Assembly (NCBI GenBank): GCA_965261395.1
Contig: OZ253462.1
Location: 5,504,001 to 5,568,000 of the forward strand
Length of the DNA stretch: 64,000 bases
DNA from: Candidatus Latescibacterota bacterium
GTDB lineage: Bacteria > Latescibacterota > UBA2968 > UBA8231
Reading direction: 5' to 3'
Shown: positions 1 through 64,000 of the stretch, piece after piece
How the letters are laid out: each line of letters starts with the position of its first letter
Position numbering within the stretch: the stretch's first letter is position 1
Position numbers and translations under genes: made by a program
Notes under the pieces: model-generated
Told to the model about the DNA's origin: nothing
The model's input: the letters and a program-made list of their open reading frames with translations, nothing else
The model's database searches: none

Positions 1-581
1 AGCGCCTCTTGCACCGGTGCCGACGTTTCGCCCAGTTCGACCATCTCGACATCGTCGAAGGCAAAATCTTGGGCCTTGGCACCTGAAAAGGCACCCAAGA
101 CCTGCGTACCAGGCAAGACCGAACTCAAGAGGTCGCTACCTACCGCGCTAACATCAGCTATCGCCGATATATCCTGCGGCAAATCCGGCGGTGCCATCGA
201 CTGTAGCATCTCCATCTGCACTTCGGATATCTCGGGACGCTTGGCTAGATCGAAGTTCTTTTCGAGAATTGGTGGAGGAGCGCGGAAGATAATGAGCGAC
301 TCCTTTTTCTCTTCTACGCCAATGCCAAAGAGATAATCATAAACGAAGACGCCAGCGTGGATGGATACCGAGAGGACAAAGGCCACGCTCATACTCAGTC
401 GGCGGCCGGTGGTAGCCGTATATAGGGCGTATATCAGCACCCCGGCACCCGCCAAACCGGCGGCGATCACCACCCACTTGGACAGGATGAAAAGCACGTG
501 AATGAGCAAGGCCGCGCCGACCGCCATATAGGCCGTTTTTTTGCGCTGGGCCTGTACTGCTTTTTTATACTCGTCTACCAC
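1..581 (-). CDS. TonB-like membrane-anchored periplasmic protein, N-terminal part (runs off window edge)
   Basis: Not in the ORF track. Manual translation from GTG 581 with an AGGGGGAAG RBS gives MVDEYKKAVQAQRKKTAYMAVGAALLIHVLF...LSVSIHAGVFVY...RAPPPILEK. It has an SxxxH TM motif and a Pro-containing linker and lies directly downstream of exbD. No TonB C-terminal domain is visible in the window. Confidence 0.6.
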   Translation of the reverse strand, partial: MVDEYKKAVQAQRKKTAYMAVGAALLIHVLFILSKWVVIAAGLAGAGVLIYALYTATTGRRLSMSVAFVLSVSIHAGVFVYDYLFGIGVEEKKESLIIFRAPPPILEKNFDLAKRPEISEVQMEMLQSMAPPDLPQDISAIADVSAVGSDLLSSVLPGTQVLGAFSGAKAQDFAFDDVEMVELGETSAPVQEA

Positions 582-619
582 AGTTCTTCCCCCTCTTGGA
601 AGGGCCTAGAGACCTTCAC

Positions 620-1027
620 TTAGTTGCGCTGCGGTTCCGTGGCGATGACCTGATCGATGACACCCACCTGGCGAGCAATGTCCATGATCTGGACGATTTG
701 CCCGTGCGCGGAGCGCTCGTCTCCCTGGATGATAAGCATCGTGGTGTTATCCAGCAGTTGTCTCTTCGCCTGCAATTCCTCTTTGAGGGTTGCAAAGGTC
801 ACCGACTTGTGGTTCAGTTTCATGTTGCCGTCCTGATCCACGACGATAAAGAGGTTCTCCTTCTCCGGAGCCTGAGCCTCTTCGGACTCGGGCAATTTGA
901 TATCCAAACCCGGAGTGATGGCAAACACTGCGGTCACCATGAAGAAGATGAGTAGCTGAAAGACCACGTCAATCATCGGCGTCAGATCGGGCATGGCCAG
1001 TTCTTTTTTTTCTACTCTCTCAGCCAT
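620..1027 (-). CDS. exbD: ExbD/TolR family biopolymer transporter
   Basis: DLTPMIDVVFQLLIFFMV TM segment with the conserved Asp; C-terminal IIQGD...G.IVQIMD. Confidence 0.92.
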   Translation of the reverse strand: MAERVEKKELAMPDLTPMIDVVFQLLIFFMVTAVFAITPGLDIKLPESEEAQAPEKENLFIVVDQDGNMKLNHKSVTFATLKEELQAKRQLLDNTTMLIIQGDERSAHGQIVQIMDIARQVGVIDQVIATEPQRN

Positions 1028-1058
1028 TTTATCTCATGCCTCCTAAGAAGAGCCGCCC

Positions 1059-1712
1059 TTAGGCAGCCCGAGTGCCTTGCCAGCGGCGCAGTAGGGCGTC
1101 CACAAAACCGTGGCCGTATGCTTCAAACTCAACGGCCTTGCCTGTGGCGCGGTTGCTAAAGTACGTGAAGATGGCGATTGAAGGCACGGCGATCACCAGA
1201 CCGGTAACTGTGGTGATCAGCGCTTCGGAAATACCTGCGGCGACGATCGTCGGCTCACCGAGACCCTTTTCCGCAATACCTTCAAAAGCGTTGATCATAC
1301 CGTTGACCGTACCCAACAGGCCGAGCAACACCACGGATTTAGCCACGAAGTCGATAACGGCCAGATATCGTTCGAGATACCCCAAGGCGGCGCGTTCAAC
1401 CGTGCCGTTCATTTCCACGCGCATCTCCTCCATCGTGCGTTGCTCGCGCGACAAGTGCTCAAAGCGCTCGAGCCCCTCGCCGTACACCTCGCCTTCGAGC
1501 TTGCCGACTTCGGTGCAGTATTCCTTGAGCTGGTCGATGGAAGCACCCGAGTCTATACGCGCGTTGACGTCGTTGGTGATTTCGGCCAATTCGTCCTCGG
1601 AGCGCAGCCGTGCATACGTCCAAATGCGCTCGAGAAAGAACGCAATGGAAAGCATAGACCAGAGCCCCAAAGGCCACATGAAAGGTCCGCCTTCTTGAAA
1701 AAGATCAATCAT
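1059..1712 (-). CDS. exbB: MotA/TolQ/ExbB proton channel family protein
   Basis: GGPFMWPL N-terminus; LLGLLGTVNGMINAF and GISEALITTVTGLVIAVP motifs. Confidence 0.92.
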   Translation of the reverse strand: MIDLFQEGGPFMWPLGLWSMLSIAFFLERIWTYARLRSEDELAEITNDVNARIDSGASIDQLKEYCTEVGKLEGEVYGEGLERFEHLSREQRTMEEMRVEMNGTVERAALGYLERYLAVIDFVAKSVVLLGLLGTVNGMINAFEGIAEKGLGEPTIVAAGISEALITTVTGLVIAVPSIAIFTYFSNRATGKAVEFEAYGHGFVDALLRRWQGTRAA

Positions 1713-1754
1713 TTTCTTTCTCCCTCCTTAAGTTAGGACGCAAAGAAATCAAGG

Positions 1755-4700
1755 TTAAAGGACGCGAGCTTCCTGCATTACCTCTAGCTGCTCTCTGGCA
1801 TAGTCCACCTGCGTCCCGTACTTGGGGTTGTCGCCATAGTTGTCGACAACCTCCTGAAAGATGGCACCGGCTTGGCGGAATTCCTCTTGTTTCATATGGG
1901 CGGCACCGATGTTGACCAGTGAGTTGACAGCTTGGTCGCTCTTGGGGTACTTCTGCCGCACCTCCTCGAAGATCGCCGTTGCCTCATCGAAATTGTCCTC
2001 AGATAAGAGCTTTTCGCCCGTTGCATAAAGATTATAGGCGTCGATCTCAGCCAAATGCCCGAGCAAGGTCTTTGCCTTTTTCGGCAGCGCTCGATCTTGG
2101 GCAATCAGCTTGTCAGCGGGAAAGCGCTCCAAGAAAGTCTGGTAGCTCTCGGTGGCCTTCTCGTACTCCTTGAGGCCGTAATAGTAATCTCCGAGCGTAA
2201 ATTGGCTGCGTGGCCCATATGTACCATTGGGATATTCAGCAACGATTCGCTCAAAGATCGGCACCGCGTCTTCATTGCGCTCGAGATTGATCAAGCACCA
2301 AGCCTTGTTGTAAAGCGCATCGTCCACGTAGCTCGACTTGGGATAGCTCTTAATGATTCGGTCATAATAGACCTTGGCATCCAAGAAGTTCTGGTTTTTG
2401 TCCTCTATGCCGCTCCGGTTAGTCATGTTAAACAGAGCATCGCCAGCGCGGAAAAGCGCCTCAGATGCATAGCGGGACTGCGGATACGTATCGGCTAGGC
2501 TAGCAAAAATATCGCTGGCAGCACGCCATTTACCCATCCGATAATGCGCCCAGGCATCGTAGTAATAGGCATGCACTGCGCGCTCGTCTTCGGGATATTG
2601 GGTGTAATAGGTATTGAACGCCTTTGACATCGCTGGTAGCACTTCGATATTGCCGTTAGCCGATAGCCTGTTATAGGCTACGCCGATCTGGAATTGGGCA
2701 TTTCTGGCCCAAGCAATCTGCGGGTAGTTTTCGATGATGGTGTTATACGTGGCAATTGCTTGGACGAACTGCTCCGACCGGTAGAAGCAGTTGCCTTGGA
2801 CAAAGAGCGCGTTGGCAATGCTCTCGACATTCATGGCTAAGTCGATTAGCTGCTGAGCCGCTTCAATACTCTGCTGGAACTTATCCAATTTGAAATAGGC
2901 ATTGGCCAAGCGAATGAGTAAGCGCTCCCGGTCTTCGCTAGAGGCAGCAGTAGCCAACATCTCCTCGTAGATGCGCACCGCTTCCTCTGGATTGCCCGTC
3001 TTTTCGGCCATTGAGATTAGCTGCAGCCGCGCCGAACGCACCAAGCTTTCGTCTCCTGAAGCAATGACCTCATTCAGTAGCTTCTCCGCCTCGGTGTCGC
3101 TGCCTTCCGCAGAGTACGAGAGCGCCATCGAGAACGTGACCTTTAACTGCATCGCCTTGGGGATCTTGGTGTCCAATAGCCACTTGTAATCGACCAGCGC
3201 GCGGTCGTAACGGCCCGAATAGTGGTAGGCCAATCCACGGCCATAGCGAGTGTCGCGAATGACAATGACATCGCTTTCTGGGTACTCTTCAAGCACCCTG
3301 GTGTAGCCCTCGACTGCGTCGACGTAGTTTTTATTGTTGAGGTCGAGTTGGGCCATCTGGAAATGCGCCCTAGCCTCCAAATCGCGGTCGCCGGTCACGC
3401 CTTCCAGCAATTGATTGAGCAGTGCACGTCCCTCGGTGATGCGATCTTGAGAAATGTAGATGTTGGCCGCCTCAATCAACGCGGCGATGTACGTCTCGCG
3501 GGCATCGCGATCAACCTTGGAAAAAGCAACGATGGCCTCGTCTTTCTGCCCTTCATCTCGGTAGAGAATACCAAGGCCATAGTACGCATCGGCCGTATGC
3601 CGCGTATCCTGATAGCTCTCCGTTATAGCCTTGTAGGCCTCAATGGCCTCCTCAACTTTCTGCTGCTCGTAGCTGAGCCGGGCGATGCGCAACAGGCACA
3701 ACGGCGCTTGGTCTGAGCGGGGGAAGTTGTCCACCGCCTGCGTGTAGCTCGCAATAGCTTGGTCCGCCACGCCGAGTTTTTCGGTAGACCAGCCTGCGCT
3801 GTAGAGCGCTGCGGAGCGCAACCCCGTCTCGCTATCGGGGTAGTCCGCCAGCAGTTTTAGGTAGTCTTCACGGGCAGCGGCGTAGTCTGCGGCAAAGTAC
3901 TTGGCTTCGCCTTTCTGATACTGAGCGTTGGCCGGATAAGGCGTATCCCCATAGAGTTCAATTACCTGGTTGTAAGCGGTCCACGCCTCGTCGAACTTAT
4001 CCCACTCCATGTAGTTGTCGCCGATTCTCATCTGCACCTTGGCCTTGTAAAAGCGTTCCTCGGCGGTCTCCTGAGCGGCGATCAACTCTTGGTAGGCTTC
4101 CTCGTATTGGTCTGTTTTGCGAAAGATCTCAGCGACGCGCAACGAGGAGGTCTCGAAGAGCTGCCGGTAGTTTTCAAAGTCGACATTCTTACCCTCGCGA
4201 AACGAACCGCGCAAGAGTTCAAACATCCGGTCGTAGAGATTGCGCACATCGCGATAGGATTCAATTGCCTCCGCGTCGCGTCCCATCTGGTCATAGGCGT
4301 TGGCCTTCAGATAGAGAGCTTGGGCAATGACCGGACTATTGGGATACTTGTCGAGGACTATCTGAGTCATATCAACGGCTTCGCCGTACTCGCCCTTCTC
4401 ATAGAGCGCACTGGCGATGCGGAACTGGGAATCTGGCGCATAGCGATCTTCCGGATAAGCCGCTAGCATGCCGTTGAGCGTTTCGATGGATTGGTCGTAT
4501 TCTTTGGTGTTAAACTCGCTCCAGCCCGCGTAAAAATACGCCTTGCCGGCTTCCCTCGTCTCGGAGAACAGCTCGACATAGAGCTTGTATTCCTTTGCTG
4601 CTTCGCCGAACTCTTTGGCGAAGAAGCGGGTCTCGGCGACTTGAAACTGCACCAATGACTTGAAATCCTCGGCCACATTCCCTGTGTCGATAACTTGGCG

Positions 4701-5006
4701 ATAGGCTTCCACCGCTTTTTCGTGTTGCCCACTCTTCTTGTAGGCATTGCCTAGCTGATACCAAGCCGCCGCGACTACGGGCAATTCCAGGTCCCTGCCA
4801 AACGTCACCCGTACACTATCGGTGCGCACGGCCTTGCTGGCGAACTTGACGATCTTTGAATACTCGATGATCGCCCCTTCAAACTCGCCAAGGGCGTAGA
4901 GAGATTGTCCGGCGTCAAAACTGGTCTTCAGATTTTGCGGCACCGGTAGAAAAAGGCTAGCTCCTAGCCCCAATCCCAGCGCGATAAGTCCAGCCCAGAC
5001 CGTCAT
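1755..5006 (-). CDS. Large membrane-anchored tetratricopeptide repeat protein (1083 aa)
   Basis: N-terminal hydrophobic anchor; TPRs along the whole length with recurring YP.S/T...A.(F/Y)..G units of the BamD/CpoB type. Confidence 0.9.
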   Translation of the reverse strand: MTVWAGLIALGLGLGASLFLPVPQNLKTSFDAGQSLYALGEFEGAIIEYSKIVKFASKAVRTDSVRVTFGRDLELPVVAAAWYQLGNAYKKSGQHEKAVEAYRQVIDTGNVAEDFKSLVQFQVAETRFFAKEFGEAAKEYKLYVELFSETREAGKAYFYAGWSEFNTKEYDQSIETLNGMLAAYPEDRYAPDSQFRIASALYEKGEYGEAVDMTQIVLDKYPNSPVIAQALYLKANAYDQMGRDAEAIESYRDVRNLYDRMFELLRGSFREGKNVDFENYRQLFETSSLRVAEIFRKTDQYEEAYQELIAAQETAEERFYKAKVQMRIGDNYMEWDKFDEAWTAYNQVIELYGDTPYPANAQYQKGEAKYFAADYAAAREDYLKLLADYPDSETGLRSAALYSAGWSTEKLGVADQAIASYTQAVDNFPRSDQAPLCLLRIARLSYEQQKVEEAIEAYKAITESYQDTRHTADAYYGLGILYRDEGQKDEAIVAFSKVDRDARETYIAALIEAANIYISQDRITEGRALLNQLLEGVTGDRDLEARAHFQMAQLDLNNKNYVDAVEGYTRVLEEYPESDVIVIRDTRYGRGLAYHYSGRYDRALVDYKWLLDTKIPKAMQLKVTFSMALSYSAEGSDTEAEKLLNEVIASGDESLVRSARLQLISMAEKTGNPEEAVRIYEEMLATAASSEDRERLLIRLANAYFKLDKFQQSIEAAQQLIDLAMNVESIANALFVQGNCFYRSEQFVQAIATYNTIIENYPQIAWARNAQFQIGVAYNRLSANGNIEVLPAMSKAFNTYYTQYPEDERAVHAYYYDAWAHYRMGKWRAASDIFASLADTYPQSRYASEALFRAGDALFNMTNRSGIEDKNQNFLDAKVYYDRIIKSYPKSSYVDDALYNKAWCLINLERNEDAVPIFERIVAEYPNGTYGPRSQFTLGDYYYGLKEYEKATESYQTFLERFPADKLIAQDRALPKKAKTLLGHLAEIDAYNLYATGEKLLSEDNFDEATAIFEEVRQKYPKSDQAVNSLVNIGAAHMKQEEFRQAGAIFQEVVDNYGDNPKYGTQVDYAREQLEVMQEARVL

Positions 5007-5063
5007 TTGTGCATCTCCTTGTCTAGGTTCCTAGTTTGGAGTTCATCGGGGTCTTTTTTTGGT

Positions 5064-5999
5064 TTAGAATTCGTATGAAAAGGAAAACCGGTGCGCGCCA
5101 TTGGTCTCGGTCAGATCCAAGCCGATGTCATAGGCATAGTCGAACACCAACTGGTTCCACTGATAGCCCAACCCCGCATTCAATCCCCCACCGGCGTCCT
5201 CAGACAACAAACGACGACCCCCCGCCCGCAACAACAACCCCTCCACCAACTGCGTCTCCCCACCAACAACCAACCCGTGATCCGAGCCCTCCCCCGTCAA
5301 ATCGCGACGCACGTATTGCACCGACACCAACGACTGACTGCTCAGACGATACCCCACCCCCACATGCACGTCCATGGGCAACGTACCCGCATTCGCGTCC
5401 CCTTCCACCTCACCATACGCCACATTCGGCTGATTGATATTCTTCAACAACACCCCCACCTGCGCCCCTTGCATCGGACTCTGCCACATCAAGCCCAAAT
5501 CCAAACCGACATTGCCCGCGCTCTGGTTCGACAGCGGGTCGGGACGACCCTCATCGTCGGGAATCGATCCCACGCTCCAAAACAAATACTTGGCCGACAC
5601 CCCCACCTGCAGCCGACGCTGCACCTGATACGACAGCGACACAAACGCCCCGTTCTCGCTCATCAGCGACGAGCCAATCCGCTCATAGCCCAAGCCCAAG
5701 CCCATCTTGTCGCCCAAAGGCTGCGCATAGGAAACCACATGCTGACCCAAGTCGTCGCCTTCGATGCCCGCATACAAAAGCGACACATTGGTGTAGGCTA
5801 CCTGGCGCTGGGCCACCTGACCCAACCCCGCCGGATTGGCAAACACCGCATCCGAATTGTCGGCCACCGCCACAAAGCTGTTGCCCAACCCCTGGGCCCG
5901 TGCCCCAGAGCCGACATTCTGAATGTTGACAACCCCGTCGCTTGGTTGAGCGACGAACAGCAAGCCGACTAAAACACTAAGCATTTTCAGAGATTTCAT
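5064..5999 (-). CDS. PorV/PorQ/UPF0164 (FadL-like) outer-membrane beta-barrel
   Basis: Signal peptide; GARAQGLGNSFVAVADNSDAVFANPAGL family motif; alternating beta strands; ends HRFSFSYEF. Confidence 0.85.
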   Translation of the reverse strand: MKSLKMLSVLVGLLFVAQPSDGVVNIQNVGSGARAQGLGNSFVAVADNSDAVFANPAGLGQVAQRQVAYTNVSLLYAGIEGDDLGQHVVSYAQPLGDKMGLGLGYERIGSSLMSENGAFVSLSYQVQRRLQVGVSAKYLFWSVGSIPDDEGRPDPLSNQSAGNVGLDLGLMWQSPMQGAQVGVLLKNINQPNVAYGEVEGDANAGTLPMDVHVGVGYRLSSQSLVSVQYVRRDLTGEGSDHGLVVGGETQLVEGLLLRAGGRRLLSEDAGGGLNAGLGYQWNQLVFDYAYDIGLDLTETNGAHRFSFSYEF

Positions 6000-6034
6000 A
6001 ATGCCAACTCCTCCTTGGTGGTCTCGCTTAAAGG

Positions 6035-6781
6035 CTAGTTTGCCTTAGCGACTTTAGGAACGACCGTGCCGTCCTTGTAAATCTTGCCGATATCTCGGAC
6101 GAATTTATAGAAAATATTGGTGGTCTCCACCGGCTCGTTTCGAAAGTCAAATCGCAGGATTACATCAAGCACTTGGACTTCGATATCACTCACGTCTGGG
6201 TGGAGCACGGGAAAAATGACAAAGCCCTCTGCCTCTTGGCCACTGAAGATCTCCTCGTCTTTGAGCATCGTCCGCCGCAGCAAGTCGCGGCGCTCCTGGT
6301 AGCGGGCATATTCGTTGCCCCTGTAGCCTATGGCATAGGCGCGATAATAAGTATCGAGTTGCTCAAAGTTGAGACTCCAATACTCTCGATTATTGCTCGC
6401 TTTGACGACTATTTTGCTTGGATCGATTTTGACTTTGGGGTAGGCGTAATTCTTAATGCTGAGACGGAAGACGGTGAATCGCTGTTTTTCTTCGTCTGTT
6501 CCCCAAAATATCGTATTGCCAAAGGTATAGGGGTTTGTAGACTTAGGACCCGTTTGGGAATTGTTGAAAAACTGGCGATTCAACTCCTCGTCTGTCATCG
6601 GCTTGAGTCGCACTTCAAAGCGATCTTGGGCAAAGGTCAGGGTCCCGTCATCTGCCACACTGATAGACGAGGCCTGTTGTTGGCCAGGCTGCAATGGCCC
6701 CGTGTAATAGCTATATCCACAGCCCAGCAAACCCGAGCCGATGACAACCAAGGTAAATAATACTCGAGTAGAATTCATCAT
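6035..6781 (-). CDS. Hypothetical lipoprotein (paralog of 22906..23664)
   Basis: Lipobox LLGC; shares VADDGT, PMTD.ELNRQF, NPYTFGN, QRFTVFR and NY.YPKV..DP blocks with the paralog. Confidence 0.8.
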   Translation of the reverse strand: MMNSTRVLFTLVVIGSGLLGCGYSYYTGPLQPGQQQASSISVADDGTLTFAQDRFEVRLKPMTDEELNRQFFNNSQTGPKSTNPYTFGNTIFWGTDEEKQRFTVFRLSIKNYAYPKVKIDPSKIVVKASNNREYWSLNFEQLDTYYRAYAIGYRGNEYARYQERRDLLRRTMLKDEEIFSGQEAEGFVIFPVLHPDVSDIEVQVLDVILRFDFRNEPVETTNIFYKFVRDIGKIYKDGTVVPKVAKAN

Positions 6782-7758
6782 TCAGAAACTCCTCCGTGGT
6801 ACAGCTTTGTGTACAAAGAGGCTTTCAAGCGCCCCCAAGACCTCGGCTCCACAGCCATCCCTTGCAAAGTACCTTCTAGCGACATCGGCATCAAGTCGGT
6901 GAAGCGATCGGAAAAGCGATACGAGTTGTGTTGGCCCGAAAGCGACCACTTAGCATCAAAAAGATCCGAATGCACATCAAGATCGTTGAACTCTACGTTA
7001 AAACCAAGGATTTCACCTTCTCGTAAGAGGTGCTCCTCGCTCTGAAAGACCGCATTGATATCAACGCGATCAAAGGGCACGAGCATGACTTCGTAGTTCG
7101 TCACTCCCTTTCCTCCCAAGACACCTGCAAACTCGACCGCCGCCCTAGTATAAGGTCCGTCGGGTAATGCGTACCAAACGGCGGCGGAATAATTGACGAA
7201 AAAATCCTCGTCGGGCGGCGGGCCAGCCAAAACGAAATGGTTAGCTTCAGTTCCGTTGCGCCGCCTATACTCTTCGTCGCTCAACTCGGTGAAATTAGCA
7301 AATTGTCCACCAGAGTGGTCCGCGTCGATAAATAATTCCATCGCATCGTCTCGAAAAATCACCTCAGCACTACCGGCGGGACGATCGATCTGATGTATAT
7401 CATCGCGAACCTGAGCGGCGATATAGAGCCTGTTCTCCGCTTTATTCCACCCTACCATGAGACGGGCAGCAAAATCGTCCGAATCGCTCGCCTCAACTTC
7501 TGGACTAATCAGGTCGTGAAACTGACCCGTTAGTATGGCGTAGGAGTCGCCTACAACCTCCCAATCTGTCAAATCTCCGTCAATGGCGGGGACCAAGTGA
7601 TCGGGAAATTGAAAGGCTCTGTAGGCCACTCCTTCGGGGTAATGCCCCAGAGCCGGTTTAGCTAAACCTACTGTTATCTGTAGCGCCAGCCCTAAAAAAA
7701 ACAACCACAACCAACACCTCAGCCGCCGCCTTCTTATTTGTTTTTTGCTATCTTTCAA
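6778..7758 (-). CDS. Secreted DOMON/CBM9-like protein with C-terminal SWGRLK motif
   Basis: PAIDGDLTDW, LYIAAQVRDD, DAMELFIDAD and GFNVEFND are CBM9/DOMON-like; the start codon is uncertain. Confidence 0.7.
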   Translation of the reverse strand: MKDSKKQIRRRRLRCWLWLFFLGLALQITVGLAKPALGHYPEGVAYRAFQFPDHLVPAIDGDLTDWEVVGDSYAILTGQFHDLISPEVEASDSDDFAARLMVGWNKAENRLYIAAQVRDDIHQIDRPAGSAEVIFRDDAMELFIDADHSGGQFANFTELSDEEYRRRNGTEANHFVLAGPPPDEDFFVNYSAAVWYALPDGPYTRAAVEFAGVLGGKGVTNYEVMLVPFDRVDINAVFQSEEHLLREGEILGFNVEFNDLDVHSDLFDAKWSLSGQHNSYRFSDRFTDLMPMSLEGTLQGMAVEPRSWGRLKASLYTKLYHGGVSE

Positions 7759-7772
7759 TTGTATGGGGCTGT

Positions 7773-7801
7773 ATGATAATCAATGGCCTAAGACGTGTCA
7801 A
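7773..7801 (-). promoter_or_regulatory. sigma70-type promoter for the exbBD/PorV-like operon
   Basis: Minus strand TTGACA-N17-TATCAT. Confidence 0.7.
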
Positions 7802-7997
7802 GATATACTTAGAGATAGCCGTGGAAACAATGGATCTATAACGAATAAAATAGATAAATAACAATAGGTTAGGTCTATTTAATCCCCATGTAAATCGCTG
7901 CAAATCCCCTCATCCACGCCTCGACTTGACTGATTATCTGAGCGATTGACGACAAAGGCATGTCTTTTTTCGTAATCGTCGGCCCGATCTGGCTATC

Positions 7998-8026
7998 TTG
8001 AGATGTTCACCAATATACTATATAAT
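7998..8026 (+). promoter_or_regulatory. sigma70-type promoter for the divergent operon
   Basis: TTGAGA-N17-TATAAT in an AT-rich intergenic region. Confidence 0.7.
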
Positions 8027-8161
8027 ATAGCGCAATGTCGACCAAGATACGCGATTAGTCCAGTCGATACGGACTGGGTTGGAGCGCGTAACCGCCGTCG
8101 GTGCCCTTGTTTTGCTCGTCGCAGGCAGCCAAGAGCTTACATTCTTGCGCGGAGGTGTTTG

Positions 8162-10816
8162 ATGATCAGGTTGTTGGTAGCGGTGCTCGGCGTCGCATTC
8201 GTACTCTGCAACGGCTATGCCGAAGTCAAGCGGTGGCGGATCGGCGACGATGTGCATCCCTGGACTCTGCGGCCGGTCACCGGTCGCCTCGACTTAGGCC
8301 GCAGTTGGGCCGTCGAGCTAATCGCCGACGACGATGGCGACGGACTCATCGACGAAGACCCGGTCGAGCTAATCGACAACGACGACGATGCGCTGATTAA
8401 CGAAGACCCCGCCGACGAGCAAGTTGACAACGATGACGACGGCCAACTCAACGAGGACCCAGCCAACGGAAGAGACGACGACCAAGACGGACTCATCGAT
8501 GAAGACCCGCCGGAATTTTTCGACAACGATCTCGACGGGCTCATCGACGAAGACGGTCCGGATCCTCAGTTCGACAATGACGGCGATGGGCTACTCAACG
8601 AGGATGGGTTGTACACTCCCTTTGACGACGATTGGGACGGCCAGCTCAATGAGGATCCGATCAACGGCAGTGACGACGACCAAGACGGACTCATTGATGA
8701 AGACCCGCCGCTACCCGAGCACGGCCAAGGCGTGACCACCTGGCTTCGGCCGGTGCGTCTCGACAGCCTGCGCAACCTTGCCTACCTGCTCAACCAGCGC
8801 TTCAAGGCTGGCGAATTCGGTGGTATCATCCCCGGCAAGGATCCCCAGCGTCCCTTTATGGTGGTGCCGAGCGAATATGGCTTTCGCCGTGAGATCGCCG
8901 ACCCGATTTCGGCCGACTACTGGGCGACCGCGCAGGTAATCGGTCGCGTCGACGCGGAAAAGTCGGTCGACGGCAACCTGCGCACGGAATACGGCTCCGC
9001 TCTCTATGGCCGCGGCGGCGTTGGCATCAACCTAATGGGCTACTACTATCTCAACCGCATTGTCTTCCGCCCCCGGCCGACCTTGCCTGCTAGCACTATT
9101 GCCAACTACTTCATCCGCTACGGCGACCAGACCACCATCGACAGCCGCTCCGAAACCATTCAAGCGCGCAGAACACTAGTCCCCGTCACCAACGGCCAGT
9201 TCAACCCGGTAGTCAAAGATATCCGATTTGATCGGCCTTTTGTCGCTGGCCGCCTCGACGTAGTCTCGACGGATCCCAAAGGCACCTACGTCGAGACTGC
9301 CGAAGCGGGCTATTTTGGCGACGGCTATGCCATTGATGGGCAGTACACTTCGGCCATCATCGACGTGGGCACGCCCACCCCGCGCATTCGTCGCTACGAC
9401 CGAGAGATCGAACAGTTCGCGGGCTCACAGCGCGATGCCTATGAAAGCCAGTTCCCCCTCGATATGGCCGGCGACCAAGTCAACTGGGGTAAGGTGCGCT
9501 GGCGCGGGCGCCGTGACAGCCGCGACGGCGACGTCCGCATCCAGTTCCGCGTTGGCAACACCCTCGACACTCACATCTACGCCCGCCGCTTGGGGCCAGG
9601 CCTTTCGGACACCCAAGATGAGAACGGCAATCCCCTTGATCTGTTTTCTTGGATTAAGATCTCCGAAGGCCGCGTCCCCGAGCGCGAGCTCCAATACAAT
9701 GAGCTTGGTGTTGACCTAGGCGACGACGGCCTCCTAGGCTGGAGCTTCTGGTCGGCACCTTTCAAGCTCGAAGACGCCCTCATCGACGAGAGCCTACCTG
9801 AAGCCGAGTGGCACAACACCGGTGTCCAGCTACCCCTGCCCGGAGGGACTCGCTACATCCAGTTCCGCATCCTCTTCGACTCCGCCCAGCACAGCGCGGC
9901 CCTGTTGGACTTCATCGAGTTCGACTACGACGCACCGCTGGTCTCCGGTGGGATCGTCGCCGAAATCTTTCCCCCACGCGTCACCTTGGGTGAAGAGACG
10001 GCCTTCCGCTATTTTGTTCGCCCATTCTTCAAAACGGGCGAGGCGACCTCCTTCAACCGGATCGAGATCTCCGTGCCCAGCGCGGATACGCGCATCGACA
10101 CCTTGCGCTTCGACGGCCAAGACTGGACCGAAATCGCCGCTGGCACGACCGCCGATCCTCTCCGCGACGTCCATCCCCTCCGCCTCGCCCCAGCAGAAGG
10201 CCGCACCGATAGCTTGGGACAATTTGCCCAGAGCGTAGTCAAGGATCCGCTCACTGGCTCGGCCAAACTACACATCAAGCTACCTTTGATGGGTGCCGAA
10301 CACTTCCAATTCGACCAGAACATTGAGATCGTCTTTCGCTCCAAGCTGTTCCGTGGCTCAGAAGAGTTCACCAGCTCAGTGTGGAATGACCAAGGCGACC
10401 CCGGCGTCGAATCCATCCCGCAACCGGCCGAGGATGGGGATGCCACACCCGACATAGCCACCAATGCCCTCCTCGTGGTCGCCGACGAGATCAACCAAAT
10501 CGTCAAGGCCCCCTACATCGCTCCAAACCCCTTTACCCCCAACGGCGATGGCATCAACGACGAAATCACTTTTTCCTTTGACCTTTTTCTCGTCCTTGAT
10601 CAGGTCGATGTTCAAGTCGAAATCTACGATCTGTCCGGTCGCCGCATCGCCCAGATTCAGACAGACGGCTCGACCGCAGGCAGCCTCCAAGTCAAGTGGG
10701 ATGGCCGCGATAGCCAAGGCCAAATCGCCCCCCCGGGCATCTATCTCTATCGACTGGCCATTGATTTAGACAATACCTCCACGGAGCGCGCAGGCACCCT
10801 ATCGCTCGCCTATTGA
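8162..10816 (+). CDS. Large secreted protein with acidic Ca-binding-type repeats and C-terminal FlgD-Ig/T9SS type B-like domain
   Basis: GGAGG RBS before ATG 8162; signal peptide MIRLLVAVLGVAFVLCNGYA; PNPFTPNGDGIND...IYDLSGR...WDGRD...PPGIYLY...LAY. Confidence 0.85.
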   Translation: MIRLLVAVLGVAFVLCNGYAEVKRWRIGDDVHPWTLRPVTGRLDLGRSWAVELIADDDGDGLIDEDPVELIDNDDDALINEDPADEQVDNDDDGQLNEDPANGRDDDQDGLIDEDPPEFFDNDLDGLIDEDGPDPQFDNDGDGLLNEDGLYTPFDDDWDGQLNEDPINGSDDDQDGLIDEDPPLPEHGQGVTTWLRPVRLDSLRNLAYLLNQRFKAGEFGGIIPGKDPQRPFMVVPSEYGFRREIADPISADYWATAQVIGRVDAEKSVDGNLRTEYGSALYGRGGVGINLMGYYYLNRIVFRPRPTLPASTIANYFIRYGDQTTIDSRSETIQARRTLVPVTNGQFNPVVKDIRFDRPFVAGRLDVVSTDPKGTYVETAEAGYFGDGYAIDGQYTSAIIDVGTPTPRIRRYDREIEQFAGSQRDAYESQFPLDMAGDQVNWGKVRWRGRRDSRDGDVRIQFRVGNTLDTHIYARRLGPGLSDTQDENGNPLDLFSWIKISEGRVPERELQYNELGVDLGDDGLLGWSFWSAPFKLEDALIDESLPEAEWHNTGVQLPLPGGTRYIQFRILFDSAQHSAALLDFIEFDYDAPLVSGGIVAEIFPPRVTLGEETAFRYFVRPFFKTGEATSFNRIEISVPSADTRIDTLRFDGQDWTEIAAGTTADPLRDVHPLRLAPAEGRTDSLGQFAQSVVKDPLTGSAKLHIKLPLMGAEHFQFDQNIEIVFRSKLFRGSEEFTSSVWNDQGDPGVESIPQPAEDGDATPDIATNALLVVADEINQIVKAPYIAPNPFTPNGDGINDEITFSFDLFLVLDQVDVQVEIYDLSGRRIAQIQTDGSTAGSLQVKWDGRDSQGQIAPPGIYLYRLAIDLDNTSTERAGTLSLAY
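8327..8710 (+). repeat. Eight imperfect D[DN]DxDG[LQ][IL][DN]ED[PG] coding repeats
   Basis: Counted in the translation; units 3-4 recur as units 7-8. Confidence 0.9.
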
Positions 10817-10870
10817 CCAAAATGCGCGACTGCTTACAGGATTTCCCTTCATCGCCACCATTCTAACGCC

Positions 10871-12967
10871 ATGGCGCGCAGCACCCGCTTTTTTTTTGTC
10901 GCGCTCCTGCTAGTCGCCCTCGCACTGCGACTGGGCTATTTGTGGGAACACCGCGCCAGTCCCTTCTTCGACGCGCCCATAGTTGACGCTCAAACATTTC
11001 TCAAACAGGCACAGGCCCTTGCCAGCGGTCCATTCTGGGGAGGGGACGAACCGTATTGGCAACCCCCCCTCTACATCTACCTGCTGGCGTTCGTTTGCTG
11101 GCTCCTCCCTGCCTCGTACTTCGTCGGCATCCGGCTCGTACACGTGGGCCTCGGCGTCCTTTCCTGCCTATTGGTATACGCGTTGGTTCGGCACGCCTTT
11201 GGCGAGCAGGTCGGCCGCATCGCCGGCGTCATGGCGGCCTTGTGTGGCTCCTTGCTCTACTTCGAGGGCGAGCTATTGGCTGTACCGGTCGAAGTTTTCC
11301 TCAATCTCCTGCTCTTGTACGGCCTGTTGCTGGCGTGGGGACGCGATCGCGGGCGCGACTGGGTGCTGGCCGGCCTCATCGCGGGCCTTGCGGCTCTGAC
11401 CCGCCCCAATATCTTGCTCTTTATCGCGGCCTTTTGCGCTTGGGCACTGTGGCATCGGCGCACATTTGCCTATCGTTCCCTGTTCTCTTTTCTCGTTCCC
11501 ATCGCCTTGGTCATCCTGCCCGTTACCTATTGCAACTGGACCATTGAGCCGGACCTCGTCTTCATCTCCTCCAATGCCGGCGTCAACTTCTACATCGGCA
11601 ACAACGCCGACTATGAGCGCACGGTCTCGCTGCGCCCGGGCATGCAGTGGGAGGCCATGATCGCCGAGCCGGCGAACTCGGGGCATGAGACCGCAGCCGC
11701 CCAATCGGCCTTTTTCTTGGGCAAAGCCCTCGACTACATAACCGCGCAGCCCTTCGACTATCTCGGCCTGCTCTGCAAGAAGGGATTCCTCTTTTGGAGT
11801 GGCCCGGAAACCAAGCGCAATCAAGACATATACTACGCCCGCCAACACTCGCGGATTTTGAGTCTCTTGCTCTGGGATTGGCACGTGTCGATTCCCTTCG
11901 GCCTGATCGGCCCGCTGAGCTTGCTCGGCTTGGGGCTGAGCATGAGGGGGGAGTGGACCCCGCCGGTTGCTTTGCTGCGGCTCTACGCTCTCGTGTACAC
12001 GGCCTCGGTCGTACTCTTCTTTCCGGCAGCCCGCTACCGCATGCCGGTCGTGCCGGTGCTGATCGCTTTTGCTGCTTTTGCCGCTTTTCAGTTCTACTTA
12101 GGAGTGCGCCGCAGAGCCTATACCCGCACCACAGTGCTTGCCGTGCCTTTAGGGGGTCTATTAGTCCTGTGCAATCTCGCCGAAGCCGCGCCAACTACAG
12201 AGGACGCTCAGCTCTACTTTGACCTAGGCGAGGTACATCTACGCAAGCAAGACTACGCCCGGTCTGCGCGTCACTCGCGCCGGGCACTGGAATTGGACCC
12301 AGAGTACAACTACGCCCGCCACAATCTGGCCGTGGCGTACTTTCACCAAGAGCGCTATGGGGACGGCGAGCGCGAGGCTCTACAGGCCCTCGCGGAAAAT
12401 CCTCGGCGCACCGACACTCACATCCTCCTAGGCCGGATTTACCTAGCTACCAATAAGCCGCAACAGGCCGAAGCGCATCTGCGCCACGTCCTCGAACGCG
12501 ATCCAGAGTCCGGCATGGCCCACTACTACTACGGCCGCCTGCTCTACCGCCAAGGGCACTACGCCGAGGCCGCAACCCACTTGCAACAGGCGCTTCCTTG
12601 GCAGCCACAGGATTTCTGGCTTCACTACGAACTGGGGAGGGCCTTGCAGCAAGCCGGGCAAACCGAGGCCGCATTGGGCCAATATCAACAAGCACTGTCC
12701 GTCGAAAGACGGCCTGAAGCACTCGTTGCCATCGGTGCCCTGCACCTGATCGCCGGTCACACCGCAAAAGCACGCACCCAGTTCCTCCAAGCCCTAGAAC
12801 TAGCCCCAGACAATCCAGAGGCTCACGTCAACCTCGCGCTCATCGAACTCGAAAATGGGGACCACGCCGCGGCTATTGACCGGCTGCGGCAGGTGCTAGC
12901 GAGAGGTCCCTCCCCCGACGCGAAGCGTCTGCTTGACGAAGCCTATCGCCGGCTCGAATCGCCATAG
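10871..12967 (+). CDS. GT-C (GT39/PMT/ArnT-like) glycosyltransferase fused to C-terminal TPRs
   Basis: Multi-TM N-terminal region with PIVDA, YWQPPLY, LAALTRPN and ARYRMP motifs; several TPRs at the C-terminus. Confidence 0.85.
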   Translation: MARSTRFFFVALLLVALALRLGYLWEHRASPFFDAPIVDAQTFLKQAQALASGPFWGGDEPYWQPPLYIYLLAFVCWLLPASYFVGIRLVHVGLGVLSCLLVYALVRHAFGEQVGRIAGVMAALCGSLLYFEGELLAVPVEVFLNLLLLYGLLLAWGRDRGRDWVLAGLIAGLAALTRPNILLFIAAFCAWALWHRRTFAYRSLFSFLVPIALVILPVTYCNWTIEPDLVFISSNAGVNFYIGNNADYERTVSLRPGMQWEAMIAEPANSGHETAAAQSAFFLGKALDYITAQPFDYLGLLCKKGFLFWSGPETKRNQDIYYARQHSRILSLLLWDWHVSIPFGLIGPLSLLGLGLSMRGEWTPPVALLRLYALVYTASVVLFFPAARYRMPVVPVLIAFAAFAAFQFYLGVRRRAYTRTTVLAVPLGGLLVLCNLAEAAPTTEDAQLYFDLGEVHLRKQDYARSARHSRRALELDPEYNYARHNLAVAYFHQERYGDGEREALQALAENPRRTDTHILLGRIYLATNKPQQAEAHLRHVLERDPESGMAHYYYGRLLYRQGHYAEAATHLQQALPWQPQDFWLHYELGRALQQAGQTEAALGQYQQALSVERRPEALVAIGALHLIAGHTAKARTQFLQALELAPDNPEAHVNLALIELENGDHAAAIDRLRQVLARGPSPDAKRLLDEAYRRLESP

Positions 12968-12974
12968 GAATACC

Positions 12975-14603
<1,629 letters not shown>

Positions 14604-14607
14604 AACT

Positions 14608-15939
14608 ATGCGCTTTGCCCTACTTTTTTTGTTTTTCTGTGCCTGTGCCAGTGAAACACCCGATCCACCGCAAGCCACCGCCTCGCCCGCCGACTCAGCG
14701 GCTCAGACGTTTGCCGCCGGCCGCGCGCTCCAAACTCGTGGCCTCTTCACCCAAGCCGAGCAAGCCTATCGCCAAGCACTGCAACAAGCCCCGGCTAACC
14801 CCCAATACCATTATTATCTCGGCGTTGCATTGCACGCCCAGAGTCGTTTTGCCGAGGCGCAGACCCAATTTGAAAAAGCACTCGAACTAAAACCCGACTA
14901 CGCCGGTCCCCGCATCGCCTTGGGCAAAATGCTCTATGATGTACACGGCAAAGTAGAGGAGGCTCGCCAGTTCCTCTCCGAAGCACTGGAACTGGCTCCC
15001 AGCGCGGTCGAAGCACGCTACATACTAGGTGTGATCCACCAGCGCGAAGGCCAGATACAAGAGGCCCGCGAAATTTTCGCCGCCATCGCCGCTGCCGACT
15101 CCACCCACCTCCAAGCCCGGCTACAGCTAGGCTTAGCAGACCTGAAGCTAGGCAACTACCAAGAGGCCGAGAGACAGCTCCGCCAAGTCGCGCGCCTCAG
15201 CCCGGACGAGCCGGCGGCGTTTCTTGGAATCGGACAGGCCTTGTTGCGCATGGATCGCGCCGCAGAGGGGCAGCGCGCCCTCGAACGCGCGCGGGTTTTG
15301 GACGAACAAAACGGCCAGCTCAAGCCCCACCAAGACGCGGTGCGCCAGCACCCCGACCAACCCCAAGCCCACTCCAATATCGCCGCCCTCTACAGCCGCT
15401 TTGGGCGTCTCAAACTGGCCGTCGAGCACTACCGCCAGTCCATCCTCATCGACTCGACCTATGCCCTAGGGTACCAAGGATTGGGCACTCTGCTCCAGCG
15501 CCGGGGCAAAGACGATTTGGCGGCGCGCTACTATCTCGAAGCACTGAGCCACGACTCGACCCTAGCCGAAAGCCACAACAATCTGGGCTTGATCTTTCAC
15601 AAACAGGGCGAATTAGAAAATGCCATCAGACGATACAAGCAGGCCTTGCAGTTCTCCCCGGCTACGGGCTTTTACCACTCCAACCTCGGTAATGCGTACC
15701 TCGAAATGGATCGGCTGGACCAGGCGCAGGCCGCCGTCGAGCGAGCCATCGAACTGGACGCTAAGCTCTATAGTGCCCGCGTACTGCTCGGCGATATCCA
15801 CGCCCGCCGCGGCGAATTCGCCCGGGCCATTGCGCTCTGGGAGGAAATTCCGTCCGGTGGGGCGGCCAGTGAGGCTTTACAAGCCAAAATCGCCGAGGCC
15901 CGACGGAAGCTATCCGCGCAAGAGCGCGCGCCGCGATGA
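14608..15939 (+). CDS. TPR lipoprotein
   Basis: MRFALLFLFFCAC lipobox-like start; multiple TPRs (HNNLG, HSNLGNAY). Confidence 0.85.
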   Translation: MRFALLFLFFCACASETPDPPQATASPADSAAQTFAAGRALQTRGLFTQAEQAYRQALQQAPANPQYHYYLGVALHAQSRFAEAQTQFEKALELKPDYAGPRIALGKMLYDVHGKVEEARQFLSEALELAPSAVEARYILGVIHQREGQIQEAREIFAAIAAADSTHLQARLQLGLADLKLGNYQEAERQLRQVARLSPDEPAAFLGIGQALLRMDRAAEGQRALERARVLDEQNGQLKPHQDAVRQHPDQPQAHSNIAALYSRFGRLKLAVEHYRQSILIDSTYALGYQGLGTLLQRRGKDDLAARYYLEALSHDSTLAESHNNLGLIFHKQGELENAIRRYKQALQFSPATGFYHSNLGNAYLEMDRLDQAQAAVERAIELDAKLYSARVLLGDIHARRGEFARAIALWEEIPSGGAASEALQAKIAEARRKLSAQERAPR

Positions 15940-17432
15940 GCTTGGCTGTCCCGCTTGCCGCGCTATGGGTGTTCTGGGGTGGTTGCGGCCCCAGCCCGGC
16001 AGAGGAAGGCGACCGCTTGGTGGAAACCGGGCGCTCCTTGGCCGCAGAACACCGCTACGCCGAAGCGCGCCGCGCCTTTGAAAAAGCCCTAGCTATAGAC
16101 TCGCTCGACGCTGCAGCACACTGTGCACTGGGCGATCTCGACGCCCGGCTCGGGCACGTAGAGCGGGCCGTCCGGGCCTACAAAGCCGCGATCGCAGCCG
16201 ACTCCACGTACCATCGCGCCCGGCATAATCTAGCCATAGTCGAGGCCGACCGAGGGCACCTGCCACTGGCCATCGAGTTGCTCGAACACATTCCAACCTA
16301 TGTCCCCGCCCTCCGCACCCTGCCTCTCTTTTATGCCAAACAAGGACGCTACGACCTAGCCGAAAAAGGATTGCACACCGCCCTAGCTGCGGGTGGGGAA
16401 AACATTGATGTGCGGCAACAACTCGGCCGGCTCTATCTGCGCCAAGGCCGCTACGACGAGGCCCAAGCGGCTCTCGACCTAGCCCTTGCCCAAGACTCGA
16501 CCCAAGCCGAAAGCCACCGTCTGTTGGGTTTGCTGCACTTAGCCGAGCGGCGTTACCCAGAGGCGCTGGCGGCCCTTCATCGCGCGCGCGCGTTTGACCC
16601 AAACCTGATCGAGACCCACTACAACCTTTCTTCGGCACTTTTAGGCCTAGGACAGCCAGCCCAAGCACAGGCGGCGCTGGCGCGTTTTGAGACTCTCGCT
16701 GCTCACGCCGCCCAAGTCGCGCATCTGCGTCGCCAGCTCGACGCCGACCCCGACCACCGCGAGACTCGCTTGCAGCTAGCCCATCACTATCGGCAACTGG
16801 GTTGGGACGACGATGCCCTCACCCACTATCGGGCTACACTGCTGGCCGACCCGGACGACTTAGAGGCCCTAATTTCGCTAAGCGGGCTTTTGTTGGCGCG
16901 GGGAGAAGACCAAGAAGTGCTCGAACTATGCCGCCGAGGCATCTCCCAGCACCCGGAGGATGTACGCACCAGCAAGCTCCACTTCACCCGTGGCTATGTC
17001 TATATGCGGCGCAACCAGTACCAAGAGGCCCGCACGGCCTTCGAACACGCACTAGCGCTGGATTCTTCCTCGGCCACAGCTTGGAACAACCTCGGCCATG
17101 TCCAGCTAAGCTTAGGCGAAGAAGTGGCGGCCCAACGGGCGCTGAAAGCGGCCATTGCCGCCGACTCAACTCTAGCCGATGCCCACTACAATCTCGGCAG
17201 TCTCTTCTTGCAAAAGGGGCAGCTAGCTCAGGCGCAACGGGCCTATCGGGCGGCCATTGCCGCTGATTCGACCTTTGCGCGAACCTATTACGCGCTGGCA
17301 ACCGTGTACCAAGCCCAGGGCGCGATTCCAGAGGCACGCCGTTGCTACCAAACCTTTATCGACAAGTGGCAAGGCGACCCGGACTTCCTGCGCCAAGCCC
17401 GCGAGCGGCTCGCCCAATTGCCGAGTCCCTGA
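15936..17432 (+). CDS. TPR lipoprotein
   Basis: ATGA overlap with the upstream gene; WGGC lipobox-like site; TPRs (HYNLG, WNNLG). Confidence 0.85.
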   Translation: MSLAVPLAALWVFWGGCGPSPAEEGDRLVETGRSLAAEHRYAEARRAFEKALAIDSLDAAAHCALGDLDARLGHVERAVRAYKAAIAADSTYHRARHNLAIVEADRGHLPLAIELLEHIPTYVPALRTLPLFYAKQGRYDLAEKGLHTALAAGGENIDVRQQLGRLYLRQGRYDEAQAALDLALAQDSTQAESHRLLGLLHLAERRYPEALAALHRARAFDPNLIETHYNLSSALLGLGQPAQAQAALARFETLAAHAAQVAHLRRQLDADPDHRETRLQLAHHYRQLGWDDDALTHYRATLLADPDDLEALISLSGLLLARGEDQEVLELCRRGISQHPEDVRTSKLHFTRGYVYMRRNQYQEARTAFEHALALDSSSATAWNNLGHVQLSLGEEVAAQRALKAAIAADSTLADAHYNLGSLFLQKGQLAQAQRAYRAAIAADSTFARTYYALATVYQAQGAIPEARRCYQTFIDKWQGDPDFLRQARERLAQLPSP

Positions 17433-17433
17433 T

Positions 17434-19155
17434 ATGTCCATTCTAGTACTCTTCACTTATTTCCTCTGTCTGGCCTGTAGCCCCGCCGAAGAAATCACAC
17501 CACCTACACCGCCGCTGCACACCGCGCCCGCAGCCTCATCTCTCTACTTTGTCGAAGTAGCTTCTGCCGTCGGCCTGACATGGCAGCACGAAAACGGCCG
17601 CAGCCCTCAGCGCTACTTCCCCGAAACTATGGGCGGCGGGGGTGCCTTCTTCGACTACGACGGCGATGGCGATTTGGATGTTTACGCCGTAAACGGCGCT
17701 TTTATCGCCGCCGATCCGCAGGATGCGGCCCCTGTCAATAGCCTTTTTCGCAACGATGGCCAGCGTTTTGTCTCGGTCGCGGCCGGGGTCGCCCACCCAG
17801 GAGTCGGCATGGGGGTTGCCGCGGCCGACTACGATAGCGACGGCGACCTCGACCTCTATCTGACCAACTTTGGCCCCAACGCACTCTTTCGCAACGACGA
17901 CGGACACTTTGCCGAAATCGGCCGGCAGGCAGGGGTCGCCGATGCGCGCTGGGGCACGAGCTGCGCCTTTGCCGATTACGACCGCGACGGCGACCTCGAC
18001 CTCTATGTCGCCAACTACGTGGCCTACGATCCGGCCGCGGCCCGCGCCGACCAAGTGCCCTATATGGCCGGCTACGAAAGCTATGGCGGCCAAACCCCTG
18101 TCGGCTATCCGCATCCAGACAACTTCCAAGGGCAAGCTGATCTGCTCTACCGCAACGACGGTGCGGGGCACTTTGTCGATGTCTCGTCAAGGGCGGGCAT
18201 CGCCGATGCGAGCGGCAAGGGACTAGGAGTGATTTTTGGCGACTACGACAGCGACGGTTGGCCCGACATCTACGTGGCCAACGATGCCGTGCGCAACTTC
18301 CTCTACCACAATAGCCACGACGGGACCTTCGCCGAACGGGCGGGACTAGCGGGGGTGGCTTATGGTCAGGATGGTCAAATGGAAGCGGGCATGGGGGTAG
18401 ATTGGGGCGACTACAACAGCGACGGCGTACTCGATTTGACGGTGACCAACTTCCAGGCCGAGCCTAATGCGCTCTATCGGGGCGAAGGGGGTTTCTTTTC
18501 GGTGGCGACCTTTGCCGCCGGGATGGGCCTTCCGTCGCTGCCCTTCCTCGGGTTTGGCACCCAGTTTTTCGACCCCGACCTCGATGGCGATCTCGACCTG
18601 TTTGCCGCCAACGGCCACGTCCTCGACAATGTCCTCGACATCGACCAATCTACCAGCTACGGGCAGCGCAATTTGCTCTTCCGCAACGACGGCGGTCGCT
18701 TCGCCGAGATTTCCGCCGCGGCCGGCCCCGGCTTCTCCTTAGAGCGCGTCAGCCGCGGCAGTGCCACCGGCGACTACGACGGCGACGGCGATCCCGATTT
18801 GCTGGTCTTTAACTCAGGGCAAGCCCTCAGCTTGCTGCGCAACGACCAAGGCGACGTCAACCACTGGATCACCATCCAGCTCGCGGGGGCCAACGGCAAC
18901 CCGAACGGCATCGGCGCCCGGCTGACGGCGACCAGCGGCGACTTGGTCCAGACTAGGGAACTGCGCGGCAGCCGCTCGTACCTATCGCAGAGCCAACTCC
19001 GCATCTGTTTGGGACTAGGGAAACGGCCTCAACTCGACGTGCTAACGGTGCGCTGGCCTTCGGGCCGTACAGAGCGATTCGGCCCCTTTGCAGCCAACCA
19101 AGCCATCGCACTCGTCGAGGGCGATGGTGTCAGCGCGGCTTCTGACCCGCCCTAA
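17434..19155 (+). CDS. CRTAC1 family FG-GAP/ASPIC-UnbV lipoprotein
   Basis: Lipobox CLAC; ETMGGGGAFFDYDGDGDLD; GIGAR...SYLSQS ASPIC/UnbV end. Confidence 0.9.
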   Translation: MSILVLFTYFLCLACSPAEEITPPTPPLHTAPAASSLYFVEVASAVGLTWQHENGRSPQRYFPETMGGGGAFFDYDGDGDLDVYAVNGAFIAADPQDAAPVNSLFRNDGQRFVSVAAGVAHPGVGMGVAAADYDSDGDLDLYLTNFGPNALFRNDDGHFAEIGRQAGVADARWGTSCAFADYDRDGDLDLYVANYVAYDPAAARADQVPYMAGYESYGGQTPVGYPHPDNFQGQADLLYRNDGAGHFVDVSSRAGIADASGKGLGVIFGDYDSDGWPDIYVANDAVRNFLYHNSHDGTFAERAGLAGVAYGQDGQMEAGMGVDWGDYNSDGVLDLTVTNFQAEPNALYRGEGGFFSVATFAAGMGLPSLPFLGFGTQFFDPDLDGDLDLFAANGHVLDNVLDIDQSTSYGQRNLLFRNDGGRFAEISAAAGPGFSLERVSRGSATGDYDGDGDPDLLVFNSGQALSLLRNDQGDVNHWITIQLAGANGNPNGIGARLTATSGDLVQTRELRGSRSYLSQSQLRICLGLGKRPQLDVLTVRWPSGRTERFGPFAANQAIALVEGDGVSAASDPP

Positions 19156-21148
19156 TCTGCGCGACGAGTGCCCGGCCCAACGCTTCTTGCTGCTGCTCGG
19201 CAGCTACCTGCACGGCGTACTGCTCGGCGTCGGTCAAGCGGCCCGCAGTCATCAGCTCGGCGACGATTAGCTCTAGCAAGTCCGTTGTGAACGTCTTGCG
19301 GATGTTCGCGTCTTGCACTGCGCTCTCTAAATCTGCCAACGCCCTGACATGCCCCCCGAGCAAATGGTAGGCATAGCCGCTGATAAAGTCCTGTAAGCCC
19401 GAGGAAAAGTCCGGGGCCTCGCTCAAGAAGCGCAAGCGGTCTAGCAGGGCGTGGAGCGCGGCGCGCTCAGCCGGCCCAATGGGATATCCCGCGAGTTGTC
19501 CGCAACGGATATAGCGCAACGTGCTCCACAAATCGCCCCATATCGTATAAGGCTCCTCCAAACGGGCCGCGCGATAATAAGCCCGCGCACGTTCGTACTC
19601 CCGAGCGGCGTAACACGCGTCAGCCACGTTCAGCGCCAACAACTCCGGCCCCGCTCCCGTTCGCCAGCGCTCGACTCCACTCTGCTCTCCGGCGCTCAGT
19701 CCGTCCCACAGGACCGCAGCTTGCTGATGCAAGGTCTGCACTCGACGCTCGTTGCCCTCATCCAAAGGGGGCGCGGCCAAGAGCACGGCCATGGCCCGCA
19801 GCACGGCCAGCCGCTCGACGGGCAAGTCGCCGAGCCTACGGCGGTACTCGTCGGCTGCTGCCAACCGATCCGCAGCCCCGGGCGCGACCTTCCAAGGAGC
19901 CGGTGCTCCTTCCAACACAGCGACAATGGCCTGGGCCAAGAGCACTTGGCCGGCCGCCACCGGATGCAAGTGATCGGTCATCAGCTCCCAACCCACGCCA
20001 GCCTCCGGGCTGTGGGCGCGGAAGTACGCCTCGACATCGGCGAGGAGCACTCCTTCTTCAGCCGCGACTCGGCGTACGACCTCGTTTAGGGATGCTGTCG
20101 CCCGCCAAGGCCGGAGATCCAATTCACGCGCCTGCACATAAGCCGCCCGCGCCCTAGCCCCACGGCCCAACTGCTCTAAGTGATAGCCGCGCAAGAAGTG
20201 CAAATAGGCGTCGTCCGCATAGAGCGCCTCGGCCTGTTCCAAAGCCGCTAGCGCGGCCGGCGACGCTTGCCCCCGATGGCCCTGCGCCAAAAAATCCACA
20301 TAGCGCGCGCGCTTCCCATCCGGCAAAGGCGGCTCAACGCGCGCTGGCGCGAAACCGCGCTCGTTGCTGGTCACCGTACAAAGCACCAAGGGAATCCGCC
20401 GCGCTCGGCAAAAGGCCACCACATCGCGGAGATTGGCTTCCAAATTAGCTGCCGCTTGCGCCCGTCGCGGATCGGATGCCGGGATTGTCCCCGCCTTAGA
20501 CATCACCTCGATCAAAGGACCATCCGCCCCCTCTTTCCCCAACGGCCCTATCAGCTTACCGACCAAGGGCCTCAGCCGCCACTGCACCAGTGCGTAGTGG
20601 ACCCGCTTCATCCACACCGCTTGCCCTCCTTGGACCAGCGAGGCCGCCCCATAAACCCCGTATAACTCGTTGTGCCCAGTATAGACTACGACCAAGTCCG
20701 CCCCAAGCGCAGCTACGCCGTCTTCTACGGCGCGGGCCACGGCAAAACTCGAAGCAGCGGTGATCCCGGCGTTAAAGACCTCGATCTGGCGCTCTGGGAA
20801 GAGGTCGCCGAGCATTTCTTGGAGATAAGACGGGGCCGATAAACGCTTGGGATGGGGGTAACCCTGTACGGTCGAACCCCCGGCAAAGAGCACGCGCAAC
20901 GCGCCTTCGGGCGCGGGTTCGATATAGGGCCGCGGGGTCATGCGGATGCCGCGCCGGATAGGCTCGGCCATGCCGGCGAAGAAGCGACGGGCATAGTCCG
21001 GATTGACCGCATGGAGCGCCCGGCCCTCGACGCGAGCTAGTTGGGTGGCAAACGCCGGCGGATCCAACGCTGGGATCAGCCGCAACCCGCCTTCGATGAG
21101 CGCGACCAAAACCAAGCCGAGCAGCAGCGCCGCGAGCCGACTGCGCAT
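19130..21148 (-). CDS. Membrane-anchored SGNH/GDSL hydrolase with TPR/helical extension
   Basis: Blocks GGST, NAG..AASS, YTGHNE and DHLHP; N-terminal TM. Confidence 0.8.
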   Translation of the reverse strand: MRSRLAALLLGLVLVALIEGGLRLIPALDPPAFATQLARVEGRALHAVNPDYARRFFAGMAEPIRRGIRMTPRPYIEPAPEGALRVLFAGGSTVQGYPHPKRLSAPSYLQEMLGDLFPERQIEVFNAGITAASSFAVARAVEDGVAALGADLVVVYTGHNELYGVYGAASLVQGGQAVWMKRVHYALVQWRLRPLVGKLIGPLGKEGADGPLIEVMSKAGTIPASDPRRAQAAANLEANLRDVVAFCRARRIPLVLCTVTSNERGFAPARVEPPLPDGKRARYVDFLAQGHRGQASPAALAALEQAEALYADDAYLHFLRGYHLEQLGRGARARAAYVQARELDLRPWRATASLNEVVRRVAAEEGVLLADVEAYFRAHSPEAGVGWELMTDHLHPVAAGQVLLAQAIVAVLEGAPAPWKVAPGAADRLAAADEYRRRLGDLPVERLAVLRAMAVLLAAPPLDEGNERRVQTLHQQAAVLWDGLSAGEQSGVERWRTGAGPELLALNVADACYAAREYERARAYYRAARLEEPYTIWGDLWSTLRYIRCGQLAGYPIGPAERAALHALLDRLRFLSEAPDFSSGLQDFISGYAYHLLGGHVRALADLESAVQDANIRKTFTTDLLELIVAELMTAGRLTDAEQYAVQVAAEQQQEALGRALVAQIRAGQKPR

Positions 21149-21151
21149 TTT

Positions 21152-22813
21152 TTAAAAGGCGGCCGTGTAGCGAACGAGAGCGTCTTGGCTAATGTGCACC
21201 TCGCCTGCGTACGCTTGTCGCAGCGAGTCGAGGAACGCGTCGAAGAGCACACCTTCGCGGATCTTGCGGATCTTGACGCGAATGGGCCGCTGCACCTGCT
21301 GAAAGGGCAGCAACGCCATCTCGTAAGGCTGGTCAAGGCGGAACACGCTGTATTTTTCCTGGACCTCCATTGGGCCTTGCATAACCCCGACGTCTTTGGA
21401 ATTACTGTCGCCAAAGAAGGTGCGGTACGGCGACTGATAGAGCGACTCGATAGTGACCCGGCCACTATCGACGAAAGTGTGGCCGCCCGCCGGCTTCATG
21501 CTGGACCGCACGGAATGACGCTGAGCCAACTCTGCCAGCCGCTCCCCACTGCGTGCCCGCGCGAGGATTTCTTCGGCCTCAGCACGGGTGTCGACCAGCA
21601 CCTCGGTCATCTCGATGACGCCGGGCAGAGAGCGGTAGGTCTCCAGATGTTGCTCGTAGTAATCCCGAACCTCTGCTTCCAGCACTGAAACCTTCCCCGC
21701 CACTACGTCTAAGCGCAATTGCGACACGAGCAGCGACTGCTTCTGGCCCTCGGCCCATGCTACCATAGCGGGCCACTGATGTCGCCCCTGCATACGGGCT
21801 TCAAGTGCCAACAGAGAATCCGGGAGAATCCACCGCTCAATAGCCAAAGCCGCGGCCGCACTGTCGGGTGGCAGCATCCCCTTCTTAAGCGAGCGAAGCC
21901 CCCGCGCGGCATCACCGACACCAATGCCCCCCTCTTCATATTCAATCAACGGTGCGTGGGGTTGATCCAGAGCACGACCGTGCAACGCGGCGAGCACGGC
22001 GTGGATGCGGTCCCGATGATAGCGCAAGTCGCGCTCCTCCTTGATCGAGTCAATCACCGCACGCTGCCGCTGTGCCCACTTGCGTTGCCCAACCTGCTCG
22101 GCGATGTCGGCGCGCACTTTCTCAAACGGAATGCGCCGCTTTTTGAGGACTTTGACGACCTCGTACCCGTCAACCGTGCGGATCGGCTCGCTGATCTGGC
22201 CTTCCTCCAAGTGGAAGGTGCCATCGCGCAGGCTGGGCACAGCACCCGCTTGGCCAAAGAAGGCACCGAGATTGCCACCTTTGTCTGCGTCGTCGGCGCG
22301 GGAATGTTGGCGCGCCAATTCGGAAAAGTTGGCCCCGGCCTCCAATTGGCGGATGATGGATCGGGCGTCTTCTTCGGTAGCCGAGAGAATGTGCGCCGGC
22401 CAAATTTCCCAACCGAGTAACTGTTCCTCGTAAGCGGCGCGCAGTTCCTCATCGGTCACCTTGAGCCGGGCGTCGATCCATTCGCGCGACAGCTCCTCGG
22501 CCAAGCGCTTATTGACCATGTCGGACAGCGTATGGGCGAGTCCGGGCAGTTGGTCTATCCTCCGCTTGTAGGCCTCGCGCAGCATAAGTTGCTTGTCGAC
22601 TAGGGTCTGTAGATTTTCGCTGCGGGCGACTATCCCCTCTTTCTTCGAGCGCAGATAGTCGGGTAGTGCCTGCTCGTAGCGGCGAAGGTCCAAGGCTGTG
22701 ATAGTCTTCCCGGCCACCGTGGCTAAGACCGTCTCAGGAGTGGCTGGTTCGCTTTCCGGCCCGCAACCTGCAACCACTAAGAGGAAGTTGCAGACAAAAA
22801 ATCGCAGAAACAT
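21152..22813 (-). CDS. Parvulin-type peptidyl-prolyl isomerase lipoprotein (PrsA/SurA-like)
   Basis: Lipobox VAGC; AHIL...GANFSELARQHS...KGGNLG...GQISEPIRT..GY; a second, degenerate parvulin domain. Confidence 0.85.
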   Translation of the reverse strand: MFLRFFVCNFLLVVAGCGPESEPATPETVLATVAGKTITALDLRRYEQALPDYLRSKKEGIVARSENLQTLVDKQLMLREAYKRRIDQLPGLAHTLSDMVNKRLAEELSREWIDARLKVTDEELRAAYEEQLLGWEIWPAHILSATEEDARSIIRQLEAGANFSELARQHSRADDADKGGNLGAFFGQAGAVPSLRDGTFHLEEGQISEPIRTVDGYEVVKVLKKRRIPFEKVRADIAEQVGQRKWAQRQRAVIDSIKEERDLRYHRDRIHAVLAALHGRALDQPHAPLIEYEEGGIGVGDAARGLRSLKKGMLPPDSAAAALAIERWILPDSLLALEARMQGRHQWPAMVAWAEGQKQSLLVSQLRLDVVAGKVSVLEAEVRDYYEQHLETYRSLPGVIEMTEVLVDTRAEAEEILARARSGERLAELAQRHSVRSSMKPAGGHTFVDSGRVTIESLYQSPYRTFFGDSNSKDVGVMQGPMEVQEKYSVFRLDQPYEMALLPFQQVQRPIRVKIRKIREGVLFDAFLDSLRQAYAGEVHISQDALVRYTAAF

Positions 22814-22905
22814 AACGTTCTCACCTGTGTACAAAACTGCGCGGTACCGCTTGCCCAGCGGCACCGCGCAGCTAGTTGAATTTGGCTTGTGAACCTTGTG
22901 CTGCA

Positions 22906-23664
22906 CTATTGGCTGGTCGCCACCTTGCGCCCGTCGGGATAGATGCGGCCAATCTCGCGCTCAAAGTGCATTTCGACGTCCGTACCTTCTATGGGATCGC
23001 CCTTGTAATCGAAACGCACCACCACATCGGGAATGTGGACGGTTAGATTCTCCACATCCGGGGCCAGCGGCTTGAAGACAACATACCCTTCGTTCTCTTG
23101 GGCGCTGAACACATCCTCATCGGGAAACATCGTGCGCCGCAAGATGCTGTCGCGCTCTTTCAAGACCTCCAAGGCATTGCCGGACATCCCAGGGTCGTTG
23201 CCGCCGCTGCCGCTACCGACGTAGCGGCTATAATATATTTTGAGCTGTTCACGCCTCAGCGCGTAGTACTTGCGCCCGTTAGAGGTGGTTATATTGACCT
23301 TTTTAGGGTCGAGATAGACCTTGGGGTATTCGTAATTAGAAACGTATATGCGAAAGACGGTGAAGCGCTGCGGGGTGTCCCCAGTGCGAAAGTACGTCGA
23401 GTTGCCAAACGTGTAGGGGTTGCGCGAGTCGGGCCCCTCGTTGGAGTACGCGCTGAATTGGCGATTCAACTCCGCGTCGGTCATCGGCCGCAGGCTGATC
23501 TCAAGGCGCGCCTGTGTATAGGACACGGTGCCATCATCGGCCACTGTCTTGTTAGTCCCTTGCTCGGCCTCGCTCAGCGGCTTGAGATCTTCAGCATAAT
23601 AGCGATAGGAGCATCCCGGAAAAATCAGCCCGACCAGAAGCAGCGGTGTGAAACATTTCAGCAT
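22906..23664 (-). CDS. Hypothetical lipoprotein (paralog of 6035..6781)
   Basis: AGGAGG RBS; lipobox FPGC; conserved blocks shared with the paralog. Confidence 0.8.
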   Translation of the reverse strand: MLKCFTPLLLVGLIFPGCSYRYYAEDLKPLSEAEQGTNKTVADDGTVSYTQARLEISLRPMTDAELNRQFSAYSNEGPDSRNPYTFGNSTYFRTGDTPQRFTVFRIYVSNYEYPKVYLDPKKVNITTSNGRKYYALRREQLKIYYSRYVGSGSGGNDPGMSGNALEVLKERDSILRRTMFPDEDVFSAQENEGYVVFKPLAPDVENLTVHIPDVVVRFDYKGDPIEGTDVEMHFEREIGRIYPDGRKVATSQ

Positions 23665-23674
23665 GGGAAACCTC

Positions 23675-26425
23675 CTACTCATAACCGGCGAACACAGTGA
23701 CGAATATGGCCGTTTCAGTGCGCGCCTTTTGGGCTGAGGCACGATCAATCCGCGACACGCGAAACCCAGTCTGGGTCCACAGGTTGTAGCCTAGGTATTC
23801 GGCGTTGTTGGTAAACTGCAAGGCATAGACCAACTCGTTGCGATCCGAGCGCAGCAAATGGGTTTCCAACTCCTCGCGGAACTGCTCGACGAGCAGATAC
23901 TCTAGGCCGGTCTGTAATTCGGTGCGCGACAGAATCGGCACGTGCAGGACCAGCGACCACAGCTCGCGCAACTCGGTGGTCGCCACCCGCACCTGTGTAT
24001 CCTGGCGACGCGAGGGCCGCTGACGCTGAAACTCGCTCTTCCAACGCGGCTGTAACTTGAGGACCCCGAGGTTGAGCGTATAATCGATCTTGTTGAGGAC
24101 GCCGAAGAAGGAAGCCGTCTCGCGGATGTCCTGCTCATCAATTGGCCGCTCGTCGAAATTGGACTGTTTGAAAACCTCCCACTTAAGGCGGTTCTTGAAG
24201 TGGATGTAGTCGCTCTGGTACTGATAGCCGAGATACAAAGTATTGGCCCAACCATCGCGCAGGGGCAAGGGATCAGTATAGGGCACGAGGTCGCCGCGTG
24301 ATCCCTCTCGTACAACCCACTCAATCACATGGTCGCGGATATCGTCTCGGACCTGCCGGTAGTTGTTGTACACCTGCACGCTCCCCTTACTGGCGTAGTC
24401 CTTGTCAAAGGTCAGCAAGGCGTAATTGGTGGCGTTCTCGCGGGCCTCGGCTAGCTGGCGCTCGTCGAGGCGACCAACGGTCAGCCGCGCCTCCGGCCCC
24501 AAATGGGAACCCACGTAGATGTTGTACCCGCGCCGATCCCGTTTGTACAGGTAGTCGGGTAGGTTGTCGTTTTCAAAGCGGTCGATGATACCGTTGTTGT
24601 TCATATCAATGCCAAAGAGGAACTCGGGGCGATCGGATGCGTAGCGCAAGAACGGCTCATCGTAATCGGGCGCTGTGTTCTCGCGCAGCTCGGAATCGTT
24701 CTGATTGAAGTCGTTGATGAAGTCGTTGTTCTCGTCGAACCCTGGGAAAACCTCTCTATCCTGCGAGAAATTAGCCCGCTGCCAGTCGGGATTTCGGTCT
24801 TGGTCGTCGTTGTCGTCGACGAATTCGTAAACGAAACGGAGGTCGTCGTCGTAGTTTATATCTGCTGCATCGTTTTGGGTACCGGCTAGAAAGGAGCTGG
24901 TGCTGTAGTCGTGATCAACATTATAGACTTCGCCGAAGCCAAAGTAGGGATAAGCGCGTTTATATACGTTGACGAACCAAGCGTCGGCCGAGGTGTTGTG
25001 CGCCGTGTGCTGGGTCACGTCGGTTTCCGACCGCCGCGGATAGCGGAAGTGCTGGCGGTTGCGGTCGTATTCCCCCGATAAGTAAAACCCACTGATATCC
25101 GTAATATCGAGCGTAAAGCCAAATATCTCATTGGCCACCGGCAACCCGTATTTGACGCGCACAAAGCCCTGATTCGAGCCATCTTGCACGTTGCCGTCGG
25201 CGCGCACCGTGCGTTCGGGAACGCCTTCGGAGAGCAAGACCGGCTGACCATTGGCGTTGAGCTGGCGGTTGGAGGTAACGTCGATCCGGTAGTCGTTGGC
25301 CAAAAGCAACAGAAACTCAATGCTCTTGATCTGCTCGGGCTGGGGGCCGAAGGAGTTGCGGTACTGCGGGCCTTCTAGATCGTACACCAGCACGATGACC
25401 TCGTTGCCATCGGCCGAAAGGAATCCTTCGCGGCGGAAGCCGCCCTGCACCGCCGGGCTAAAGTCGAGGATGTTGTTGTTGCCGATGCGGCGGCGATTGC
25501 TGATGCGCTCGCCGTCAATTGTTGTAATGATCATCTCCTCCTGAAAGAAGGCCGTGCCCGCCTTACTGTCCTCGGGCGAATCGTCGCTCAAGCGCACTTC
25601 GATACGCGAAACGTCGGCGTTGTTCTGGCCCTCGGTGAGTGTGCCCTTGAAGGGGTTGCCCTGAAATGCCTGCCCCTTAGTCGAGGAGTTGAAAGCATTG
25701 ATGTAAGTCGCTCCCAACTTGACAAAGTCGCCGACCTGCATGGTGCCACGGCCGCCGATCAAGTTGGTGTCGTTCGAGCGGAAACGACCGGAGCTAGTCG
25801 TCTGCGCCGTTTCGACCTTACCGGGTGAACTGGGGCGCGAGGTGAGAAAGGTCGCCTCGTATTTGTCCGTAGAAAAGTCGAACTGAATACCGGCAAAGGT
25901 CGGCTTGGAAAAGGTCATCGGCGTCAGCGTCGTGCGGATGCGGTCGCCAATGGTCAGGGCATAGGCGTATTGGCCCTTCTGATCTGAGGCGATGACCAAG
26001 TTCGTAAACCAGCTACCGAATCGGGGGGTTTTAAACAGGCTGCTGCCCGATGTCTGCGGTGCTGCAATGCTCCAGTCGTAAATGAGTTCGCCGCGGGTGA
26101 TGTAATTCCCGTAGAGATCGTAGAAATAGTCGCCTTCTTGGCTGGTGTTCACATAGCGCGAATAATGCCGACGGGCGTAATTGGTATAGTCCTGTTGCCG
26201 CCATTGGTACTCGTTGAAGAGCTCCTGCGGCACGTACCACTTCTTCACCGCTGGATCCAGCGCGTCGAAAAGTATCCCCGGCCCAGTAGGGTCGTAAAAA
26301 ACCTCCCCGCCACGGCGCACGCCCAAGCGCGAGCCGAAATCTTCCTGTGCGGGAAGATTTTCCACCATCGCTCCCAACATCAGGATCGCCACCGCACCGG
26401 TGCGGAAACTCCTAACTATGTCCAC
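23675..26425 (-). CDS. Secreted 916-aa protein, putative outer-membrane beta-barrel with acidic Ca-binding-like loops
   Basis: Signal peptide; amphipathic strands in the C-terminal third; DDNDDQD, DENNDFINDFNQND and DMNNNGIID loops. Confidence 0.6.
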   Translation of the reverse strand: MDIVRSFRTGAVAILMLGAMVENLPAQEDFGSRLGVRRGGEVFYDPTGPGILFDALDPAVKKWYVPQELFNEYQWRQQDYTNYARRHYSRYVNTSQEGDYFYDLYGNYITRGELIYDWSIAAPQTSGSSLFKTPRFGSWFTNLVIASDQKGQYAYALTIGDRIRTTLTPMTFSKPTFAGIQFDFSTDKYEATFLTSRPSSPGKVETAQTTSSGRFRSNDTNLIGGRGTMQVGDFVKLGATYINAFNSSTKGQAFQGNPFKGTLTEGQNNADVSRIEVRLSDDSPEDSKAGTAFFQEEMIITTIDGERISNRRRIGNNNILDFSPAVQGGFRREGFLSADGNEVIVLVYDLEGPQYRNSFGPQPEQIKSIEFLLLLANDYRIDVTSNRQLNANGQPVLLSEGVPERTVRADGNVQDGSNQGFVRVKYGLPVANEIFGFTLDITDISGFYLSGEYDRNRQHFRYPRRSETDVTQHTAHNTSADAWFVNVYKRAYPYFGFGEVYNVDHDYSTSSFLAGTQNDAADINYDDDLRFVYEFVDDNDDQDRNPDWQRANFSQDREVFPGFDENNDFINDFNQNDSELRENTAPDYDEPFLRYASDRPEFLFGIDMNNNGIIDRFENDNLPDYLYKRDRRGYNIYVGSHLGPEARLTVGRLDERQLAEARENATNYALLTFDKDYASKGSVQVYNNYRQVRDDIRDHVIEWVVREGSRGDLVPYTDPLPLRDGWANTLYLGYQYQSDYIHFKNRLKWEVFKQSNFDERPIDEQDIRETASFFGVLNKIDYTLNLGVLKLQPRWKSEFQRQRPSRRQDTQVRVATTELRELWSLVLHVPILSRTELQTGLEYLLVEQFREELETHLLRSDRNELVYALQFTNNAEYLGYNLWTQTGFRVSRIDRASAQKARTETAIFVTVFAGYE

Positions 26426-26471
26426 AAATACCCTCCCTTGATGTCGAATTCCGGTCCGAACTGCTGCTTTA

Positions 26472-29400
26472 TCAATAAGCCACGTGAACGAGGCGCGTCA
26501 ATTTGCTATCTTGATCGTCGGCTTCTACCTTGATCTGACAGAGATAGATCCCCGGCGGCACGATGTGCCCACCCAGATCCCGACCGTCCCACACAAACGC
26601 CTGCGTCCCTACCTTGCCACCAGTCGCCAAGCTCTGCCCTTGGCCTACCAAGCGTCCTCCCAAATCGTACAATGCAACTTCCAACGGACGCTCCTCCTGC
26701 ACCTTCAACAAAACAAAATGCACCAAGAGCTCGTCGTTGATCCCGTCGCCATTGGGCGTAAAGACGGGTGCCAGCTCTACGTCTTGGATCAAAGACCCCC
26801 GCAGAGCCATCAAGCTGACCTGCGCCGTCGAAGAATCCACCAACTCGGTCGCATCCTTATCGGCGGTGTCCACCCGTTGGAATACGCCCTCATCCGAATC
26901 CGAAGACCGCACAAACGAGGCGAATTCAACGCCCTCGCGGAAGCTCTGCGACGCAAACTGCACCTCAATGAGGGCGTGCTGGCCAGCCGGCAGATCAGCA
27001 TTGAGCGAAAAGGGAAAACGCACCCAGATCGAATCCTCACCGGTCGCCATGCGTTCCAACACCTCGCCATCTATCTCGCGCAAAACCCCGTCGTCGCCCG
27101 GGGCAAAGGCACGGTCAAACTGCGTGGTCGTCGCCGAGGTCAGCACTTCCTCCGGGTTGAGGAGCGAGGACGTCTGGGCGATGGCGACCTGTCCCAAGCG
27201 CACGCCGGTCAAGCGCGCAGCACGCGACGCGACGACCAGCACCTCGTTAAAGCCGTCGCGCACCGTCGCATCGGTCGGATCGGGCGCGGCAGCGCGGATG
27301 AAATAAGAAAACTGCTGCGGAGCGAGCGGATCGATATTGCGCGGCGGGATGTAGTCCGAGGTCTGCACATCCAAGTCGGTCGGCACGCGCGCGGCTCCCT
27401 CTTCGGTGAGAAGCGCCAACTCACCGGCCAGTTCTAGCGCCAGCGGTGGGGCCAGCTCAATGCGCAAACTGCGGATGCGTGCCGTCTTGAAGGGATCCTC
27501 GGAGGAAATATTGACCCGCACCTGAATGAACTTGCGCGGGTTGGGCGAAGTGATCGTGGCCTCGTTGACGCCATTGGTGGGCAGATAGCTTTCGCTCCAC
27601 TCGCTCCAACCGACGAAGGCCAGTTCGCCGTCTTTGTCAAAGCTCGACCGCGGCGCCCGGCGCAGTTTCTTGCCGTCCTCGTCCACGAGGCCGTCGCCAT
27701 CGTTGTCAATCAGATCAATCGGATCCTCGTCGGTGACCCCGTCGCCATCGTCGTCCGTGCGCGAGGCGTGTTGCTGGCTGGCGGGCAGGGTCTGCCAGAT
27801 CTCCCAGGCCGTCCACTTCAAGGCGATATCGTCGTAGACCTCTTTCGCCACTTCCTCGCGCTCTTCGCTGCCGGCGATGGTCACGACTTGATAGTACGTG
27901 AAGTTGCTGTCGGTCTGGTCGGAGGTGCGAGTCTGTATCTGCAAGCGGACATCGGGGTGGAGATCCAGGGGCTCGATCCGCTCGACGGCTTGGCCGGTGA
28001 ACGGATCGGTCTCGCGGACGACTACATCGCCTTCCCAAGCAATGCGCGGCAGGGTTTTGCGAATGAAGTTGCCACGTGAATCAGTCAGCGTAATCGGCGG
28101 TGAGTAGGCCCACACGCTGACCGGATAGCCTTCGCCGTAGAGCTGAATCTCGCCCAAGGTCGCCAGCGCGCCGTAGCGACCGGATACCTGCCCGGTGACG
28201 TCGATATCGCGGATTTGCAGAAAGCGGATCTTGCGCCGGGGAAAAGTCTCGCGGAAAATGCGCACTACCGGCGTGTGGTTATCGATGTGCTCCTCACTGA
28301 TGATGTTGTCCCACTTGAGAGATTCTTCGAGCAGGGGGAAGTCTTCGCGGTCGTTCATGCTCACGGGTTTGAGCAGCGTGCCGTCAGAGACTAAGATATC
28401 CGGCCCCAAGAAGGCCCCTTGGTGACTCTGGTTGATGCGCTTGTTGACTACCGAGACATTATCGACCCAAAACACGGCCCCTAAGTCGTACCAGGCCGTG
28501 CCCTTGAGGTAAATCGGCGACCACGTATTGGCCTGCCACTCCGAGTCGTAGAGCCCGTCGGTGGCCAAGTTGGGCGCGCCCAAACCGCCGTTTTCAAACG
28601 AAGCCCCGCCACGCCTTTCTGGCTGCAGCGCGTAGTTGTCGCCCTTAGCCCAGACCTGAACCTCGGCGATACGAGGAACTTCTTTGCTGTAATAAAGAAT
28701 CGGACCGCGCTTCCCCTCGGGTAAGGTTTGGTATTTTTCGCCGGCGGTCTGATTGGCATCGTCCTGGAGTTCGACGAGTAGGCCACCGGCAGTTTGGCGC
28801 TGATAGACGATCGCACCGCGCTGCTCTTGGGGCAATGCTTCATAGGCAAGACGCGCCTCTTCGTCAGCACCTAAGAAGGAATCACGCCAGAGATCCGAAT
28901 CCGTAATTTTGATGCGGACGTAATGGATGAAGGCACCGCTAATATCGGGCAGGCCATCCAAATCCCAGTCGGCCCGATCCAGCGGCAAGAGCGGGAAGGT
29001 CATCTGCGCATAGCGACCTTCGGTTCCGGGCATCGAAACCAGCGTTACTTCACCGGTCTCACCCCCTCCCCCACCTGCACAGCGGGTCTCGCCGGCGTAG
29101 CCCGAGCCTTCATCGCGTACACACTGGGCCAATTTGCCGGCGACGAAGCCAGTAGATACTTGCCCTATGAGGGAAAACTTGAGGTTGTTGCCCAAGGGAA
29201 AGGGAAAACGCTCGCCCATCGAGGCGAAAAGCGCGAAGGACTTGACCGGCTCGCCGAGGAACTCGTCTTCGAACTGACCAGCGGGAAAGATGATCGTCAG
29301 GCTATCGGCAAAGACCAACCGTCCCAAATCAACTTCGATTTCCCAGTTGCGCAGGCCGTCGAGATTGAAGTCCCCAGGGCGGGTCAAACGACTCGCAAAA

Positions 29401-29807
29401 TCGGCCGGCGTGTCCGGCTCCCAGAAGGTACTCAAGTCGCCATCGAGGACATTATTGGCCAAGGCATCGTTGGATTTGGCCGTCGCGCCCCCGGAGATTA
29501 GATCACCACCAGCACGAACCAAATCAGGATAGGTGAAATCGACAGCCGTCGGGGCCGCGTTGATATTGCGGCGAAAAAACGTCGGCCGCAGCCCATCGGC
29601 TTCAACTCGGAAAATATCCGCATCGCCGATTGACACGTTCAATTGGGAGACCAAGTCGTTCTGATAACTCCAGTTCTCCCAGTGCGAAGCCCGATCCACG
29701 CGGATCGAGTTGCCAAAAATCCTATAGGCATCCGTTTGAGCCAGACAGAAACTAGGCAGAGATAGTACGGCGAAGAGAGCCGTCTTCCACTTTAGCAGCC
29801 GTTTCAT
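26472..29807 (-). CDS. Large secreted protein with discoidin-like domains and C-terminal FlgD-Ig/T9SS type B-like domain
   Basis: Signal peptide; LDGDLSTFW...VDLGR and TDGLYDSEW...YDLG; VFTPNGDGIND...WDGRD...PPGIY...VAY. Confidence 0.85.
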   Translation of the reverse strand: MKRLLKWKTALFAVLSLPSFCLAQTDAYRIFGNSIRVDRASHWENWSYQNDLVSQLNVSIGDADIFRVEADGLRPTFFRRNINAAPTAVDFTYPDLVRAGGDLISGGATAKSNDALANNVLDGDLSTFWEPDTPADFASRLTRPGDFNLDGLRNWEIEVDLGRLVFADSLTIIFPAGQFEDEFLGEPVKSFALFASMGERFPFPLGNNLKFSLIGQVSTGFVAGKLAQCVRDEGSGYAGETRCAGGGGGETGEVTLVSMPGTEGRYAQMTFPLLPLDRADWDLDGLPDISGAFIHYVRIKITDSDLWRDSFLGADEEARLAYEALPQEQRGAIVYQRQTAGGLLVELQDDANQTAGEKYQTLPEGKRGPILYYSKEVPRIAEVQVWAKGDNYALQPERRGGASFENGGLGAPNLATDGLYDSEWQANTWSPIYLKGTAWYDLGAVFWVDNVSVVNKRINQSHQGAFLGPDILVSDGTLLKPVSMNDREDFPLLEESLKWDNIISEEHIDNHTPVVRIFRETFPRRKIRFLQIRDIDVTGQVSGRYGALATLGEIQLYGEGYPVSVWAYSPPITLTDSRGNFIRKTLPRIAWEGDVVVRETDPFTGQAVERIEPLDLHPDVRLQIQTRTSDQTDSNFTYYQVVTIAGSEEREEVAKEVYDDIALKWTAWEIWQTLPASQQHASRTDDDGDGVTDEDPIDLIDNDGDGLVDEDGKKLRRAPRSSFDKDGELAFVGWSEWSESYLPTNGVNEATITSPNPRKFIQVRVNISSEDPFKTARIRSLRIELAPPLALELAGELALLTEEGAARVPTDLDVQTSDYIPPRNIDPLAPQQFSYFIRAAAPDPTDATVRDGFNEVLVVASRAARLTGVRLGQVAIAQTSSLLNPEEVLTSATTTQFDRAFAPGDDGVLREIDGEVLERMATGEDSIWVRFPFSLNADLPAGQHALIEVQFASQSFREGVEFASFVRSSDSDEGVFQRVDTADKDATELVDSSTAQVSLMALRGSLIQDVELAPVFTPNGDGINDELLVHFVLLKVQEERPLEVALYDLGGRLVGQGQSLATGGKVGTQAFVWDGRDLGGHIVPPGIYLCQIKVEADDQDSKLTRLVHVAY

Positions 29808-29841
29808 AGCATTTCCTTTCTTTTCGCGTTTCTAGCTAAGG

Positions 29842-32325
29842 CTAATACGCTACGGAAACGATGCGCGTCTGGGCCTTGCCCGCATGATCGGCTTCGGTCG
29901 AAATGCGCAACATGTATAGGCCCGGAGGCACTATCTGTCCAGCATCGTCGCGACCGTCCCACTGTTGCGAATACCCTCCCGACGACAAACGGAGCTCAAT
30001 GAAGTGCAGGCACCGACCGTTTAAATCGAATATCTCCAGATACACCGGCTTCGGCGTTAGCAGCCGCTGGACGTCAAAAGTCACGACTACTTCGTCGTTG
30101 ACGTCGTCGCCATTAGGCGTAAAAGGATTGGGCGCGACCTTGAAATTGGTCACGAGGTTCTCGCTCTGCGCTGAAATATCGGCGATCACCGCTAGGGAAT
30201 TACGATCTGAGAGCTGGTCCGTCGCGACGAAATCAACCACGTCATTGTCCTCTACTCGCTGTGGCAAGAAAATGGCCAGCGTATCGAGCGCACTCTCGCT
30301 ACCCCCGAGCGCCAAAATGCCGCTCCTGGTAAAGTGTCGCTCTGTTTCTGCACCTAAGGTGTCTAAGAAGACATTGGCAGCGAAGTTGGTGCGGAAGTCG
30401 ATGACCCGACCCTGAAAGCGGACTTTTACCAATGCGTTGCGAACTTGGCCATCCTCGGCTGGGCTGATGGTCGGAAAACCAACGACGAACTGATCGTCGG
30501 CAACGTACAATTCTCGAAACTGACCTTCGCCGATTTTGCCCTCGCCGTCCATTCTTTCCAAGTTCAGGAACTTCCCGTCGCCTAGATCCACTTCCACCCC
30601 CTTAATGGCCTCTGTGCGCGCCGGAGTAAAAACCTGCAAGCGATTAAAGCCGTTGTTCTCGGCCCCTAACCCAGCGTTGAGGACCAGTACAAAGGAGGTG
30701 TCGCGGCCAGCGATCACATCCACGGCCGGAGCAATCTCGCCGAAGACCTGATCCGTGATCTGTGGGGCGGAGTATTCAAAGCGCAAGTTGCTAATAATTG
30801 TGGCCGCCTCAGGCTCCTTGCTCAGAAACTCAACCTCTATCTGAATGAAGGGCCGACCACTTGGCGCGTTGATTAGCTCGCCGTTATTGACCAACTGGAC
30901 ACCACTCCAGAACTCAAGCTCGGGTTCGACGTGACGCCGCTCATTGCCCGGCAGGGCCTTGTACTCGTCGCGGGTAAGCCGCACGCGTTGGCGATCCTCT
31001 GGTAGGGCGGCGCTGAAGAGTTCGCGTGCATCTAGGTTGAGTTCGGGATCGTTCAGGTCCACCCCTTGGCCGAAGGTCCTAGAGCCGAGCCGTTGATCAA
31101 TGATGATCGCTCCTTCCTCTTTCCACTCCACCTCGCGCTCAAAATCGTTGACGCGAAAAAGCACATCCGGCTCGGGATTGACGCCTGTCTGTACGCGCAC
31201 GATAGCGCGCGACCTGTTGGGATCGCCAATTTTTCGCTCGTCCCAGAAGATCCGCCCCAAGGTCGCCGGGGGCAGCGGTAGTGCATTGGAAGTATAAACC
31301 GCTTCAGGAAAAAAACCGTCGGCAAAAAACTCCATTTCAGCCAAGTCGTAATCCAGCGGAGTCTGAAAATCAAAGCGCGCATAGCGCATGTAGGCCTGCG
31401 GATTAAAGGCCACGGCAATGGTGTCTTCCACATTGACCGGTACGCTTGCCTCGGAAACGAAGGTTGGAAAAGTCGAGGCTATCTTAGCGAACGTAGGGAA
31501 CGCCAACTGCCCAATTTTTGGATCGTCGAGACTAAGACCGGCGATTACCTTCTCAGTCCCAGGCAGACCCCTATAAAAGGTATAAGCGGAAACACGCGCG
31601 GGCTCTTCAAGACTGGGATAGAGGCGGAACAAGCTAATTGGAAAGTAGCGTCCCAAGTCAATATAGAGGGACCATATCTGCTTGACGTCCTGCCCGACTC
31701 GGTCGATGCGCTCGAAATGGGTCAGTGGATCGCCATCGAAAACGCGCCCTAGCCCCTCTTGGAGTCGCTGGCCGGTCAAAGTCCTTTCAAAAATGCCGAG
31801 AGTCGTGAGGTTGAGCCCCTTGTTGTACTTGTCGCCGCCGGGAGGGCGGGGAAAAGATTCGGCCACGTTGATCATGGCCTCAATCTCGGCAATGCCAGCC
31901 CGGCGCAATAGCTGGACGGCCTCTAGGCTACGCGGAAAGGAACTCCAGCGAGGGACCAAGACCGTGCCCGCCTTTACAATCGCACCATCGTCGAGTTCGA
32001 TCTCAGTCGGTGCTACTACATCTGCTCTAGTTACATTGAGTGAGAAGGCAAAGAGGGTAGAATCGGTCGCCGCATCCACTTCGTCGGCGGTTAATGCGAG
32101 AGGAATTTCGGGAACGGGCACTACACGCGTTGGCAAGATGGGCCCAATGCCATTCTCATAGCTTTCAAAGTCTATTACTTCAATGAAGCGACTCTCTGAA
32201 AGCGGCCCCTGCTTGGCGTCGACCCAAGTTGTGTTGCCCGGAATGGCGAACAGGCGCAACTCCGCAGCAGCATGTACTACCCAACCTGCCAAAACCAGCG
32301 CGGCGACACAAATCCCAATTCTCAT
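29842..32325 (-). CDS. Large secreted protein with C-terminal FlgD-Ig/T9SS type B-like domain
   Basis: Signal peptide; VFDGDPLT...IDLGRYF; PNPFTPNGDDVND...WDGRD...PPGLY...VAY. Confidence 0.85.
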   Translation of the reverse strand: MRIGICVAALVLAGWVVHAAAELRLFAIPGNTTWVDAKQGPLSESRFIEVIDFESYENGIGPILPTRVVPVPEIPLALTADEVDAATDSTLFAFSLNVTRADVVAPTEIELDDGAIVKAGTVLVPRWSSFPRSLEAVQLLRRAGIAEIEAMINVAESFPRPPGGDKYNKGLNLTTLGIFERTLTGQRLQEGLGRVFDGDPLTHFERIDRVGQDVKQIWSLYIDLGRYFPISLFRLYPSLEEPARVSAYTFYRGLPGTEKVIAGLSLDDPKIGQLAFPTFAKIASTFPTFVSEASVPVNVEDTIAVAFNPQAYMRYARFDFQTPLDYDLAEMEFFADGFFPEAVYTSNALPLPPATLGRIFWDERKIGDPNRSRAIVRVQTGVNPEPDVLFRVNDFEREVEWKEEGAIIIDQRLGSRTFGQGVDLNDPELNLDARELFSAALPEDRQRVRLTRDEYKALPGNERRHVEPELEFWSGVQLVNNGELINAPSGRPFIQIEVEFLSKEPEAATIISNLRFEYSAPQITDQVFGEIAPAVDVIAGRDTSFVLVLNAGLGAENNGFNRLQVFTPARTEAIKGVEVDLGDGKFLNLERMDGEGKIGEGQFRELYVADDQFVVGFPTISPAEDGQVRNALVKVRFQGRVIDFRTNFAANVFLDTLGAETERHFTRSGILALGGSESALDTLAIFLPQRVEDNDVVDFVATDQLSDRNSLAVIADISAQSENLVTNFKVAPNPFTPNGDDVNDEVVVTFDVQRLLTPKPVYLEIFDLNGRCLHFIELRLSSGGYSQQWDGRDDAGQIVPPGLYMLRISTEADHAGKAQTRIVSVAY

Positions 32326-32438
32326 TCCGATTCTCCCCGGTAGAATTTGCGCTGCCCGGATCTCAGCATGGGCAAACTAGGAGCGAGGTATTATAACGCG
32401 AGGAGGATAGCTACCTAAACTATGCGATAGCCACAAGA

Positions 32439-32483
32439 TAATTTTAAGGAGAGGAGGAAGCATTCCCCCTCTCCTTAAAATTA
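32439..32483. terminator. Inverted-repeat hairpin downstream of the 33402..32506 gene
   Basis: TAATTTTAAGGAGAGG...CCTCTCCTTAAAATTA perfect 16-bp arms. Confidence 0.65.
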
Positions 32484-32505
32484 AGAAAACAGCAGGATGC
32501 TACTG

Positions 32506-33402
32506 TTACTCAAACGCGGCCTTGATGCGGCCCCAAGAGTCTTCTTCGACTGCCGTTTCACCAGTTCCGACCAAGCGACCATCGGCGAAGCGCTCGGCAT
32601 AGCGCCAAGTCGCGGCCTGACCAGTCAAGGTGTGAAAAGCGCGGTAGTTGCTCGGCTCGATATCCATGTCTGGAATCGAAATTTGGAAGCCAATGATCTT
32701 GCCGTCGAAGAGAGGCGACGGAACGCTGTCATCCGGGCTGTTCCAGATCAGGTCGTCGAAAGGCGTGACGAAGAATTCAAGGGCTGTAACCGTCGGTCCG
32801 TCGCCGACCGAACCGCCACCGCCATCGGCGTAGGGCAGCGAGTTGACCCACTCGGTGCCTTTGCCCAGATAGCCAACATGACGGCCGTCAGGAGTATCGC
32901 CGATAGCCACATACTGCTGAGCCGTGCGGTTGTTGTTCAGGTCCTTCTCTTCGTCGGTCCAGTTCTCATCGGCCGAACCAGTATAATCGCCACCGGTGTG
33001 GTCGCCATCAAGCATGAACTCAATGGAGTCTTGCCTCCACAAGCTACCCAAGTCACCGCCAGCGTATTCGTTGATGTACGTATTGTCGATGCGCTCCATA
33101 CCCAGCCAGATGGTGCCGGCATTGCCGTTCCAACCCAGCCAAATGCGATAATCTAGGTCCGCCGGATCGTACTGGGCACCCTCGCCCACGGTCGGATCCG
33201 CAAAGAAATCAGTAGCGATCAGCGAAGGGTCACCAATTACATCTTCCCAGTCGGCTATGCTGGCATCGCGCAGATCAATATCAGCCAGATCAGCTTCGGG
33301 GAGCTCAAAGAGCAGGTAAACCTGTTCGCCAATATGCGCACTGGCACCGCTCGTCAGGCCCAATATCAGGCCCATAGCGACAAGGCCATATAGACGTTTC
33401 AT
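32506..33402 (-). CDS. Secreted DOMON/CBM9-like protein with C-terminal SWGRIK motif (paralog of 6778..7758)
   Basis: AAGGAG RBS; signal peptide ending ASA; LGWN, DSIEFMLDGDHTGG, PFD and G.IIGF blocks shared with the paralog. Confidence 0.75.
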   Translation of the reverse strand: MKRLYGLVAMGLILGLTSGASAHIGEQVYLLFELPEADLADIDLRDASIADWEDVIGDPSLIATDFFADPTVGEGAQYDPADLDYRIWLGWNGNAGTIWLGMERIDNTYINEYAGGDLGSLWRQDSIEFMLDGDHTGGDYTGSADENWTDEEKDLNNNRTAQQYVAIGDTPDGRHVGYLGKGTEWVNSLPYADGGGGSVGDGPTVTALEFFVTPFDDLIWNSPDDSVPSPLFDGKIIGFQISIPDMDIEPSNYRAFHTLTGQAATWRYAERFADGRLVGTGETAVEEDSWGRIKAAFE

Positions 33403-33611
33403 AAGCTGCAACTCCTTCCAATATCCCTTATCGGGAGTGTGGTGGTGTTTGGGGTAACAACCTTTTCGGCTCAATCTGCGTAGTAGCATGGGCTATCGCT
33501 TATTGCCTCCGTAGGTCTGTCTTCCCCTCGTAGAAAGCTACGCCCACTAGCAATCGACATCCGACCTTCCCGACCAGTCGGAGCCGCTGTAGAGGGCCTT
33601 TTATTCGGCGT

Positions 33612-33640
33612 AATATAGGATATTCGCCACTATGTTGCAA
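33612..33640 (-). promoter_or_regulatory. sigma70-type promoter upstream of the 33402 gene
   Basis: Minus strand TTGCAA-N17-TATATT. Confidence 0.6.
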
Positions 33641-33701
33641 GTATTTACACTCTGCAGGGATCGGTCAGTAAGCAGGACGCACTTATTGAGAATCTCCGGC
33701 G

Positions 33702-34643
33702 CTATCTATCGTCATTACTGTCTCCGGTGTTACTATCTCCGGCGCTTTCTTCAGCACTGTCGTCAGCACTGTCGTCAGCACTGTCGTCAGCACTGTCGTC
33801 AGCGCTTTCTTCGTCCTTATCTTCCCGAAAGCGAATCTGCTTTATGTCGTGCATACCAATCGCAAACGGACTCGAACCCATAACGCCCGTAAAGGCCCGG
33901 TTGACGCGCTCGAAATAGCTCCTGTCGGTCTCGCCCGAGAGGCGAACTATGCTCGCCTCGACCGTGCCCATAACGCTTTTTCCCGACCAATAGGTTGCCG
34001 TTATCGGCCTGAACTCGTCGCCCGTCCCGCCGTCCTCAAAGTCGATTCGCTCTACTTTGTTTAGGGGGATAAAGCGCTTGTCGCGGCCCCTAAAAAAGTC
34101 GAGCCGCTGCTTGCCGTGAAAGCGCAAGTTTTCCACCTCAAAACGCCTGCCGTTTGTCGTAATGATCGTGGCCTTAAGGATCTTTTCTTCAGGCGGCTCC
34201 TCGCCAACGGGATGGCGCAAGACAATCTCTTGCACATCGCTGGCGAGGATGAAGAACGGCCCCAACTCGGTCACCCCAGCGAAGCGACGCCCACTACTTC
34301 CACCGCCAACGGCGTCTTGGTGGGGCGAAGAAGAGCCGCCCGTCACCATCAAGCCCGCTTCTTGGCCGCCATTCCGGAATACGAGCACGACGCGCTGTTC
34401 CTCATCGCTGCGCTCCCCTTCAAAGCGCAACCGAGCCACCTTGACCAGTTCCACCAACCGACGCTGTCCTTGGACGTAGATTGCCAAATCCTGACGCCCT
34501 TGAAAGGTGAACTTATCTACTTGGTGCTGGTTGCCGTAGCGATCGATAATAGTCGCCTTGAGAGGAGAAGTAGCAGCTCCACTGGCCGACACCCATAGCG
34601 CGGCCAAGAGTGCAGCTCCACCCCATAGTCCTTTGCGCTTCAT
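33702..34643 (-). CDS. Secreted hypothetical protein with two-fold internal domain repeat and acidic tail
   Basis: Signal peptide; LKATII...G...V..(F/L).F.G unit occurs twice. Confidence 0.75.
   Translation of the reverse strand: MKRKGLWGGAALLAALWVSASGAATSPLKATIIDRYGNQHQVDKFTFQGRQDLAIYVQGQRRLVELVKVARLRFEGERSDEEQRVVLVFRNGGQEAGLMVTGGSSSPHQDAVGGGSSGRRFAGVTELGPFFILASDVQEIVLRHPVGEEPPEEKILKATIITTNGRRFEVENLRFHGKQRLDFFRGRDKRFIPLNKVERIDFEDGGTGDEFRPITATYWSGKSVMGTVEASIVRLSGETDRSYFERVNRAFTGVMGSSPFAIGMHDIKQIRFREDKDEESADDSADDSADDSADDSAEESAGDSNTGDSNDDR
33751..33803. repeat. 12-bp tandem repeat (TCAGCACTGTCG) x4 plus a partial unit
   Basis: Seen directly; encodes (DDSA)n. Confidence 0.95.
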
Positions 34644-34663
34644 GGTATTGCTCCGCGATAAGC

Positions 34664-35362
34664 CTAAGGCTGTGCGTCCCCTTCGCCTCCGCTTTCGCCC
34701 GGTTGTGCCGGCGAGGGGGGCGGTCCGATGAGAATGTTCTGGGTCCGTCCCATGCTCACCTGCACGGGCCTGATTTCGTCCGTACCAGTGGGAGAATTTT
34801 CAATTCGAATCTTGTACTCTCCCACCGGCACGATAAAGTAGCGCACCTCTGTCGAGGTCATCCCCCGGCCCAGCATAGTCCGCAAATTGTAGTCAAAGAT
34901 TAGAAAAGGTACCTGACTGCGGCCTTGGGCATCGGAAAAAATGACCTGAAAACGGCCGATGGGTATGGTCGCGTACATTTCCTGCCCCATCAGGACTTCG
35001 ACTTCCTTCTCGACGCTGTCGTCGATATCCGTATTGACCACAACCCGATAACTGCCAGGATCCAGATCGACGAATTGCGGCAGGGAGCGGTAGCCCGTTT
35101 CGTATCCTATGGGCGAACTCGCGGCCATGCGCGGCGACTCCGAGTGGACCTCCTCGCCGGTCTCTTCGTCGAGTACGTAGTAATTTACTTCGTTGATCCC
35201 TCCCATCTCCAACATGAGCCGCCCCTGGCCCTCGGGAATGGGCGGCAGCCCATAGCCACCGCCGCTGCCTCCAGTGGTGGTGGCGCAGCCAGCTACAACA
35301 GCCGCTAGAGCACCGACCAGAAGCCACTTTCGCATCTGTGTATATTCGACTTTCGACGCCAT
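34664..35362 (-). CDS. Hypothetical lipoprotein with two small beta-sandwich repeats
   Basis: AAGGAGG RBS; lipobox VAGC; DPGSYRVVV and PVGEYKIRI repeats; Pro-rich tail. Confidence 0.7.
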   Translation of the reverse strand: MASKVEYTQMRKWLLVGALAAVVAGCATTTGGSGGGYGLPPIPEGQGRLMLEMGGINEVNYYVLDEETGEEVHSESPRMAASSPIGYETGYRSLPQFVDLDPGSYRVVVNTDIDDSVEKEVEVLMGQEMYATIPIGRFQVIFSDAQGRSQVPFLIFDYNLRTMLGRGMTSTEVRYFIVPVGEYKIRIENSPTGTDEIRPVQVSMGRTQNILIGPPPSPAQPGESGGEGDAQP

Positions 35363-35467
35363 CTTTCCCTCCTTGTGACGAGCTGTGGAAAACGGACTTA
35401 ACTGCCTAAGAGCCCAAGATGGTGGACATAAGGTGAACATAATATATAGGCTCTCTGCCGCTGTCAA

Positions 35468-37078
35468 CTACTCGTCGCGGCCGGAGAGAGATACGAGAAT
35501 GAAGTGCCGATCCTCTCTTGGCTGCCGGGTGACGAAGCGCATAAACTCGGCTTTGTCGTGCCACTGGCGCGGGTGCGCCGAAGGGGTCGTCACGCCCCGG
35601 CGCAAGAGATCTTGCCAAAAAGGCTCGTTTTCCACGGCGAAGCCAGCCGCGACCAGAAAATAGTCTGCGCCCTCGGCCGCGAGGCTGTCGAGCCGCTCTG
35701 GAGCAAACTCGGGCGGGGCTATTTGCCATCCCTTGCGATGGCAGTAATAGAGCAAACTCGGGCTTTGCGATCGGTGGGGCACTCCGGTATTTTCGTCCTC
35801 GTCGCCGATGACCAGCAGCGCATCCTGCGGCAACTTGGCATCGATTATCTGGCCCACCAAGTGGCAGCTTTGGTAGTAGTTGTGCCAATTGTTGGGCTGT
35901 GCATAATACGGCCTAACCGCCCAAGCACTGTAGGCGGCGACCCCGACGATCAGGGTACATAACAAAACGACGCGCCAGCGGTGTTTCCAGTTCCGCGCGA
36001 ACCGACACCAGCCCGCCGATGCGGCATCTGCCCCGATAATGGCTTCGAGCGCCCGTCCAGCCAGCAGGGCCCCAACCGGGGCAAAGGGTAGCAGGTAGTA
36101 ATGCAATCGGCGGTTACCCTCGGGGATGACAAAGACATAGAGCACCAGCCCTCCCATCCACACCCAGAGCGTCCACTCGCGCCGTTGGGTAGGAGCTAGG
36201 GCGAGTCCAGCCAAAACTAGGACCGCCCCCACAGGCGTATAGACCCTATGCCAGAAGCGCTCCAAAATCGTCAAGTAGAAATCAACCGTAAAGAGCAGGC
36301 TGCGGTCCCATTTGTCATAGCCGTAGCGATTCCAGATGCCAAACGTCAGGCCGGTCTCCTCAAAGAGCAGGCTGGCATGCCAGTACCAGAATACGGCGGG
36401 TGCCAAGGCTAGCACGAGGTAGAGCCAAAGCACGGGCTTGAGGGCGAAGCGCCACCCCCATCGAACCCAAGCTAAGGCGACCAGTGGAAAGCCGAGATAG
36501 AGGGTAGGTATTTTGACGAGGAAACACAGGGCGGCCAAAAGGGTAGCCAGCGCAAAGTCCCATCGGCGACCGCTGTCAATCCACCGCGCGAAAGCCCAAA
36601 GCGACCCCACGCTCAAGAGGACCATCAGCGCCTCGGGCATAAAGGTGCGCCCGTAGTAGATGCTCATGGGAAAAAGCAGATAGAGCAGGGCAGCCAACAG
36701 CGCGCCCGGCCTCCCCATGCCCAATCGCAGGCCCAGCCAATAGAGCAGCGCCGCCGCCGCCGTCGAGCACAGCGCCGCCACGAGCCGCCCGAGCCATTCA
36801 TAGGAGCCGTCGGCGACGGCGTAGAGCAGGGCAACGACGAAGGGGTATAGAGGAAAATTCGTCTCCACATACCCAGGGGTGGTACCGCGCCAATCAACGC
36901 GCGGATAGAAGAGCGAATAGCCCTCTTCGTAAAAATTGCGGGCTATGGCGGCCGTGTCCGTCTGGCGCCAAGCCTGCTTGTCGGTCAGGGGATCTTGCAG
37001 GTTTACAAACCGCAGGGCCAACCCCAGGGCGAGGACAATATAGAGGTAAGAAACGCCCGTAGCCCCCTTCGTTTGCAT
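35468..37078 (-). CDS. ArnT/GT39-like GT-C glycosyltransferase
   Basis: WRQTDTAAIARNF, E.NFPLY and YYGRTFMPE motifs; multi-TM. Confidence 0.85.
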   Translation of the reverse strand: MQTKGATGVSYLYIVLALGLALRFVNLQDPLTDKQAWRQTDTAAIARNFYEEGYSLFYPRVDWRGTTPGYVETNFPLYPFVVALLYAVADGSYEWLGRLVAALCSTAAAALLYWLGLRLGMGRPGALLAALLYLLFPMSIYYGRTFMPEALMVLLSVGSLWAFARWIDSGRRWDFALATLLAALCFLVKIPTLYLGFPLVALAWVRWGWRFALKPVLWLYLVLALAPAVFWYWHASLLFEETGLTFGIWNRYGYDKWDRSLLFTVDFYLTILERFWHRVYTPVGAVLVLAGLALAPTQRREWTLWVWMGGLVLYVFVIPEGNRRLHYYLLPFAPVGALLAGRALEAIIGADAASAGWCRFARNWKHRWRVVLLCTLIVGVAAYSAWAVRPYYAQPNNWHNYYQSCHLVGQIIDAKLPQDALLVIGDEDENTGVPHRSQSPSLLYYCHRKGWQIAPPEFAPERLDSLAAEGADYFLVAAGFAVENEPFWQDLLRRGVTTPSAHPRQWHDKAEFMRFVTRQPREDRHFILVSLSGRDE

Positions 37079-37084
37079 GTCAGA

Positions 37085-38260
37085 TCAGTAGGGGCGCCAG
37101 CTCGGCGACATATCGTCGCGGTCGTCGTTGTCGGTCAGATTGATGGGCATCAGCGGCGGCGCGTCCATCTCGTCCAAATCAAATCCGGCCGTTCCGATCA
37201 AGTAAATGTCGTATTCGTCGCCGCCCATCTTGCCCGCATAAGCTATGCCCTTGCCGTCGGGCGACCAGACGGGCTCTTGCTCGTAGGTCTCCTCGGCAAT
37301 CGAGATTCGGGTCTGCCCTTGGCCATCGGCCCGCATGAGCATCAGCTCTTGGCCGCCAAATTCCTCCGAGTTGTAAACCAAGTAGTCGCCCTTTGGAGAA
37401 AATGACGCGAACATGTCGAGCTTGCGCCGATTCTCGGTGAGGCGAGTCCGATTCGACCCGTCGAGATCGATGAGATAGATCTCGTCGTTGTCGTCGAAGG
37501 CCGAAGAAGTAAAGGCGATGCGGCGGCCGTCGGGCGAAAACGAAGGCTGGCCGCCTTGGACCAACTTCCGCGGGTTGGCCCCGTCGGCGTCCATGAGCCA
37601 GATGGCCACATCGCCGTCGCGCTGGCTGCCGAAGGCGATCGTCTCGCCGTCGGGCGAAAAAACGCCGCGCTGGTCGCGCTCGGGATGTTCGGTTAGGCGC
37701 ACGACATTAGCGCTATCGGCGTCCATGACGTAGAGGTCGATGTTGGTCATCACATCGCCGCGGGTGAAGAGGATTTTCTTGCCGTCGGGCGACCAAGAGG
37801 GATGCTGCTCGGGCTCGCGGGTGTGAGTTAGCTGCTGGCGCTCACTGCCATCGGCCTTGATGGTAAACAAGTCCCAGTTGCGGACGTTTTTCTTGGTTGA
37901 AGCGTAGAGGATCGTGCCCTCGCGTTTGAAAGCGGCATTGCTGCCAGCGGGAATGTCGAAAATCGCCTCGTAGGTCCGCACGCCCCACAGCGGCGGCGAT
38001 TCCACTTGCAAGACCTTATTCTCCATATAATTCCCCGCGGCGACATTGACTGCGTACGCGCCACCGCCCAATTCGATCTTACTGTCCGGCTCGGGCAAGA
38101 CGTAGATTCCAGCTTTGACCAAGTGATTAAATTTGTATTGGACGTCATTGGCGTCCAAGCGCACCAACTGGCCGTCACCACCCCTGATCTCGACTTTAAC
38201 TTGGTTCGAGCCACATCCTGCGATAGCGACGGCTAAAACCAATACAGATAGCTTGAGCAT
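37085..38260 (-). CDS. TolB-like beta-propeller (PD40 repeat) lipoprotein
   Basis: Lipobox IAGC; repeated P.(W/F)SPDG..I.F and IY(L/V)MD.DG units. Confidence 0.88.
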   Translation of the reverse strand: MLKLSVLVLAVAIAGCGSNQVKVEIRGGDGQLVRLDANDVQYKFNHLVKAGIYVLPEPDSKIELGGGAYAVNVAAGNYMENKVLQVESPPLWGVRTYEAIFDIPAGSNAAFKREGTILYASTKKNVRNWDLFTIKADGSERQQLTHTREPEQHPSWSPDGKKILFTRGDVMTNIDLYVMDADSANVVRLTEHPERDQRGVFSPDGETIAFGSQRDGDVAIWLMDADGANPRKLVQGGQPSFSPDGRRIAFTSSAFDDNDEIYLIDLDGSNRTRLTENRRKLDMFASFSPKGDYLVYNSEEFGGQELMLMRADGQGQTRISIAEETYEQEPVWSPDGKGIAYAGKMGGDEYDIYLIGTAGFDLDEMDAPPLMPINLTDNDDRDDMSPSWRPY

Positions 38261-38296
38261 GTATTCTCCTTACTGAATTATTGTACACTCGGCTGA

Positions 38297-38980
38297 TCAG
38301 GCTAGACCACTGAGTATCCGCAAGCGCTTGCCGAGATGATCCATCAACTCGTTGATATTGGTGAAGGAATCCGCGTAGAGCGGTTCGTCAACCCGAAAGT
38401 ACACCCGAGCCCCAGGCCGAGTGTAACTTTCGTATTCTAGGCCAATGGGGATCAGCGGCACGCGCATCCCCCATCGTTTCTCTGCCTGTACCAGATGCTC
38501 TATCACTTCCTTTTTCAGCGGCCCCAACTCGTCCCGGTAGCGCGTGCCCTCTGGATGCGACACGACCAGTTCTCCGTGGCGGTAGAGCCTGTCTAAGTAA
38601 TCCTGCATTTGTTGGTTGGCCGCACGGGCACGGGCGATTTCGGCGCGGCGTTGTTGCCGGTCCGCGATCCGCCTGACATCTTTGGGGCGCACTACCTTGA
38701 GCCCCCCGCACCACTCCGAGACTCCCCACACGCCGACCTTCATAATGTAGGTAGCATAGCGTCGGGCGATTCTGTACAGCAAGACTCCTTCGACGAGGGG
38801 GTCGCGATAGGCGCAATGCTTGGGCAAGAGCAAGCCAGGTCCCTCGCGCGGCAGGTGGTGCCCGCCCTCGACGGAGAGGCGGTAATAGCTCAAGGCACCT
38901 GCCGCGAGTAAGCGAGCACCGCAGGCGAGGGCATCCACGCGCTTGAGGGAAAAGTCTTTATGCTCAGGCTCTGCGGACAT
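38297..38980 (-). CDS. PlsC-like lysophospholipid acyltransferase
   Basis: HX4D (HCAYRD) and HPEGTR motifs. Confidence 0.85.
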   Translation of the reverse strand: MSAEPEHKDFSLKRVDALACGARLLAAGALSYYRLSVEGGHHLPREGPGLLLPKHCAYRDPLVEGVLLYRIARRYATYIMKVGVWGVSEWCGGLKVVRPKDVRRIADRQQRRAEIARARAANQQMQDYLDRLYRHGELVVSHPEGTRYRDELGPLKKEVIEHLVQAEKRWGMRVPLIPIGLEYESYTRPGARVYFRVDEPLYADSFTNINELMDHLGKRLRILSGLA

Positions 38981-38984
38981 GACC

Positions 38985-39440
38985 CTACCTGAACAAGTCC
39001 TTTACCTTGCCCCAGGTGCTTTCGTCCACTTCTGTAGACAGGGGTTGCAACAGATCTTGACCCGGGCCGGCCAAGCGCAAAGTGCCCTCGGGATCTATGG
39101 TTGCGAAATAATCTCCGTCGGCGTCCAGCCGCGCTTTGATATACGCGGGTACCTCTGGGGACTGCGCGGCCATAGCGGCCGACCACAGGGTCAGGCCCTC
39201 GGCCATCGCTAGCACTTGTCCGTCGCGGACAATGGCGACAAACCGCTGCTCGGCATCCTGCGCGCGCAACTGCCGCCATAGCTGTAAAACCCGCTGGCGC
39301 TGTGGGGCCCTATCGGGCGAGAAGACGTAGAATACGCGGCTGTCTTCCGGCAGGGCCTGAATCTCGCTGCTGCCCGCTCCACGCGCTGCGACCAGCAGCA
39401 GGACCAAGCTCGTCGTCCATGTCGTTCGTAGTGCGTTCAT
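38985..39440 (-). CDS. Small exported protein with C-terminal TWGKVK motif
   Basis: Signal peptide-like N-terminus; ends STEVDESTWGKVKDLFR. Confidence 0.7.
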   Translation of the reverse strand: MNALRTTWTTSLVLLLVAARGAGSSEIQALPEDSRVFYVFSPDRAPQRQRVLQLWRQLRAQDAEQRFVAIVRDGQVLAMAEGLTLWSAAMAAQSPEVPAYIKARLDADGDYFATIDPEGTLRLAGPGQDLLQPLSTEVDESTWGKVKDLFR

Positions 39441-39447
39441 ATCGACC

Positions 39448-40530
39448 TTATTCGGCGCGAATTCCGTAGTCCCTTTGCACGGCGTCATCCCCTTGCAGAA
39501 TCCTCACCAGCGACAGGTGTTGGCTGAGCACCTGTTCGACTTGCACGACGCCGACCCGGCGCGGCAAGGACGTTCCCAACACCTCGCCGGTATCCGGGTC
39601 TTTCAGTTCCCGCCCCTTGTCCCACACGCCGTACTTGTTGCCTTTCTGCACTGAATCGGCTAATCCCACGTTAATATAGGCGCGCAACCGCACTCGCACA
39701 GATTGGCCGTTCTCCCTTGTATCAGCCTGCACTGTATCAGCCACCACCTCTATGATTTTCGGTTCGGAAACCTTGAGTGCGGCTGGGGGTTGGATGAGGC
39801 TGTCCAGCCCGGCGGCCAAGTGGTCCAGACATCGGCTCACCGATTTGCCCAGCAAGGTTTGGTGGAATTCCTCGCTCCCCCACTCCATCTGCCCCAAGAG
39901 GAAGTACTCCTTTTCCAGTGGCACATAGGCCGCCGGGTTGGTGATCCCATAGCGCTTGCTGTCCTCAATTACCTCCCGCACCACCTCGCCGGCTGCTTCT
40001 CCGTCTATGACCTTATAGGGATATAGCCGCACCGTGGTCAGTCCCTGATAGCTGCGATAGCCGCCGATGGGCACGGTGGCGCGGAAGCGCTTCATGCTCA
40101 TCTCGTCGATCTGCCCCAAGACGACGTAGTCGGCGTCCACCTCGCGGCCAATGGCCAAGGCACGCTCAACATCGACCTTGCCTTGCAATTCTTTCTTTTT
40201 GAGCCGCACGAGTGCCGAATCAATGGACAAGGTGCTGAAAAAGGCACTGCCGCGCAGCGAATCGGCCAAGCCGCGAGGAATGGCCGAGTAGATGTTCCAC
40301 TCGCCTTTGTATTTCGATTTGTCGCGAAAGGGTATAAAAAGCAACCGCTGCTTCAGCTCCTCCGAGATGGTGTTGTCGCTGAGTACCGGCTTCCTTGGGG
40401 CCTCTTCCTCTTCTTTTTTCTCGCCCAATCCCATAATCGGCATCACGGCCGCCGCCCCGTCTGCTCCCCAGTACAGCGCGGCCAGCAAGGCAAATCCACC
40501 CCGCAAAAGCCACCTGTGTCTATCGGACAT
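39448..40530 (-). CDS. CsgG/FlgT-like exported protein
   Basis: A..IGREVDADYVVLGQI (CsgG/TolB-N-like); C-terminal YINVG...GRELKDPDTGEVLG (FlgT-C-like); TGATG coupling to larA. Confidence 0.65.
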   Translation of the reverse strand: MSDRHRWLLRGGFALLAALYWGADGAAAVMPIMGLGEKKEEEEAPRKPVLSDNTISEELKQRLLFIPFRDKSKYKGEWNIYSAIPRGLADSLRGSAFFSTLSIDSALVRLKKKELQGKVDVERALAIGREVDADYVVLGQIDEMSMKRFRATVPIGGYRSYQGLTTVRLYPYKVIDGEAAGEVVREVIEDSKRYGITNPAAYVPLEKEYFLLGQMEWGSEEFHQTLLGKSVSRCLDHLAAGLDSLIQPPAALKVSEPKIIEVVADTVQADTRENGQSVRVRLRAYINVGLADSVQKGNKYGVWDKGRELKDPDTGEVLGTSLPRRVGVVQVEQVLSQHLSLVRILQGDDAVQRDYGIRAE

Positions 40531-41804
40531 CAGTGCTCTCCTTTGGTTTGCGTGAGTACGTAAGGCCCTTGGGGCACAACCGCTGTGCGCGCCCCGACAC
40601 CGTGCCGCGCCAAGGCTGCGGCTAGCCCTTGCTCCACAGAGGAAATGACCTCGACCCACACCTTGTCGCGGCACTGAGGATCAATGCCCTCCGAGTAGCA
40701 CATGACCTCGGCCTTGTCGAGCACCTTGCACAGCTCTTGTAACTGCCATTGGTCGATGGCGAAGAAATCGGGATCCGCGAGGCGAGCCGCGAATTCAGCG
40801 GCACCGGATGCGCCGAGCAGCATTTCCGCAAATTCTGGGCTGCCCAAGCCCTCGGCGCAGCGAGCGGCAATGAGGATCGTCCCACCCTCTTTGACAATGG
40901 GCAACACCGCCGTCAGGCCCTTAACAGCTTGGTAAAACGTCAGGTCGAGCGGCCAGCCAGCACTGCTGGTGACCGCGATGTCAACCGGCTCGTCAACCAA
41001 GACGCCGTTCTGCTGCTCGACGAAGCGGGCTCCTTCGGCATGGGCCTTCTCTAGGTCGCCGCAGAACAGGCCGGTGATTTGCCGCCGGTCGTTCATAGCC
41101 ACATTGAACGTAAAATCAACCCCGGCGTGCTGCGCCACTTCGAGGGCTTGGCGGTGGAAAGGATTCCCTTCAATTGAGCCTTCGCACGCCTGGGGGTGGC
41201 TCAACAGCTCGGGGCCGTGCAGGACGCGCATCGTCTCAATACCCATCAATCCCGGGCAGATGGCCTTGCGGCCGCCCGAGTACCCGGCCATCAAGTGCGG
41301 CTCGATTAGCGAGGTGGCGATTTTTAGGTCGGCCTCCATGTAGAGTGCGGCGATCCATATTGGGGCACCGCCCGAGGTTTCTCCCAGATAGGTCAGGGTC
41401 TCGCGGCGGCGGGCAGTGTGGTTGACGATGCGATAGTTGCGGGCGATGTCGGCCCCGACGAGCTGTACCAATTCCTCGCCTTCGTTGGGCCGGTGTAGGC
41501 CGGTGCCGACCAACAGGGTAATATCCTCGCGGGCGATGCCTTCCTCTTCGAGAATCCGCAGCATCGGCGGCAAAATGACGGCGTTGGGCACCGGGCGGGT
41601 AATATCGGCAATGACTACGCAGGCATTCTTACGTCCCCGCGCCAGCCGCCGCAAAGACGGAGTCCCTATCGGATAGGCCAGCGCGTGATCCATCCGCTTC
41701 TCGATTCGGTCGAGCCCATCACTCGCGGCCATCTGCAATACCTCGGCCGAGTCGGGCACTTCGATTTCGAGGCCGTCGCGGCCATAGTCGAGCTTTATTT
41801 TCAT
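40530..41804 (-). CDS. larA: LarA-family nickel-pincer-dependent racemase/epimerase
   Basis: DITRP, GTGLHR, EPH..AGYSGGRK and YQAVKG motifs. Confidence 0.88.
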   Translation of the reverse strand: MKIKLDYGRDGLEIEVPDSAEVLQMAASDGLDRIEKRMDHALAYPIGTPSLRRLARGRKNACVVIADITRPVPNAVILPPMLRILEEEGIAREDITLLVGTGLHRPNEGEELVQLVGADIARNYRIVNHTARRRETLTYLGETSGGAPIWIAALYMEADLKIATSLIEPHLMAGYSGGRKAICPGLMGIETMRVLHGPELLSHPQACEGSIEGNPFHRQALEVAQHAGVDFTFNVAMNDRRQITGLFCGDLEKAHAEGARFVEQQNGVLVDEPVDIAVTSSAGWPLDLTFYQAVKGLTAVLPIVKEGGTILIAARCAEGLGSPEFAEMLLGASGAAEFAARLADPDFFAIDQWQLQELCKVLDKAEVMCYSEGIDPQCRDKVWVEVISSVEQGLAAALARHGVGARTAVVPQGPYVLTQTKGEH

Positions 41805-41813
41805 TGCGTATGC

Positions 41814-42683
41814 CTAGGCCAGTTTGTTCTCGAGATACGCGCGAAACGCCGCGCCGAACTCCTGGTCGGCCAAGGCGAAATCCGCGAAGGCCCGGTAGTA
41901 CGTAAGCGGCGTTCCTATGTCGTAGCGCGCCTCGTCGCTCGCAAGGCGTGTGCAGCGGACCTCGGCCCCGCGTTGGATCAGGACGCGGATGGCATCGGTC
42001 AACCACAACTCGCCGCCAACCCCAGGCTCAATCTCGTCAATGGCGGCGAAAATCTCCGGTGAAAAAATATAGCGGGCCGCAACCGCCAGACAACTCGGCG
42101 CGGCTTCCACCAACGGTTTTTCAACAATATCGGCGATGGCAAAGTCTTCATCGACCTCGCCTCGCGGTGTGACCACGCCGTACTTGTAGGTCTCCTCGCG
42201 CGGCACTTCCCATACGGCAATGGTGGCAGCCGCACCCCGTTGGACATGCGACTCCATCATCCGGCCGACTACCCCTGGCACCCGCGGCGAGGTGATAATC
42301 GTGTCGCCGAACCCCACTACGAACGGCTCGTCACCCACGAATTCCCGCGCATGGCGCACGGCATCGGCATTGCCGGTGGGCCGTCGCTGCCGCACATAGT
42401 AGAATTCAACGCCCTCGGCCGCGTAGTCAACCTCGTCGATCGCACTATCGCCCAAGCGCGCCTCAAGCTCGGGATCGTCGTCGAAGTGATCCTCAATCGA
42501 GCGCTTCTTGCGGCCCGTTACAAAGAGAAACTTGTCCAACCCCTGCTCGATCATCTCTTCGACCACATACTGCACGACTGGCTTGCAACCAACGGGCAGC
42601 ATCTCTTTGGGTTGGGACTTGGTCGCCGGCAGCAGGCGAGTGCCCAAACCCGCAACGGGGAATACGGCTTTGCGAATCGACAC
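41814..42683 (-). CDS. galU: UTP-glucose-1-phosphate uridylyltransferase-like nucleotidyltransferase
   Basis: IRKAVFPVAGLGTRLLPATK..PKEMLPV, VEKP and GELWLTDAI motifs. Confidence 0.8.
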   Translation of the reverse strand: MSIRKAVFPVAGLGTRLLPATKSQPKEMLPVGCKPVVQYVVEEMIEQGLDKFLFVTGRKKRSIEDHFDDDPELEARLGDSAIDEVDYAAEGVEFYYVRQRRPTGNADAVRHAREFVGDEPFVVGFGDTIITSPRVPGVVGRMMESHVQRGAAATIAVWEVPREETYKYGVVTPRGEVDEDFAIADIVEKPLVEAAPSCLAVAARYIFSPEIFAAIDEIEPGVGGELWLTDAIRVLIQRGAEVRCTRLASDEARYDIGTPLTYYRAFADFALADQEFGAAFRAYLENKLA

Positions 42684-42805
42684 GGTTTCTTTTTATTTTA
42701 AGTTTAAGAGAATCAAGGACATAACTAAAAATAGCACCTAGTGAAAATAGGGTGTAAGAGGTGCTAAATCAAGCCCGGCCAGCCCGCTCTTACGCCGCCA
42801 ACCCC

Positions 42806-43852
42806 ATGTTTGACTTGGCCCCAACTCGCCTGCGCACCCTCGTGGAAGCGTTTCCCGCGCTACGCATCGGCGTAGTCGGCGATTTTTTCCTCGACTCCTA
42901 CTTCGAATGCGACCCAGCCCTCAACGAAAAGTCGCTCGAGACCGGCAAGACCTGCTATCAGGTGATCGGCTACCGCCGCCAACCTGGGGCCGCCGGCAAT
43001 GTCGCCGCCAACCTGCTCGCCCTCGGCGTGGGTGCGGTCGAGGCTGTGGGCTATTGCGGCGACGACGGCGAAGGCTACGAGCTGCGACGGGCTATGCGCC
43101 GGCAGGACTTAGACTTGACCGGCTTTATCACGGCTCCGGGCCGCTTGACCCCAACCTATCAAAAGTCCTGCTACGTCGATGGCAGCCAGCGCGGCCGACC
43201 CGTACTTGAGGAACTAGAGCGGCTCGATGTCAAAAACCGCCGCCCTACCCCTACCAGCCTCCAGCGCGATCTCATCGACCATGTCCGCCAGCGCCTGAGC
43301 CACTGGGACGGGCTCGTGCTAATCGACCAAGTCGCCGAAGCCAATTGCGGCGTCCTCACCACGCGCGTGCGCCGCGCCATCGCCACTGCTCTCGGCCCCC
43401 AGCCCAAGCTCGTGGTCCTCGCCGATTCACGCACGCGCATCGGGCTATTTAAGCGCGCCATCCTCAAGCCCAACCAGCGCGAGGCTTGGGCCGCGCTCGG
43501 CAGCCAAGGGAGCTTGTCGCTAAAGACAGCGCACCACCACGCCCACGTACTCAGTAACCGGACTGGTCGCCCGGTGTTTCTAACGCTTGGCAATAGGGGG
43601 ATACTCGTAGCCGACGGCAACGCGGTTGAGCACGTGCCGGCCGTATGCCTTACCGCACCCGTTGATCCGGTTGGCGCCGGGGATACTTGTGCGGCCGTTA
43701 TCAGCGCGGCCTTGGCAGCAGGTGCCGGACTAACAGAAGCAGCGGCGATAGCCTGCTTGGCCGCGTCAATTACCGCTCAGCAGGCTGGCACGACCGGCAC
43801 GGCCTCGCCAACCGAGCTAAGCCTCCGCTTGCATCAGTTGCGGCGGCGTTAA
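42806..43852 (+). CDS. PfkB-family kinase resembling the HldE/RfaE kinase domain
   Basis: VVGDFFLD.Y, PGAAGNVAANL and DPVGAGDT motifs; alternative GTG start at 42761. Confidence 0.8.
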   Translation: MFDLAPTRLRTLVEAFPALRIGVVGDFFLDSYFECDPALNEKSLETGKTCYQVIGYRRQPGAAGNVAANLLALGVGAVEAVGYCGDDGEGYELRRAMRRQDLDLTGFITAPGRLTPTYQKSCYVDGSQRGRPVLEELERLDVKNRRPTPTSLQRDLIDHVRQRLSHWDGLVLIDQVAEANCGVLTTRVRRAIATALGPQPKLVVLADSRTRIGLFKRAILKPNQREAWAALGSQGSLSLKTAHHHAHVLSNRTGRPVFLTLGNRGILVADGNAVEHVPAVCLTAPVDPVGAGDTCAAVISAALAAGAGLTEAAAIACLAASITAQQAGTTGTASPTELSLRLHQLRRR

Positions 43853-45687
43853 GATGCATAGGTCTGTTCAACGACTGTGCGATAGCGCTCGACGATCGCC
43901 TTGGGCACGATCTTCTTCAGGCCCTTGGTTAAGGTCCCGGCGTCCTCGCTTAGCGGCTCGGGCAAGAGCGCGACGCGCTGCGGCCGCTGGTAGTTCGGCA
44001 AGCCGGCGGCCGTGGCCTCGGCAAGGAATCCTTCGCGGATCCGCTCGCCCAAGCTCGGATGCGTGCGCAGGGCGGCCTCGTCTTCCAGTGGCAACCCGTC
44101 AATGCCGCTCTTTTTTGCCTCCTCCACATCCACCGTCACCAACGGCAGCGGGTAATCGCGCTGCTGGTCGCCGTACACAAGCACGTGCTCGACTAGGGAC
44201 ACTCGGGCGAAAATCCGCTCCAAGGCTTCGGGATTGACGAACTCACCATTGCGCAGCTTGAACTGCCGGCCAACCCGCCCGTGGAACGCGAGAAAACCCT
44301 CGTCATCCATGCTGAACAAGTCGCCGGTCCGATACCAGATCTGGCCTCCCTCCTCCACTAGCACCTGCTCGGTCTGTTCAGGGTCGTGCAAATACCCACG
44401 CATGACATTGGGGCCGCTGGTCCACAGCTCTCCGACCTGGTCGCCGCTGGGCCGGCACTGGGCCTGCGCTGGATCGTTGTAACCAATTTCCGACCCGTCT
44501 TCGGCCACGATCTTCACCGCCTGCAACGGCCTTCCCACTGTGCCGCTTTTGCGCCCGCCGAGATGGTTGGCGGCAATCAGCGGCGCGCACTCGGTCGTGC
44601 CATAGCCCTCGTACGTGGTGATGTCGAGCACCTCGTGAAAGAAGTCCAACGCCTTGGGATCGGCCTTAGCCGAACCGACGATCAAAAGCGCTAGATGAGG
44701 CCCGACTCGCGTGGCGAGCTGGGCGCGAATTTTGCCGACGATTGAACGGCCTATGGCAGCCAAAAAGAGCTTGTCGCCCAGCCCAGCCTGACCGCGTGCC
44801 AATCGTTCCTTGGCCGCCACCGAACGCTGGATCAAGCCCCCCTTGACGCCGCCAGCGTCGATTTCCTTGCGCACATTGCCGTACACTTTGTCGAGTATCA
44901 GCGGCACGGTGAGGAAGCCCTCCGGCTCTGAGAGGCGAATGTCGCTGAGGACGCGGTCGGGCGAGCGCGCCAAGTCCAAAATCCACCCCTTAGCCAAGGG
45001 ATAGTAGATGTTGAGGATTCCCATGGAGTGGTAGTCGGGCGCGGACTTGAACATGCGGAGCGGCTGGCGCTTGCTAATCACATCCCAAACCTCTTCGACG
45101 TTGGCGACGATGTTGGCGTGGGTCTGGATCACGCCCTTGGGCAGGCCGGACGAACCCGAGGTATAGAGAATTTTTGATTCATCCTCTGGCAGCACCTCGA
45201 CCTCGGGCACGGCCGCGCTGCTCTCCGCCAGCTCTTGCCAAGGGATCGCGTCCTCGGCCTGACCCTCGGTCAACACAATCCGCGGCCTCTTGTCGAGCCG
45301 CTCCCGGACGGCATCAAACCGCTCGTAGCCCTTGCGATCCACAATCAGCAGCTCGACCGCAGAGTGTGCGATGCTGTGGGCGAGTACCTCGTCAGGGGAC
45401 TGGATGCACAGCGGCACCGCACTGACCCCGATGCAGTCGGTCGCCAAAAAAACCAAGAGCGGCTCGCTGCCGCCATCGGTGAGGATGCCCACGCGCTGGC
45501 CCTTGGCCAAGCCCTGCGCCGCAAGGCCCGCCGCGAGCTGATCGCGGAGACCTTTGAGTTCCGCGTAAGTCACGGGCTGGTAGCTCCATGCGCGACTACC
45601 CTCTATGGGCTTGAGCACGCGAATGGCCGTCTGTTCGGCATAAGTTGCGAAGCTATGATTGAGTAGGTCCTTCAGCGTTTTTCCCAT
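43849..45687 (-). CDS. Long-chain acyl-CoA synthetase (AMP-binding)
   Basis: YTSGSSGLPKGV, EGYGTTE and YRTGD motifs. Confidence 0.9.
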   Translation of the reverse strand: MGKTLKDLLNHSFATYAEQTAIRVLKPIEGSRAWSYQPVTYAELKGLRDQLAAGLAAQGLAKGQRVGILTDGGSEPLLVFLATDCIGVSAVPLCIQSPDEVLAHSIAHSAVELLIVDRKGYERFDAVRERLDKRPRIVLTEGQAEDAIPWQELAESSAAVPEVEVLPEDESKILYTSGSSGLPKGVIQTHANIVANVEEVWDVISKRQPLRMFKSAPDYHSMGILNIYYPLAKGWILDLARSPDRVLSDIRLSEPEGFLTVPLILDKVYGNVRKEIDAGGVKGGLIQRSVAAKERLARGQAGLGDKLFLAAIGRSIVGKIRAQLATRVGPHLALLIVGSAKADPKALDFFHEVLDITTYEGYGTTECAPLIAANHLGGRKSGTVGRPLQAVKIVAEDGSEIGYNDPAQAQCRPSGDQVGELWTSGPNVMRGYLHDPEQTEQVLVEEGGQIWYRTGDLFSMDDEGFLAFHGRVGRQFKLRNGEFVNPEALERIFARVSLVEHVLVYGDQQRDYPLPLVTVDVEEAKKSGIDGLPLEDEAALRTHPSLGERIREGFLAEATAAGLPNYQRPQRVALLPEPLSEDAGTLTKGLKKIVPKAIVERYRTVVEQTYAS

Positions 45688-45788
45688 CGCAAACCTCTTT
45701 GCGGTGATTGGTATCGTCGTCCTTTGCGGCGCGCAAAAGGGCCGCTCCAGCCATTGCCCACGCGACCCGGCGACCGCATCTTCCCCAT

Positions 45789-47417
45789 ATGAATTTTCTC
45801 TGCAACCGCGCCTTGGTCTTGCTGCTCTTGACCTGCCCGGTCGCCTCTTCGGCTCAGCCCTCGGTGGCCATGTTCGGCTACTCGCTCAGCATGGGCAGCG
45901 TCACCGTGGACCAAGAGCAGCTATATCGCCTCAGCCTCCGGCCCGACTTTCCCATGGGCCGCTTGGGCATTGGCCTCGACTTAGAGCTTTTTATCGAGCG
46001 CAATGGCGACCTCGGGTCACGCGGCTGGGAGGCTGGCTCGTCAACCCAAACCTTCGACTCGATCTTGCGCAAGATCTACTACGTGCGCTATGGCCGCCCC
46101 AACGACGCGGTGTACATCAAAATCGGCGCACTCGACAACGTGACGCTGGGATACGGCCTAATCATGGACAGCTACCGCAATACCCTGCACTATCCAGGCA
46201 TCAAGAAAACCGGACTCCAGCTCCGCATCGCCAATCTCGTCGGCACGAATATCGGACTCGAAGGAGCGATCAACAACCTGCAAGACTTCCAAGAAGGCGG
46301 CGCGCTCATCGGCCTGCGGGCCTTTGGCTACGTCGCCAACATCGAGCTAGGTTTGACCTTTGCGGCCGATCTCGACCAGTACAGCGGCCTGCGCGACAGC
46401 GATTCCGACGGCGTGCCCGACCCCATTGACGCCTTCCCAGATGACGGCGATTTTGCCCTCGACAACGACGGCGACGGCGTGCCCGACCACCTCGACAGCG
46501 ACGACGACAATGACGGCATCATCGACGCCGACGCCGGCAGCGGCCTCTCCGCCGACATCGCCGCCGCCTTGTTGGGGCTCAACGCCAATTACGGCAACGC
46601 CTTCCCCGTGGACCAAGACGTGGACCGCCACAAGCCCTTCAACAGAAACCAAGTTGGCCGCGACTTCTTTTCGATCGTGGGCGTGGACGCGAGCTATCCG
46701 CTCATCCACGACCTAGGCCTAGAGCTCAAGCTCTACGGCCAATTCGCCCTGCTGCTCGACGACGACGACGCCCTTGCCAGCTTTGAGGCGCAACAGCAGG
46801 GCGTCTCCCCCGGCAATCGCCAAGCGACCGGGTTCGGGATCGCCGCCCCAGGCCTGTGGCTGGCTTTAGGCCCGCTCAACGGCCAACTGGAGTTTCGCCA
46901 CTTCCGCCGCGATTTCGACTCGCGCTACTTCGACGAGCTGTACGAACTCGACCGCGCTCACCTCGACCGCGCTACCGGACAGGCCCAGTCCAAGGATGCA
47001 CGGCTGGGCCACAGCAGCGATCTCTCCGGCTTCTTCGGTCACTTGGGCACGGAACTCGGCTCGTACGCGCATGTCTCGGCCTCCTATCAGTACCTAACCG
47101 GCACCAGCGACCCCAAACAGCAACTCATCGCCAGCGCATCCCTGTCGCGCAAACTGCTCAAACACTTCCCCCGCCTCAAGCGCGCGTACGCTTATTTTTA
47201 CAAGAACAACATCGGCCGGGGCCTCAACGAGGACGGCACCGGCAAGGACGGCTTCTTCGAGCCGACTGAGGACACCTTCTACGGCTTTGACATCGGCCTG
47301 AACATGAAAGAAGGCTCCTCCGTGCGCTGGGATACCCGCTTCATCTTCGGGCGCACCGCCGATCGGCGCTTACAGCGCCACAAAATCATGACCCTCGAAA
47401 CCGTGTTCGACTTTTAA
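45789..47417 (+). CDS. Putative outer-membrane protein with thrombospondin type-3-like acidic repeats
   Basis: Signal peptide; DSDSDGVPDPIDAFP and DNDGDGVPDHLDSDDDNDGIID; beta strands; terminal Phe (TVFDF). Confidence 0.65.
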   Translation: MNFLCNRALVLLLLTCPVASSAQPSVAMFGYSLSMGSVTVDQEQLYRLSLRPDFPMGRLGIGLDLELFIERNGDLGSRGWEAGSSTQTFDSILRKIYYVRYGRPNDAVYIKIGALDNVTLGYGLIMDSYRNTLHYPGIKKTGLQLRIANLVGTNIGLEGAINNLQDFQEGGALIGLRAFGYVANIELGLTFAADLDQYSGLRDSDSDGVPDPIDAFPDDGDFALDNDGDGVPDHLDSDDDNDGIIDADAGSGLSADIAAALLGLNANYGNAFPVDQDVDRHKPFNRNQVGRDFFSIVGVDASYPLIHDLGLELKLYGQFALLLDDDDALASFEAQQQGVSPGNRQATGFGIAAPGLWLALGPLNGQLEFRHFRRDFDSRYFDELYELDRAHLDRATGQAQSKDARLGHSSDLSGFFGHLGTELGSYAHVSASYQYLTGTSDPKQQLIASASLSRKLLKHFPRLKRAYAYFYKNNIGRGLNEDGTGKDGFFEPTEDTFYGFDIGLNMKEGSSVRWDTRFIFGRTADRRLQRHKIMTLETVFDF

Positions 47418-47418
47418 T

Positions 47419-48531
47419 ATGAAAATCACTCGCGTATCCGCCCATTACCTGCGCCTGCCCGACGTCACTACCCGCTGCGACGGCACGCAGGACACCTGTC
47501 TGATCCAAATAGAAACCGACGCCGGCATCACCGGCTGGGGAGAGGTCGATTCGGCCCCTACCGTGGTCAAGGCCGTCGTCGAGGCCCCGCTCTCCCACCA
47601 GATTAGCAACGGCCTCGCCAACGCCCTCGTGGGCCTCGACCCGCTGGCCATCGACGTCTGCGGAGATCGCATGCTCGGAGCGGCCAATTACTACGGCCGC
47701 GTCGGCGTGGGCACGCACGCTATGGCTGGCGTCAACCTCGCGCTGTGGGACATTGCGGGCAAGGCGCGCGGCTGCCCGGCCTACGAACTGTTCGGCGGCC
47801 CCTATCAAACCAAATTCCGCGCGTATTGCTCCATCCTCTTCGGCGACACGCCGCAAGAGACCGGCGAGCTGGCCCGCCGCTTTGCCGCAGAGGGATTCAC
47901 GGCCATCAAATTTGGTTGGGGACCGATGGGGCAGAGCGAGGCAAACGACATCGCCTTGGTGCGCGAAGCGCGGAAGGGGGCTGGGCCAGATGTGGACATC
48001 TTGGTGGATGCTGGGCAGGTGTGGGACTGGAAGACCGGCCTCAAGCGCGCCGAGCAGTTCGCCGAGTACGGCATATTCTGGCTCGAAGAACCCTTGCACC
48101 CCGAGGATGTCGCAGGCTATGCGCACCTCTGCGAGCGCAGCCCGGTGCCCATCGCCACGGGCGAGGCCGAGTCGCGCTATCAGGACTTTGAGCGGCTGCT
48201 CGTCCATGGCCGCATCGACTGGGTGCAGCCGGATCCGGGCCGCTGCGGGCTTTCGACGATGGTCGAGGTCGGCCGCCTCGCCCACCGCCTGCACCGCAAG
48301 GTCGTCAACCACTCGTTCAAAAGCGGCATCACCATCGCGGCCTCGCTCCACGGCCTAGCTGCGGTCCCCCACGGTGAGGTCTTTGAATACTGCATGGCCG
48401 AGTCGCCCTTGCGCCACGACCTGACGCACGAAAAATTCGCGGTCATCGATGGCTACGTTCACGTGCCGGAGGGGCCGGGATTGGGCGTGACCATCAATGA
48501 AGAGATCGTAGAAAAGTATCTAGTGAATTAA
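47419..48531 (+). CDS. Mandelate racemase/muconate lactonizing enzyme (enolase superfamily) protein
   Basis: ALWDIAGK; metal ligands VDAG/LEEP/TGE; QPD; PGLGV. Confidence 0.9.
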   Translation: MKITRVSAHYLRLPDVTTRCDGTQDTCLIQIETDAGITGWGEVDSAPTVVKAVVEAPLSHQISNGLANALVGLDPLAIDVCGDRMLGAANYYGRVGVGTHAMAGVNLALWDIAGKARGCPAYELFGGPYQTKFRAYCSILFGDTPQETGELARRFAAEGFTAIKFGWGPMGQSEANDIALVREARKGAGPDVDILVDAGQVWDWKTGLKRAEQFAEYGIFWLEEPLHPEDVAGYAHLCERSPVPIATGEAESRYQDFERLLVHGRIDWVQPDPGRCGLSTMVEVGRLAHRLHRKVVNHSFKSGITIAASLHGLAAVPHGEVFEYCMAESPLRHDLTHEKFAVIDGYVHVPEGPGLGVTINEEIVEKYLVN

Positions 48532-48549
48532 CCCCAAAGGTTCCCCACC

Positions 48550-49683
48550 ATGCCCGAGCAACCCACACTCATCATAGACGGCCACCTCGACTTGGCCTTC
48601 AACGCCCTGCATCACCGCCGCGACCTCACCCAAGACATCCACGTCCTGCGCGAGCGCGAAGACCCCAAACCCCCAGGCCCTTCCCACCCCGACTCGCTGC
48701 GCGACAGAAAGCGCCCCGAAAGCACCTCGCGCGGCACCGCCACTGTATCCCTGCCGCAGATGCGCCAAGGCTGCGTCGGTATCGCGCTGTCGACCATTAT
48801 GTGCCGGGTGCAGATGCCCGTCGGCATCCTCGACGACGGCATGAGAACCCAAGAAGCGGCTCACTCCATCGGCCAAGCGCATCTTCACTATTACAAAGCG
48901 CTAGAGCGCGAGGGCCAACTCCGCTTCATCCGCGACCCAAGCGATCTCGACGCGGCCATTGCCGCCTGGCAAAACCCCGACCCAACGACTCCGATCGGCC
49001 TGATTCTGAGCATGGAAAGCGCCGATCCCATCCTTGGCCCCGAGCAAGTAGCTTGGTGGTGGGAGCAGGGCCTGCGCTCGGCCGGGCTGACGCATTTTGG
49101 TGCCAATACCTGGGGGCACGGCACCGGCACCCGCGGCGGGTTGTACGCCGATGCCTATCCCCTGCTCGACGCCCTCGCCGCAACGAACATCGCCCTCGAC
49201 CTGACCCACGCCTCGGATTTGGTCTTCTGGCAGCTTTTGGACTATTGGCAAGGCCCCGTCCACGCCAGTCACTGCAACTGCCGCGCTCTCGTCCCCGGCC
49301 AGCGCCACCTCAGCGACGAGATGATCCAAGCCATCGCCGAGCGCGGCGGCGTCATCGGCGCGGTTTTCGCCGAATTCATGCTCAATCCCGAGATCGACTT
49401 CGACGACCCGGCGACCTATCCGCAAACCGCCCGCCGCCCCATGTCGGCCGTCGTCGATCACATCGACCACATCTGCCAGCTCGTCGGCAACTGCGACCAC
49501 GTCGCCATTGGCTCCGACCTCGACGGCGGCTTCGGACGCGAAATGGCCCCCATCGACTACGACACCATTGCCGACTTGCAACGCTTCCTCGACATCCTCG
49601 ACCGGCGGGGCTATTCGACCAACGACATCGCGGCCATAGCCCACGGCAACCTCTCGCGCTTCTTCCGCCAAGCCTGGAGCTAA
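48550..49683 (+). CDS. Membrane dipeptidase (peptidase M19) family
   Basis: DGHLD, MESAD, DLTH, ASH and IGSDLDGG motifs. Confidence 0.9.
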   Translation: MPEQPTLIIDGHLDLAFNALHHRRDLTQDIHVLREREDPKPPGPSHPDSLRDRKRPESTSRGTATVSLPQMRQGCVGIALSTIMCRVQMPVGILDDGMRTQEAAHSIGQAHLHYYKALEREGQLRFIRDPSDLDAAIAAWQNPDPTTPIGLILSMESADPILGPEQVAWWWEQGLRSAGLTHFGANTWGHGTGTRGGLYADAYPLLDALAATNIALDLTHASDLVFWQLLDYWQGPVHASHCNCRALVPGQRHLSDEMIQAIAERGGVIGAVFAEFMLNPEIDFDDPATYPQTARRPMSAVVDHIDHICQLVGNCDHVAIGSDLDGGFGREMAPIDYDTIADLQRFLDILDRRGYSTNDIAAIAHGNLSRFFRQAWS

Positions 49684-49687
49684 TACA

Positions 49688-50776
49688 ATGACCGACGCGC
49701 GCCCGCTGATCCTCGACAGCCACCTCGATCTAGCCTTCTCCGCCCTGCAAATCAACCGCGACCTAACGCAAAAGGCGGCCACCGTGCGCGTCCACGACTC
49801 GGTGCAGACTATGGAGGGCTTCGGCTCCTGCACGGTGACCTTCCCCGAGCTGCGCCGCGGCAAGGTCGGCCTCTTCTGCGGCACGGTGATGTCGCGCCTA
49901 GACCAAGGCGACCGCTGGACCCGCACCGGCATGTACTGCCAAGCCCAGTGCCACGGCGTCGGCCGTGGACATTTGGCGTACTATCAAGCACTCGAACGCG
50001 CGGGTTTGCTCCGCTTCGTCAAAAGCATCGCGGATCTAGACGAAACCATCGCCGCCTGGCAAAACCCCGACCCAACGACCCCCTTCGGCCTGATCCTCGC
50101 CATGGAGAGCGCCGACCCCATTTTAGGCCCCGACCAAGTGCCCGAGTGGCGCGAACTCGGCTTGCGCCTAGTGTCGATCTCGCATTACGGCACCAGCACC
50201 TACTCGCACGGCACCGGTACCGAAGGCGGACTGTTGCCGCCGGCCAAACCCCTGCTCGACGCGCTCCAAGCGGCCGGCATCATCATCGACTTGACCCACC
50301 TGACCGATCAAGCCCACTGGGAGCTTTTGGACGCGTACGACGGCCCGGTCTGCGCTTCGCACCACAATTGTCGCGCCCTCACCCCCGGCCAGCGCCAGCT
50401 CACCGACGAAATGATCTGCTCCATCGCCGAGCGCGATGGGGTCATCGGCACAGCTTTCGACGCCTGGATGCTCGACCCAGGCTGGCAGCGCAAAGTCCCC
50501 GCCTTTGAACAACTGACCAGCGCTACCTTGGAAACCATCGCCGACCACATCGACCACATCTGCCAGCTTTTGGGCACTTCGCGCCACTGCGGCATTGGCA
50601 CCGACCTCGACGGCGGCTTCGGCACCGAGCAAGCCCCGCGAGACCTCAACACCATCGCCGACCTGCAAAAACTCCAGCCCATCCTCGCGCACCGCGGCTA
50701 CTCCCCAGCAGACATCGCCGGCATTTTCTCTGACAACTGGATACGGCTCTTCAAGGACGTGTGGAGCCATCCGTAG
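49688..50776 (+). CDS. Membrane dipeptidase (peptidase M19) family, tandem paralog
   Basis: DSHLD, MESAD, DLTH, ASH and IGTDLDGG motifs. Confidence 0.9.
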   Translation: MTDARPLILDSHLDLAFSALQINRDLTQKAATVRVHDSVQTMEGFGSCTVTFPELRRGKVGLFCGTVMSRLDQGDRWTRTGMYCQAQCHGVGRGHLAYYQALERAGLLRFVKSIADLDETIAAWQNPDPTTPFGLILAMESADPILGPDQVPEWRELGLRLVSISHYGTSTYSHGTGTEGGLLPPAKPLLDALQAAGIIIDLTHLTDQAHWELLDAYDGPVCASHHNCRALTPGQRQLTDEMICSIAERDGVIGTAFDAWMLDPGWQRKVPAFEQLTSATLETIADHIDHICQLLGTSRHCGIGTDLDGGFGTEQAPRDLNTIADLQKLQPILAHRGYSPADIAGIFSDNWIRLFKDVWSHP

Positions 50777-50800
50777 GGGCGACCGGCCGGTCGCCCCTAC
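50773..50800. repeat. GTAG-type REP-like perfect palindrome
   Basis: GTAGGGGCGACCGGCCGGTCGCCCCTAC is a 28-bp perfect palindrome with GTAG/CTAC ends. Confidence 0.75.
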
Positions 50801-50981
50801 ATCGCCTAAATCGGCCCGAATCGACATTGTGTTTCATCTCATTTACAATTTCACACCCATTTAACCCACAAAATCGCCCCAATTTCAAATTCCGCCTTGC
50901 TTTTATTGCACAAATATTCGATACTTTTCGTTTTAGATAAACATAATTAACTCAAACTATCCATCTCAGGGAGAAATTGAC

Positions 50982-52700
50982 ATGGCGAGAGGAGCCGACA
51001 AAGTCATCGAAGCACTCGACCGCTTCGGCGTCGAGTACGTCTTCGGCCATCCGGGCGGCGCGGCCATGCCCATCTTCGACGCGCTGCTCAACTCCGAGCA
51101 GATCCGCTTCGTCCTCACCCGACACGAGCAAGGCGCGACCCACATGGCCGACGGCTACGCCCGCGCCACCGGCAAGCCCGGCGTCGTCCTCGTAACCTCC
51201 GGCCCTGGAGCTACCAACACCATCACCGGCTTGCTAACCGCGCTGATGGATTCCTCGCCCGTCATCGCCCTCACCGGCCAAACCGTCACTCCGATGCTCG
51301 GCAAAGACGCCTTTCAGGAGGCCGATGTCTTCGGCATCTCCATGCCGGTAGTCAAGCATTCCTATCTAGTGAGAGACCCCAACGACATCCCCCGCGTGAT
51401 GACCGAGGCATTCCACATCGCCACCACCGGTCGCCAAGGACCGGTGCTCGTCGATCTACCGAAGGACGTCACCCAAGGCGACCCCTTCCCCGAATGCACC
51501 GCCGACTTTCCAGAGAAGGTGTACTTGCCTGGTTACACTTGGCAGACCAAGCCCTCTCTCGAACTGCTCGAAGAAGCCGCCACCCTCCTGCGCCAGAGCA
51601 AGCGTCCCCTGCTCTACTTGGGCGGCGGCTGCATTGCCTCGGGCGCTCACGAGGCGGCTAAGGCCTTTGCCGAAAAGACGCGGATGCCGGTGACCAACAC
51701 CCTGCTCGGCAAGGGGGCGTTTCCCGAACAGCACGCGCTCTCGGTAGGTATGCTCGGCATGCACGGCACCGCCTACGCCAACAAGGCCGTCGTCGACTGC
51801 GACCTGATTATGTCGGTGGGTGGGCGCTGGGACGACCGGATTACTGGCAAGCTCGCGGAATTCTGCCCGGACGCTAAAAAGATCCACATCGACATTGACC
51901 CAGCCGAATACGGCAAAGTGGTCATGCCCGACGTTTTTATCGAGGGTGATGCGCGCCAAGTGCTCGAAGAGCTAATCAACCACGTCGAGCCGATTGACAC
52001 GACATCCTGGCTGGCTCAAATCGACGAGTGGAAGGAGAAATACCCGCTCAAATACGGCAAGCGTGGCGGCCTCAAGATGCAGGCAATCATCGACCGTATG
52101 TACGAGCTAACCGCCGGCCGCGCCGTGGTGACCACCGATGTCGGCCAGCACCAGATGTGGGCGGCCCAGTTCTACAGGACAGCCCACCACCGCCAGTGGC
52201 TATCTTCCGGCGGTGCTGGCACCATGGGCTTTGGCTTCCCCGCGGCTGTCGGTGCCCAGTTTGGCCGCCCCGAAGAGACTGTGGTCGCCATCTGCGGCGA
52301 CGGCGGCTTCCAGATGACCCTGTGCGAACTGGCCACCGCCGTCATCCATCGGCTGCCGATTAAGATCCTAGTTCTCGACAACAAGTACCTGGGGATGGTC
52401 CGCCAGTGGCAGAACCTCTTTTTTGACAATCGGCTCTCCGGCGTCGATCTAGAGGGCAACCCTGACTTCGTCAAGCTCGCCGAGTCCTACGGGGCCAAAG
52501 GCCTCCGCATCAGGCGTACCGCCGACATCGACAAGGTCCTCAAGCAGGCCCTCGCCTATGACGAAGGTCCCTGCGTCATCCACGCCGAGTGCGAAAAAGA
52601 AGACAACGTCTTCCCGATGATCCCCGCCGGGGCCGCGCTCACTGACATGCTGGTCGAGGCCCCCAAGCAGAAATTGGCCCAACCCAAAGGGAGCACCTAA
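50982..52700 (+). CDS. ilvB: Acetolactate synthase large subunit
   Basis: RHEQGA.HMADGYAR.TG, TSGPGATN, DVGQHQMW and GDGGFQM TPP motif. Confidence 0.95.
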   Translation: MARGADKVIEALDRFGVEYVFGHPGGAAMPIFDALLNSEQIRFVLTRHEQGATHMADGYARATGKPGVVLVTSGPGATNTITGLLTALMDSSPVIALTGQTVTPMLGKDAFQEADVFGISMPVVKHSYLVRDPNDIPRVMTEAFHIATTGRQGPVLVDLPKDVTQGDPFPECTADFPEKVYLPGYTWQTKPSLELLEEAATLLRQSKRPLLYLGGGCIASGAHEAAKAFAEKTRMPVTNTLLGKGAFPEQHALSVGMLGMHGTAYANKAVVDCDLIMSVGGRWDDRITGKLAEFCPDAKKIHIDIDPAEYGKVVMPDVFIEGDARQVLEELINHVEPIDTTSWLAQIDEWKEKYPLKYGKRGGLKMQAIIDRMYELTAGRAVVTTDVGQHQMWAAQFYRTAHHRQWLSSGGAGTMGFGFPAAVGAQFGRPEETVVAICGDGGFQMTLCELATAVIHRLPIKILVLDNKYLGMVRQWQNLFFDNRLSGVDLEGNPDFVKLAESYGAKGLRIRRTADIDKVLKQALAYDEGPCVIHAECEKEDNVFPMIPAGAALTDMLVEAPKQKLAQPKGST

Positions 52701-53278
52701 TGTCCACCGCTGCCATCCACTTTGCCGCCGCAGACCTCAATGCCCGCCAAGAGGCTGTGGACGCGCCACAGCTCAAACCGACCGAACCCCAACAAAAGAC
52801 CACCATCGGCCTGTTGGTCAACGACCGCCCCGGTGTGCTGGTGAGGATTGCCCAGTGCTTTGCTCGCCGCGCCTACAATATCGAAAACCTAGTCGTCTCG
52901 CCGGCCCATATCCCCCAGTGCTCGCGCATGACCATCACCAGCATCGGTCCCGCCGCCGAGCTGGACCAAATAATCTTACAACTCAACAAGCTAGTCGACG
53001 TCATCCACGCCAAGGACCACTCGACCGACGATGCCATCACCCGCGAGTTGGCTCTCTTCAAGGTCGGCTGCTCGGTCGCCGAGCGCACCGAGATCTTGCA
53101 GATCGCCGAGGTTTTCCGCAGCAAGACGGTCGATATCTCGGAGTCCACCATCACCATCGAGGCCACCGGCACCACCGAGAAGATGGACGCGCTCGAATCG
53201 CTCTTGAGCAAATTTGACCTCAAGGAGATGGTTCGCACTGGCAAGGTGGTCATGGCTCGCGGCAACGAGCCGACATAA
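52700..53278 (+). CDS. ilvN: Acetolactate synthase small regulatory subunit
   Basis: ACT domain ND.PGVL.RI...F.RR.YNI; QLNKLVDV; EMVRTG. Confidence 0.93.
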   Translation: MSTAAIHFAAADLNARQEAVDAPQLKPTEPQQKTTIGLLVNDRPGVLVRIAQCFARRAYNIENLVVSPAHIPQCSRMTITSIGPAAELDQIILQLNKLVDVIHAKDHSTDDAITRELALFKVGCSVAERTEILQIAEVFRSKTVDISESTITIEATGTTEKMDALESLLSKFDLKEMVRTGKVVMARGNEPT

Positions 53279-53309
53279 AAAAAGGGGACGGGCATCGCCC
53301 GTCCCCCTT
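53277..53309 (-). terminator. Intrinsic terminator between convergent ilvN and TBDR
   Basis: GGGGACGGGC-ATC-GCCCGTCCCC stem with A7 on the plus strand (U7 tail on minus). Confidence 0.8.
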
Positions 53310-53328
53310 CTGCCTGCTGTATCCTCCC

Positions 53329-56205
53329 TTAAAACGCCACGCCCAATTGCCCAAAGACCAAGCGGCCGATCTCCGGTGCCCCAATAAAGGCGCGGTGCTT
53401 GGTGTCGAGCGCGTTGGAAACATCCACCCCAAGCCGCAGGTTGCTTCCGAACGGCAGCAGACAACTGGCGTTCAAATCGAGCAGCGAGTACGCGTCCACA
53501 TCCCCGACGAACACGCCCGACTCCTGGCGAAACGCTCCCACGTAGCGCCACTGAGCCCCTAGGGTTAGTTGCGGTTGGTCGAGGGTATAAGACGTGCCTA
53601 GCTTGTATTTGTTGCCCGGCGCGTTGAGCGCTATGTCGGCGATTCCATCGACTTTCTCAAATAAAGTATTATCGACGTAAGAGTAGCTGCCCGTCAGCGA
53701 CCATTGGTCGCTGGGGAAATAGGCCAAGTTCACATCCAGCCCATTAAGGGATATCTCGCCGAAGTTGCGAACGGTCAACATCACCGCCGTTGGGTCGTAG
53801 GCTTGCTCCGGCGTAACCGTGCCAAAAGGTATGCTCGCGGCCCCGCCGGCAAACAAAGTGACAATTTCATCCACCGGCGAGCCATTGCCGTTGCCAGATA
53901 AGGTGCCCGGTACCTGCATCTTGTCGAGCGGGGCGACCGCCGCGGCCAACTCTGCATTCTCGGCCAGCGCCTCGCCAATGCTAGCACCTAGCGCCGCTCC
54001 GAGGCTAGCCGGGTCGAGGAAGACATTGGGCGTCTGTACCTGAATCGGAGAGACAAAATCCTTTATCCGAGTGTGATACAGGTCGGCCGCCACCACCAGC
54101 CTCTCGCCGATCACCCCCTTGTAGCCCAGTTCAAAGGTCTCGGTAGTGGTCGAGCGGGTCAGCGGCACGTCGAAAACATCGGCTACCGGATCAAAGGGTG
54201 CCGAATCGCCAGCAGCCACCTTTTCGAGGTTGAGCATGAGCAGGGCGTTGTCCAACCCCGTCAGTTGTGCGGGCACCAGCGCATCTAACCCTCCCAATAG
54301 CTGCTGGGCGGCAGCCTCCGCCGTTGCTTGGTCTAGCTCTTGCAGCACCCCTATTTGGGTCGTCGCTAGTCCCATAAAAAGCGGAGTATTGAGCCTGCTC
54401 AACACTCCGCTGCGGCCCAGCCCCCACATCACATTGGTAAAGACCGGATCTCCCAAATCGATGAAGTCGGCCGGAGCCATCCCCGCCACCACCGGCGCAA
54501 AGGGCGAGCGGAACTGCGGCCGGCCATTGCCCGAGCGAGCAAAGGTCCAGCCGCCGCCCATATCCTCGCGATAGGTCCCCTGCGCCCGCACGTCAATAGC
54601 CGGCGCAAACCCCAGCGACGGCGCAAAGGCTGCGCCAATGCCGAAGGCATCCTGGCTGGAGCGGATGTCCAAATAGAGGTTGTTGCTCGACGGGGTCGCA
54701 AAGGCGTGGTTGTACGTCAGCCGCAGGATCTGGGTCTCCTTCGGCTTAAAGACCAGCCCGACGCGCGGCGAGATTTCGCCTTCGGGAATGCGATTGTGGT
54801 CGTCGTAGCGCAGGGCCACCACCAAGTCGAGCATCTCGTTCAGGGCCGTCTCGCTCTGCACGTAAGCCCCGAATTCATTGGTCTGATCGTAGTCTTCGTT
54901 CCCGCCGGTGATGGTCCCCTCAGTATCGGGCCGCGTCAGCAGCACATCGGCCCCGTAGGTAAAGCGCTGCCGAACCCCCAACACCGCGGAGTGCTGGACC
55001 TGGAACGCGGTCAGCTTAGATTTATCGACGACCGACTGGCCATCGCGCAGGGTAAAGGTTTCGCCGGCGTCGCTCCCGTTCTGGAAGACCTGGGCGAACC
55101 AACTCTTGTACAGCAGGCGAAGCTGGACGTAATTGTACACCCAGTCCTGGGCCTGGCCAGCCCCTAAGCCGGTCAATTCGATTTGGTTACCCTTGTTGTA
55201 GCCAGCCGCCAAAATGGCCGTCAACTCGTCCGTGGCCCGGTAATCCAAGCGCGCTTCGGTGCTCTGACGCTCAATGTCAAAACTGCGCGGTTTGATGGCT
55301 GGATTGGCGGCCCTAGCCCGCACCTCTTCCGGGTCTTCGTATTCCCAGTCCATCCCCGTATAGTGCTGGGCCGAAACCTTGTAGCCGAGGCGGTCGCCAG
55401 CAGCCCCGGCGTGGCGCACGGACACTTGGCGCACGCTGCGCTCGCCCAACCCCACTTGCGCACTGGTCCCCGCCGAATTGAACGGCGAACGGGTGATGAT
55501 GTGCATCACGCCGTTGGCGCTATTGGGTCCGTAGAGTGCCGACCCCGGCCCCAACACCACCTCGATGCGCTCGATATCGTCGTTGGTCACCGGAATGAAG
55601 TTGTAGGCATTCAAGCGCAGCGAGGGGACGCGGGCGATGCGATTATCGGTCAGCGTCAGCAGTGCGCCCGAAAACACATTGTTGAAGCCCCGCACAACCA
55701 CATTGCTCTGCGCCAAGCCGGTCTGGGAAAAGTCCACCCCCGGCAAGTCGCGGACGTGCTCGACGACGCTGAGTGCCGGCCGATTGCGAATCTCATGGGC
55801 CTCGACCACCGCCACCGAGGCCGGAGCTTCGAGGACTTTTTCCTGCCGCCGCGAGGCCGAGACTACGTTCTGGTCGAGGAAGATGATCCCCGTCTCCAAC
55901 GTCAGCATCAGCTCCTGCTCACCGCCGACGATGCCAACGCCTTCTCGCATCAGGGACCGATAGCCAATATGCGTGACGCTGAGCTGATACTCGCCGGCCG
56001 GCAGCCCCTCTAAGCGGAAGCGACCGTCTTCGCCGGTAGCCGTGCCTATCTTGCCGCCCGGCAGCAGGTCGCCGATGAGAACGATGTTGGCACCGGGGAT
56101 GGATTCGCCTTCCGGCCCCTTCACGACACCGGAAAGCGTTCCCTCTGCACCGAAGGCGACGCCCGCCCACAGCACGAAGGCGTATAAAAGCGATTTGTAC
56201 TTCAT
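53329..56205 (-). CDS. TonB-dependent receptor with N-terminal carboxypeptidase-regulatory-like domain
   Basis: Signal peptide; VVSASR...EAPASV plug; IERIEVVLGPGSALYG.N...GV; terminal Phe. Confidence 0.93.
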   Translation of the reverse strand: MKYKSLLYAFVLWAGVAFGAEGTLSGVVKGPEGESIPGANIVLIGDLLPGGKIGTATGEDGRFRLEGLPAGEYQLSVTHIGYRSLMREGVGIVGGEQELMLTLETGIIFLDQNVVSASRRQEKVLEAPASVAVVEAHEIRNRPALSVVEHVRDLPGVDFSQTGLAQSNVVVRGFNNVFSGALLTLTDNRIARVPSLRLNAYNFIPVTNDDIERIEVVLGPGSALYGPNSANGVMHIITRSPFNSAGTSAQVGLGERSVRQVSVRHAGAAGDRLGYKVSAQHYTGMDWEYEDPEEVRARAANPAIKPRSFDIERQSTEARLDYRATDELTAILAAGYNKGNQIELTGLGAGQAQDWVYNYVQLRLLYKSWFAQVFQNGSDAGETFTLRDGQSVVDKSKLTAFQVQHSAVLGVRQRFTYGADVLLTRPDTEGTITGGNEDYDQTNEFGAYVQSETALNEMLDLVVALRYDDHNRIPEGEISPRVGLVFKPKETQILRLTYNHAFATPSSNNLYLDIRSSQDAFGIGAAFAPSLGFAPAIDVRAQGTYREDMGGGWTFARSGNGRPQFRSPFAPVVAGMAPADFIDLGDPVFTNVMWGLGRSGVLSRLNTPLFMGLATTQIGVLQELDQATAEAAAQQLLGGLDALVPAQLTGLDNALLMLNLEKVAAGDSAPFDPVADVFDVPLTRSTTTETFELGYKGVIGERLVVAADLYHTRIKDFVSPIQVQTPNVFLDPASLGAALGASIGEALAENAELAAAVAPLDKMQVPGTLSGNGNGSPVDEIVTLFAGGAASIPFGTVTPEQAYDPTAVMLTVRNFGEISLNGLDVNLAYFPSDQWSLTGSYSYVDNTLFEKVDGIADIALNAPGNKYKLGTSYTLDQPQLTLGAQWRYVGAFRQESGVFVGDVDAYSLLDLNASCLLPFGSNLRLGVDVSNALDTKHRAFIGAPEIGRLVFGQLGVAF

Positions 56206-56423
56206 AAACTAGCTCCTTATTTTTGGCCAAAATCTATCCTCAAGCACTTGATCCCGCTACCCCCGCGACCCAATAAGTAATCTCACAGCGCATTGCCGCG
56301 CAAAGGCAAAATCGATTCTTCAGGAATCTCGTCGCGTAGCAGTAGCGCGCTCTATTGATTCCCCACGTCTCCATTGCGTAGTTTCTCAGTCTTAACTCAC
56401 CTACGCTATCGGAGATTTATTCC

Positions 56424-57443
56424 ATGCCGGACCAACTCAAGCTCGCCTTTATTGGCTGCGGTGCCATCGCTCGCTTTCACCTCGATGGCATCAAGGGCCA
56501 CGCTCCCCGCATCGATGTCACCGCGTTAGTCGATCTCGACGAATCTAAAGCCCAAACCTACGCCGCTGAAACCGGCGGGCAGGCCTTCACTTCGCTCGAC
56601 GAAGCGCTCGCAAAGGGCGACTTCGACGCCGTGGACATCATGCTACCCCACGACCTGCACGAACCCATCGCCCTCCAGTGCCTCGCCGCCGGCAAGCACG
56701 TACTGTTGGAAAAGCCCATGGCCCCCACCCTCGATGCCTGCGACCGCATTCTCGCCGCCGCGCGCGAAGCTCCAAGCGTCTTCATGGTCGCCGAAAACAG
56801 CCAGTACTGGCCCGAAATTGTCGAAGCCCAAAAGCTCCTTACAGCCGGAGCCATCGGCGAGATCATCACCGCTCGCGCGGCCTTTGTCTATCCTTTTGAC
56901 GACTACTGGTTCAAAGAGGAGCGGCCCTGGCGCTACGAAAAGGGACGCACCGGCGGCGGCATCGCCATCGACGGTGGCTCGCACTGGATTCGGCCCCTGC
57001 GCATGTGGATGGGCGAAATCAAAGAAGTAGTCGGCGTGCTGGGGTACCCGCTGGCGCAAATGGAGGGCGAGTCCCTCGCCCGCGCGCTTTTCCGCTTTGA
57101 CTCGGGCAAGACCGCCATCTTCGACGCCATGATGATCGACACGGTCTTTGCCCCGGATCCCTGGTGGCGTATCACCGGCACCAAAGGCGAGCTGACCATC
57201 AACGCCGGACTCGACGGCGCCGAACTCTGGCTGTGGGACGCAGACCATCCCAAAGGCAAGCGGCTTTTTGCGAGCCCAGGCTACACCGAGTCCTTTGGGC
57301 CAGAGCTGGCCGATTTTGCCGCCGCCATCCTCGACGGCAAGGTCCCGGACGCGCCGCCGGAACACGCGCTCGGCGAGCTGCGCACGGCCTTGGCCCTCTA
57401 TCGCTCGGCCACCAGCCAGCGGTGGGAGCAGGTGTGGGCGTAA
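56424..57443 (+). CDS. Gfo/Idh/MocA family oxidoreductase
   Basis: IGCGAIA, GKHVLLEKP and D.GSH motifs. Confidence 0.92.
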   Translation: MPDQLKLAFIGCGAIARFHLDGIKGHAPRIDVTALVDLDESKAQTYAAETGGQAFTSLDEALAKGDFDAVDIMLPHDLHEPIALQCLAAGKHVLLEKPMAPTLDACDRILAAAREAPSVFMVAENSQYWPEIVEAQKLLTAGAIGEIITARAAFVYPFDDYWFKEERPWRYEKGRTGGGIAIDGGSHWIRPLRMWMGEIKEVVGVLGYPLAQMEGESLARALFRFDSGKTAIFDAMMIDTVFAPDPWWRITGTKGELTINAGLDGAELWLWDADHPKGKRLFASPGYTESFGPELADFAAAILDGKVPDAPPEHALGELRTALALYRSATSQRWEQVWA

Positions 57444-57637
57444 TGCTTGCACGAACCTCTCCTTTGGGATACATTCAGCCCTTTCAGCCCTGCGAGGCCG
57501 TTCCTCGACGCACCGAGCATGTTCGACCCTTGACCTTCCCAACATCTAAATGCGCCCCCCTTCCAATCTCAGCGGCAAAGGCTGTCAAGGCCGAGATGCC
57601 CTCTCGATTCAAAACGCATTCATAGAATAGGAAAGAA

Positions 57638-60268
<2,631 letters not shown>

Positions 60269-60277
60269 GCTTCTGCC

Positions 60278-61045
60278 ATGAGCCGGGTCATCGCCATATC
60301 CAACCAAAAAGGGGGGGTCGGCAAGACTACTACAGCCGTCAACTTGGCAGCCAGCCTCGCCGTGGCCGAGCAAAAGACCCTGCTCATCGACATGGATCCG
60401 CAGGCCAACGCCACTTCGGGCTGCGGCTTTCAAAACAGCAAGGAAGTCGCAGCGGCCAATATCTACCACGCACTGATCGGGCAACAGGAGACCGCCGAGG
60501 TCACCTACGAGACCAAGATATCCTTCCTGTCCTTGATTCCCTCGCATATCAACCTGACGGGCGCCGAGGTCGAGCTGGTCAACATGATCGCCCGCGAGCA
60601 GAAATTAGACGGGCTGCTCGGCCAAGTCCGCGACCAATACGCCTATATAATTCTCGACTGTCCGCCTTCTTTGGGGTTGCTGACCATCAACGCCCTGACC
60701 GCGGCCGACTCGGTGATGATACCCATTCAGTGCGAGTACTACGCGCTAGAGGGCCTCGGCCGGCTGCTCAACACCGTGCGCCAAATCCAACGTCACCTCA
60801 ACCCCAAGCTCCAGATCGCCGGCGTCCTGCTCACCATGTACGACGGGCGCTTGAACCTATCGCGCCAAGTGTCTTCAGAGGTCAAGTCCTATTTCGGCAA
60901 CAAGGTTTACAAGACCTCCATCAGCCGCAACGTGCGTCTGGCCGAGGCTCCTAGCCACGGCCAACCCATCGTGCTCTACGACATCTTGTCGCAGGGATCG
61001 CAGGATTACATGAGCCTCGCAGGAGAAGTGATCGACCATGGGTAA
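60278..61045 (+). CDS. parA: Chromosome partitioning ATPase ParA/Soj
   Basis: NQKGGVGKTTT, D.DPQAN, DCPPSLG, QCEYYALEG and RLAEAPSHG motifs. Confidence 0.96.
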   Translation: MSRVIAISNQKGGVGKTTTAVNLAASLAVAEQKTLLIDMDPQANATSGCGFQNSKEVAAANIYHALIGQQETAEVTYETKISFLSLIPSHINLTGAEVELVNMIAREQKLDGLLGQVRDQYAYIILDCPPSLGLLTINALTAADSVMIPIQCEYYALEGLGRLLNTVRQIQRHLNPKLQIAGVLLTMYDGRLNLSRQVSSEVKSYFGNKVYKTSISRNVRLAEAPSHGQPIVLYDILSQGSQDYMSLAGEVIDHG

Positions 61046-61910
61046 GAAGCCGGTCCTCGGCAAGGGCATCGGTGCCCTCATCCCGGAATATGCCGAACCT
61101 AGCGGCCAAGGCGACGCCACGCGCCAGGTCGTCAATCTCAACGTCGATGAGATTGAACCCAACCCCTATCAAACCCGCACCGAGTTCGACGAGGAGAGCA
61201 TCGACGAGTTGATGCACTCGATCCAAGAGAAAGGCGTCATCCAGCCCATCGCCGTCAACCGCATCGGCCAGAGCTACCAGATCATCGCCGGCGAGCGCCG
61301 CTGGCGGGCCACCAAGAAGGCGGGGATCCAAGAAATACCTGCGATCATCCACGAGATCGAGTCTCAGCAAGACTTAATGGAACTGTCGCTGATCGAGAAC
61401 ATCCAGCGCGAAAACCTGACCCCAATCGAAGAGGCCGAAGGCTACCGCTCGCTGACCGACAAGTGCTTCCTCACGCAAGAGGAAGTCGCCCGCAAGGTAG
61501 GGAAAAATCGCTCGACTGTGACCAATCTCCTCAGGCTGTTGCAATTGCCGCACGAAGTCCAAGAGTTCTTGCGCCATGGCCAATTGCAGATGGGGCACGC
61601 CCGCGCCCTACTCGGTCTCGAAGAAGACGAAGACCGGCTCGCGCTGGCCCGCCGAGCGGTCGAGGAAAAAATGGCCGTCCGCGAGGTCGAAAAGGCGGTC
61701 GCCAATCAGCGCGCAGGCCGCAGCAAAAAAAAGGCTTCCAAAGAAGTCCACAGGGACCCCCACATACGCGACTATGAGGAGCGGTTGCAGCACCGCTTCG
61801 GCACGGCGGTCAACATCCGCCGCACAGCGAACAAAGGGTGGATCCAAGTCGAATTCTACAACGATAGCGATCTAGAGCGGCTACTCGACCTGATGATCGA
61901 CAGCGAATGA
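61038..61910 (+). CDS. parB: Chromosome partitioning protein ParB/Spo0J
   Basis: LGKGIGALI, IIAGERRWRA, LIENIQRE.L and HTH GKNRSTVTNLLRLL. Confidence 0.96.
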   Translation: MGKKPVLGKGIGALIPEYAEPSGQGDATRQVVNLNVDEIEPNPYQTRTEFDEESIDELMHSIQEKGVIQPIAVNRIGQSYQIIAGERRWRATKKAGIQEIPAIIHEIESQQDLMELSLIENIQRENLTPIEEAEGYRSLTDKCFLTQEEVARKVGKNRSTVTNLLRLLQLPHEVQEFLRHGQLQMGHARALLGLEEDEDRLALARRAVEEKMAVREVEKAVANQRAGRSKKKASKEVHRDPHIRDYEERLQHRFGTAVNIRRTANKGWIQVEFYNDSDLERLLDLMIDSE

Positions 61911-63286
61911 ACCCCGGTTGGCGCCTCTTGGCCCCACTCCTAGCCCTCGGCGCCTGTAGCTTGCTCCACGACGAGTTACCCAACGATCCCCCGACCGTGC
62001 ATTTGGCGCGGATGACCTGCCAGTCGCCGGGCAAGGCTTCCCCAGATACCCTGATCAACAGCGCGGATGCGGTCTGCCGAGTCCAGCGCGGCGGCGAGAT
62101 TCGCTTTGAAATCCGCGCGGCCGACGAGGACGACGATCCTGTGTTCTACGAGTGGAGAGCCCCAGCCGGAGGCAGCTTCCGCGATTCGCAAGCCCAAGAG
62201 ACCAACTCTTGGTTCGCCCCCCAAACCATCGCCGGCTCCAGCGAGCAATTTGTCGTGCAGGTCCTCATAACCGACCGCAACTGCAATGTCATACCCGATC
62301 TAGCTGACCGCCAGCGCTGCGCCGAAGACGCACGGGTGCTGGTCGAAAACTTCCTCGTGGAGGTCGTGCAGCGCGAACCTGTGCTGGAAGTAATAGCCGA
62401 CGCTACCAGCGCGTTTAGCGCGCCGCAGACATTTATCGACGCGTTTGGCACCGACCCAGACGGCGATCGGCTCGAATACCATTGGGAGGTCGGACAGGAC
62501 AGCCTCAGCATTTGGTCGGAGGCCATCCGCGACGAGGAAACCGGTCGGCAAATCGGCTCGCGTGCCGTTGTCGTCGCCTTTTTTCCCGGCAGTCATAAAC
62601 TGCGCGTTGCCGCGAGCGACGGCGCAGCGAGCACGGAGCGCGAAATTGCCCTCCACTTTCCAATCGAGCCGCCACTACCAGCTAGCGGCATGGTGCGCCT
62701 GATCCTGCCAACCAACAACCAAGCATACGAGATAGACGCGTACGAGTACCCCAACACCAAGGGCGAGCGGCCCCAGTCCACTTCGTTTTTCCAAGCGGCG
62801 CGCCTGTGCGCGGCCGAGGGCAAGCGCCTGTGCAGCCCCAGCGAGTGGCGTGCCGCCTGTCAAGCCGACCAGATACGGAGCTTTTCTTCGACCGACGATT
62901 TGGCTGCCTACGATGGCCGCGACCACTTTGGCGTGCGCTTCTGCAACGTGCCGGGTTCGGTTTTTTCCCAATTCAGCAGCGACCCAGCCGCACAACTCGC
63001 GCCCTCCGGCTCGTTTCCCAACTGCGGCGGCGCGACCGGCGTCTTTGACTTGACGGGCAATATGGACGAATGGATCGCCGCTGTTGACGACGCCGGCGAC
63101 CTAGCGGTGTACGTCGCAGCAAGCAGTGTATATGCGAGCGGTGCCTGCGACGGCGCGAGCCTTGTGAGCACCCTACCTATCGGAGACCAAGACCCGTACG
63201 ATATAGCGGTTTTAGCGGAAATCCTCGCCGATTCGCCCTTGCAAAACTACGAGCAGCCCCTTCTTGGCTTCCGCTGCTGCCGTTGA
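61907..63286 (+). CDS. Lipoprotein with Ig/PKD-like domains and C-terminal SUMF1/FGE-sulfatase-like domain
   Basis: Lipobox LGAC; IDAYEYPN, RLC...EW..AC, DLTGNMDEW and GFRCC motifs. Confidence 0.75.
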   Translation: MNPGWRLLAPLLALGACSLLHDELPNDPPTVHLARMTCQSPGKASPDTLINSADAVCRVQRGGEIRFEIRAADEDDDPVFYEWRAPAGGSFRDSQAQETNSWFAPQTIAGSSEQFVVQVLITDRNCNVIPDLADRQRCAEDARVLVENFLVEVVQREPVLEVIADATSAFSAPQTFIDAFGTDPDGDRLEYHWEVGQDSLSIWSEAIRDEETGRQIGSRAVVVAFFPGSHKLRVAASDGAASTEREIALHFPIEPPLPASGMVRLILPTNNQAYEIDAYEYPNTKGERPQSTSFFQAARLCAAEGKRLCSPSEWRAACQADQIRSFSSTDDLAAYDGRDHFGVRFCNVPGSVFSQFSSDPAAQLAPSGSFPNCGGATGVFDLTGNMDEWIAAVDDAGDLAVYVAASSVYASGACDGASLVSTLPIGDQDPYDIAVLAEILADSPLQNYEQPLLGFRCCR

Positions 63287-63302
63287 TCCCAGATTCCCAG
63301 CC

Positions 63303-64000
63303 ATGGACCAAGAACAACTCCGCCACCTGCTAGAACAAGTCGCCACCGGTGATCTCGCGCCGAGCCAAGCCTTAGAGCGGCTTAGAAACCTGCCCTTTGA
63401 GAACCTTGGGTTCGCCCACGTCGATCACCACCGCGCCCTGCGCACTGGGTTCCCGGAAGTCATTTTCGGTCAAGGCAAGACCTCTGAGCAGGTGCTGGCC
63501 ATCGCCGAGCGCATAATCGCATACGGTGCACAGATGTTGGCCACTCGCGTCGAAGCGACCACGGCCCAAGCACTCGTCGAGCGCTTTGACCACGCCGAAC
63601 ACGACCCCCTCGCCCGCACGGTCCTGGTACCGGGGACCAAACGACCCACGCCCGAGGGCCTAGTGGCCGTAGTTGCAGCCGGCACCTCGGACTTGCCTGT
63701 GGCCCGCGAAGCGGTCGTCACGGCCCGCGCCATGGGTGCGCAGGTCGAGGAGGTTTGCGATGTCGGCGTCGCCGGCCTGCACCGGCTCCTAGCGTACCGC
63801 GAGCTCTTGCAGCGGGCGCAGGTCATCGTCGTGGTCGCCGGGATGGAGGGCGCACTCGCCAGCGTCGTCGGCGGCCTGGTGGATGTTCCGGTCGTGGCCG
63901 TGCCAACTAGCATAGGTTACGGCGCAAGTTTCCACGGCCTCGCCGCCCTCTTGGCCATGCTCAACTCCTGTGCGGCCGGCGTGGTTGTCGTCAATATCGA
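63303..64000 (+). CDS. larB: Nickel-pincer cofactor biosynthesis protein LarB (PurE-like), partial at window edge
   Basis: Not in the ORF track. Manual translation: MDQEQLRHLL...FAHVDHHRALRTGFPEVIFGQGKT...AGTSDLPVA.EA...DVGVAGLHRL...AGMEGAL.SVV...VPTSIGYG...MLNSC..GVVVVNI. Confidence 0.92.
   Translation, partial: MDQEQLRHLLEQVATGDLAPSQALERLRNLPFENLGFAHVDHHRALRTGFPEVIFGQGKTSEQVLAIAERIIAYGAQMLATRVEATTAQALVERFDHAEHDPLARTVLVPGTKRPTPEGLVAVVAAGTSDLPVAREAVVTARAMGAQVEEVCDVGVAGLHRLLAYRELLQRAQVIVVVAGMEGALASVVGGLVDVPVVAVPTSIGYGASFHGLAALLAMLNSCAAGVVVVNI

Follow-up and report, generated by a model that had tools for sequence, protein, structure and literature searches.

Motors of the ExbB/ExbD type, with a 5:2 composition, provide the power for the import of nutrients (Ton), for keeping the envelope intact (Tol), for gliding (Agl-Glt), and for type IX secretion (GldLM), while PorP/SprF-like anchors of the secretion system of type IX (T9SS) are encoded beside type B cargo. 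Systems that resemble the locus presented here have been described. Among them are the SHLS-anchored, vWA-headed transducers, which carry a non-TonB head and lie downstream of TPR-tolQ-tolR-tolR genes; in the sections of the paper that we draw on, their function is given as unknown and they are listed for PVC, Proteobacteria, Bacteroidetes, and Rhodothermaeota, and neither its text nor the supplement consulted mentions DUF4159 or PF13709 (Mol Biol Evol 2025, PMC12204202). The Agl-Glt/Nfs core of Myxococcus and its relatives has been portrayed as modular and reused for different surface tasks (PLoS Genet 2011, PMC3169522). Moreover, the Fibrobacter succinogenes cluster FSU_2396-2403 encodes OmpA, two TPR proteins, ExbB, two ExbD, and TonB; as its authors summarise, its expression rises on cellulose along with that of a surface complex of T9SS-displayed enzymes, and it was proposed to drive the uptake of what these enzymes release (Sci Rep 2019, PMC6851124). 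Our literature search on Latescibacteria in combination with T9SS or with ExbB brought up no relevant work, and a full-text search for DUF4159 by name returned only the Pfam database paper.

Organisation of the operon

The DNA analysed is a stretch of 64,000 nucleotides (the window) from an uncultured, sponge-associated Latescibacterota bacterium, whose genome is a single contig (C1) and is 95% complete. The minus strand of positions 1-7758 holds a seven-gene operon in which all genes are co-directional, in the order p326, p248 lipoprotein, 14-strand barrel, 1083-aa TPR protein, ExbB, ExbD, and a DUF4159 gene, and in which no intergenic gap exceeds 57 bp (Table 1). Every gene listed in the first-pass annotation was found where it had been placed. 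All junctions outside the barrel gene are bridged by RNA-library contigs in three of four studies, though DNA carry-over is possible in such libraries and a contig across two genes does not prove a single transcript. Contigs from two of the studies terminate at position 7746, near the promoter-like site, which we regard as weak evidence.

Table 1. Features of the operon and of the neighbouring cassette (window coordinates)
Feature	Position	Strand	Remarks
Force-transducer gene, 5' part	1..581	-	DUF4159 head lies past window start
ExbD/TolR-type stator subunit, 135 aa	620..1027	-	PF02472, 98.9 bits; membrane-helix Asp (TPMIDVVF)
ExbB/TolQ-type proton-channel subunit, 217 aa	1059..1712	-	PF01618, 80.7 bits
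1083-aa TPR protein	1755..5006	-	N-terminal hydrophobic anchor; about 10 CpoB/YbgF-like TPR units
311-aa outer-membrane barrel, FadL/PorV fold	5064..5999	-	14 strands and N-terminal hatch
p248 lipoprotein (lipobox LLGC)	6035..6781	-	family of 13 members in genome
p326, first gene of the operon	6778..7758	-	weak CBM9-like match; family with 29 matches in genome
Promoter-like site, just upstream of p326	7773..7801	-	11/12 consensus positions; weak evidence
937-aa secreted protein, FlgD_ig/CHU_C-type C-terminal tail	8003..10816	+	divergent from operon
Cassette PPIase, 584 aa	21152..22906	-	31 paralogues in genome
p280 lipoprotein, p248 paralogue	22906..23748	-	adjoins 916-aa gene
BIG916, 916-aa outer-membrane protein	23675..26425	-	signal peptide; C-terminal ...AG[FY]; 46 paralogues in genome
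1111-aa secreted protein with C-terminal tail	26472..29807	-	
827-aa secreted protein with C-terminal tail	29842..32325	-	
p327, p326 paralogue	32506..33489	-	

Among NCBIfam models, the two motor genes are best matched by TolQ (76 bits) and TolR (67 bits), both under their cut-offs, as are the scores of the two on the equivalog models. The TPR protein matches the YbgF/CpoB model TIGR02795 with 286.6 bits over 10 stretches. Its match to PorW/SprE reaches 111 bits (cut-off 250), and a better PorW-like candidate is encoded at C1:4838550.

A putative force transducer with a DUF4159 head

The last gene had been called TonB-like from frame 3-581, but this is just the start of a longer protein (391-453 aa, depending on the start chosen; full gene C1:5503220-5504581), the C-terminus of which is DUF4159 (PF13709, 90.5 bits) and not TonB_C. 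In fact, DUF4159 is the sole domain match of the full transducer, in which the TonB C-terminal domain (PF03544) was not found, and an NCBIfam search of it gave no match. The protein has a membrane helix bearing Ser-x3-His (LSVSIHAGVF), followed by an APPPIL linker and the C-terminal head. Here, [S/A/T]xxxH is found in 19 of 20 aligned full-length orthologues, and SxxxH in only three of the ten DUF4159 proteins of the window's genome. The fold model of the DUF4159 domain is poor (pLDDT 41.8), and the domain's sole significant match is PDB entry 4i66, itself an uncharacterised DUF4159 protein. A separate, canonical TPR-ExbB-ExbD-ExbD-TonB_C locus is also present in the genome.

The small barrel and its lipoprotein

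The 311-aa barrel falls below each cut-off in its superfamily, scoring 77.1 bits for the PorV/PorQ family NF033709 (cut-off 90), 49.7 bits over its full length for PorP/SprF TIGR03519 (cut-off 90.55), and 15.9 bits for the PorV model (cut-off 250). Its structure model (pLDDT 86.5, 14 strands) superposes on PorV (8gl6_F) with a Z-score of 31.9 and a rmsd of 2.7 over 278 residues, and is tied with this on FadL and CymD (Z 32.2). As FadL and PorV match equally well, the fold cannot decide between them. The barrel ranks eighth of the 12 PorV-family matches in the genome. A second copy with 93.5% identity stands among housekeeping genes, and in genera g5 and g18 and in family f9 the barrel has no adjoining TPR gene (f, g, G, and L denote families, genera, genomes, and loci of our sample), and so it is separable from the motor. 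Genes of the p248 family adjoin barrels or share loci with DUF4159 membrane proteins.

The neighbouring surface cassette

The 937-, 1111-, and 827-aa secreted proteins all end in tails with an FTPNGDGxND motif, whose FlgD_ig/CHU_C matches lie near the Pfam cut-offs. In genome G078, the 937-aa gene runs in the same direction as the operon. The lipobox proteins p248 and p280 share 46% identity, and GT-C (PMT_2) genes also occur in the neighbourhood. BIG916 belongs to no named family; we found no Pfam or PDB sequence match for it, and no known transporter family. An Atlas search returned a TonB-dependent-receptor-like match at a score of 0.89, which we note as a lead only.

FlgD-type tails number at least 150 and are scattered genome-wide. 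For this genome, the Poisson probability of three tails within 33.4 kb is 0.04-0.14; for a 916-aa paralogue to lie no more than 25 kb from a point, P is 0.3. The closeness of these genes to the motor is, in this genome alone, weak evidence.

Conserved gene order and distribution in the phylum

Of 20 loci retrieved on the basis of relatives of the barrel, nine show the operon; they belong to families f1, f6, f11, and f13. At 80 further loci, a DUF4159 frame was called in 74, nine of which had too little upstream DNA, and a TPR homologue lies upstream in 62 of the remaining 65, such that the order TPR-ExbB-ExbD-DUF4159 is kept. The first-pass annotation's TPR, motor, and transducer operon, for which it proposed this synteny check, is hence real and holds its order. 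Directly upstream of the TPR gene stand the small barrel (39 loci, families f1, f6, f11, and f13, always at gaps of less than 100 bp), a BIG916 homologue (three loci), another gene (five), or the contig end (15). At the three BIG916 loci (L157, L161, and L166), tailed proteins precede the BIG916 homologue. Moreover, five paralogous loci in the window's own genome pair a DUF4159 membrane protein with a p248-family lipoprotein; four of them also encode a TPR protein of 1040-1095 aa along with tailed proteins and barrels (BIG-type or PorV-like), and three have an ExbB/ExbD of their own. The suggested physical tie between the operon and cassettes of CTD-tailed proteins and giant barrels was borne out in several lineages.

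Among 151 Latescibacterota genomes, relatives of the DUF4159 transducer (E <= 1e-10) occur in 98 and the BIG916 family in 90; both are found in 90 genomes, only DUF4159 in eight, only BIG916 in none, and neither in 53. Strong orthologues of the two also fall in the same families (f1, f6, f9, f11, f12, and f13). SprA, on the other hand, is found in 146 of the 151 genomes, and in 52 of the 53 that are missing the DUF4159 family. It is the 916-aa barrel family, and not SprA, with which the DUF4159 family co-occurs. Few independent contrasts lie behind this pattern (the group of f2/f3/f4, f8, and, within f1, g5/g18), and related genomes are not independent. Genome G002 (96% complete) has lost TPR-ExbB-ExbD-DUF4159, with neither a TPR1083 homologue nor a window-type transducer detected, and has kept SprA, about 100 tail candidates, and four BIG916 genes. 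This operon is therefore not a strict requirement for the barrels. In their number of FlgD-type tail candidates, genomes without the operon (51-194 in f10, 100 in G002) equal many that bear it.

Components of type IX secretion

As the first-pass annotation had it, the window contains no porK/L/M/N, sprA, or porU. A whole-genome HMM search upheld this for GldK/L/M/N, which went undetected, but found SprA, PorU, and PorV elsewhere in the genome. SprA is a 2164-aa frame (C1:2065172-2070727; 594.9 bits, cut-off 200), and PorU (C1:5607643-5610810; 618 bits, cut-off 420) adjoins a PorV-family barrel (233 bits, NF033709), this pair lying about 40 kb past the window. In profile searches run without a positive control, GldL, GldM, and GldN had no match in this genome, GldK gave only partial, FGE-sulfatase-type matches (none above 70 bits; cut-off 350), and none of the 151 phylum genomes had GldL or GldM over the cut-off. 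The pipeline behind these GldL/M negatives also missed the 49.7-bit PorP-family match that hmmscan found. A topology filter yielded no adjacent GldL-GldM-like pair.

It had been proposed that the ExbBD/TPR module replaces PorLM and PorKN in a CTD-dependent machine and co-varies with T9SS and CTD proteins. The distribution lends this no support: transducer-less genomes nearly all keep SprA, tail counts do not track the operon, and G002 lost the operon and kept SprA. The families differ in their spread (146 genomes for SprA against 98 for DUF4159), and the outcome that the first-pass annotation had named as refuting its proposal was in part observed; the gene order, however, is conserved.

Proposed role and alternatives

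In our reading, to which we give a probability of roughly 0.55, window 1-7758 encodes a Ton/Tol-type proton-driven module that serves as an accessory energiser of multi-copy giant-barrel cassettes, and not as a general T9SS motor. ExbB and ExbD would form the usual 5:2 stator and act on the His-bearing helix of the transducer, while the DUF4159 head, together with the long TPR scaffold, may pass this work on through the periplasm to partners in the outer membrane. In the window's genome, that partner would be the small barrel with its lipoprotein; in some lineages, it would be a giant BIG916-type barrel at the same gene position. The cassettes so served would consist of the giant barrel, T9SS-tailed lectin-like proteins, a lipoprotein, and a PPIase, and the module could power uptake or operation at these complexes, much as one Ton system does for many TonB-dependent transporters.

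That the module might instead be the missing T9SS power unit in a lineage that has neither PorL/M nor PorK/N seems very improbable to us. By this account, ExbBD and the DUF4159 transducer replace GldLM, the TPR protein stands in for PorK/N or PorW, with the small barrel as a PorV-like tail receptor. The unmatched GldL/M/N and merely partial GldK beside a near-universal SprA, the empty result of the topology filter, the place of the barrel in the PorV/PorQ/PorP superfamily, the sub-threshold PorW/SprE match of the TPR protein, and the tailed proteins in or beside modules at four loci of the genome and at L128, L157, and L166 are all in keeping with it. Yet SprA persists where transducer relatives are missing, counts of tail candidates do not go with the operon, and G002 has lost it and keeps SprA and about 100 tail candidates; in addition, a better PorV stands beside PorU, a better PorW-like candidate lies elsewhere, and the GldL/M negatives come from the uncontrolled pipeline described above. 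Just slightly less probable still is that there is no single machine, and that p326, p248, and the barrel are a cassette tail that just happens to adjoin an unrelated TPR-ExbBD-DUF4159 operon. The p248-barrel pair does occur without motor genes in f9, G002, g5, and g18, and the barrel has its stand-alone copy; however, the barrel is directly upstream of TPR at 39 loci in four families, each of the five paralogous loci has p248-family genes in the company of DUF4159 genes, and the barrel-TPR junction is bridged by RNA-library contigs in three studies.

An envelope-maintenance or division system of the Tol-Pal kind, in which CpoB would be replaced by the giant CpoB-like TPR protein and TolA by the DUF4159 protein, we consider improbable. 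The sub-cut-off TolQ/TolR matches and the YbgF/CpoB score of the TPR protein suit this idea, and full-length TolB was not found in the window's own genus. Against this, the operon and full-length TolB coexist in G009 and in the f1 genera g3, g11, and g17, f10 has TolB and no window-type orthologue (weak DUF4159 paralogues only), and f2 and f3 have neither, so the two distributions are not complementary. A patchy distribution and natural loss in G002 are also ill-suited to a core envelope function, and a canonical tol-pal locus appears for a Latescibacteria genome in the part of the PMC12204202 supplement that we draw on. We think a surface conveyor akin to Agl-Glt/Nfs improbable as well, one in which the motor moves or positions tailed adhesins, anchored by PorP-like barrels, over the length of the envelope for attachment or gliding. 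The Agl-Glt core, as outlined in PMC3169522, shares the parts list, the small barrel has its sub-threshold, full-length PorP/SprF match, and the tails bear the FTPNGDGxND motif of CHU_C-type domains. But the transducer lacks a GltG-type FHA or TonB_C domain, the operon has no cytoplasmic track or MglA-type partner, and the Agl-Glt core complex by itself does not drive motility according to its authors (PMC3169522).

Returning to the accessory energiser, its motor is an ExbB/ExbD-type one coupled to an unstudied head domain, and the module tracks an unnamed giant-barrel family, which a sponge symbiont has amplified to 46 copies. Provided that this link is correct, an energy source can be named for a large surface apparatus, hitherto undescribed, of a phylum that is widespread and uncultured. 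The analysis also sharpens a question, in that the phylum keeps SprA, PorU, and PorV while the known T9SS motor went undetected. As a bolder and rather doubtful extension, DUF4159-headed, His-anchored proteins and their giant TPR partners might constitute, next to TonB and TolA, a third class of transducers of the proton-motive force, energising a new family of giant barrels that act jointly with T9SS-displayed lectin-like proteins, as a TonB-independent counterpart of polysaccharide-utilisation loci in Latescibacterota. Since PorL/M went undetected in the 151 genomes and SprA is near-universal, these ExbBD-type modules or another, unrecognised motor might conceivably also power type IX cargo handling outside Bacteroidota.

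Comparison with known systems

With PorV, PorQ, and PorP/SprF of the T9SS, the locus shares a 14-strand FadL-like barrel, the N-terminal GARAxGMGGAF...NPAGL pattern, and neighbours with CHU_C/FlgD tails, though the window barrel stays under every curated cut-off. Tol-Pal with CpoB has in common with it the TolQ/TolR-type motor matches and the CpoB/YbgF-type TPR units; in contrast, the window operon lacks TolA domain III, TolB, and Pal, and its distribution does not complement that of TolB. The resemblance to Agl-Glt, compared by parts list only and from the sections of PMC3169522 cited, extends to a TolQ/R-type motor, a TonB-like coupler (GltG), exported TPR proteins that exceed 1000 aa (GltD, 1191 aa), and barrels, while GltG differs in having FHA and TonB_C domains and cytoplasmic gliding partners are absent here. 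The Fibrobacter cluster, likened by its description alone (PMC6851124), likewise comes from an FCB-group host and sets TPR genes beside an ExbB/ExbD/TonB operon, but with a true TonB-family protein and no DUF4159. From what is described in PMC12204202, the vWA-headed transducers share the SHLS-type His helix, the disordered linker, a globular non-TonB head, and upstream TPR and motor genes; they differ in having two ExbD-type genes, where there is one ExbD here, and in that a vWA fold is named for the head. As for Ton itself, the window operon has a DUF4159 head in place of TonB_C, a 1083-aa TPR protein as an obligatory neighbour, and candidate clients (the small FadL/PorV-fold barrel and BIG916) that are not recognisable TonB-dependent transporters. 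Common to both are the pairing of ExbB with ExbD, a transducer whose single membrane helix bears His (SxxxH) and whose linker contains Pro, and the relation of one motor locus to many candidate outer-membrane clients.

The motor operon and its transducer

Seven minus-strand genes lie in series at the start of the window with intergenic gaps of at most 57 bp (see the feature table), within a source genome (G000) assembled as a single contig (C1) of 6.55 Mb that is 95.3% complete with 8.0% contamination; the RNA runs containing the stretch carry the label sponge metagenome. Traced in the genome, the last frame encodes a transducer of 391-453 aa, depending on the start, that combines a hydrophobic helix bearing Ser-x3-His (LSVSIHAGVF) with an APPPIL segment and, at its C-terminus, DUF4159 (PF13709, 90.5 bits); a domain search of the full-length protein found no TonB_C. 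Hence, the "TonB-like" label of the first-pass annotation stands for the anchor, but not for the head. The APPPIL segment follows an [S/A/T]xxxH helix in 19 of 20 full-length orthologues, and of the ten DUF4159 proteins in G000 just three have an SxxxH helix. The transducer-family profile matches one solved structure, an uncharacterised Haliangium protein (PDB ID: 4i66; E 8.6e-16). A transducer model from an eight-sequence alignment proved poor (mean pLDDT 41.8) and gave 4i66 as its sole significant Foldseek match, and no fold class was assigned to the DUF4159 head.

Features of the window, with family copy numbers as BLASTP hits in G000 (own gene counted)
Feature	Position	Strand	Hits	Remark
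p326	6778-7758	-	20-29 (p326/p327)	weak CBM9-like match
p248, lipobox protein	6035-6781	-	13 (p248/p280)	
Small barrel	5064-5999	-		311 aa
TPR protein (TPR1083)	1755-5006	-		1083 aa
ExbB	1059-1712	-		
ExbD	620-1027	-		
Transducer	exits window at base 1	-		
Outer-membrane protein (BIG916)	23675-26425	-	46	916 aa
Tailed proteins			146-161	937, 1111, 827 aa
PPIase			31	
GT-C/TPR protein			46	
FG-GAP/ASPIC proteins			50-52	

Among the other products, TPR1083 scored 286.6 bits over ten stretches on the CpoB/YbgF model and 111 bits on the PorW/SprE model, under the cut-off of 250. For p248, a PDB sequence search gave no credible match, and 16 of its homologues had chance-level Pfam matches only. The barrel model (pLDDT 86.5) has 14 strands and an N-terminal hatch, and since its likeness to PorV (8gl6_F, Z 31.9, rmsd 2.7, 278 residues) is tied with that to the FadL/CymD channels (Z 32.2), we assign it to the FadL/PorV superfamily and no finer. 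Moreover, it falls under the cut-off on every curated T9SS barrel model, ranks eighth among 12 PorV-family matches in G000, and scores 49.7 bits against the PorP/SprF family by hmmscan. Despite this score, scanning all of G000 for PorP/SprF members produced no match; such a first look can thus miss weak members, which weakens all negative family searches. Barrel homologues were all at least 90% identical among the 120 matches listed, and so no diversity was gained. The 311-aa barrel has another copy, 93.5% identical, at L089:13945-14871 (G000:C1:4258944-4259870). It is surrounded by housekeeping genes, including those for amino-acid kinase and APS kinase, and motor and cassette genes are absent nearby; many draft assemblies of relatives break within the barrel gene.

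In three of four studies, RNA-library contigs cross all junctions that lie outside the barrel gene; one contig of 6,230 nt, for instance, spans 1-5446. We give these contigs little weight because the libraries may contain DNA. Breaks inside the barrel gene are probably caused by the 93%-identical second copy, and are not taken as a transcript end. Contigs stop at 7746 in two studies, beside a promoter-like site (7773-7801); in promoter and terminator scans, sites were no more numerous than in shuffled sequence.

Conservation of gene order and paralogous modules

The proposed conservation of the barrel-TPR-exbB-exbD-transducer order was borne out. Barrel-TPR-ExbB-(ExbD)-DUF4159 recurs in 9 of 20 loci fetched around barrel relatives (families f1, f6, f11, and f13 of the phylum sample). 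A transducer alignment, whose search reached MAGs of this lineage only (titled Latescibacterota, Gemmatimonadota, and others), gave 80 further loci, mostly those of close relatives and not independent; a DUF4159 frame was called in 74, nine of which had too little upstream DNA. A TPR homologue lies upstream in 62 of the 65 assessable loci, the other three being DUF4159-only paralogues. The gene immediately upstream of the TPR gene encodes the small barrel in 39 loci; in L157, L161, and L166, that place is taken by a BIG916 homologue, with tailed proteins ahead of it. Five loci have something else there, and 15 reach the contig end. In the relative G078, a tailed protein and all seven genes (p326-p248-barrel-TPR-ExbB-ExbD-DUF4159) follow one another on a single strand.

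Six MotA/ExbB loci occur in G000, one of them a canonical TPR-ExbB-ExbD-ExbD-TonB_C system. A DUF4159 membrane protein is combined with a p248-family lipoprotein at five loci. Four of these additionally encode a TPR protein of 1040-1095 aa, a tailed protein, and barrels of the BIG type or PorV-like, and three of the five (in the window, at C1:5.297-5.318 Mb, and at C1:1.389-1.394 Mb) include ExbB/ExbD. Near the paralogous DUF4159 loci of relatives G009 and G002, motor and TPR genes were not found by BLAST.

Two additional, divergent MotA/ExbB-like genes lie in L037 and L038 (G000:C1:5850000-5868000 and 4110000-4128000), one within an FHA, VWA, Ser/Thr kinase, and PP2C cluster, and the other between family-less 420-aa and 139-aa proteins, the latter without a membrane Asp. 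Outside the window, a 638-aa frame (G000:C1:5836644-5838560, + strand) carries an FlgD_ig tail and a stretch 62% identical to operon ExbD residues 30-133, and would be a secreted, tailed protein holding an ExbD-type periplasmic domain.

Multi-copy cassettes

The three tailed proteins end in FTPNGDGxND-type domains. FlgD_ig tails occur all over G000, with a match for all 150 candidates scored out of 255 from the first look. The best-matching sister cassette is found at C1:3301600-3314752. In G000 alone, the closeness of tailed genes to the motor is hardly above chance. For BIG916, a PDB sequence search was without matches and five homologues had zero Pfam matches; the nearest named cluster in the Atlas, TonB-dependent-receptor-like DUF6029 (0.89), is taken as a lead only. 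In genus g5, where BIG916 relatives are otherwise only distant, genome G130 has one copy (G130:C119:8385-11120) that is 81% identical to the window protein and may reflect contamination or transfer.

Between operon and cassette (10871-21148) lie a GT-C (PMT_2) plus TPR gene, two FG-GAP/UnbV_ASPIC, two TPR, and one GDSL-type gene; the GT-C and FG-GAP families and one of the TPR families have 46-52 hits each in G000, so this is another repeated set, outside the motor operon. Three genes at 33702-37078 are each single-copy in G000; two encode family-less secreted proteins of 313 and 267 aa, and one encodes a further PMT_2 glycosyltransferase of 536 aa.

Distribution and type IX secretion genes

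Across 151 Latescibacterota genomes, G000 included, the transducer family (E <= 1e-10) is present in 98 and BIG916 (E <= 1e-30) in 90. Both occur in 90 genomes, DUF4159 only in 8, BIG916 only in 0, and neither in 53.

Genomes with each family, by taxonomic family
Family	DUF4159	BIG916	Remark
f1	63/63	63/63	
f2	1/30	0/30	
f3	0/19	0/19	
f4	2/2	0/2	DUF4159 weak
f8	1/5	0/5	
f9	5/6	5/6	same five genomes
f10	13/13	9/13	both weak
f5, f6, f7, f11, f12, f13, f14	throughout	throughout	

The first-pass annotation called for a whole-genome inventory of T9SS genes. GldL, GldM, and GldN gave no profile match in G000 and GldK only partial FGE-sulfatase matches, all without a positive control, and filtering crudely by topology for a gene pair resembling GldL-GldM surfaced a TRAP transporter and a cassette pair and nothing else; given the missing control and the missed PorP match of the barrel, we word these components as not detected. 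SprA (595 bits, G000:C1:2065172-2070727), PorU (618 bits), and an adjoining PorV-family barrel (233 bits, ~40 kb past the window end) are, however, present outside the window. Of two products encoded beside PorU-PorV (L040, G000:C1:5598000-5617999), one is homologous to the "T9SS-dependent M6-like inactivated metalloprotease" at a score under the cut-off (288 versus 600 bits), and the other, of 1036 aa, contains a TolB-type propeller. Phylum-wide, SprA is found in 146 of 151 genomes, and GldL and GldM exceed the cut-off in 0 of 151 by models without a positive control.

That the module might serve as the general T9SS motor is contradicted by the 52 of 53 genomes that keep SprA without DUF4159 and BIG916. 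Nor does the operon co-vary with FlgD-type tails: where the window-type operon is missing, first-look, unscored counts of tail candidates are 51-194 (f10), 40-130 (f8), and 82-133 (genus g5 of f1), versus 49-302 (f1) and 22-80 (f9, f11, and f13) where it is present. A role as Tol-Pal replacement was also considered and judged unlikely, the full-length TolB profile showing no complementary pattern across the phylum. In G009 (L072), the operon sits between two barrel copies; its congener G002 (L074; 96% complete) has one copy and nothing between, and neither a TPR1083 homologue (E <= 1e-20) nor a window-type transducer was found there. G002 looks like a natural knock-out, deleted by recombination between the barrel repeats. 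It retains SprA and ~100 tail candidates, and its four BIG916 genes show that these barrels have no strict need of this one operon.

Taken together, we favour reading the module as an accessory energiser of the Ton/Tol type, in which the transducer has a DUF4159 head and the TPR protein would serve as a scaffold. Position and distribution link it to giant-barrel cassettes whose tailed proteins are best read as ordinary T9SS cargo. Here, we infer the stator stoichiometry; coupling would run via the His helix, and a putative partner would engage the DUF4159 head for a task that may be uptake, assembly, or movement.

Comparison with published systems

In our literature search, "DUF4159" returned only the Pfam database paper, and "Latescibacter" with "T9SS" no paper. 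Of the published systems compared, the closest comprises non-TonB transducers that have an SHLS anchor and are encoded behind TPR-tolQ-tolR genes (PMC12204202); DUF4159 is unnamed in that paper's text and supplement. A TonB-dependent transporter is reported to be required for the secretion of one protease, which shows that Ton-type energy can serve protein export (PMC6434023). The parts list of our module also resembles that of the Agl-Glt core complex (PMC3169522) and that of a Fibrobacter TPR/ExbBD/TonB cluster whose regulation is shared with T9SS-displayed cellulases (PMC6851124).

Follow-up and report, generated by a model that had tools for sequence, protein, structure and literature searches.

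The T9SS CTD (Por_Secre_tail, PF18962/TIGR04183; FlgD_ig-like; CHU_C type B) is an Ig-like sandwich of 70–100 residues that stands at the C-terminus of Sec-exported proteins of the FCB group, occurs on many different passengers and is cleaved by PorU. C-terminal amphipathic membrane-targeting helices, such as the MinD MTS and the PBP5/PBP6 anchors, have a length and an aromatic/basic pattern similar to those of the tail analysed here, and in these known helices the pattern rather than the sequence is conserved. The tripartite signals (i.e. LPXTG/sortase, PEP-CTERM/exosortase, GlyGly-CTERM/rhombosortase and MYXO-CTERM/myxosortase) are short C-terminal motifs; a genome carries them on dozens of unrelated exported proteins, and their occurrence is patchy and specific to lineages (bioRxiv 10.1101/2023.06.07.544157; PMC11980579).

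An earlier note on the DNA studied here, a 64-kb stretch of a Latescibacterota genome (hereafter the window), pointed to a short motif near the C-termini of three exported proteins and read it as a minimal targeting, cleavage or anchoring signal. Our analysis partly supports this interpretation as a whole. The part that holds is that the signal is portable, stands at the C-terminus alone and is carried by proteins that have a signal peptide and differ widely in their N-terminal domains.

Tail-bearing proteins of the window

The three ORFs and their endings are confirmed, and each protein starts with the expected signal-peptide features: basic residues, then a hydrophobic segment and an A-x-A-type site. 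The first ORF (6778..7758, minus strand) encodes a CBM9-fold exported protein of 326 aa that contains ...MAVEPRSWGRLKASL, then 11 residues to its end; its tail occupies residues 298–315 (...AVEPRSWGRLKASL, then 11 residues; 6814..6867, minus strand) and scores 24.0 bits with the tail HMM. The second (32506..33402, minus strand) encodes a CBM9-fold exported protein of 298 aa that starts at the Met at 33402, with an upstream ATG at 33489 also open, and has the C-terminus ...ETAVEEDSWGRIKAAFE; its tail, GETAVEEDSWGRIKAAFE-stop (32509..32559, minus strand), scores 31.6 bits. The third (38985..39440, minus strand) encodes an exported protein of 151 aa without known family in Pfam and NCBIfam scans. 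Its C-terminus is ...STEVDESTWGKVKDLFR, with TWGKVKDLFR as the terminal residues, and its tail, LSTEVDESTWGKVKDLFR-stop (38988..39041, minus strand; 19.6 bits), does not vary between D139 and F150 across 24 homologs. The tail HMM finds no further tail-bearing ORF within the 64-kb window.

The first two proteins are paralogs with 28% identity, and the third has no detectable similarity to either, as the earlier note had held. The pair shows the CBM9 beta-sandwich fold in structural comparison (Foldseek top match 1i82_A, E 9.8e-10, TM(target) 0.76), with sugar binding as a prediction only; at the sequence level the first protein is assigned by CBM9_1 (PF06452 at 26.3 bits, cut-off 23.4), and PF06452 has no match on the second. 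Among the 120 matches listed for the third protein, the homologs are close relatives only (77–95% identity) and, being all at least 77% identical, are uninformative on alternative endings.

In the AlphaFold2 model of the second protein, pLDDT is 80 for the body and ∼50 for residues 279–298, a low-confidence linker in which a short helix is drawn at residues 291–297. The difference indicates a tail that does not pack against the domain and hence does not look like an integral part of the fold. This statement rests on one family because the model of the third protein (pLDDT 44.6, with a low-confidence helix at residues 140–150) is too poor to use.

Motif definition and C-terminal restriction

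A search of all ORFs of 80 aa or more in the 6.55-Mb genome (23,000) with the 21-column tail HMM recovers 53 ORFs with the tail, whose consensus is [ST]-A-V-E-x-x-[ST]-W-G-x-[ILV]-K-x-x-[FLY]. The HMM match ends at most 12 residues from the stop in 53 of 53 cases, and the top internal match reaches 10.1 bits only. The shorter pattern WG.[LIVM]K occurs 57 times in a crude, home-made set of 5351 genes; 45 of these occurrences end at most 20 residues from the C-terminus, against 6.9% expected (binomial P 1.4e-41). Five of the 57 raw matches (261929, 1349379, 1707898, 1868666 and 4396398) were set aside as chance, being without the upstream A-V-E and [ST] and without an HMM score.

The W, G and K are invariant across 19 tails of different families, and in unrelated families and distant lineages alike T-A-V-E and the [ST] preceding the W are nearly invariant. 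The ending is relaxed in the source genus, where the motif Lys is followed by 2–14 residues (most often 4 from Lys to end), with F, L or Y at Lys+3 and then 0–11 extra residues; distant Latescibacterota families share the terminus ...WGx[IV]Kx[LS]F[KR]-stop. The 2–14 residues beyond the Lys in the source genus argue against recognition of a free carboxylate. In total, the tail comprises ∼16–20 residues and is preceded by a flexible linker of variable length. Its residues after the Lys are mostly polar, with no hydrophobic run, no TM helix and no basic cluster, which bears out the earlier view that it is not a TM-plus-basic tail.

Carriers of the tail

The tail carriers form 13 groups that are mutually without detectable sequence similarity, so more than one family bears the motif. 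Their domains include the CBM9 fold, sCache_2, PD40 propellers and FGE-sulfatase, plus unknowns, and they are small (140–430 aa; the median length of T9SS-CTD proteins is 731 aa). Almost every carrier has a signal peptide: a rule that is home-made and crude calls one in 38 of 45 tail proteins and in 1056 of 4531 other genes; the tail is thus enriched among exported proteins and is not a feature of cytoplasmic ones. Thirty carriers are paralogs of one family and are located in repeated cassettes. The non-CBM9 carriers (Cache, PD40 and FGE-type) look like ordinary periplasmic proteins and lie mostly away from cassette and CTD genes, with a CTD gene at ±1 in 3 of 19 and at ±3 in 6 of 19 (background 14%).

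At the conserved tail positions all synonymous codons are in use, with Ser encoded by both AGY and TCN, which places selection on the tail at the protein level. Among 25 paralogs with 21–49% identity (∼25% typical), the tail is the most conserved block and follows a linker of variable length.

About 1% of the proteins in the source genome bear a label that is absent from the domain libraries (Pfam; NCBIfam release June 2026). Among the bearers is the family that has expanded most within the outer-membrane cassette characteristic of the phylum.

Alternative endings

The CBM9-like family alternates between endings. Its 150 best representatives include 108 with the tail and 12 long ones with a T9SS-CTD-like end, the CTD being confirmed by Pfam in all seven of the long representatives tested. 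At 55 homolog loci the tail is present in 52 and a CTD in 2, one CTD bearer being 79% identical over the shared domain. The source genome encodes 37 CBM9-like proteins, of which 32 bear the tail and 2 a PKD ending, and in family f10 a PKD-like terminal motif, as judged by eye, is present in all five homologs examined. The tail and a T9SS CTD never occur on one protein (0 of 207 CTD proteins). By these sequence comparisons, the tail takes the position held by a T9SS CTD or PKD domain in sister proteins.

The long CTD-bearing homologs were also considered as fusions with the downstream neighbour gene. This was rejected: only the CTD aligns (E 4e-4), and outside the CTD the extensions of two of them (L048 and L072) are unrelated to the downstream neighbour.

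Gene neighbourhood and phyletic distribution

The stop codon of the first tail gene overlaps by 4 nt the start of the next gene, which encodes a lipoprotein of 248 aa from an unnamed family (LIPO250; 6035..6781, minus strand). The two genes are translationally coupled, and the CBM9-type tail proteins may have LIPO250 as a partner. Five distant genomes together have 11 LIPO250 matches, of which 8 lie downstream of a same-strand tail match, at most 360 nt away. On the other side, a divergent gene for a T9SS-CTD protein of 937 aa (8003..10816, plus strand) adjoins the first tail gene. The second tail gene is directly followed by the genes for two T9SS-CTD (CHU_C/FlgD_ig) proteins of 1111 and 827 aa (26472..32325, minus strand) and shares an operon-like block with a 916-aa member of an unnamed giant-barrel family (23675..26425, minus strand), which has 46 paralogs. 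A LIPO250 paralog of 280 aa (22906..23748, minus strand) and the SurA-like PPIase of the cassette (21152..22906, minus strand) are also encoded in the window.

The earlier note had named a neighbouring PorV-like barrel and TPR proteins as possible readers of the tail. The barrel gene (5064..5999, minus strand) does belong to the PorV/PorQ/PorP family (NF033709 at 77 bits, below the curated cut-off of 90), but it is the only one of the 12 barrels of this type in the genome that adjoins a tail gene, so a PorV-family barrel was rejected as a general reader. The neighbouring TPR protein (1755..5006, minus strand) has 1083 aa with BamD/YbgF/PorW-like repeats. TPR proteins are indeed neighbours of 18 tail genes, but TPR genes are very numerous in the genome (∼120 BLAST-linked), and a specific tie to the tail does not follow.

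The tail is present in 93 of 168 Latescibacterota genomes, 75 of them from a single family in which every genome (75 of 75) is positive; in three sister families within the same class it is absent throughout (0 of 56). With so clean a split, phylogenetic profiling can be used directly to search for the reader. Family by family, the profile of LIPO250 equals that of the tail, with f10 and f13 as exceptions, and the giant barrel is found in five of five distant tail-positive genomes versus one of five tail-negative ones. SprA, which marks the T9SS, is found in 163 of 168 genomes, including all tail-negative families but f13 (0 of 1), so the T9SS was rejected as the determinant of the tail. As far as gene content can tell, the tail appears to follow the giant-barrel and lipoprotein cassette and not the T9SS itself. 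Neither is sufficient to predict the tail, since f10 has the cassette without it and the T9SS occurs in tail-negative families. The co-occurrence of tail and cassette is itself confounded because the tail is carried mainly by the CBM9-fold cassette proteins and the genomes are related to one another.

Possible functions of the tail

Our results suggest that the tail is probably a portable tag that is recognised by a protein of the envelope, the putative reader, and docks or sorts its bearer there. Under this explanation (i) the tail is appended to small single-domain proteins exported via Sec; (ii) a cell-envelope protein would recognise it, compartment and partner both being postulated; and (iii) the recognised tail would dock or sort its bearer, doing the job of the T9SS CTD or PKD domain in sister proteins. 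For the CBM9-fold carriers, the likeliest docking site would be the multi-copy outer-membrane cassette that encodes them, which consists of the giant barrel, the LIPO250 lipoprotein and T9SS-CTD lectin-type proteins. Against this explanation stand the periplasmic look of the non-CBM9 carriers and their location mostly away from cassette and CTD genes. If it is an address or docking tag, the tail would define a protein-sorting route without known machinery in phyla without cultured members, and would offer annotators a simple marker of envelope proteins. More tentatively, the WGxIK tail and its putative reader might constitute a new pathway by which uncultured FCB-related phyla sort envelope proteins or dock them at the surface, one separate from the T9SS CTD, sortase and exosortase, with the Latescibacterota reader within the giant-barrel/lipoprotein cassette and LIPO250 as the first candidate. 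In that case a peptide of ∼15 residues would attach small sugar-binding and sensor-type proteins, which themselves have no anchor, to a platform in the outer membrane. We regard this extended proposal as possible, though somewhat more apt to fail than to hold.

Alternatively, the tail could be an in-plane amphipathic helix that weakly holds exported proteins at a membrane in the manner of MinD or PBP5, without a protein reader, either on the periplasmic face of the inner membrane or on the inner leaflet of the outer membrane. The spacing of W, [ILV] and [FLY] at i, i+3 and i+7, with R/K and K between them and an acidic stretch before, would suit such a helix, as would the helices that AlphaFold2 draws in the second and, at low confidence, the third window protein. 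So would the periplasmic appearance of the non-CBM9 carriers and the variable number of residues after the motif. In sCache_2 sensor proteins a second transmembrane helix follows the domain, and stand-alone sCache_2 carriers have the tail in its place. However, the tail offers just three hydrophobic positions, and its conservation is far above what an amphipathic pattern requires: the invariance of W, G and K and the near-invariance of T-A-V-E and [ST] would serve no need of that kind. Moreover, what replaces the tail in the CBM9-like family is a T9SS CTD or PKD domain and never a transmembrane helix or lipobox in the endings compared. We therefore consider a membrane helix an unlikely explanation.

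A tail that acts transiently, as a processing signal removed or modified by a periplasmic or outer-membrane protease or transpeptidase, seems less likely still. A cut near W-G, or a linkage through the invariant Lys, would account for the invariance of Gly and Lys and for the flexible linker that carries the tail; its position is also that of other cleaved C-terminal signals, and PorU is present in the source genome. Against this, no dedicated enzyme was found, and none is encoded beside the tail genes. Processing would in any case overlap with the docking explanation and does not exclude docking.

That the shared ending has no function and arose by chance or by recent copying of DNA, as in gene conversion or cassette shuffling, has a negligible probability and is already contradicted: although 30 carriers are one-family paralogs in repeated cassettes, the tail is nearly invariant where these paralogs have diverged, uses all synonymous codons, recurs in 13 unrelated groups and in other families of the phylum, and is concentrated at C-termini far beyond expectation.

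Comparison with known C-terminal signals

Neither Pfam nor NCBIfam has a model for the tail, and none of the existing NCBIfam/TIGRFAM models matches it. The 19 tails searched alone against NCBIfam (E ≤10) gave two chance matches to unrelated enzymes (E 0.13 and 0.17) and no match to the curated ultrashort C-terminal motif models, and a search of the ESM Atlas with the tail alone gave no usable match. No description of the tail was found in the searchable literature on sorting signals of Latescibacteria or on new C-terminal sorting signals.

The tail shares with the tripartite signals their shortness, their many unrelated exported bearers per genome and their patchy distribution. They differ in that the tripartite motifs are followed by a TM segment and a basic cluster, and the tail has neither. 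NCBIfam scans of the tail proteins found no LPXTG, PEP-CTERM, GlyGly-CTERM or MYXO-CTERM model, and no cognate sortase-like enzyme was identified for the tail. The outer-membrane beta-signal was rejected as a counterpart, the carriers being soluble folds (CBM9, Cache, PD40 and FGE); the aromatic residue of the tail usually lies 1–3 or more residues from the end, whereas in the beta-signal it is the very last residue of a beta-barrel protein and is accompanied by alternating hydrophobic residues. In contrast to MinD/PBP5-type helices, the tail is strongly conserved in sequence across unrelated proteins, alternates with a CTD or PKD domain and is located beyond the inner membrane.

The T9SS CTD is likewise a C-terminal element of Sec-exported proteins with many passengers, and a T-A-V-E-like stretch opens the extension of a CTD-bearing ortholog as it opens the tail. 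CTD models (PF18962, PF13860, PF13585, TIGR04183 and TIGR04131) match the neighbouring T9SS-CTD proteins and none of the three window proteins or of 20 further tail proteins. In place of an Ig-like sandwich, the tail has ∼20 residues of linker and short helix; it is never joined to a CTD, and the T9SS is present in lineages without it.

A shared C-terminal tail on exported proteins

Three reverse-strand open reading frames (ORFs), proposed in the earlier note to encode exported proteins with a common C-terminal motif, are present with the endings described there: the 6778..7758 protein contains ...MAVEPRSWGRLKASL followed by 11 more residues, and the 32506..33402 and 38985..39440 proteins end in ...ETAVEEDSWGRIKAAFE and ...STEVDESTWGKVKDLFR, respectively. 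Each N-terminus runs from basic to hydrophobic residues and then to an A-x-A-type site, as expected of the claimed signal peptides. The first two proteins are paralogs (28% identity), while the third, also as claimed, is unrelated to them (similarity undetectable by blastp with the tail stripped). Among the three proteins, Pfam gives a weak CBM9_1 match for the 6778..7758 protein only, and an NCBIfam scan gives no match.

The third tail gene lies in a same-strand block, from 39448..40674 to 33702, with five other gene kinds; the products include a 408-aa protein (weak FlgT_M match), a PlsC-type acyltransferase, a PD40 propeller, a GT-C (PMT_2) glycosyltransferase and two unknowns. This block may be an envelope-modification operon. 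At its end, 33702..34643 encodes a 313-aa exported protein with a C-terminal D-S-A-D repeat run; translated on the opposite strand, this run gives H-C-R-Q repeats, which indicates a short DNA tandem repeat at ~33,700-33,800.

Occurrence in the genome and carrier families

The source genome is a single contig of 6.55 Mb with 59% G+C. A six-frame search finds 104 instances of WG.[LIVM]K, 69 of them with at least 100 open codons upstream; in 55 of these 69 a stop follows 2-14 residues after the motif, most often 4. Within the 5351 non-overlapping genes that we called, the C-terminal zone holds 45 of 57 core-motif occurrences against 6.9% expected (binomial P 1.4e-41). A 21-column tail HMM searched against the full set of 23,000 ORFs that are 80 aa or longer gave 53 matches (independent E <=0.022), all of which end within 12 residues of the stop; the best internal match scored 10.1 bits. 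Gly is replaced by Ala in 3 of the 53.

Proteins bearing the tail (carriers) are small (140-430 aa). Grouped by blastp at 1e-4 after tail stripping, they form 13 unrelated groups, in line with the diverse N-terminal domains anticipated: one large family of 30 members, small families of four and three, four families of two members each and six singletons with the full motif. Five further raw pattern matches without the upstream motif part were set aside as chance. Pfam identifies three small groups as sCache_2, PD40 propeller and FGE-sulfatase, and Foldseek assigns a CBM9 fold to the large family (1i82_A, E 9.8e-10, TM to target 0.76). The expected enrichment among signal-peptide proteins is borne out, with a crude rule flagging 38 of 45 carriers versus 1056 of 4531 other genes in the gene set. 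In the raw pattern set, the rule flags 44 of 52 true carriers; of the other eight, six have a hydrophobic leader by eye, and the remaining two are a 71-aa fragment and a protein whose start is uncertain.

The motif (…SWGWIK…) also persists in what is probably a decayed paralog of the PD40-type tail proteins, a 71-aa remnant (contig G000:C1, 1562872-1563087) with two intact tandem copies ~3.5 kb away. Among the CBM9-like paralogs (32506..33402, 6778..7758 and an alignment of 25), His directly follows the predicted signal-peptidase site (…A-x-A, then H…) in most, so the mature N-terminus would be His. An N-terminal His of the mature protein is a feature of histidine-brace copper proteins. Foldseek further shows a resemblance of the fold to EBDH gamma and NxrC, subunits that bind haem. 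These proteins may have a metal or haem site.

Conservation and structure of the tail

Across 25 paralogs with 21-49% identity to the window protein, conservation peaks in the tail, which is preceded by a variable-length linker. W, G and K are present without exception in 19 tails from different families. For the 32506 protein, AlphaFold2 gives a model (mean pLDDT 80.5) with a beta-sandwich body, in which residues 279-298 drop to ~50 pLDDT and include a short helix (291-297) that is unpacked against the domain. The model of the third window protein (pLDDT 44.6) is too poor for use, so that the unpacked tail is a statement about one family.

Distribution in Latescibacterota

Counting tail-profile matches at E <=1e-3 per genome, the tail is present in 93 of 168 Latescibacterota genomes. 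Both the tail and LIPO250, a lipoprotein family of ~250 aa without a name, occur in all genomes of families f1 (75), f5 (3), f6 (3), f7 (1), f8 (1), f9 (2) and f11 (1), in five of six of f12, and in none of f2 (31), f3 (3), f4 (22) and f14 (5); f1-f4 belong to one class. The two family-level profiles across the 168 genomes differ only in f10 (tail 1/13, LIPO250 11/13) and f13 (0/1 and 1/1). All 24 genomes of the window's genus are positive, with 12-80 matches each, and close relatives are labelled Latescibacterota or, for some, Gemmatimonadota. The tail of five distant positive genomes follows the pattern ...T-A-V-E-x-x-[ST]-W-G-x-[IV]-K-x-[LS]-F-[KR]-stop and is likewise carried by CBM9-like, FGE-type, Cache-type and unknown proteins. 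The source genome encodes the T9SS components SprA, PorU and a PorV-like protein. SprA occurs in 163 of the 168 genomes, among them every genome of f2, f3, f4 and f14, and T9SS was therefore rejected as an explanation of the tail's distribution.

Exchange with folded C-terminal domains

The 32506 protein has 805 relatives among the 1.84 billion representative proteins searched. Among the best 150 of these, the motif forms the ending of 108, close variants such as W-S-R-I-K end several more, and 12 long proteins (488-1813 aa) without the tail have endings resembling T9SS C-terminal domains (CTDs); Pfam confirmed FlgD_ig or Por_Secre_tail in all seven long proteins tested. The 55 homolog loci from named MAGs comprise 52 with the tail, two with a CTD ending and one masked. 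One CTD-bearing homolog shares 79% identity with the window protein over residues 1-292, and its extension shows no relation to the gene that lies downstream in the window, which rules out a simple fusion with that gene. Among 37 CBM9-like proteins of the source genome, 32 have the tail and two (G000:C1, 3983267-3984334 and 3716713-3718047) have a C-terminal PKD domain in its place. A PKD-like motif, judged by eye, ends all five homologs (L115-L119, genome G051) from the tail-poor family f10. None of 207 proteins in the source genome's CTD set (iterated HMM) has both a CTD and the tail. These results show that the tail swaps both ways with folded C-terminal domains for surface export or attachment.

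Gene neighbourhood and candidate readers

CBM9-type tail genes sit within multi-copy cassettes that contain a SurA-like PPIase, LIPO250, giant barrels (~900 aa; no match in Pfam or NCBIfam), T9SS-CTD proteins and TPR or GT-C proteins. Of 45 tail genes, 17 have a CTD gene as an immediate neighbour (+-1) versus a 5.6% background (14 of 26 CBM9-type carriers versus only 3 of 19 others). The CTD protein of 8003..10816 starts with ~10 acidic repeats (D-G-L-I-D-E-D-P / D-N-D-D-D) that look calcium-binding.

Four tail-negative genomes (from f2, f3, f4 and f14) gave no match to the CBM9-like family, the barrel or LIPO250; barrel and LIPO250 are present in all five distant positive genomes, and an f10 genome has all three as distant copies without the tail. 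Within the five distant genomes, 8 of 11 LIPO250 matches begin no more than 360 nt downstream of a same-strand tail match, and in the window the LIPO250 gene (6035..6781) overlaps the stop of tail gene 6778..7758 by 4 nt. The association is confounded, because the carriers are chiefly CBM9-like proteins that themselves belong to the cassette and because the genomes are related.

The PorV-like barrel suggested earlier is disfavoured as a general reader: 5064..5999 is the sole one of 12 PorV/PorQ/PorP-family barrels adjoining a tail gene. TPR proteins, also suggested, are indeed frequent neighbours, yet they are very numerous genome-wide. For CBM9-type carriers, the strongest reader candidates are LIPO250 and the giant barrel. 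The barrels (23675..26425 and an alignment of 21 paralogs) share a segment directly after the signal peptide (Y-G-x-R-L-G…L-D-P-x-V-K-K-W-Y-V-P-Q) and a nearly invariant acidic block (D-N-D-D-x-D…N-N-D-F-I-S-D-F-N-Q-N-D-N…D-L-N-N-N-G-W-I-D) reminiscent of calcium-binding repeats.

Interpretation and comparison with known systems

Taken together, the tail is a portable tag, confined to the C-terminus of exported proteins and under protein-level selection. It is probably recognised by a protein rather than a lipid, because W-G and K are invariant, and T-A-V-E and [ST] nearly so, across unrelated proteins and distant lineages. The main alternative is that the tail is a short amphipathic helix which binds a membrane. 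The W, [ILV] and [FLY] spacing, the charges on either side and the periplasmic look of the Cache-, PD40- and FGE-type carriers fit this reading; against that residue-level invariance we consider it unlikely. A cleaved processing signal, which overlaps with protein recognition, seems less likely still. Copying is excluded by the use of every synonymous codon at conserved positions (four for Gly; four each for Thr, Ala and Val; both AGY and TCN for Ser), and chance by the C-terminal placement.

Neither Pfam nor NCBIfam (release 20, June 2026) holds a model matching the tails alone (E up to 10) or as part of whole proteins, and the literature texts reached by a full-text search included no paper on the tail. 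C-terminal sorting tags are well known as a kind. The tail differs from sortase-type signals in that, as first noted, it has no transmembrane-plus-basic part, and from T9SS signals in that it has no folded domain.
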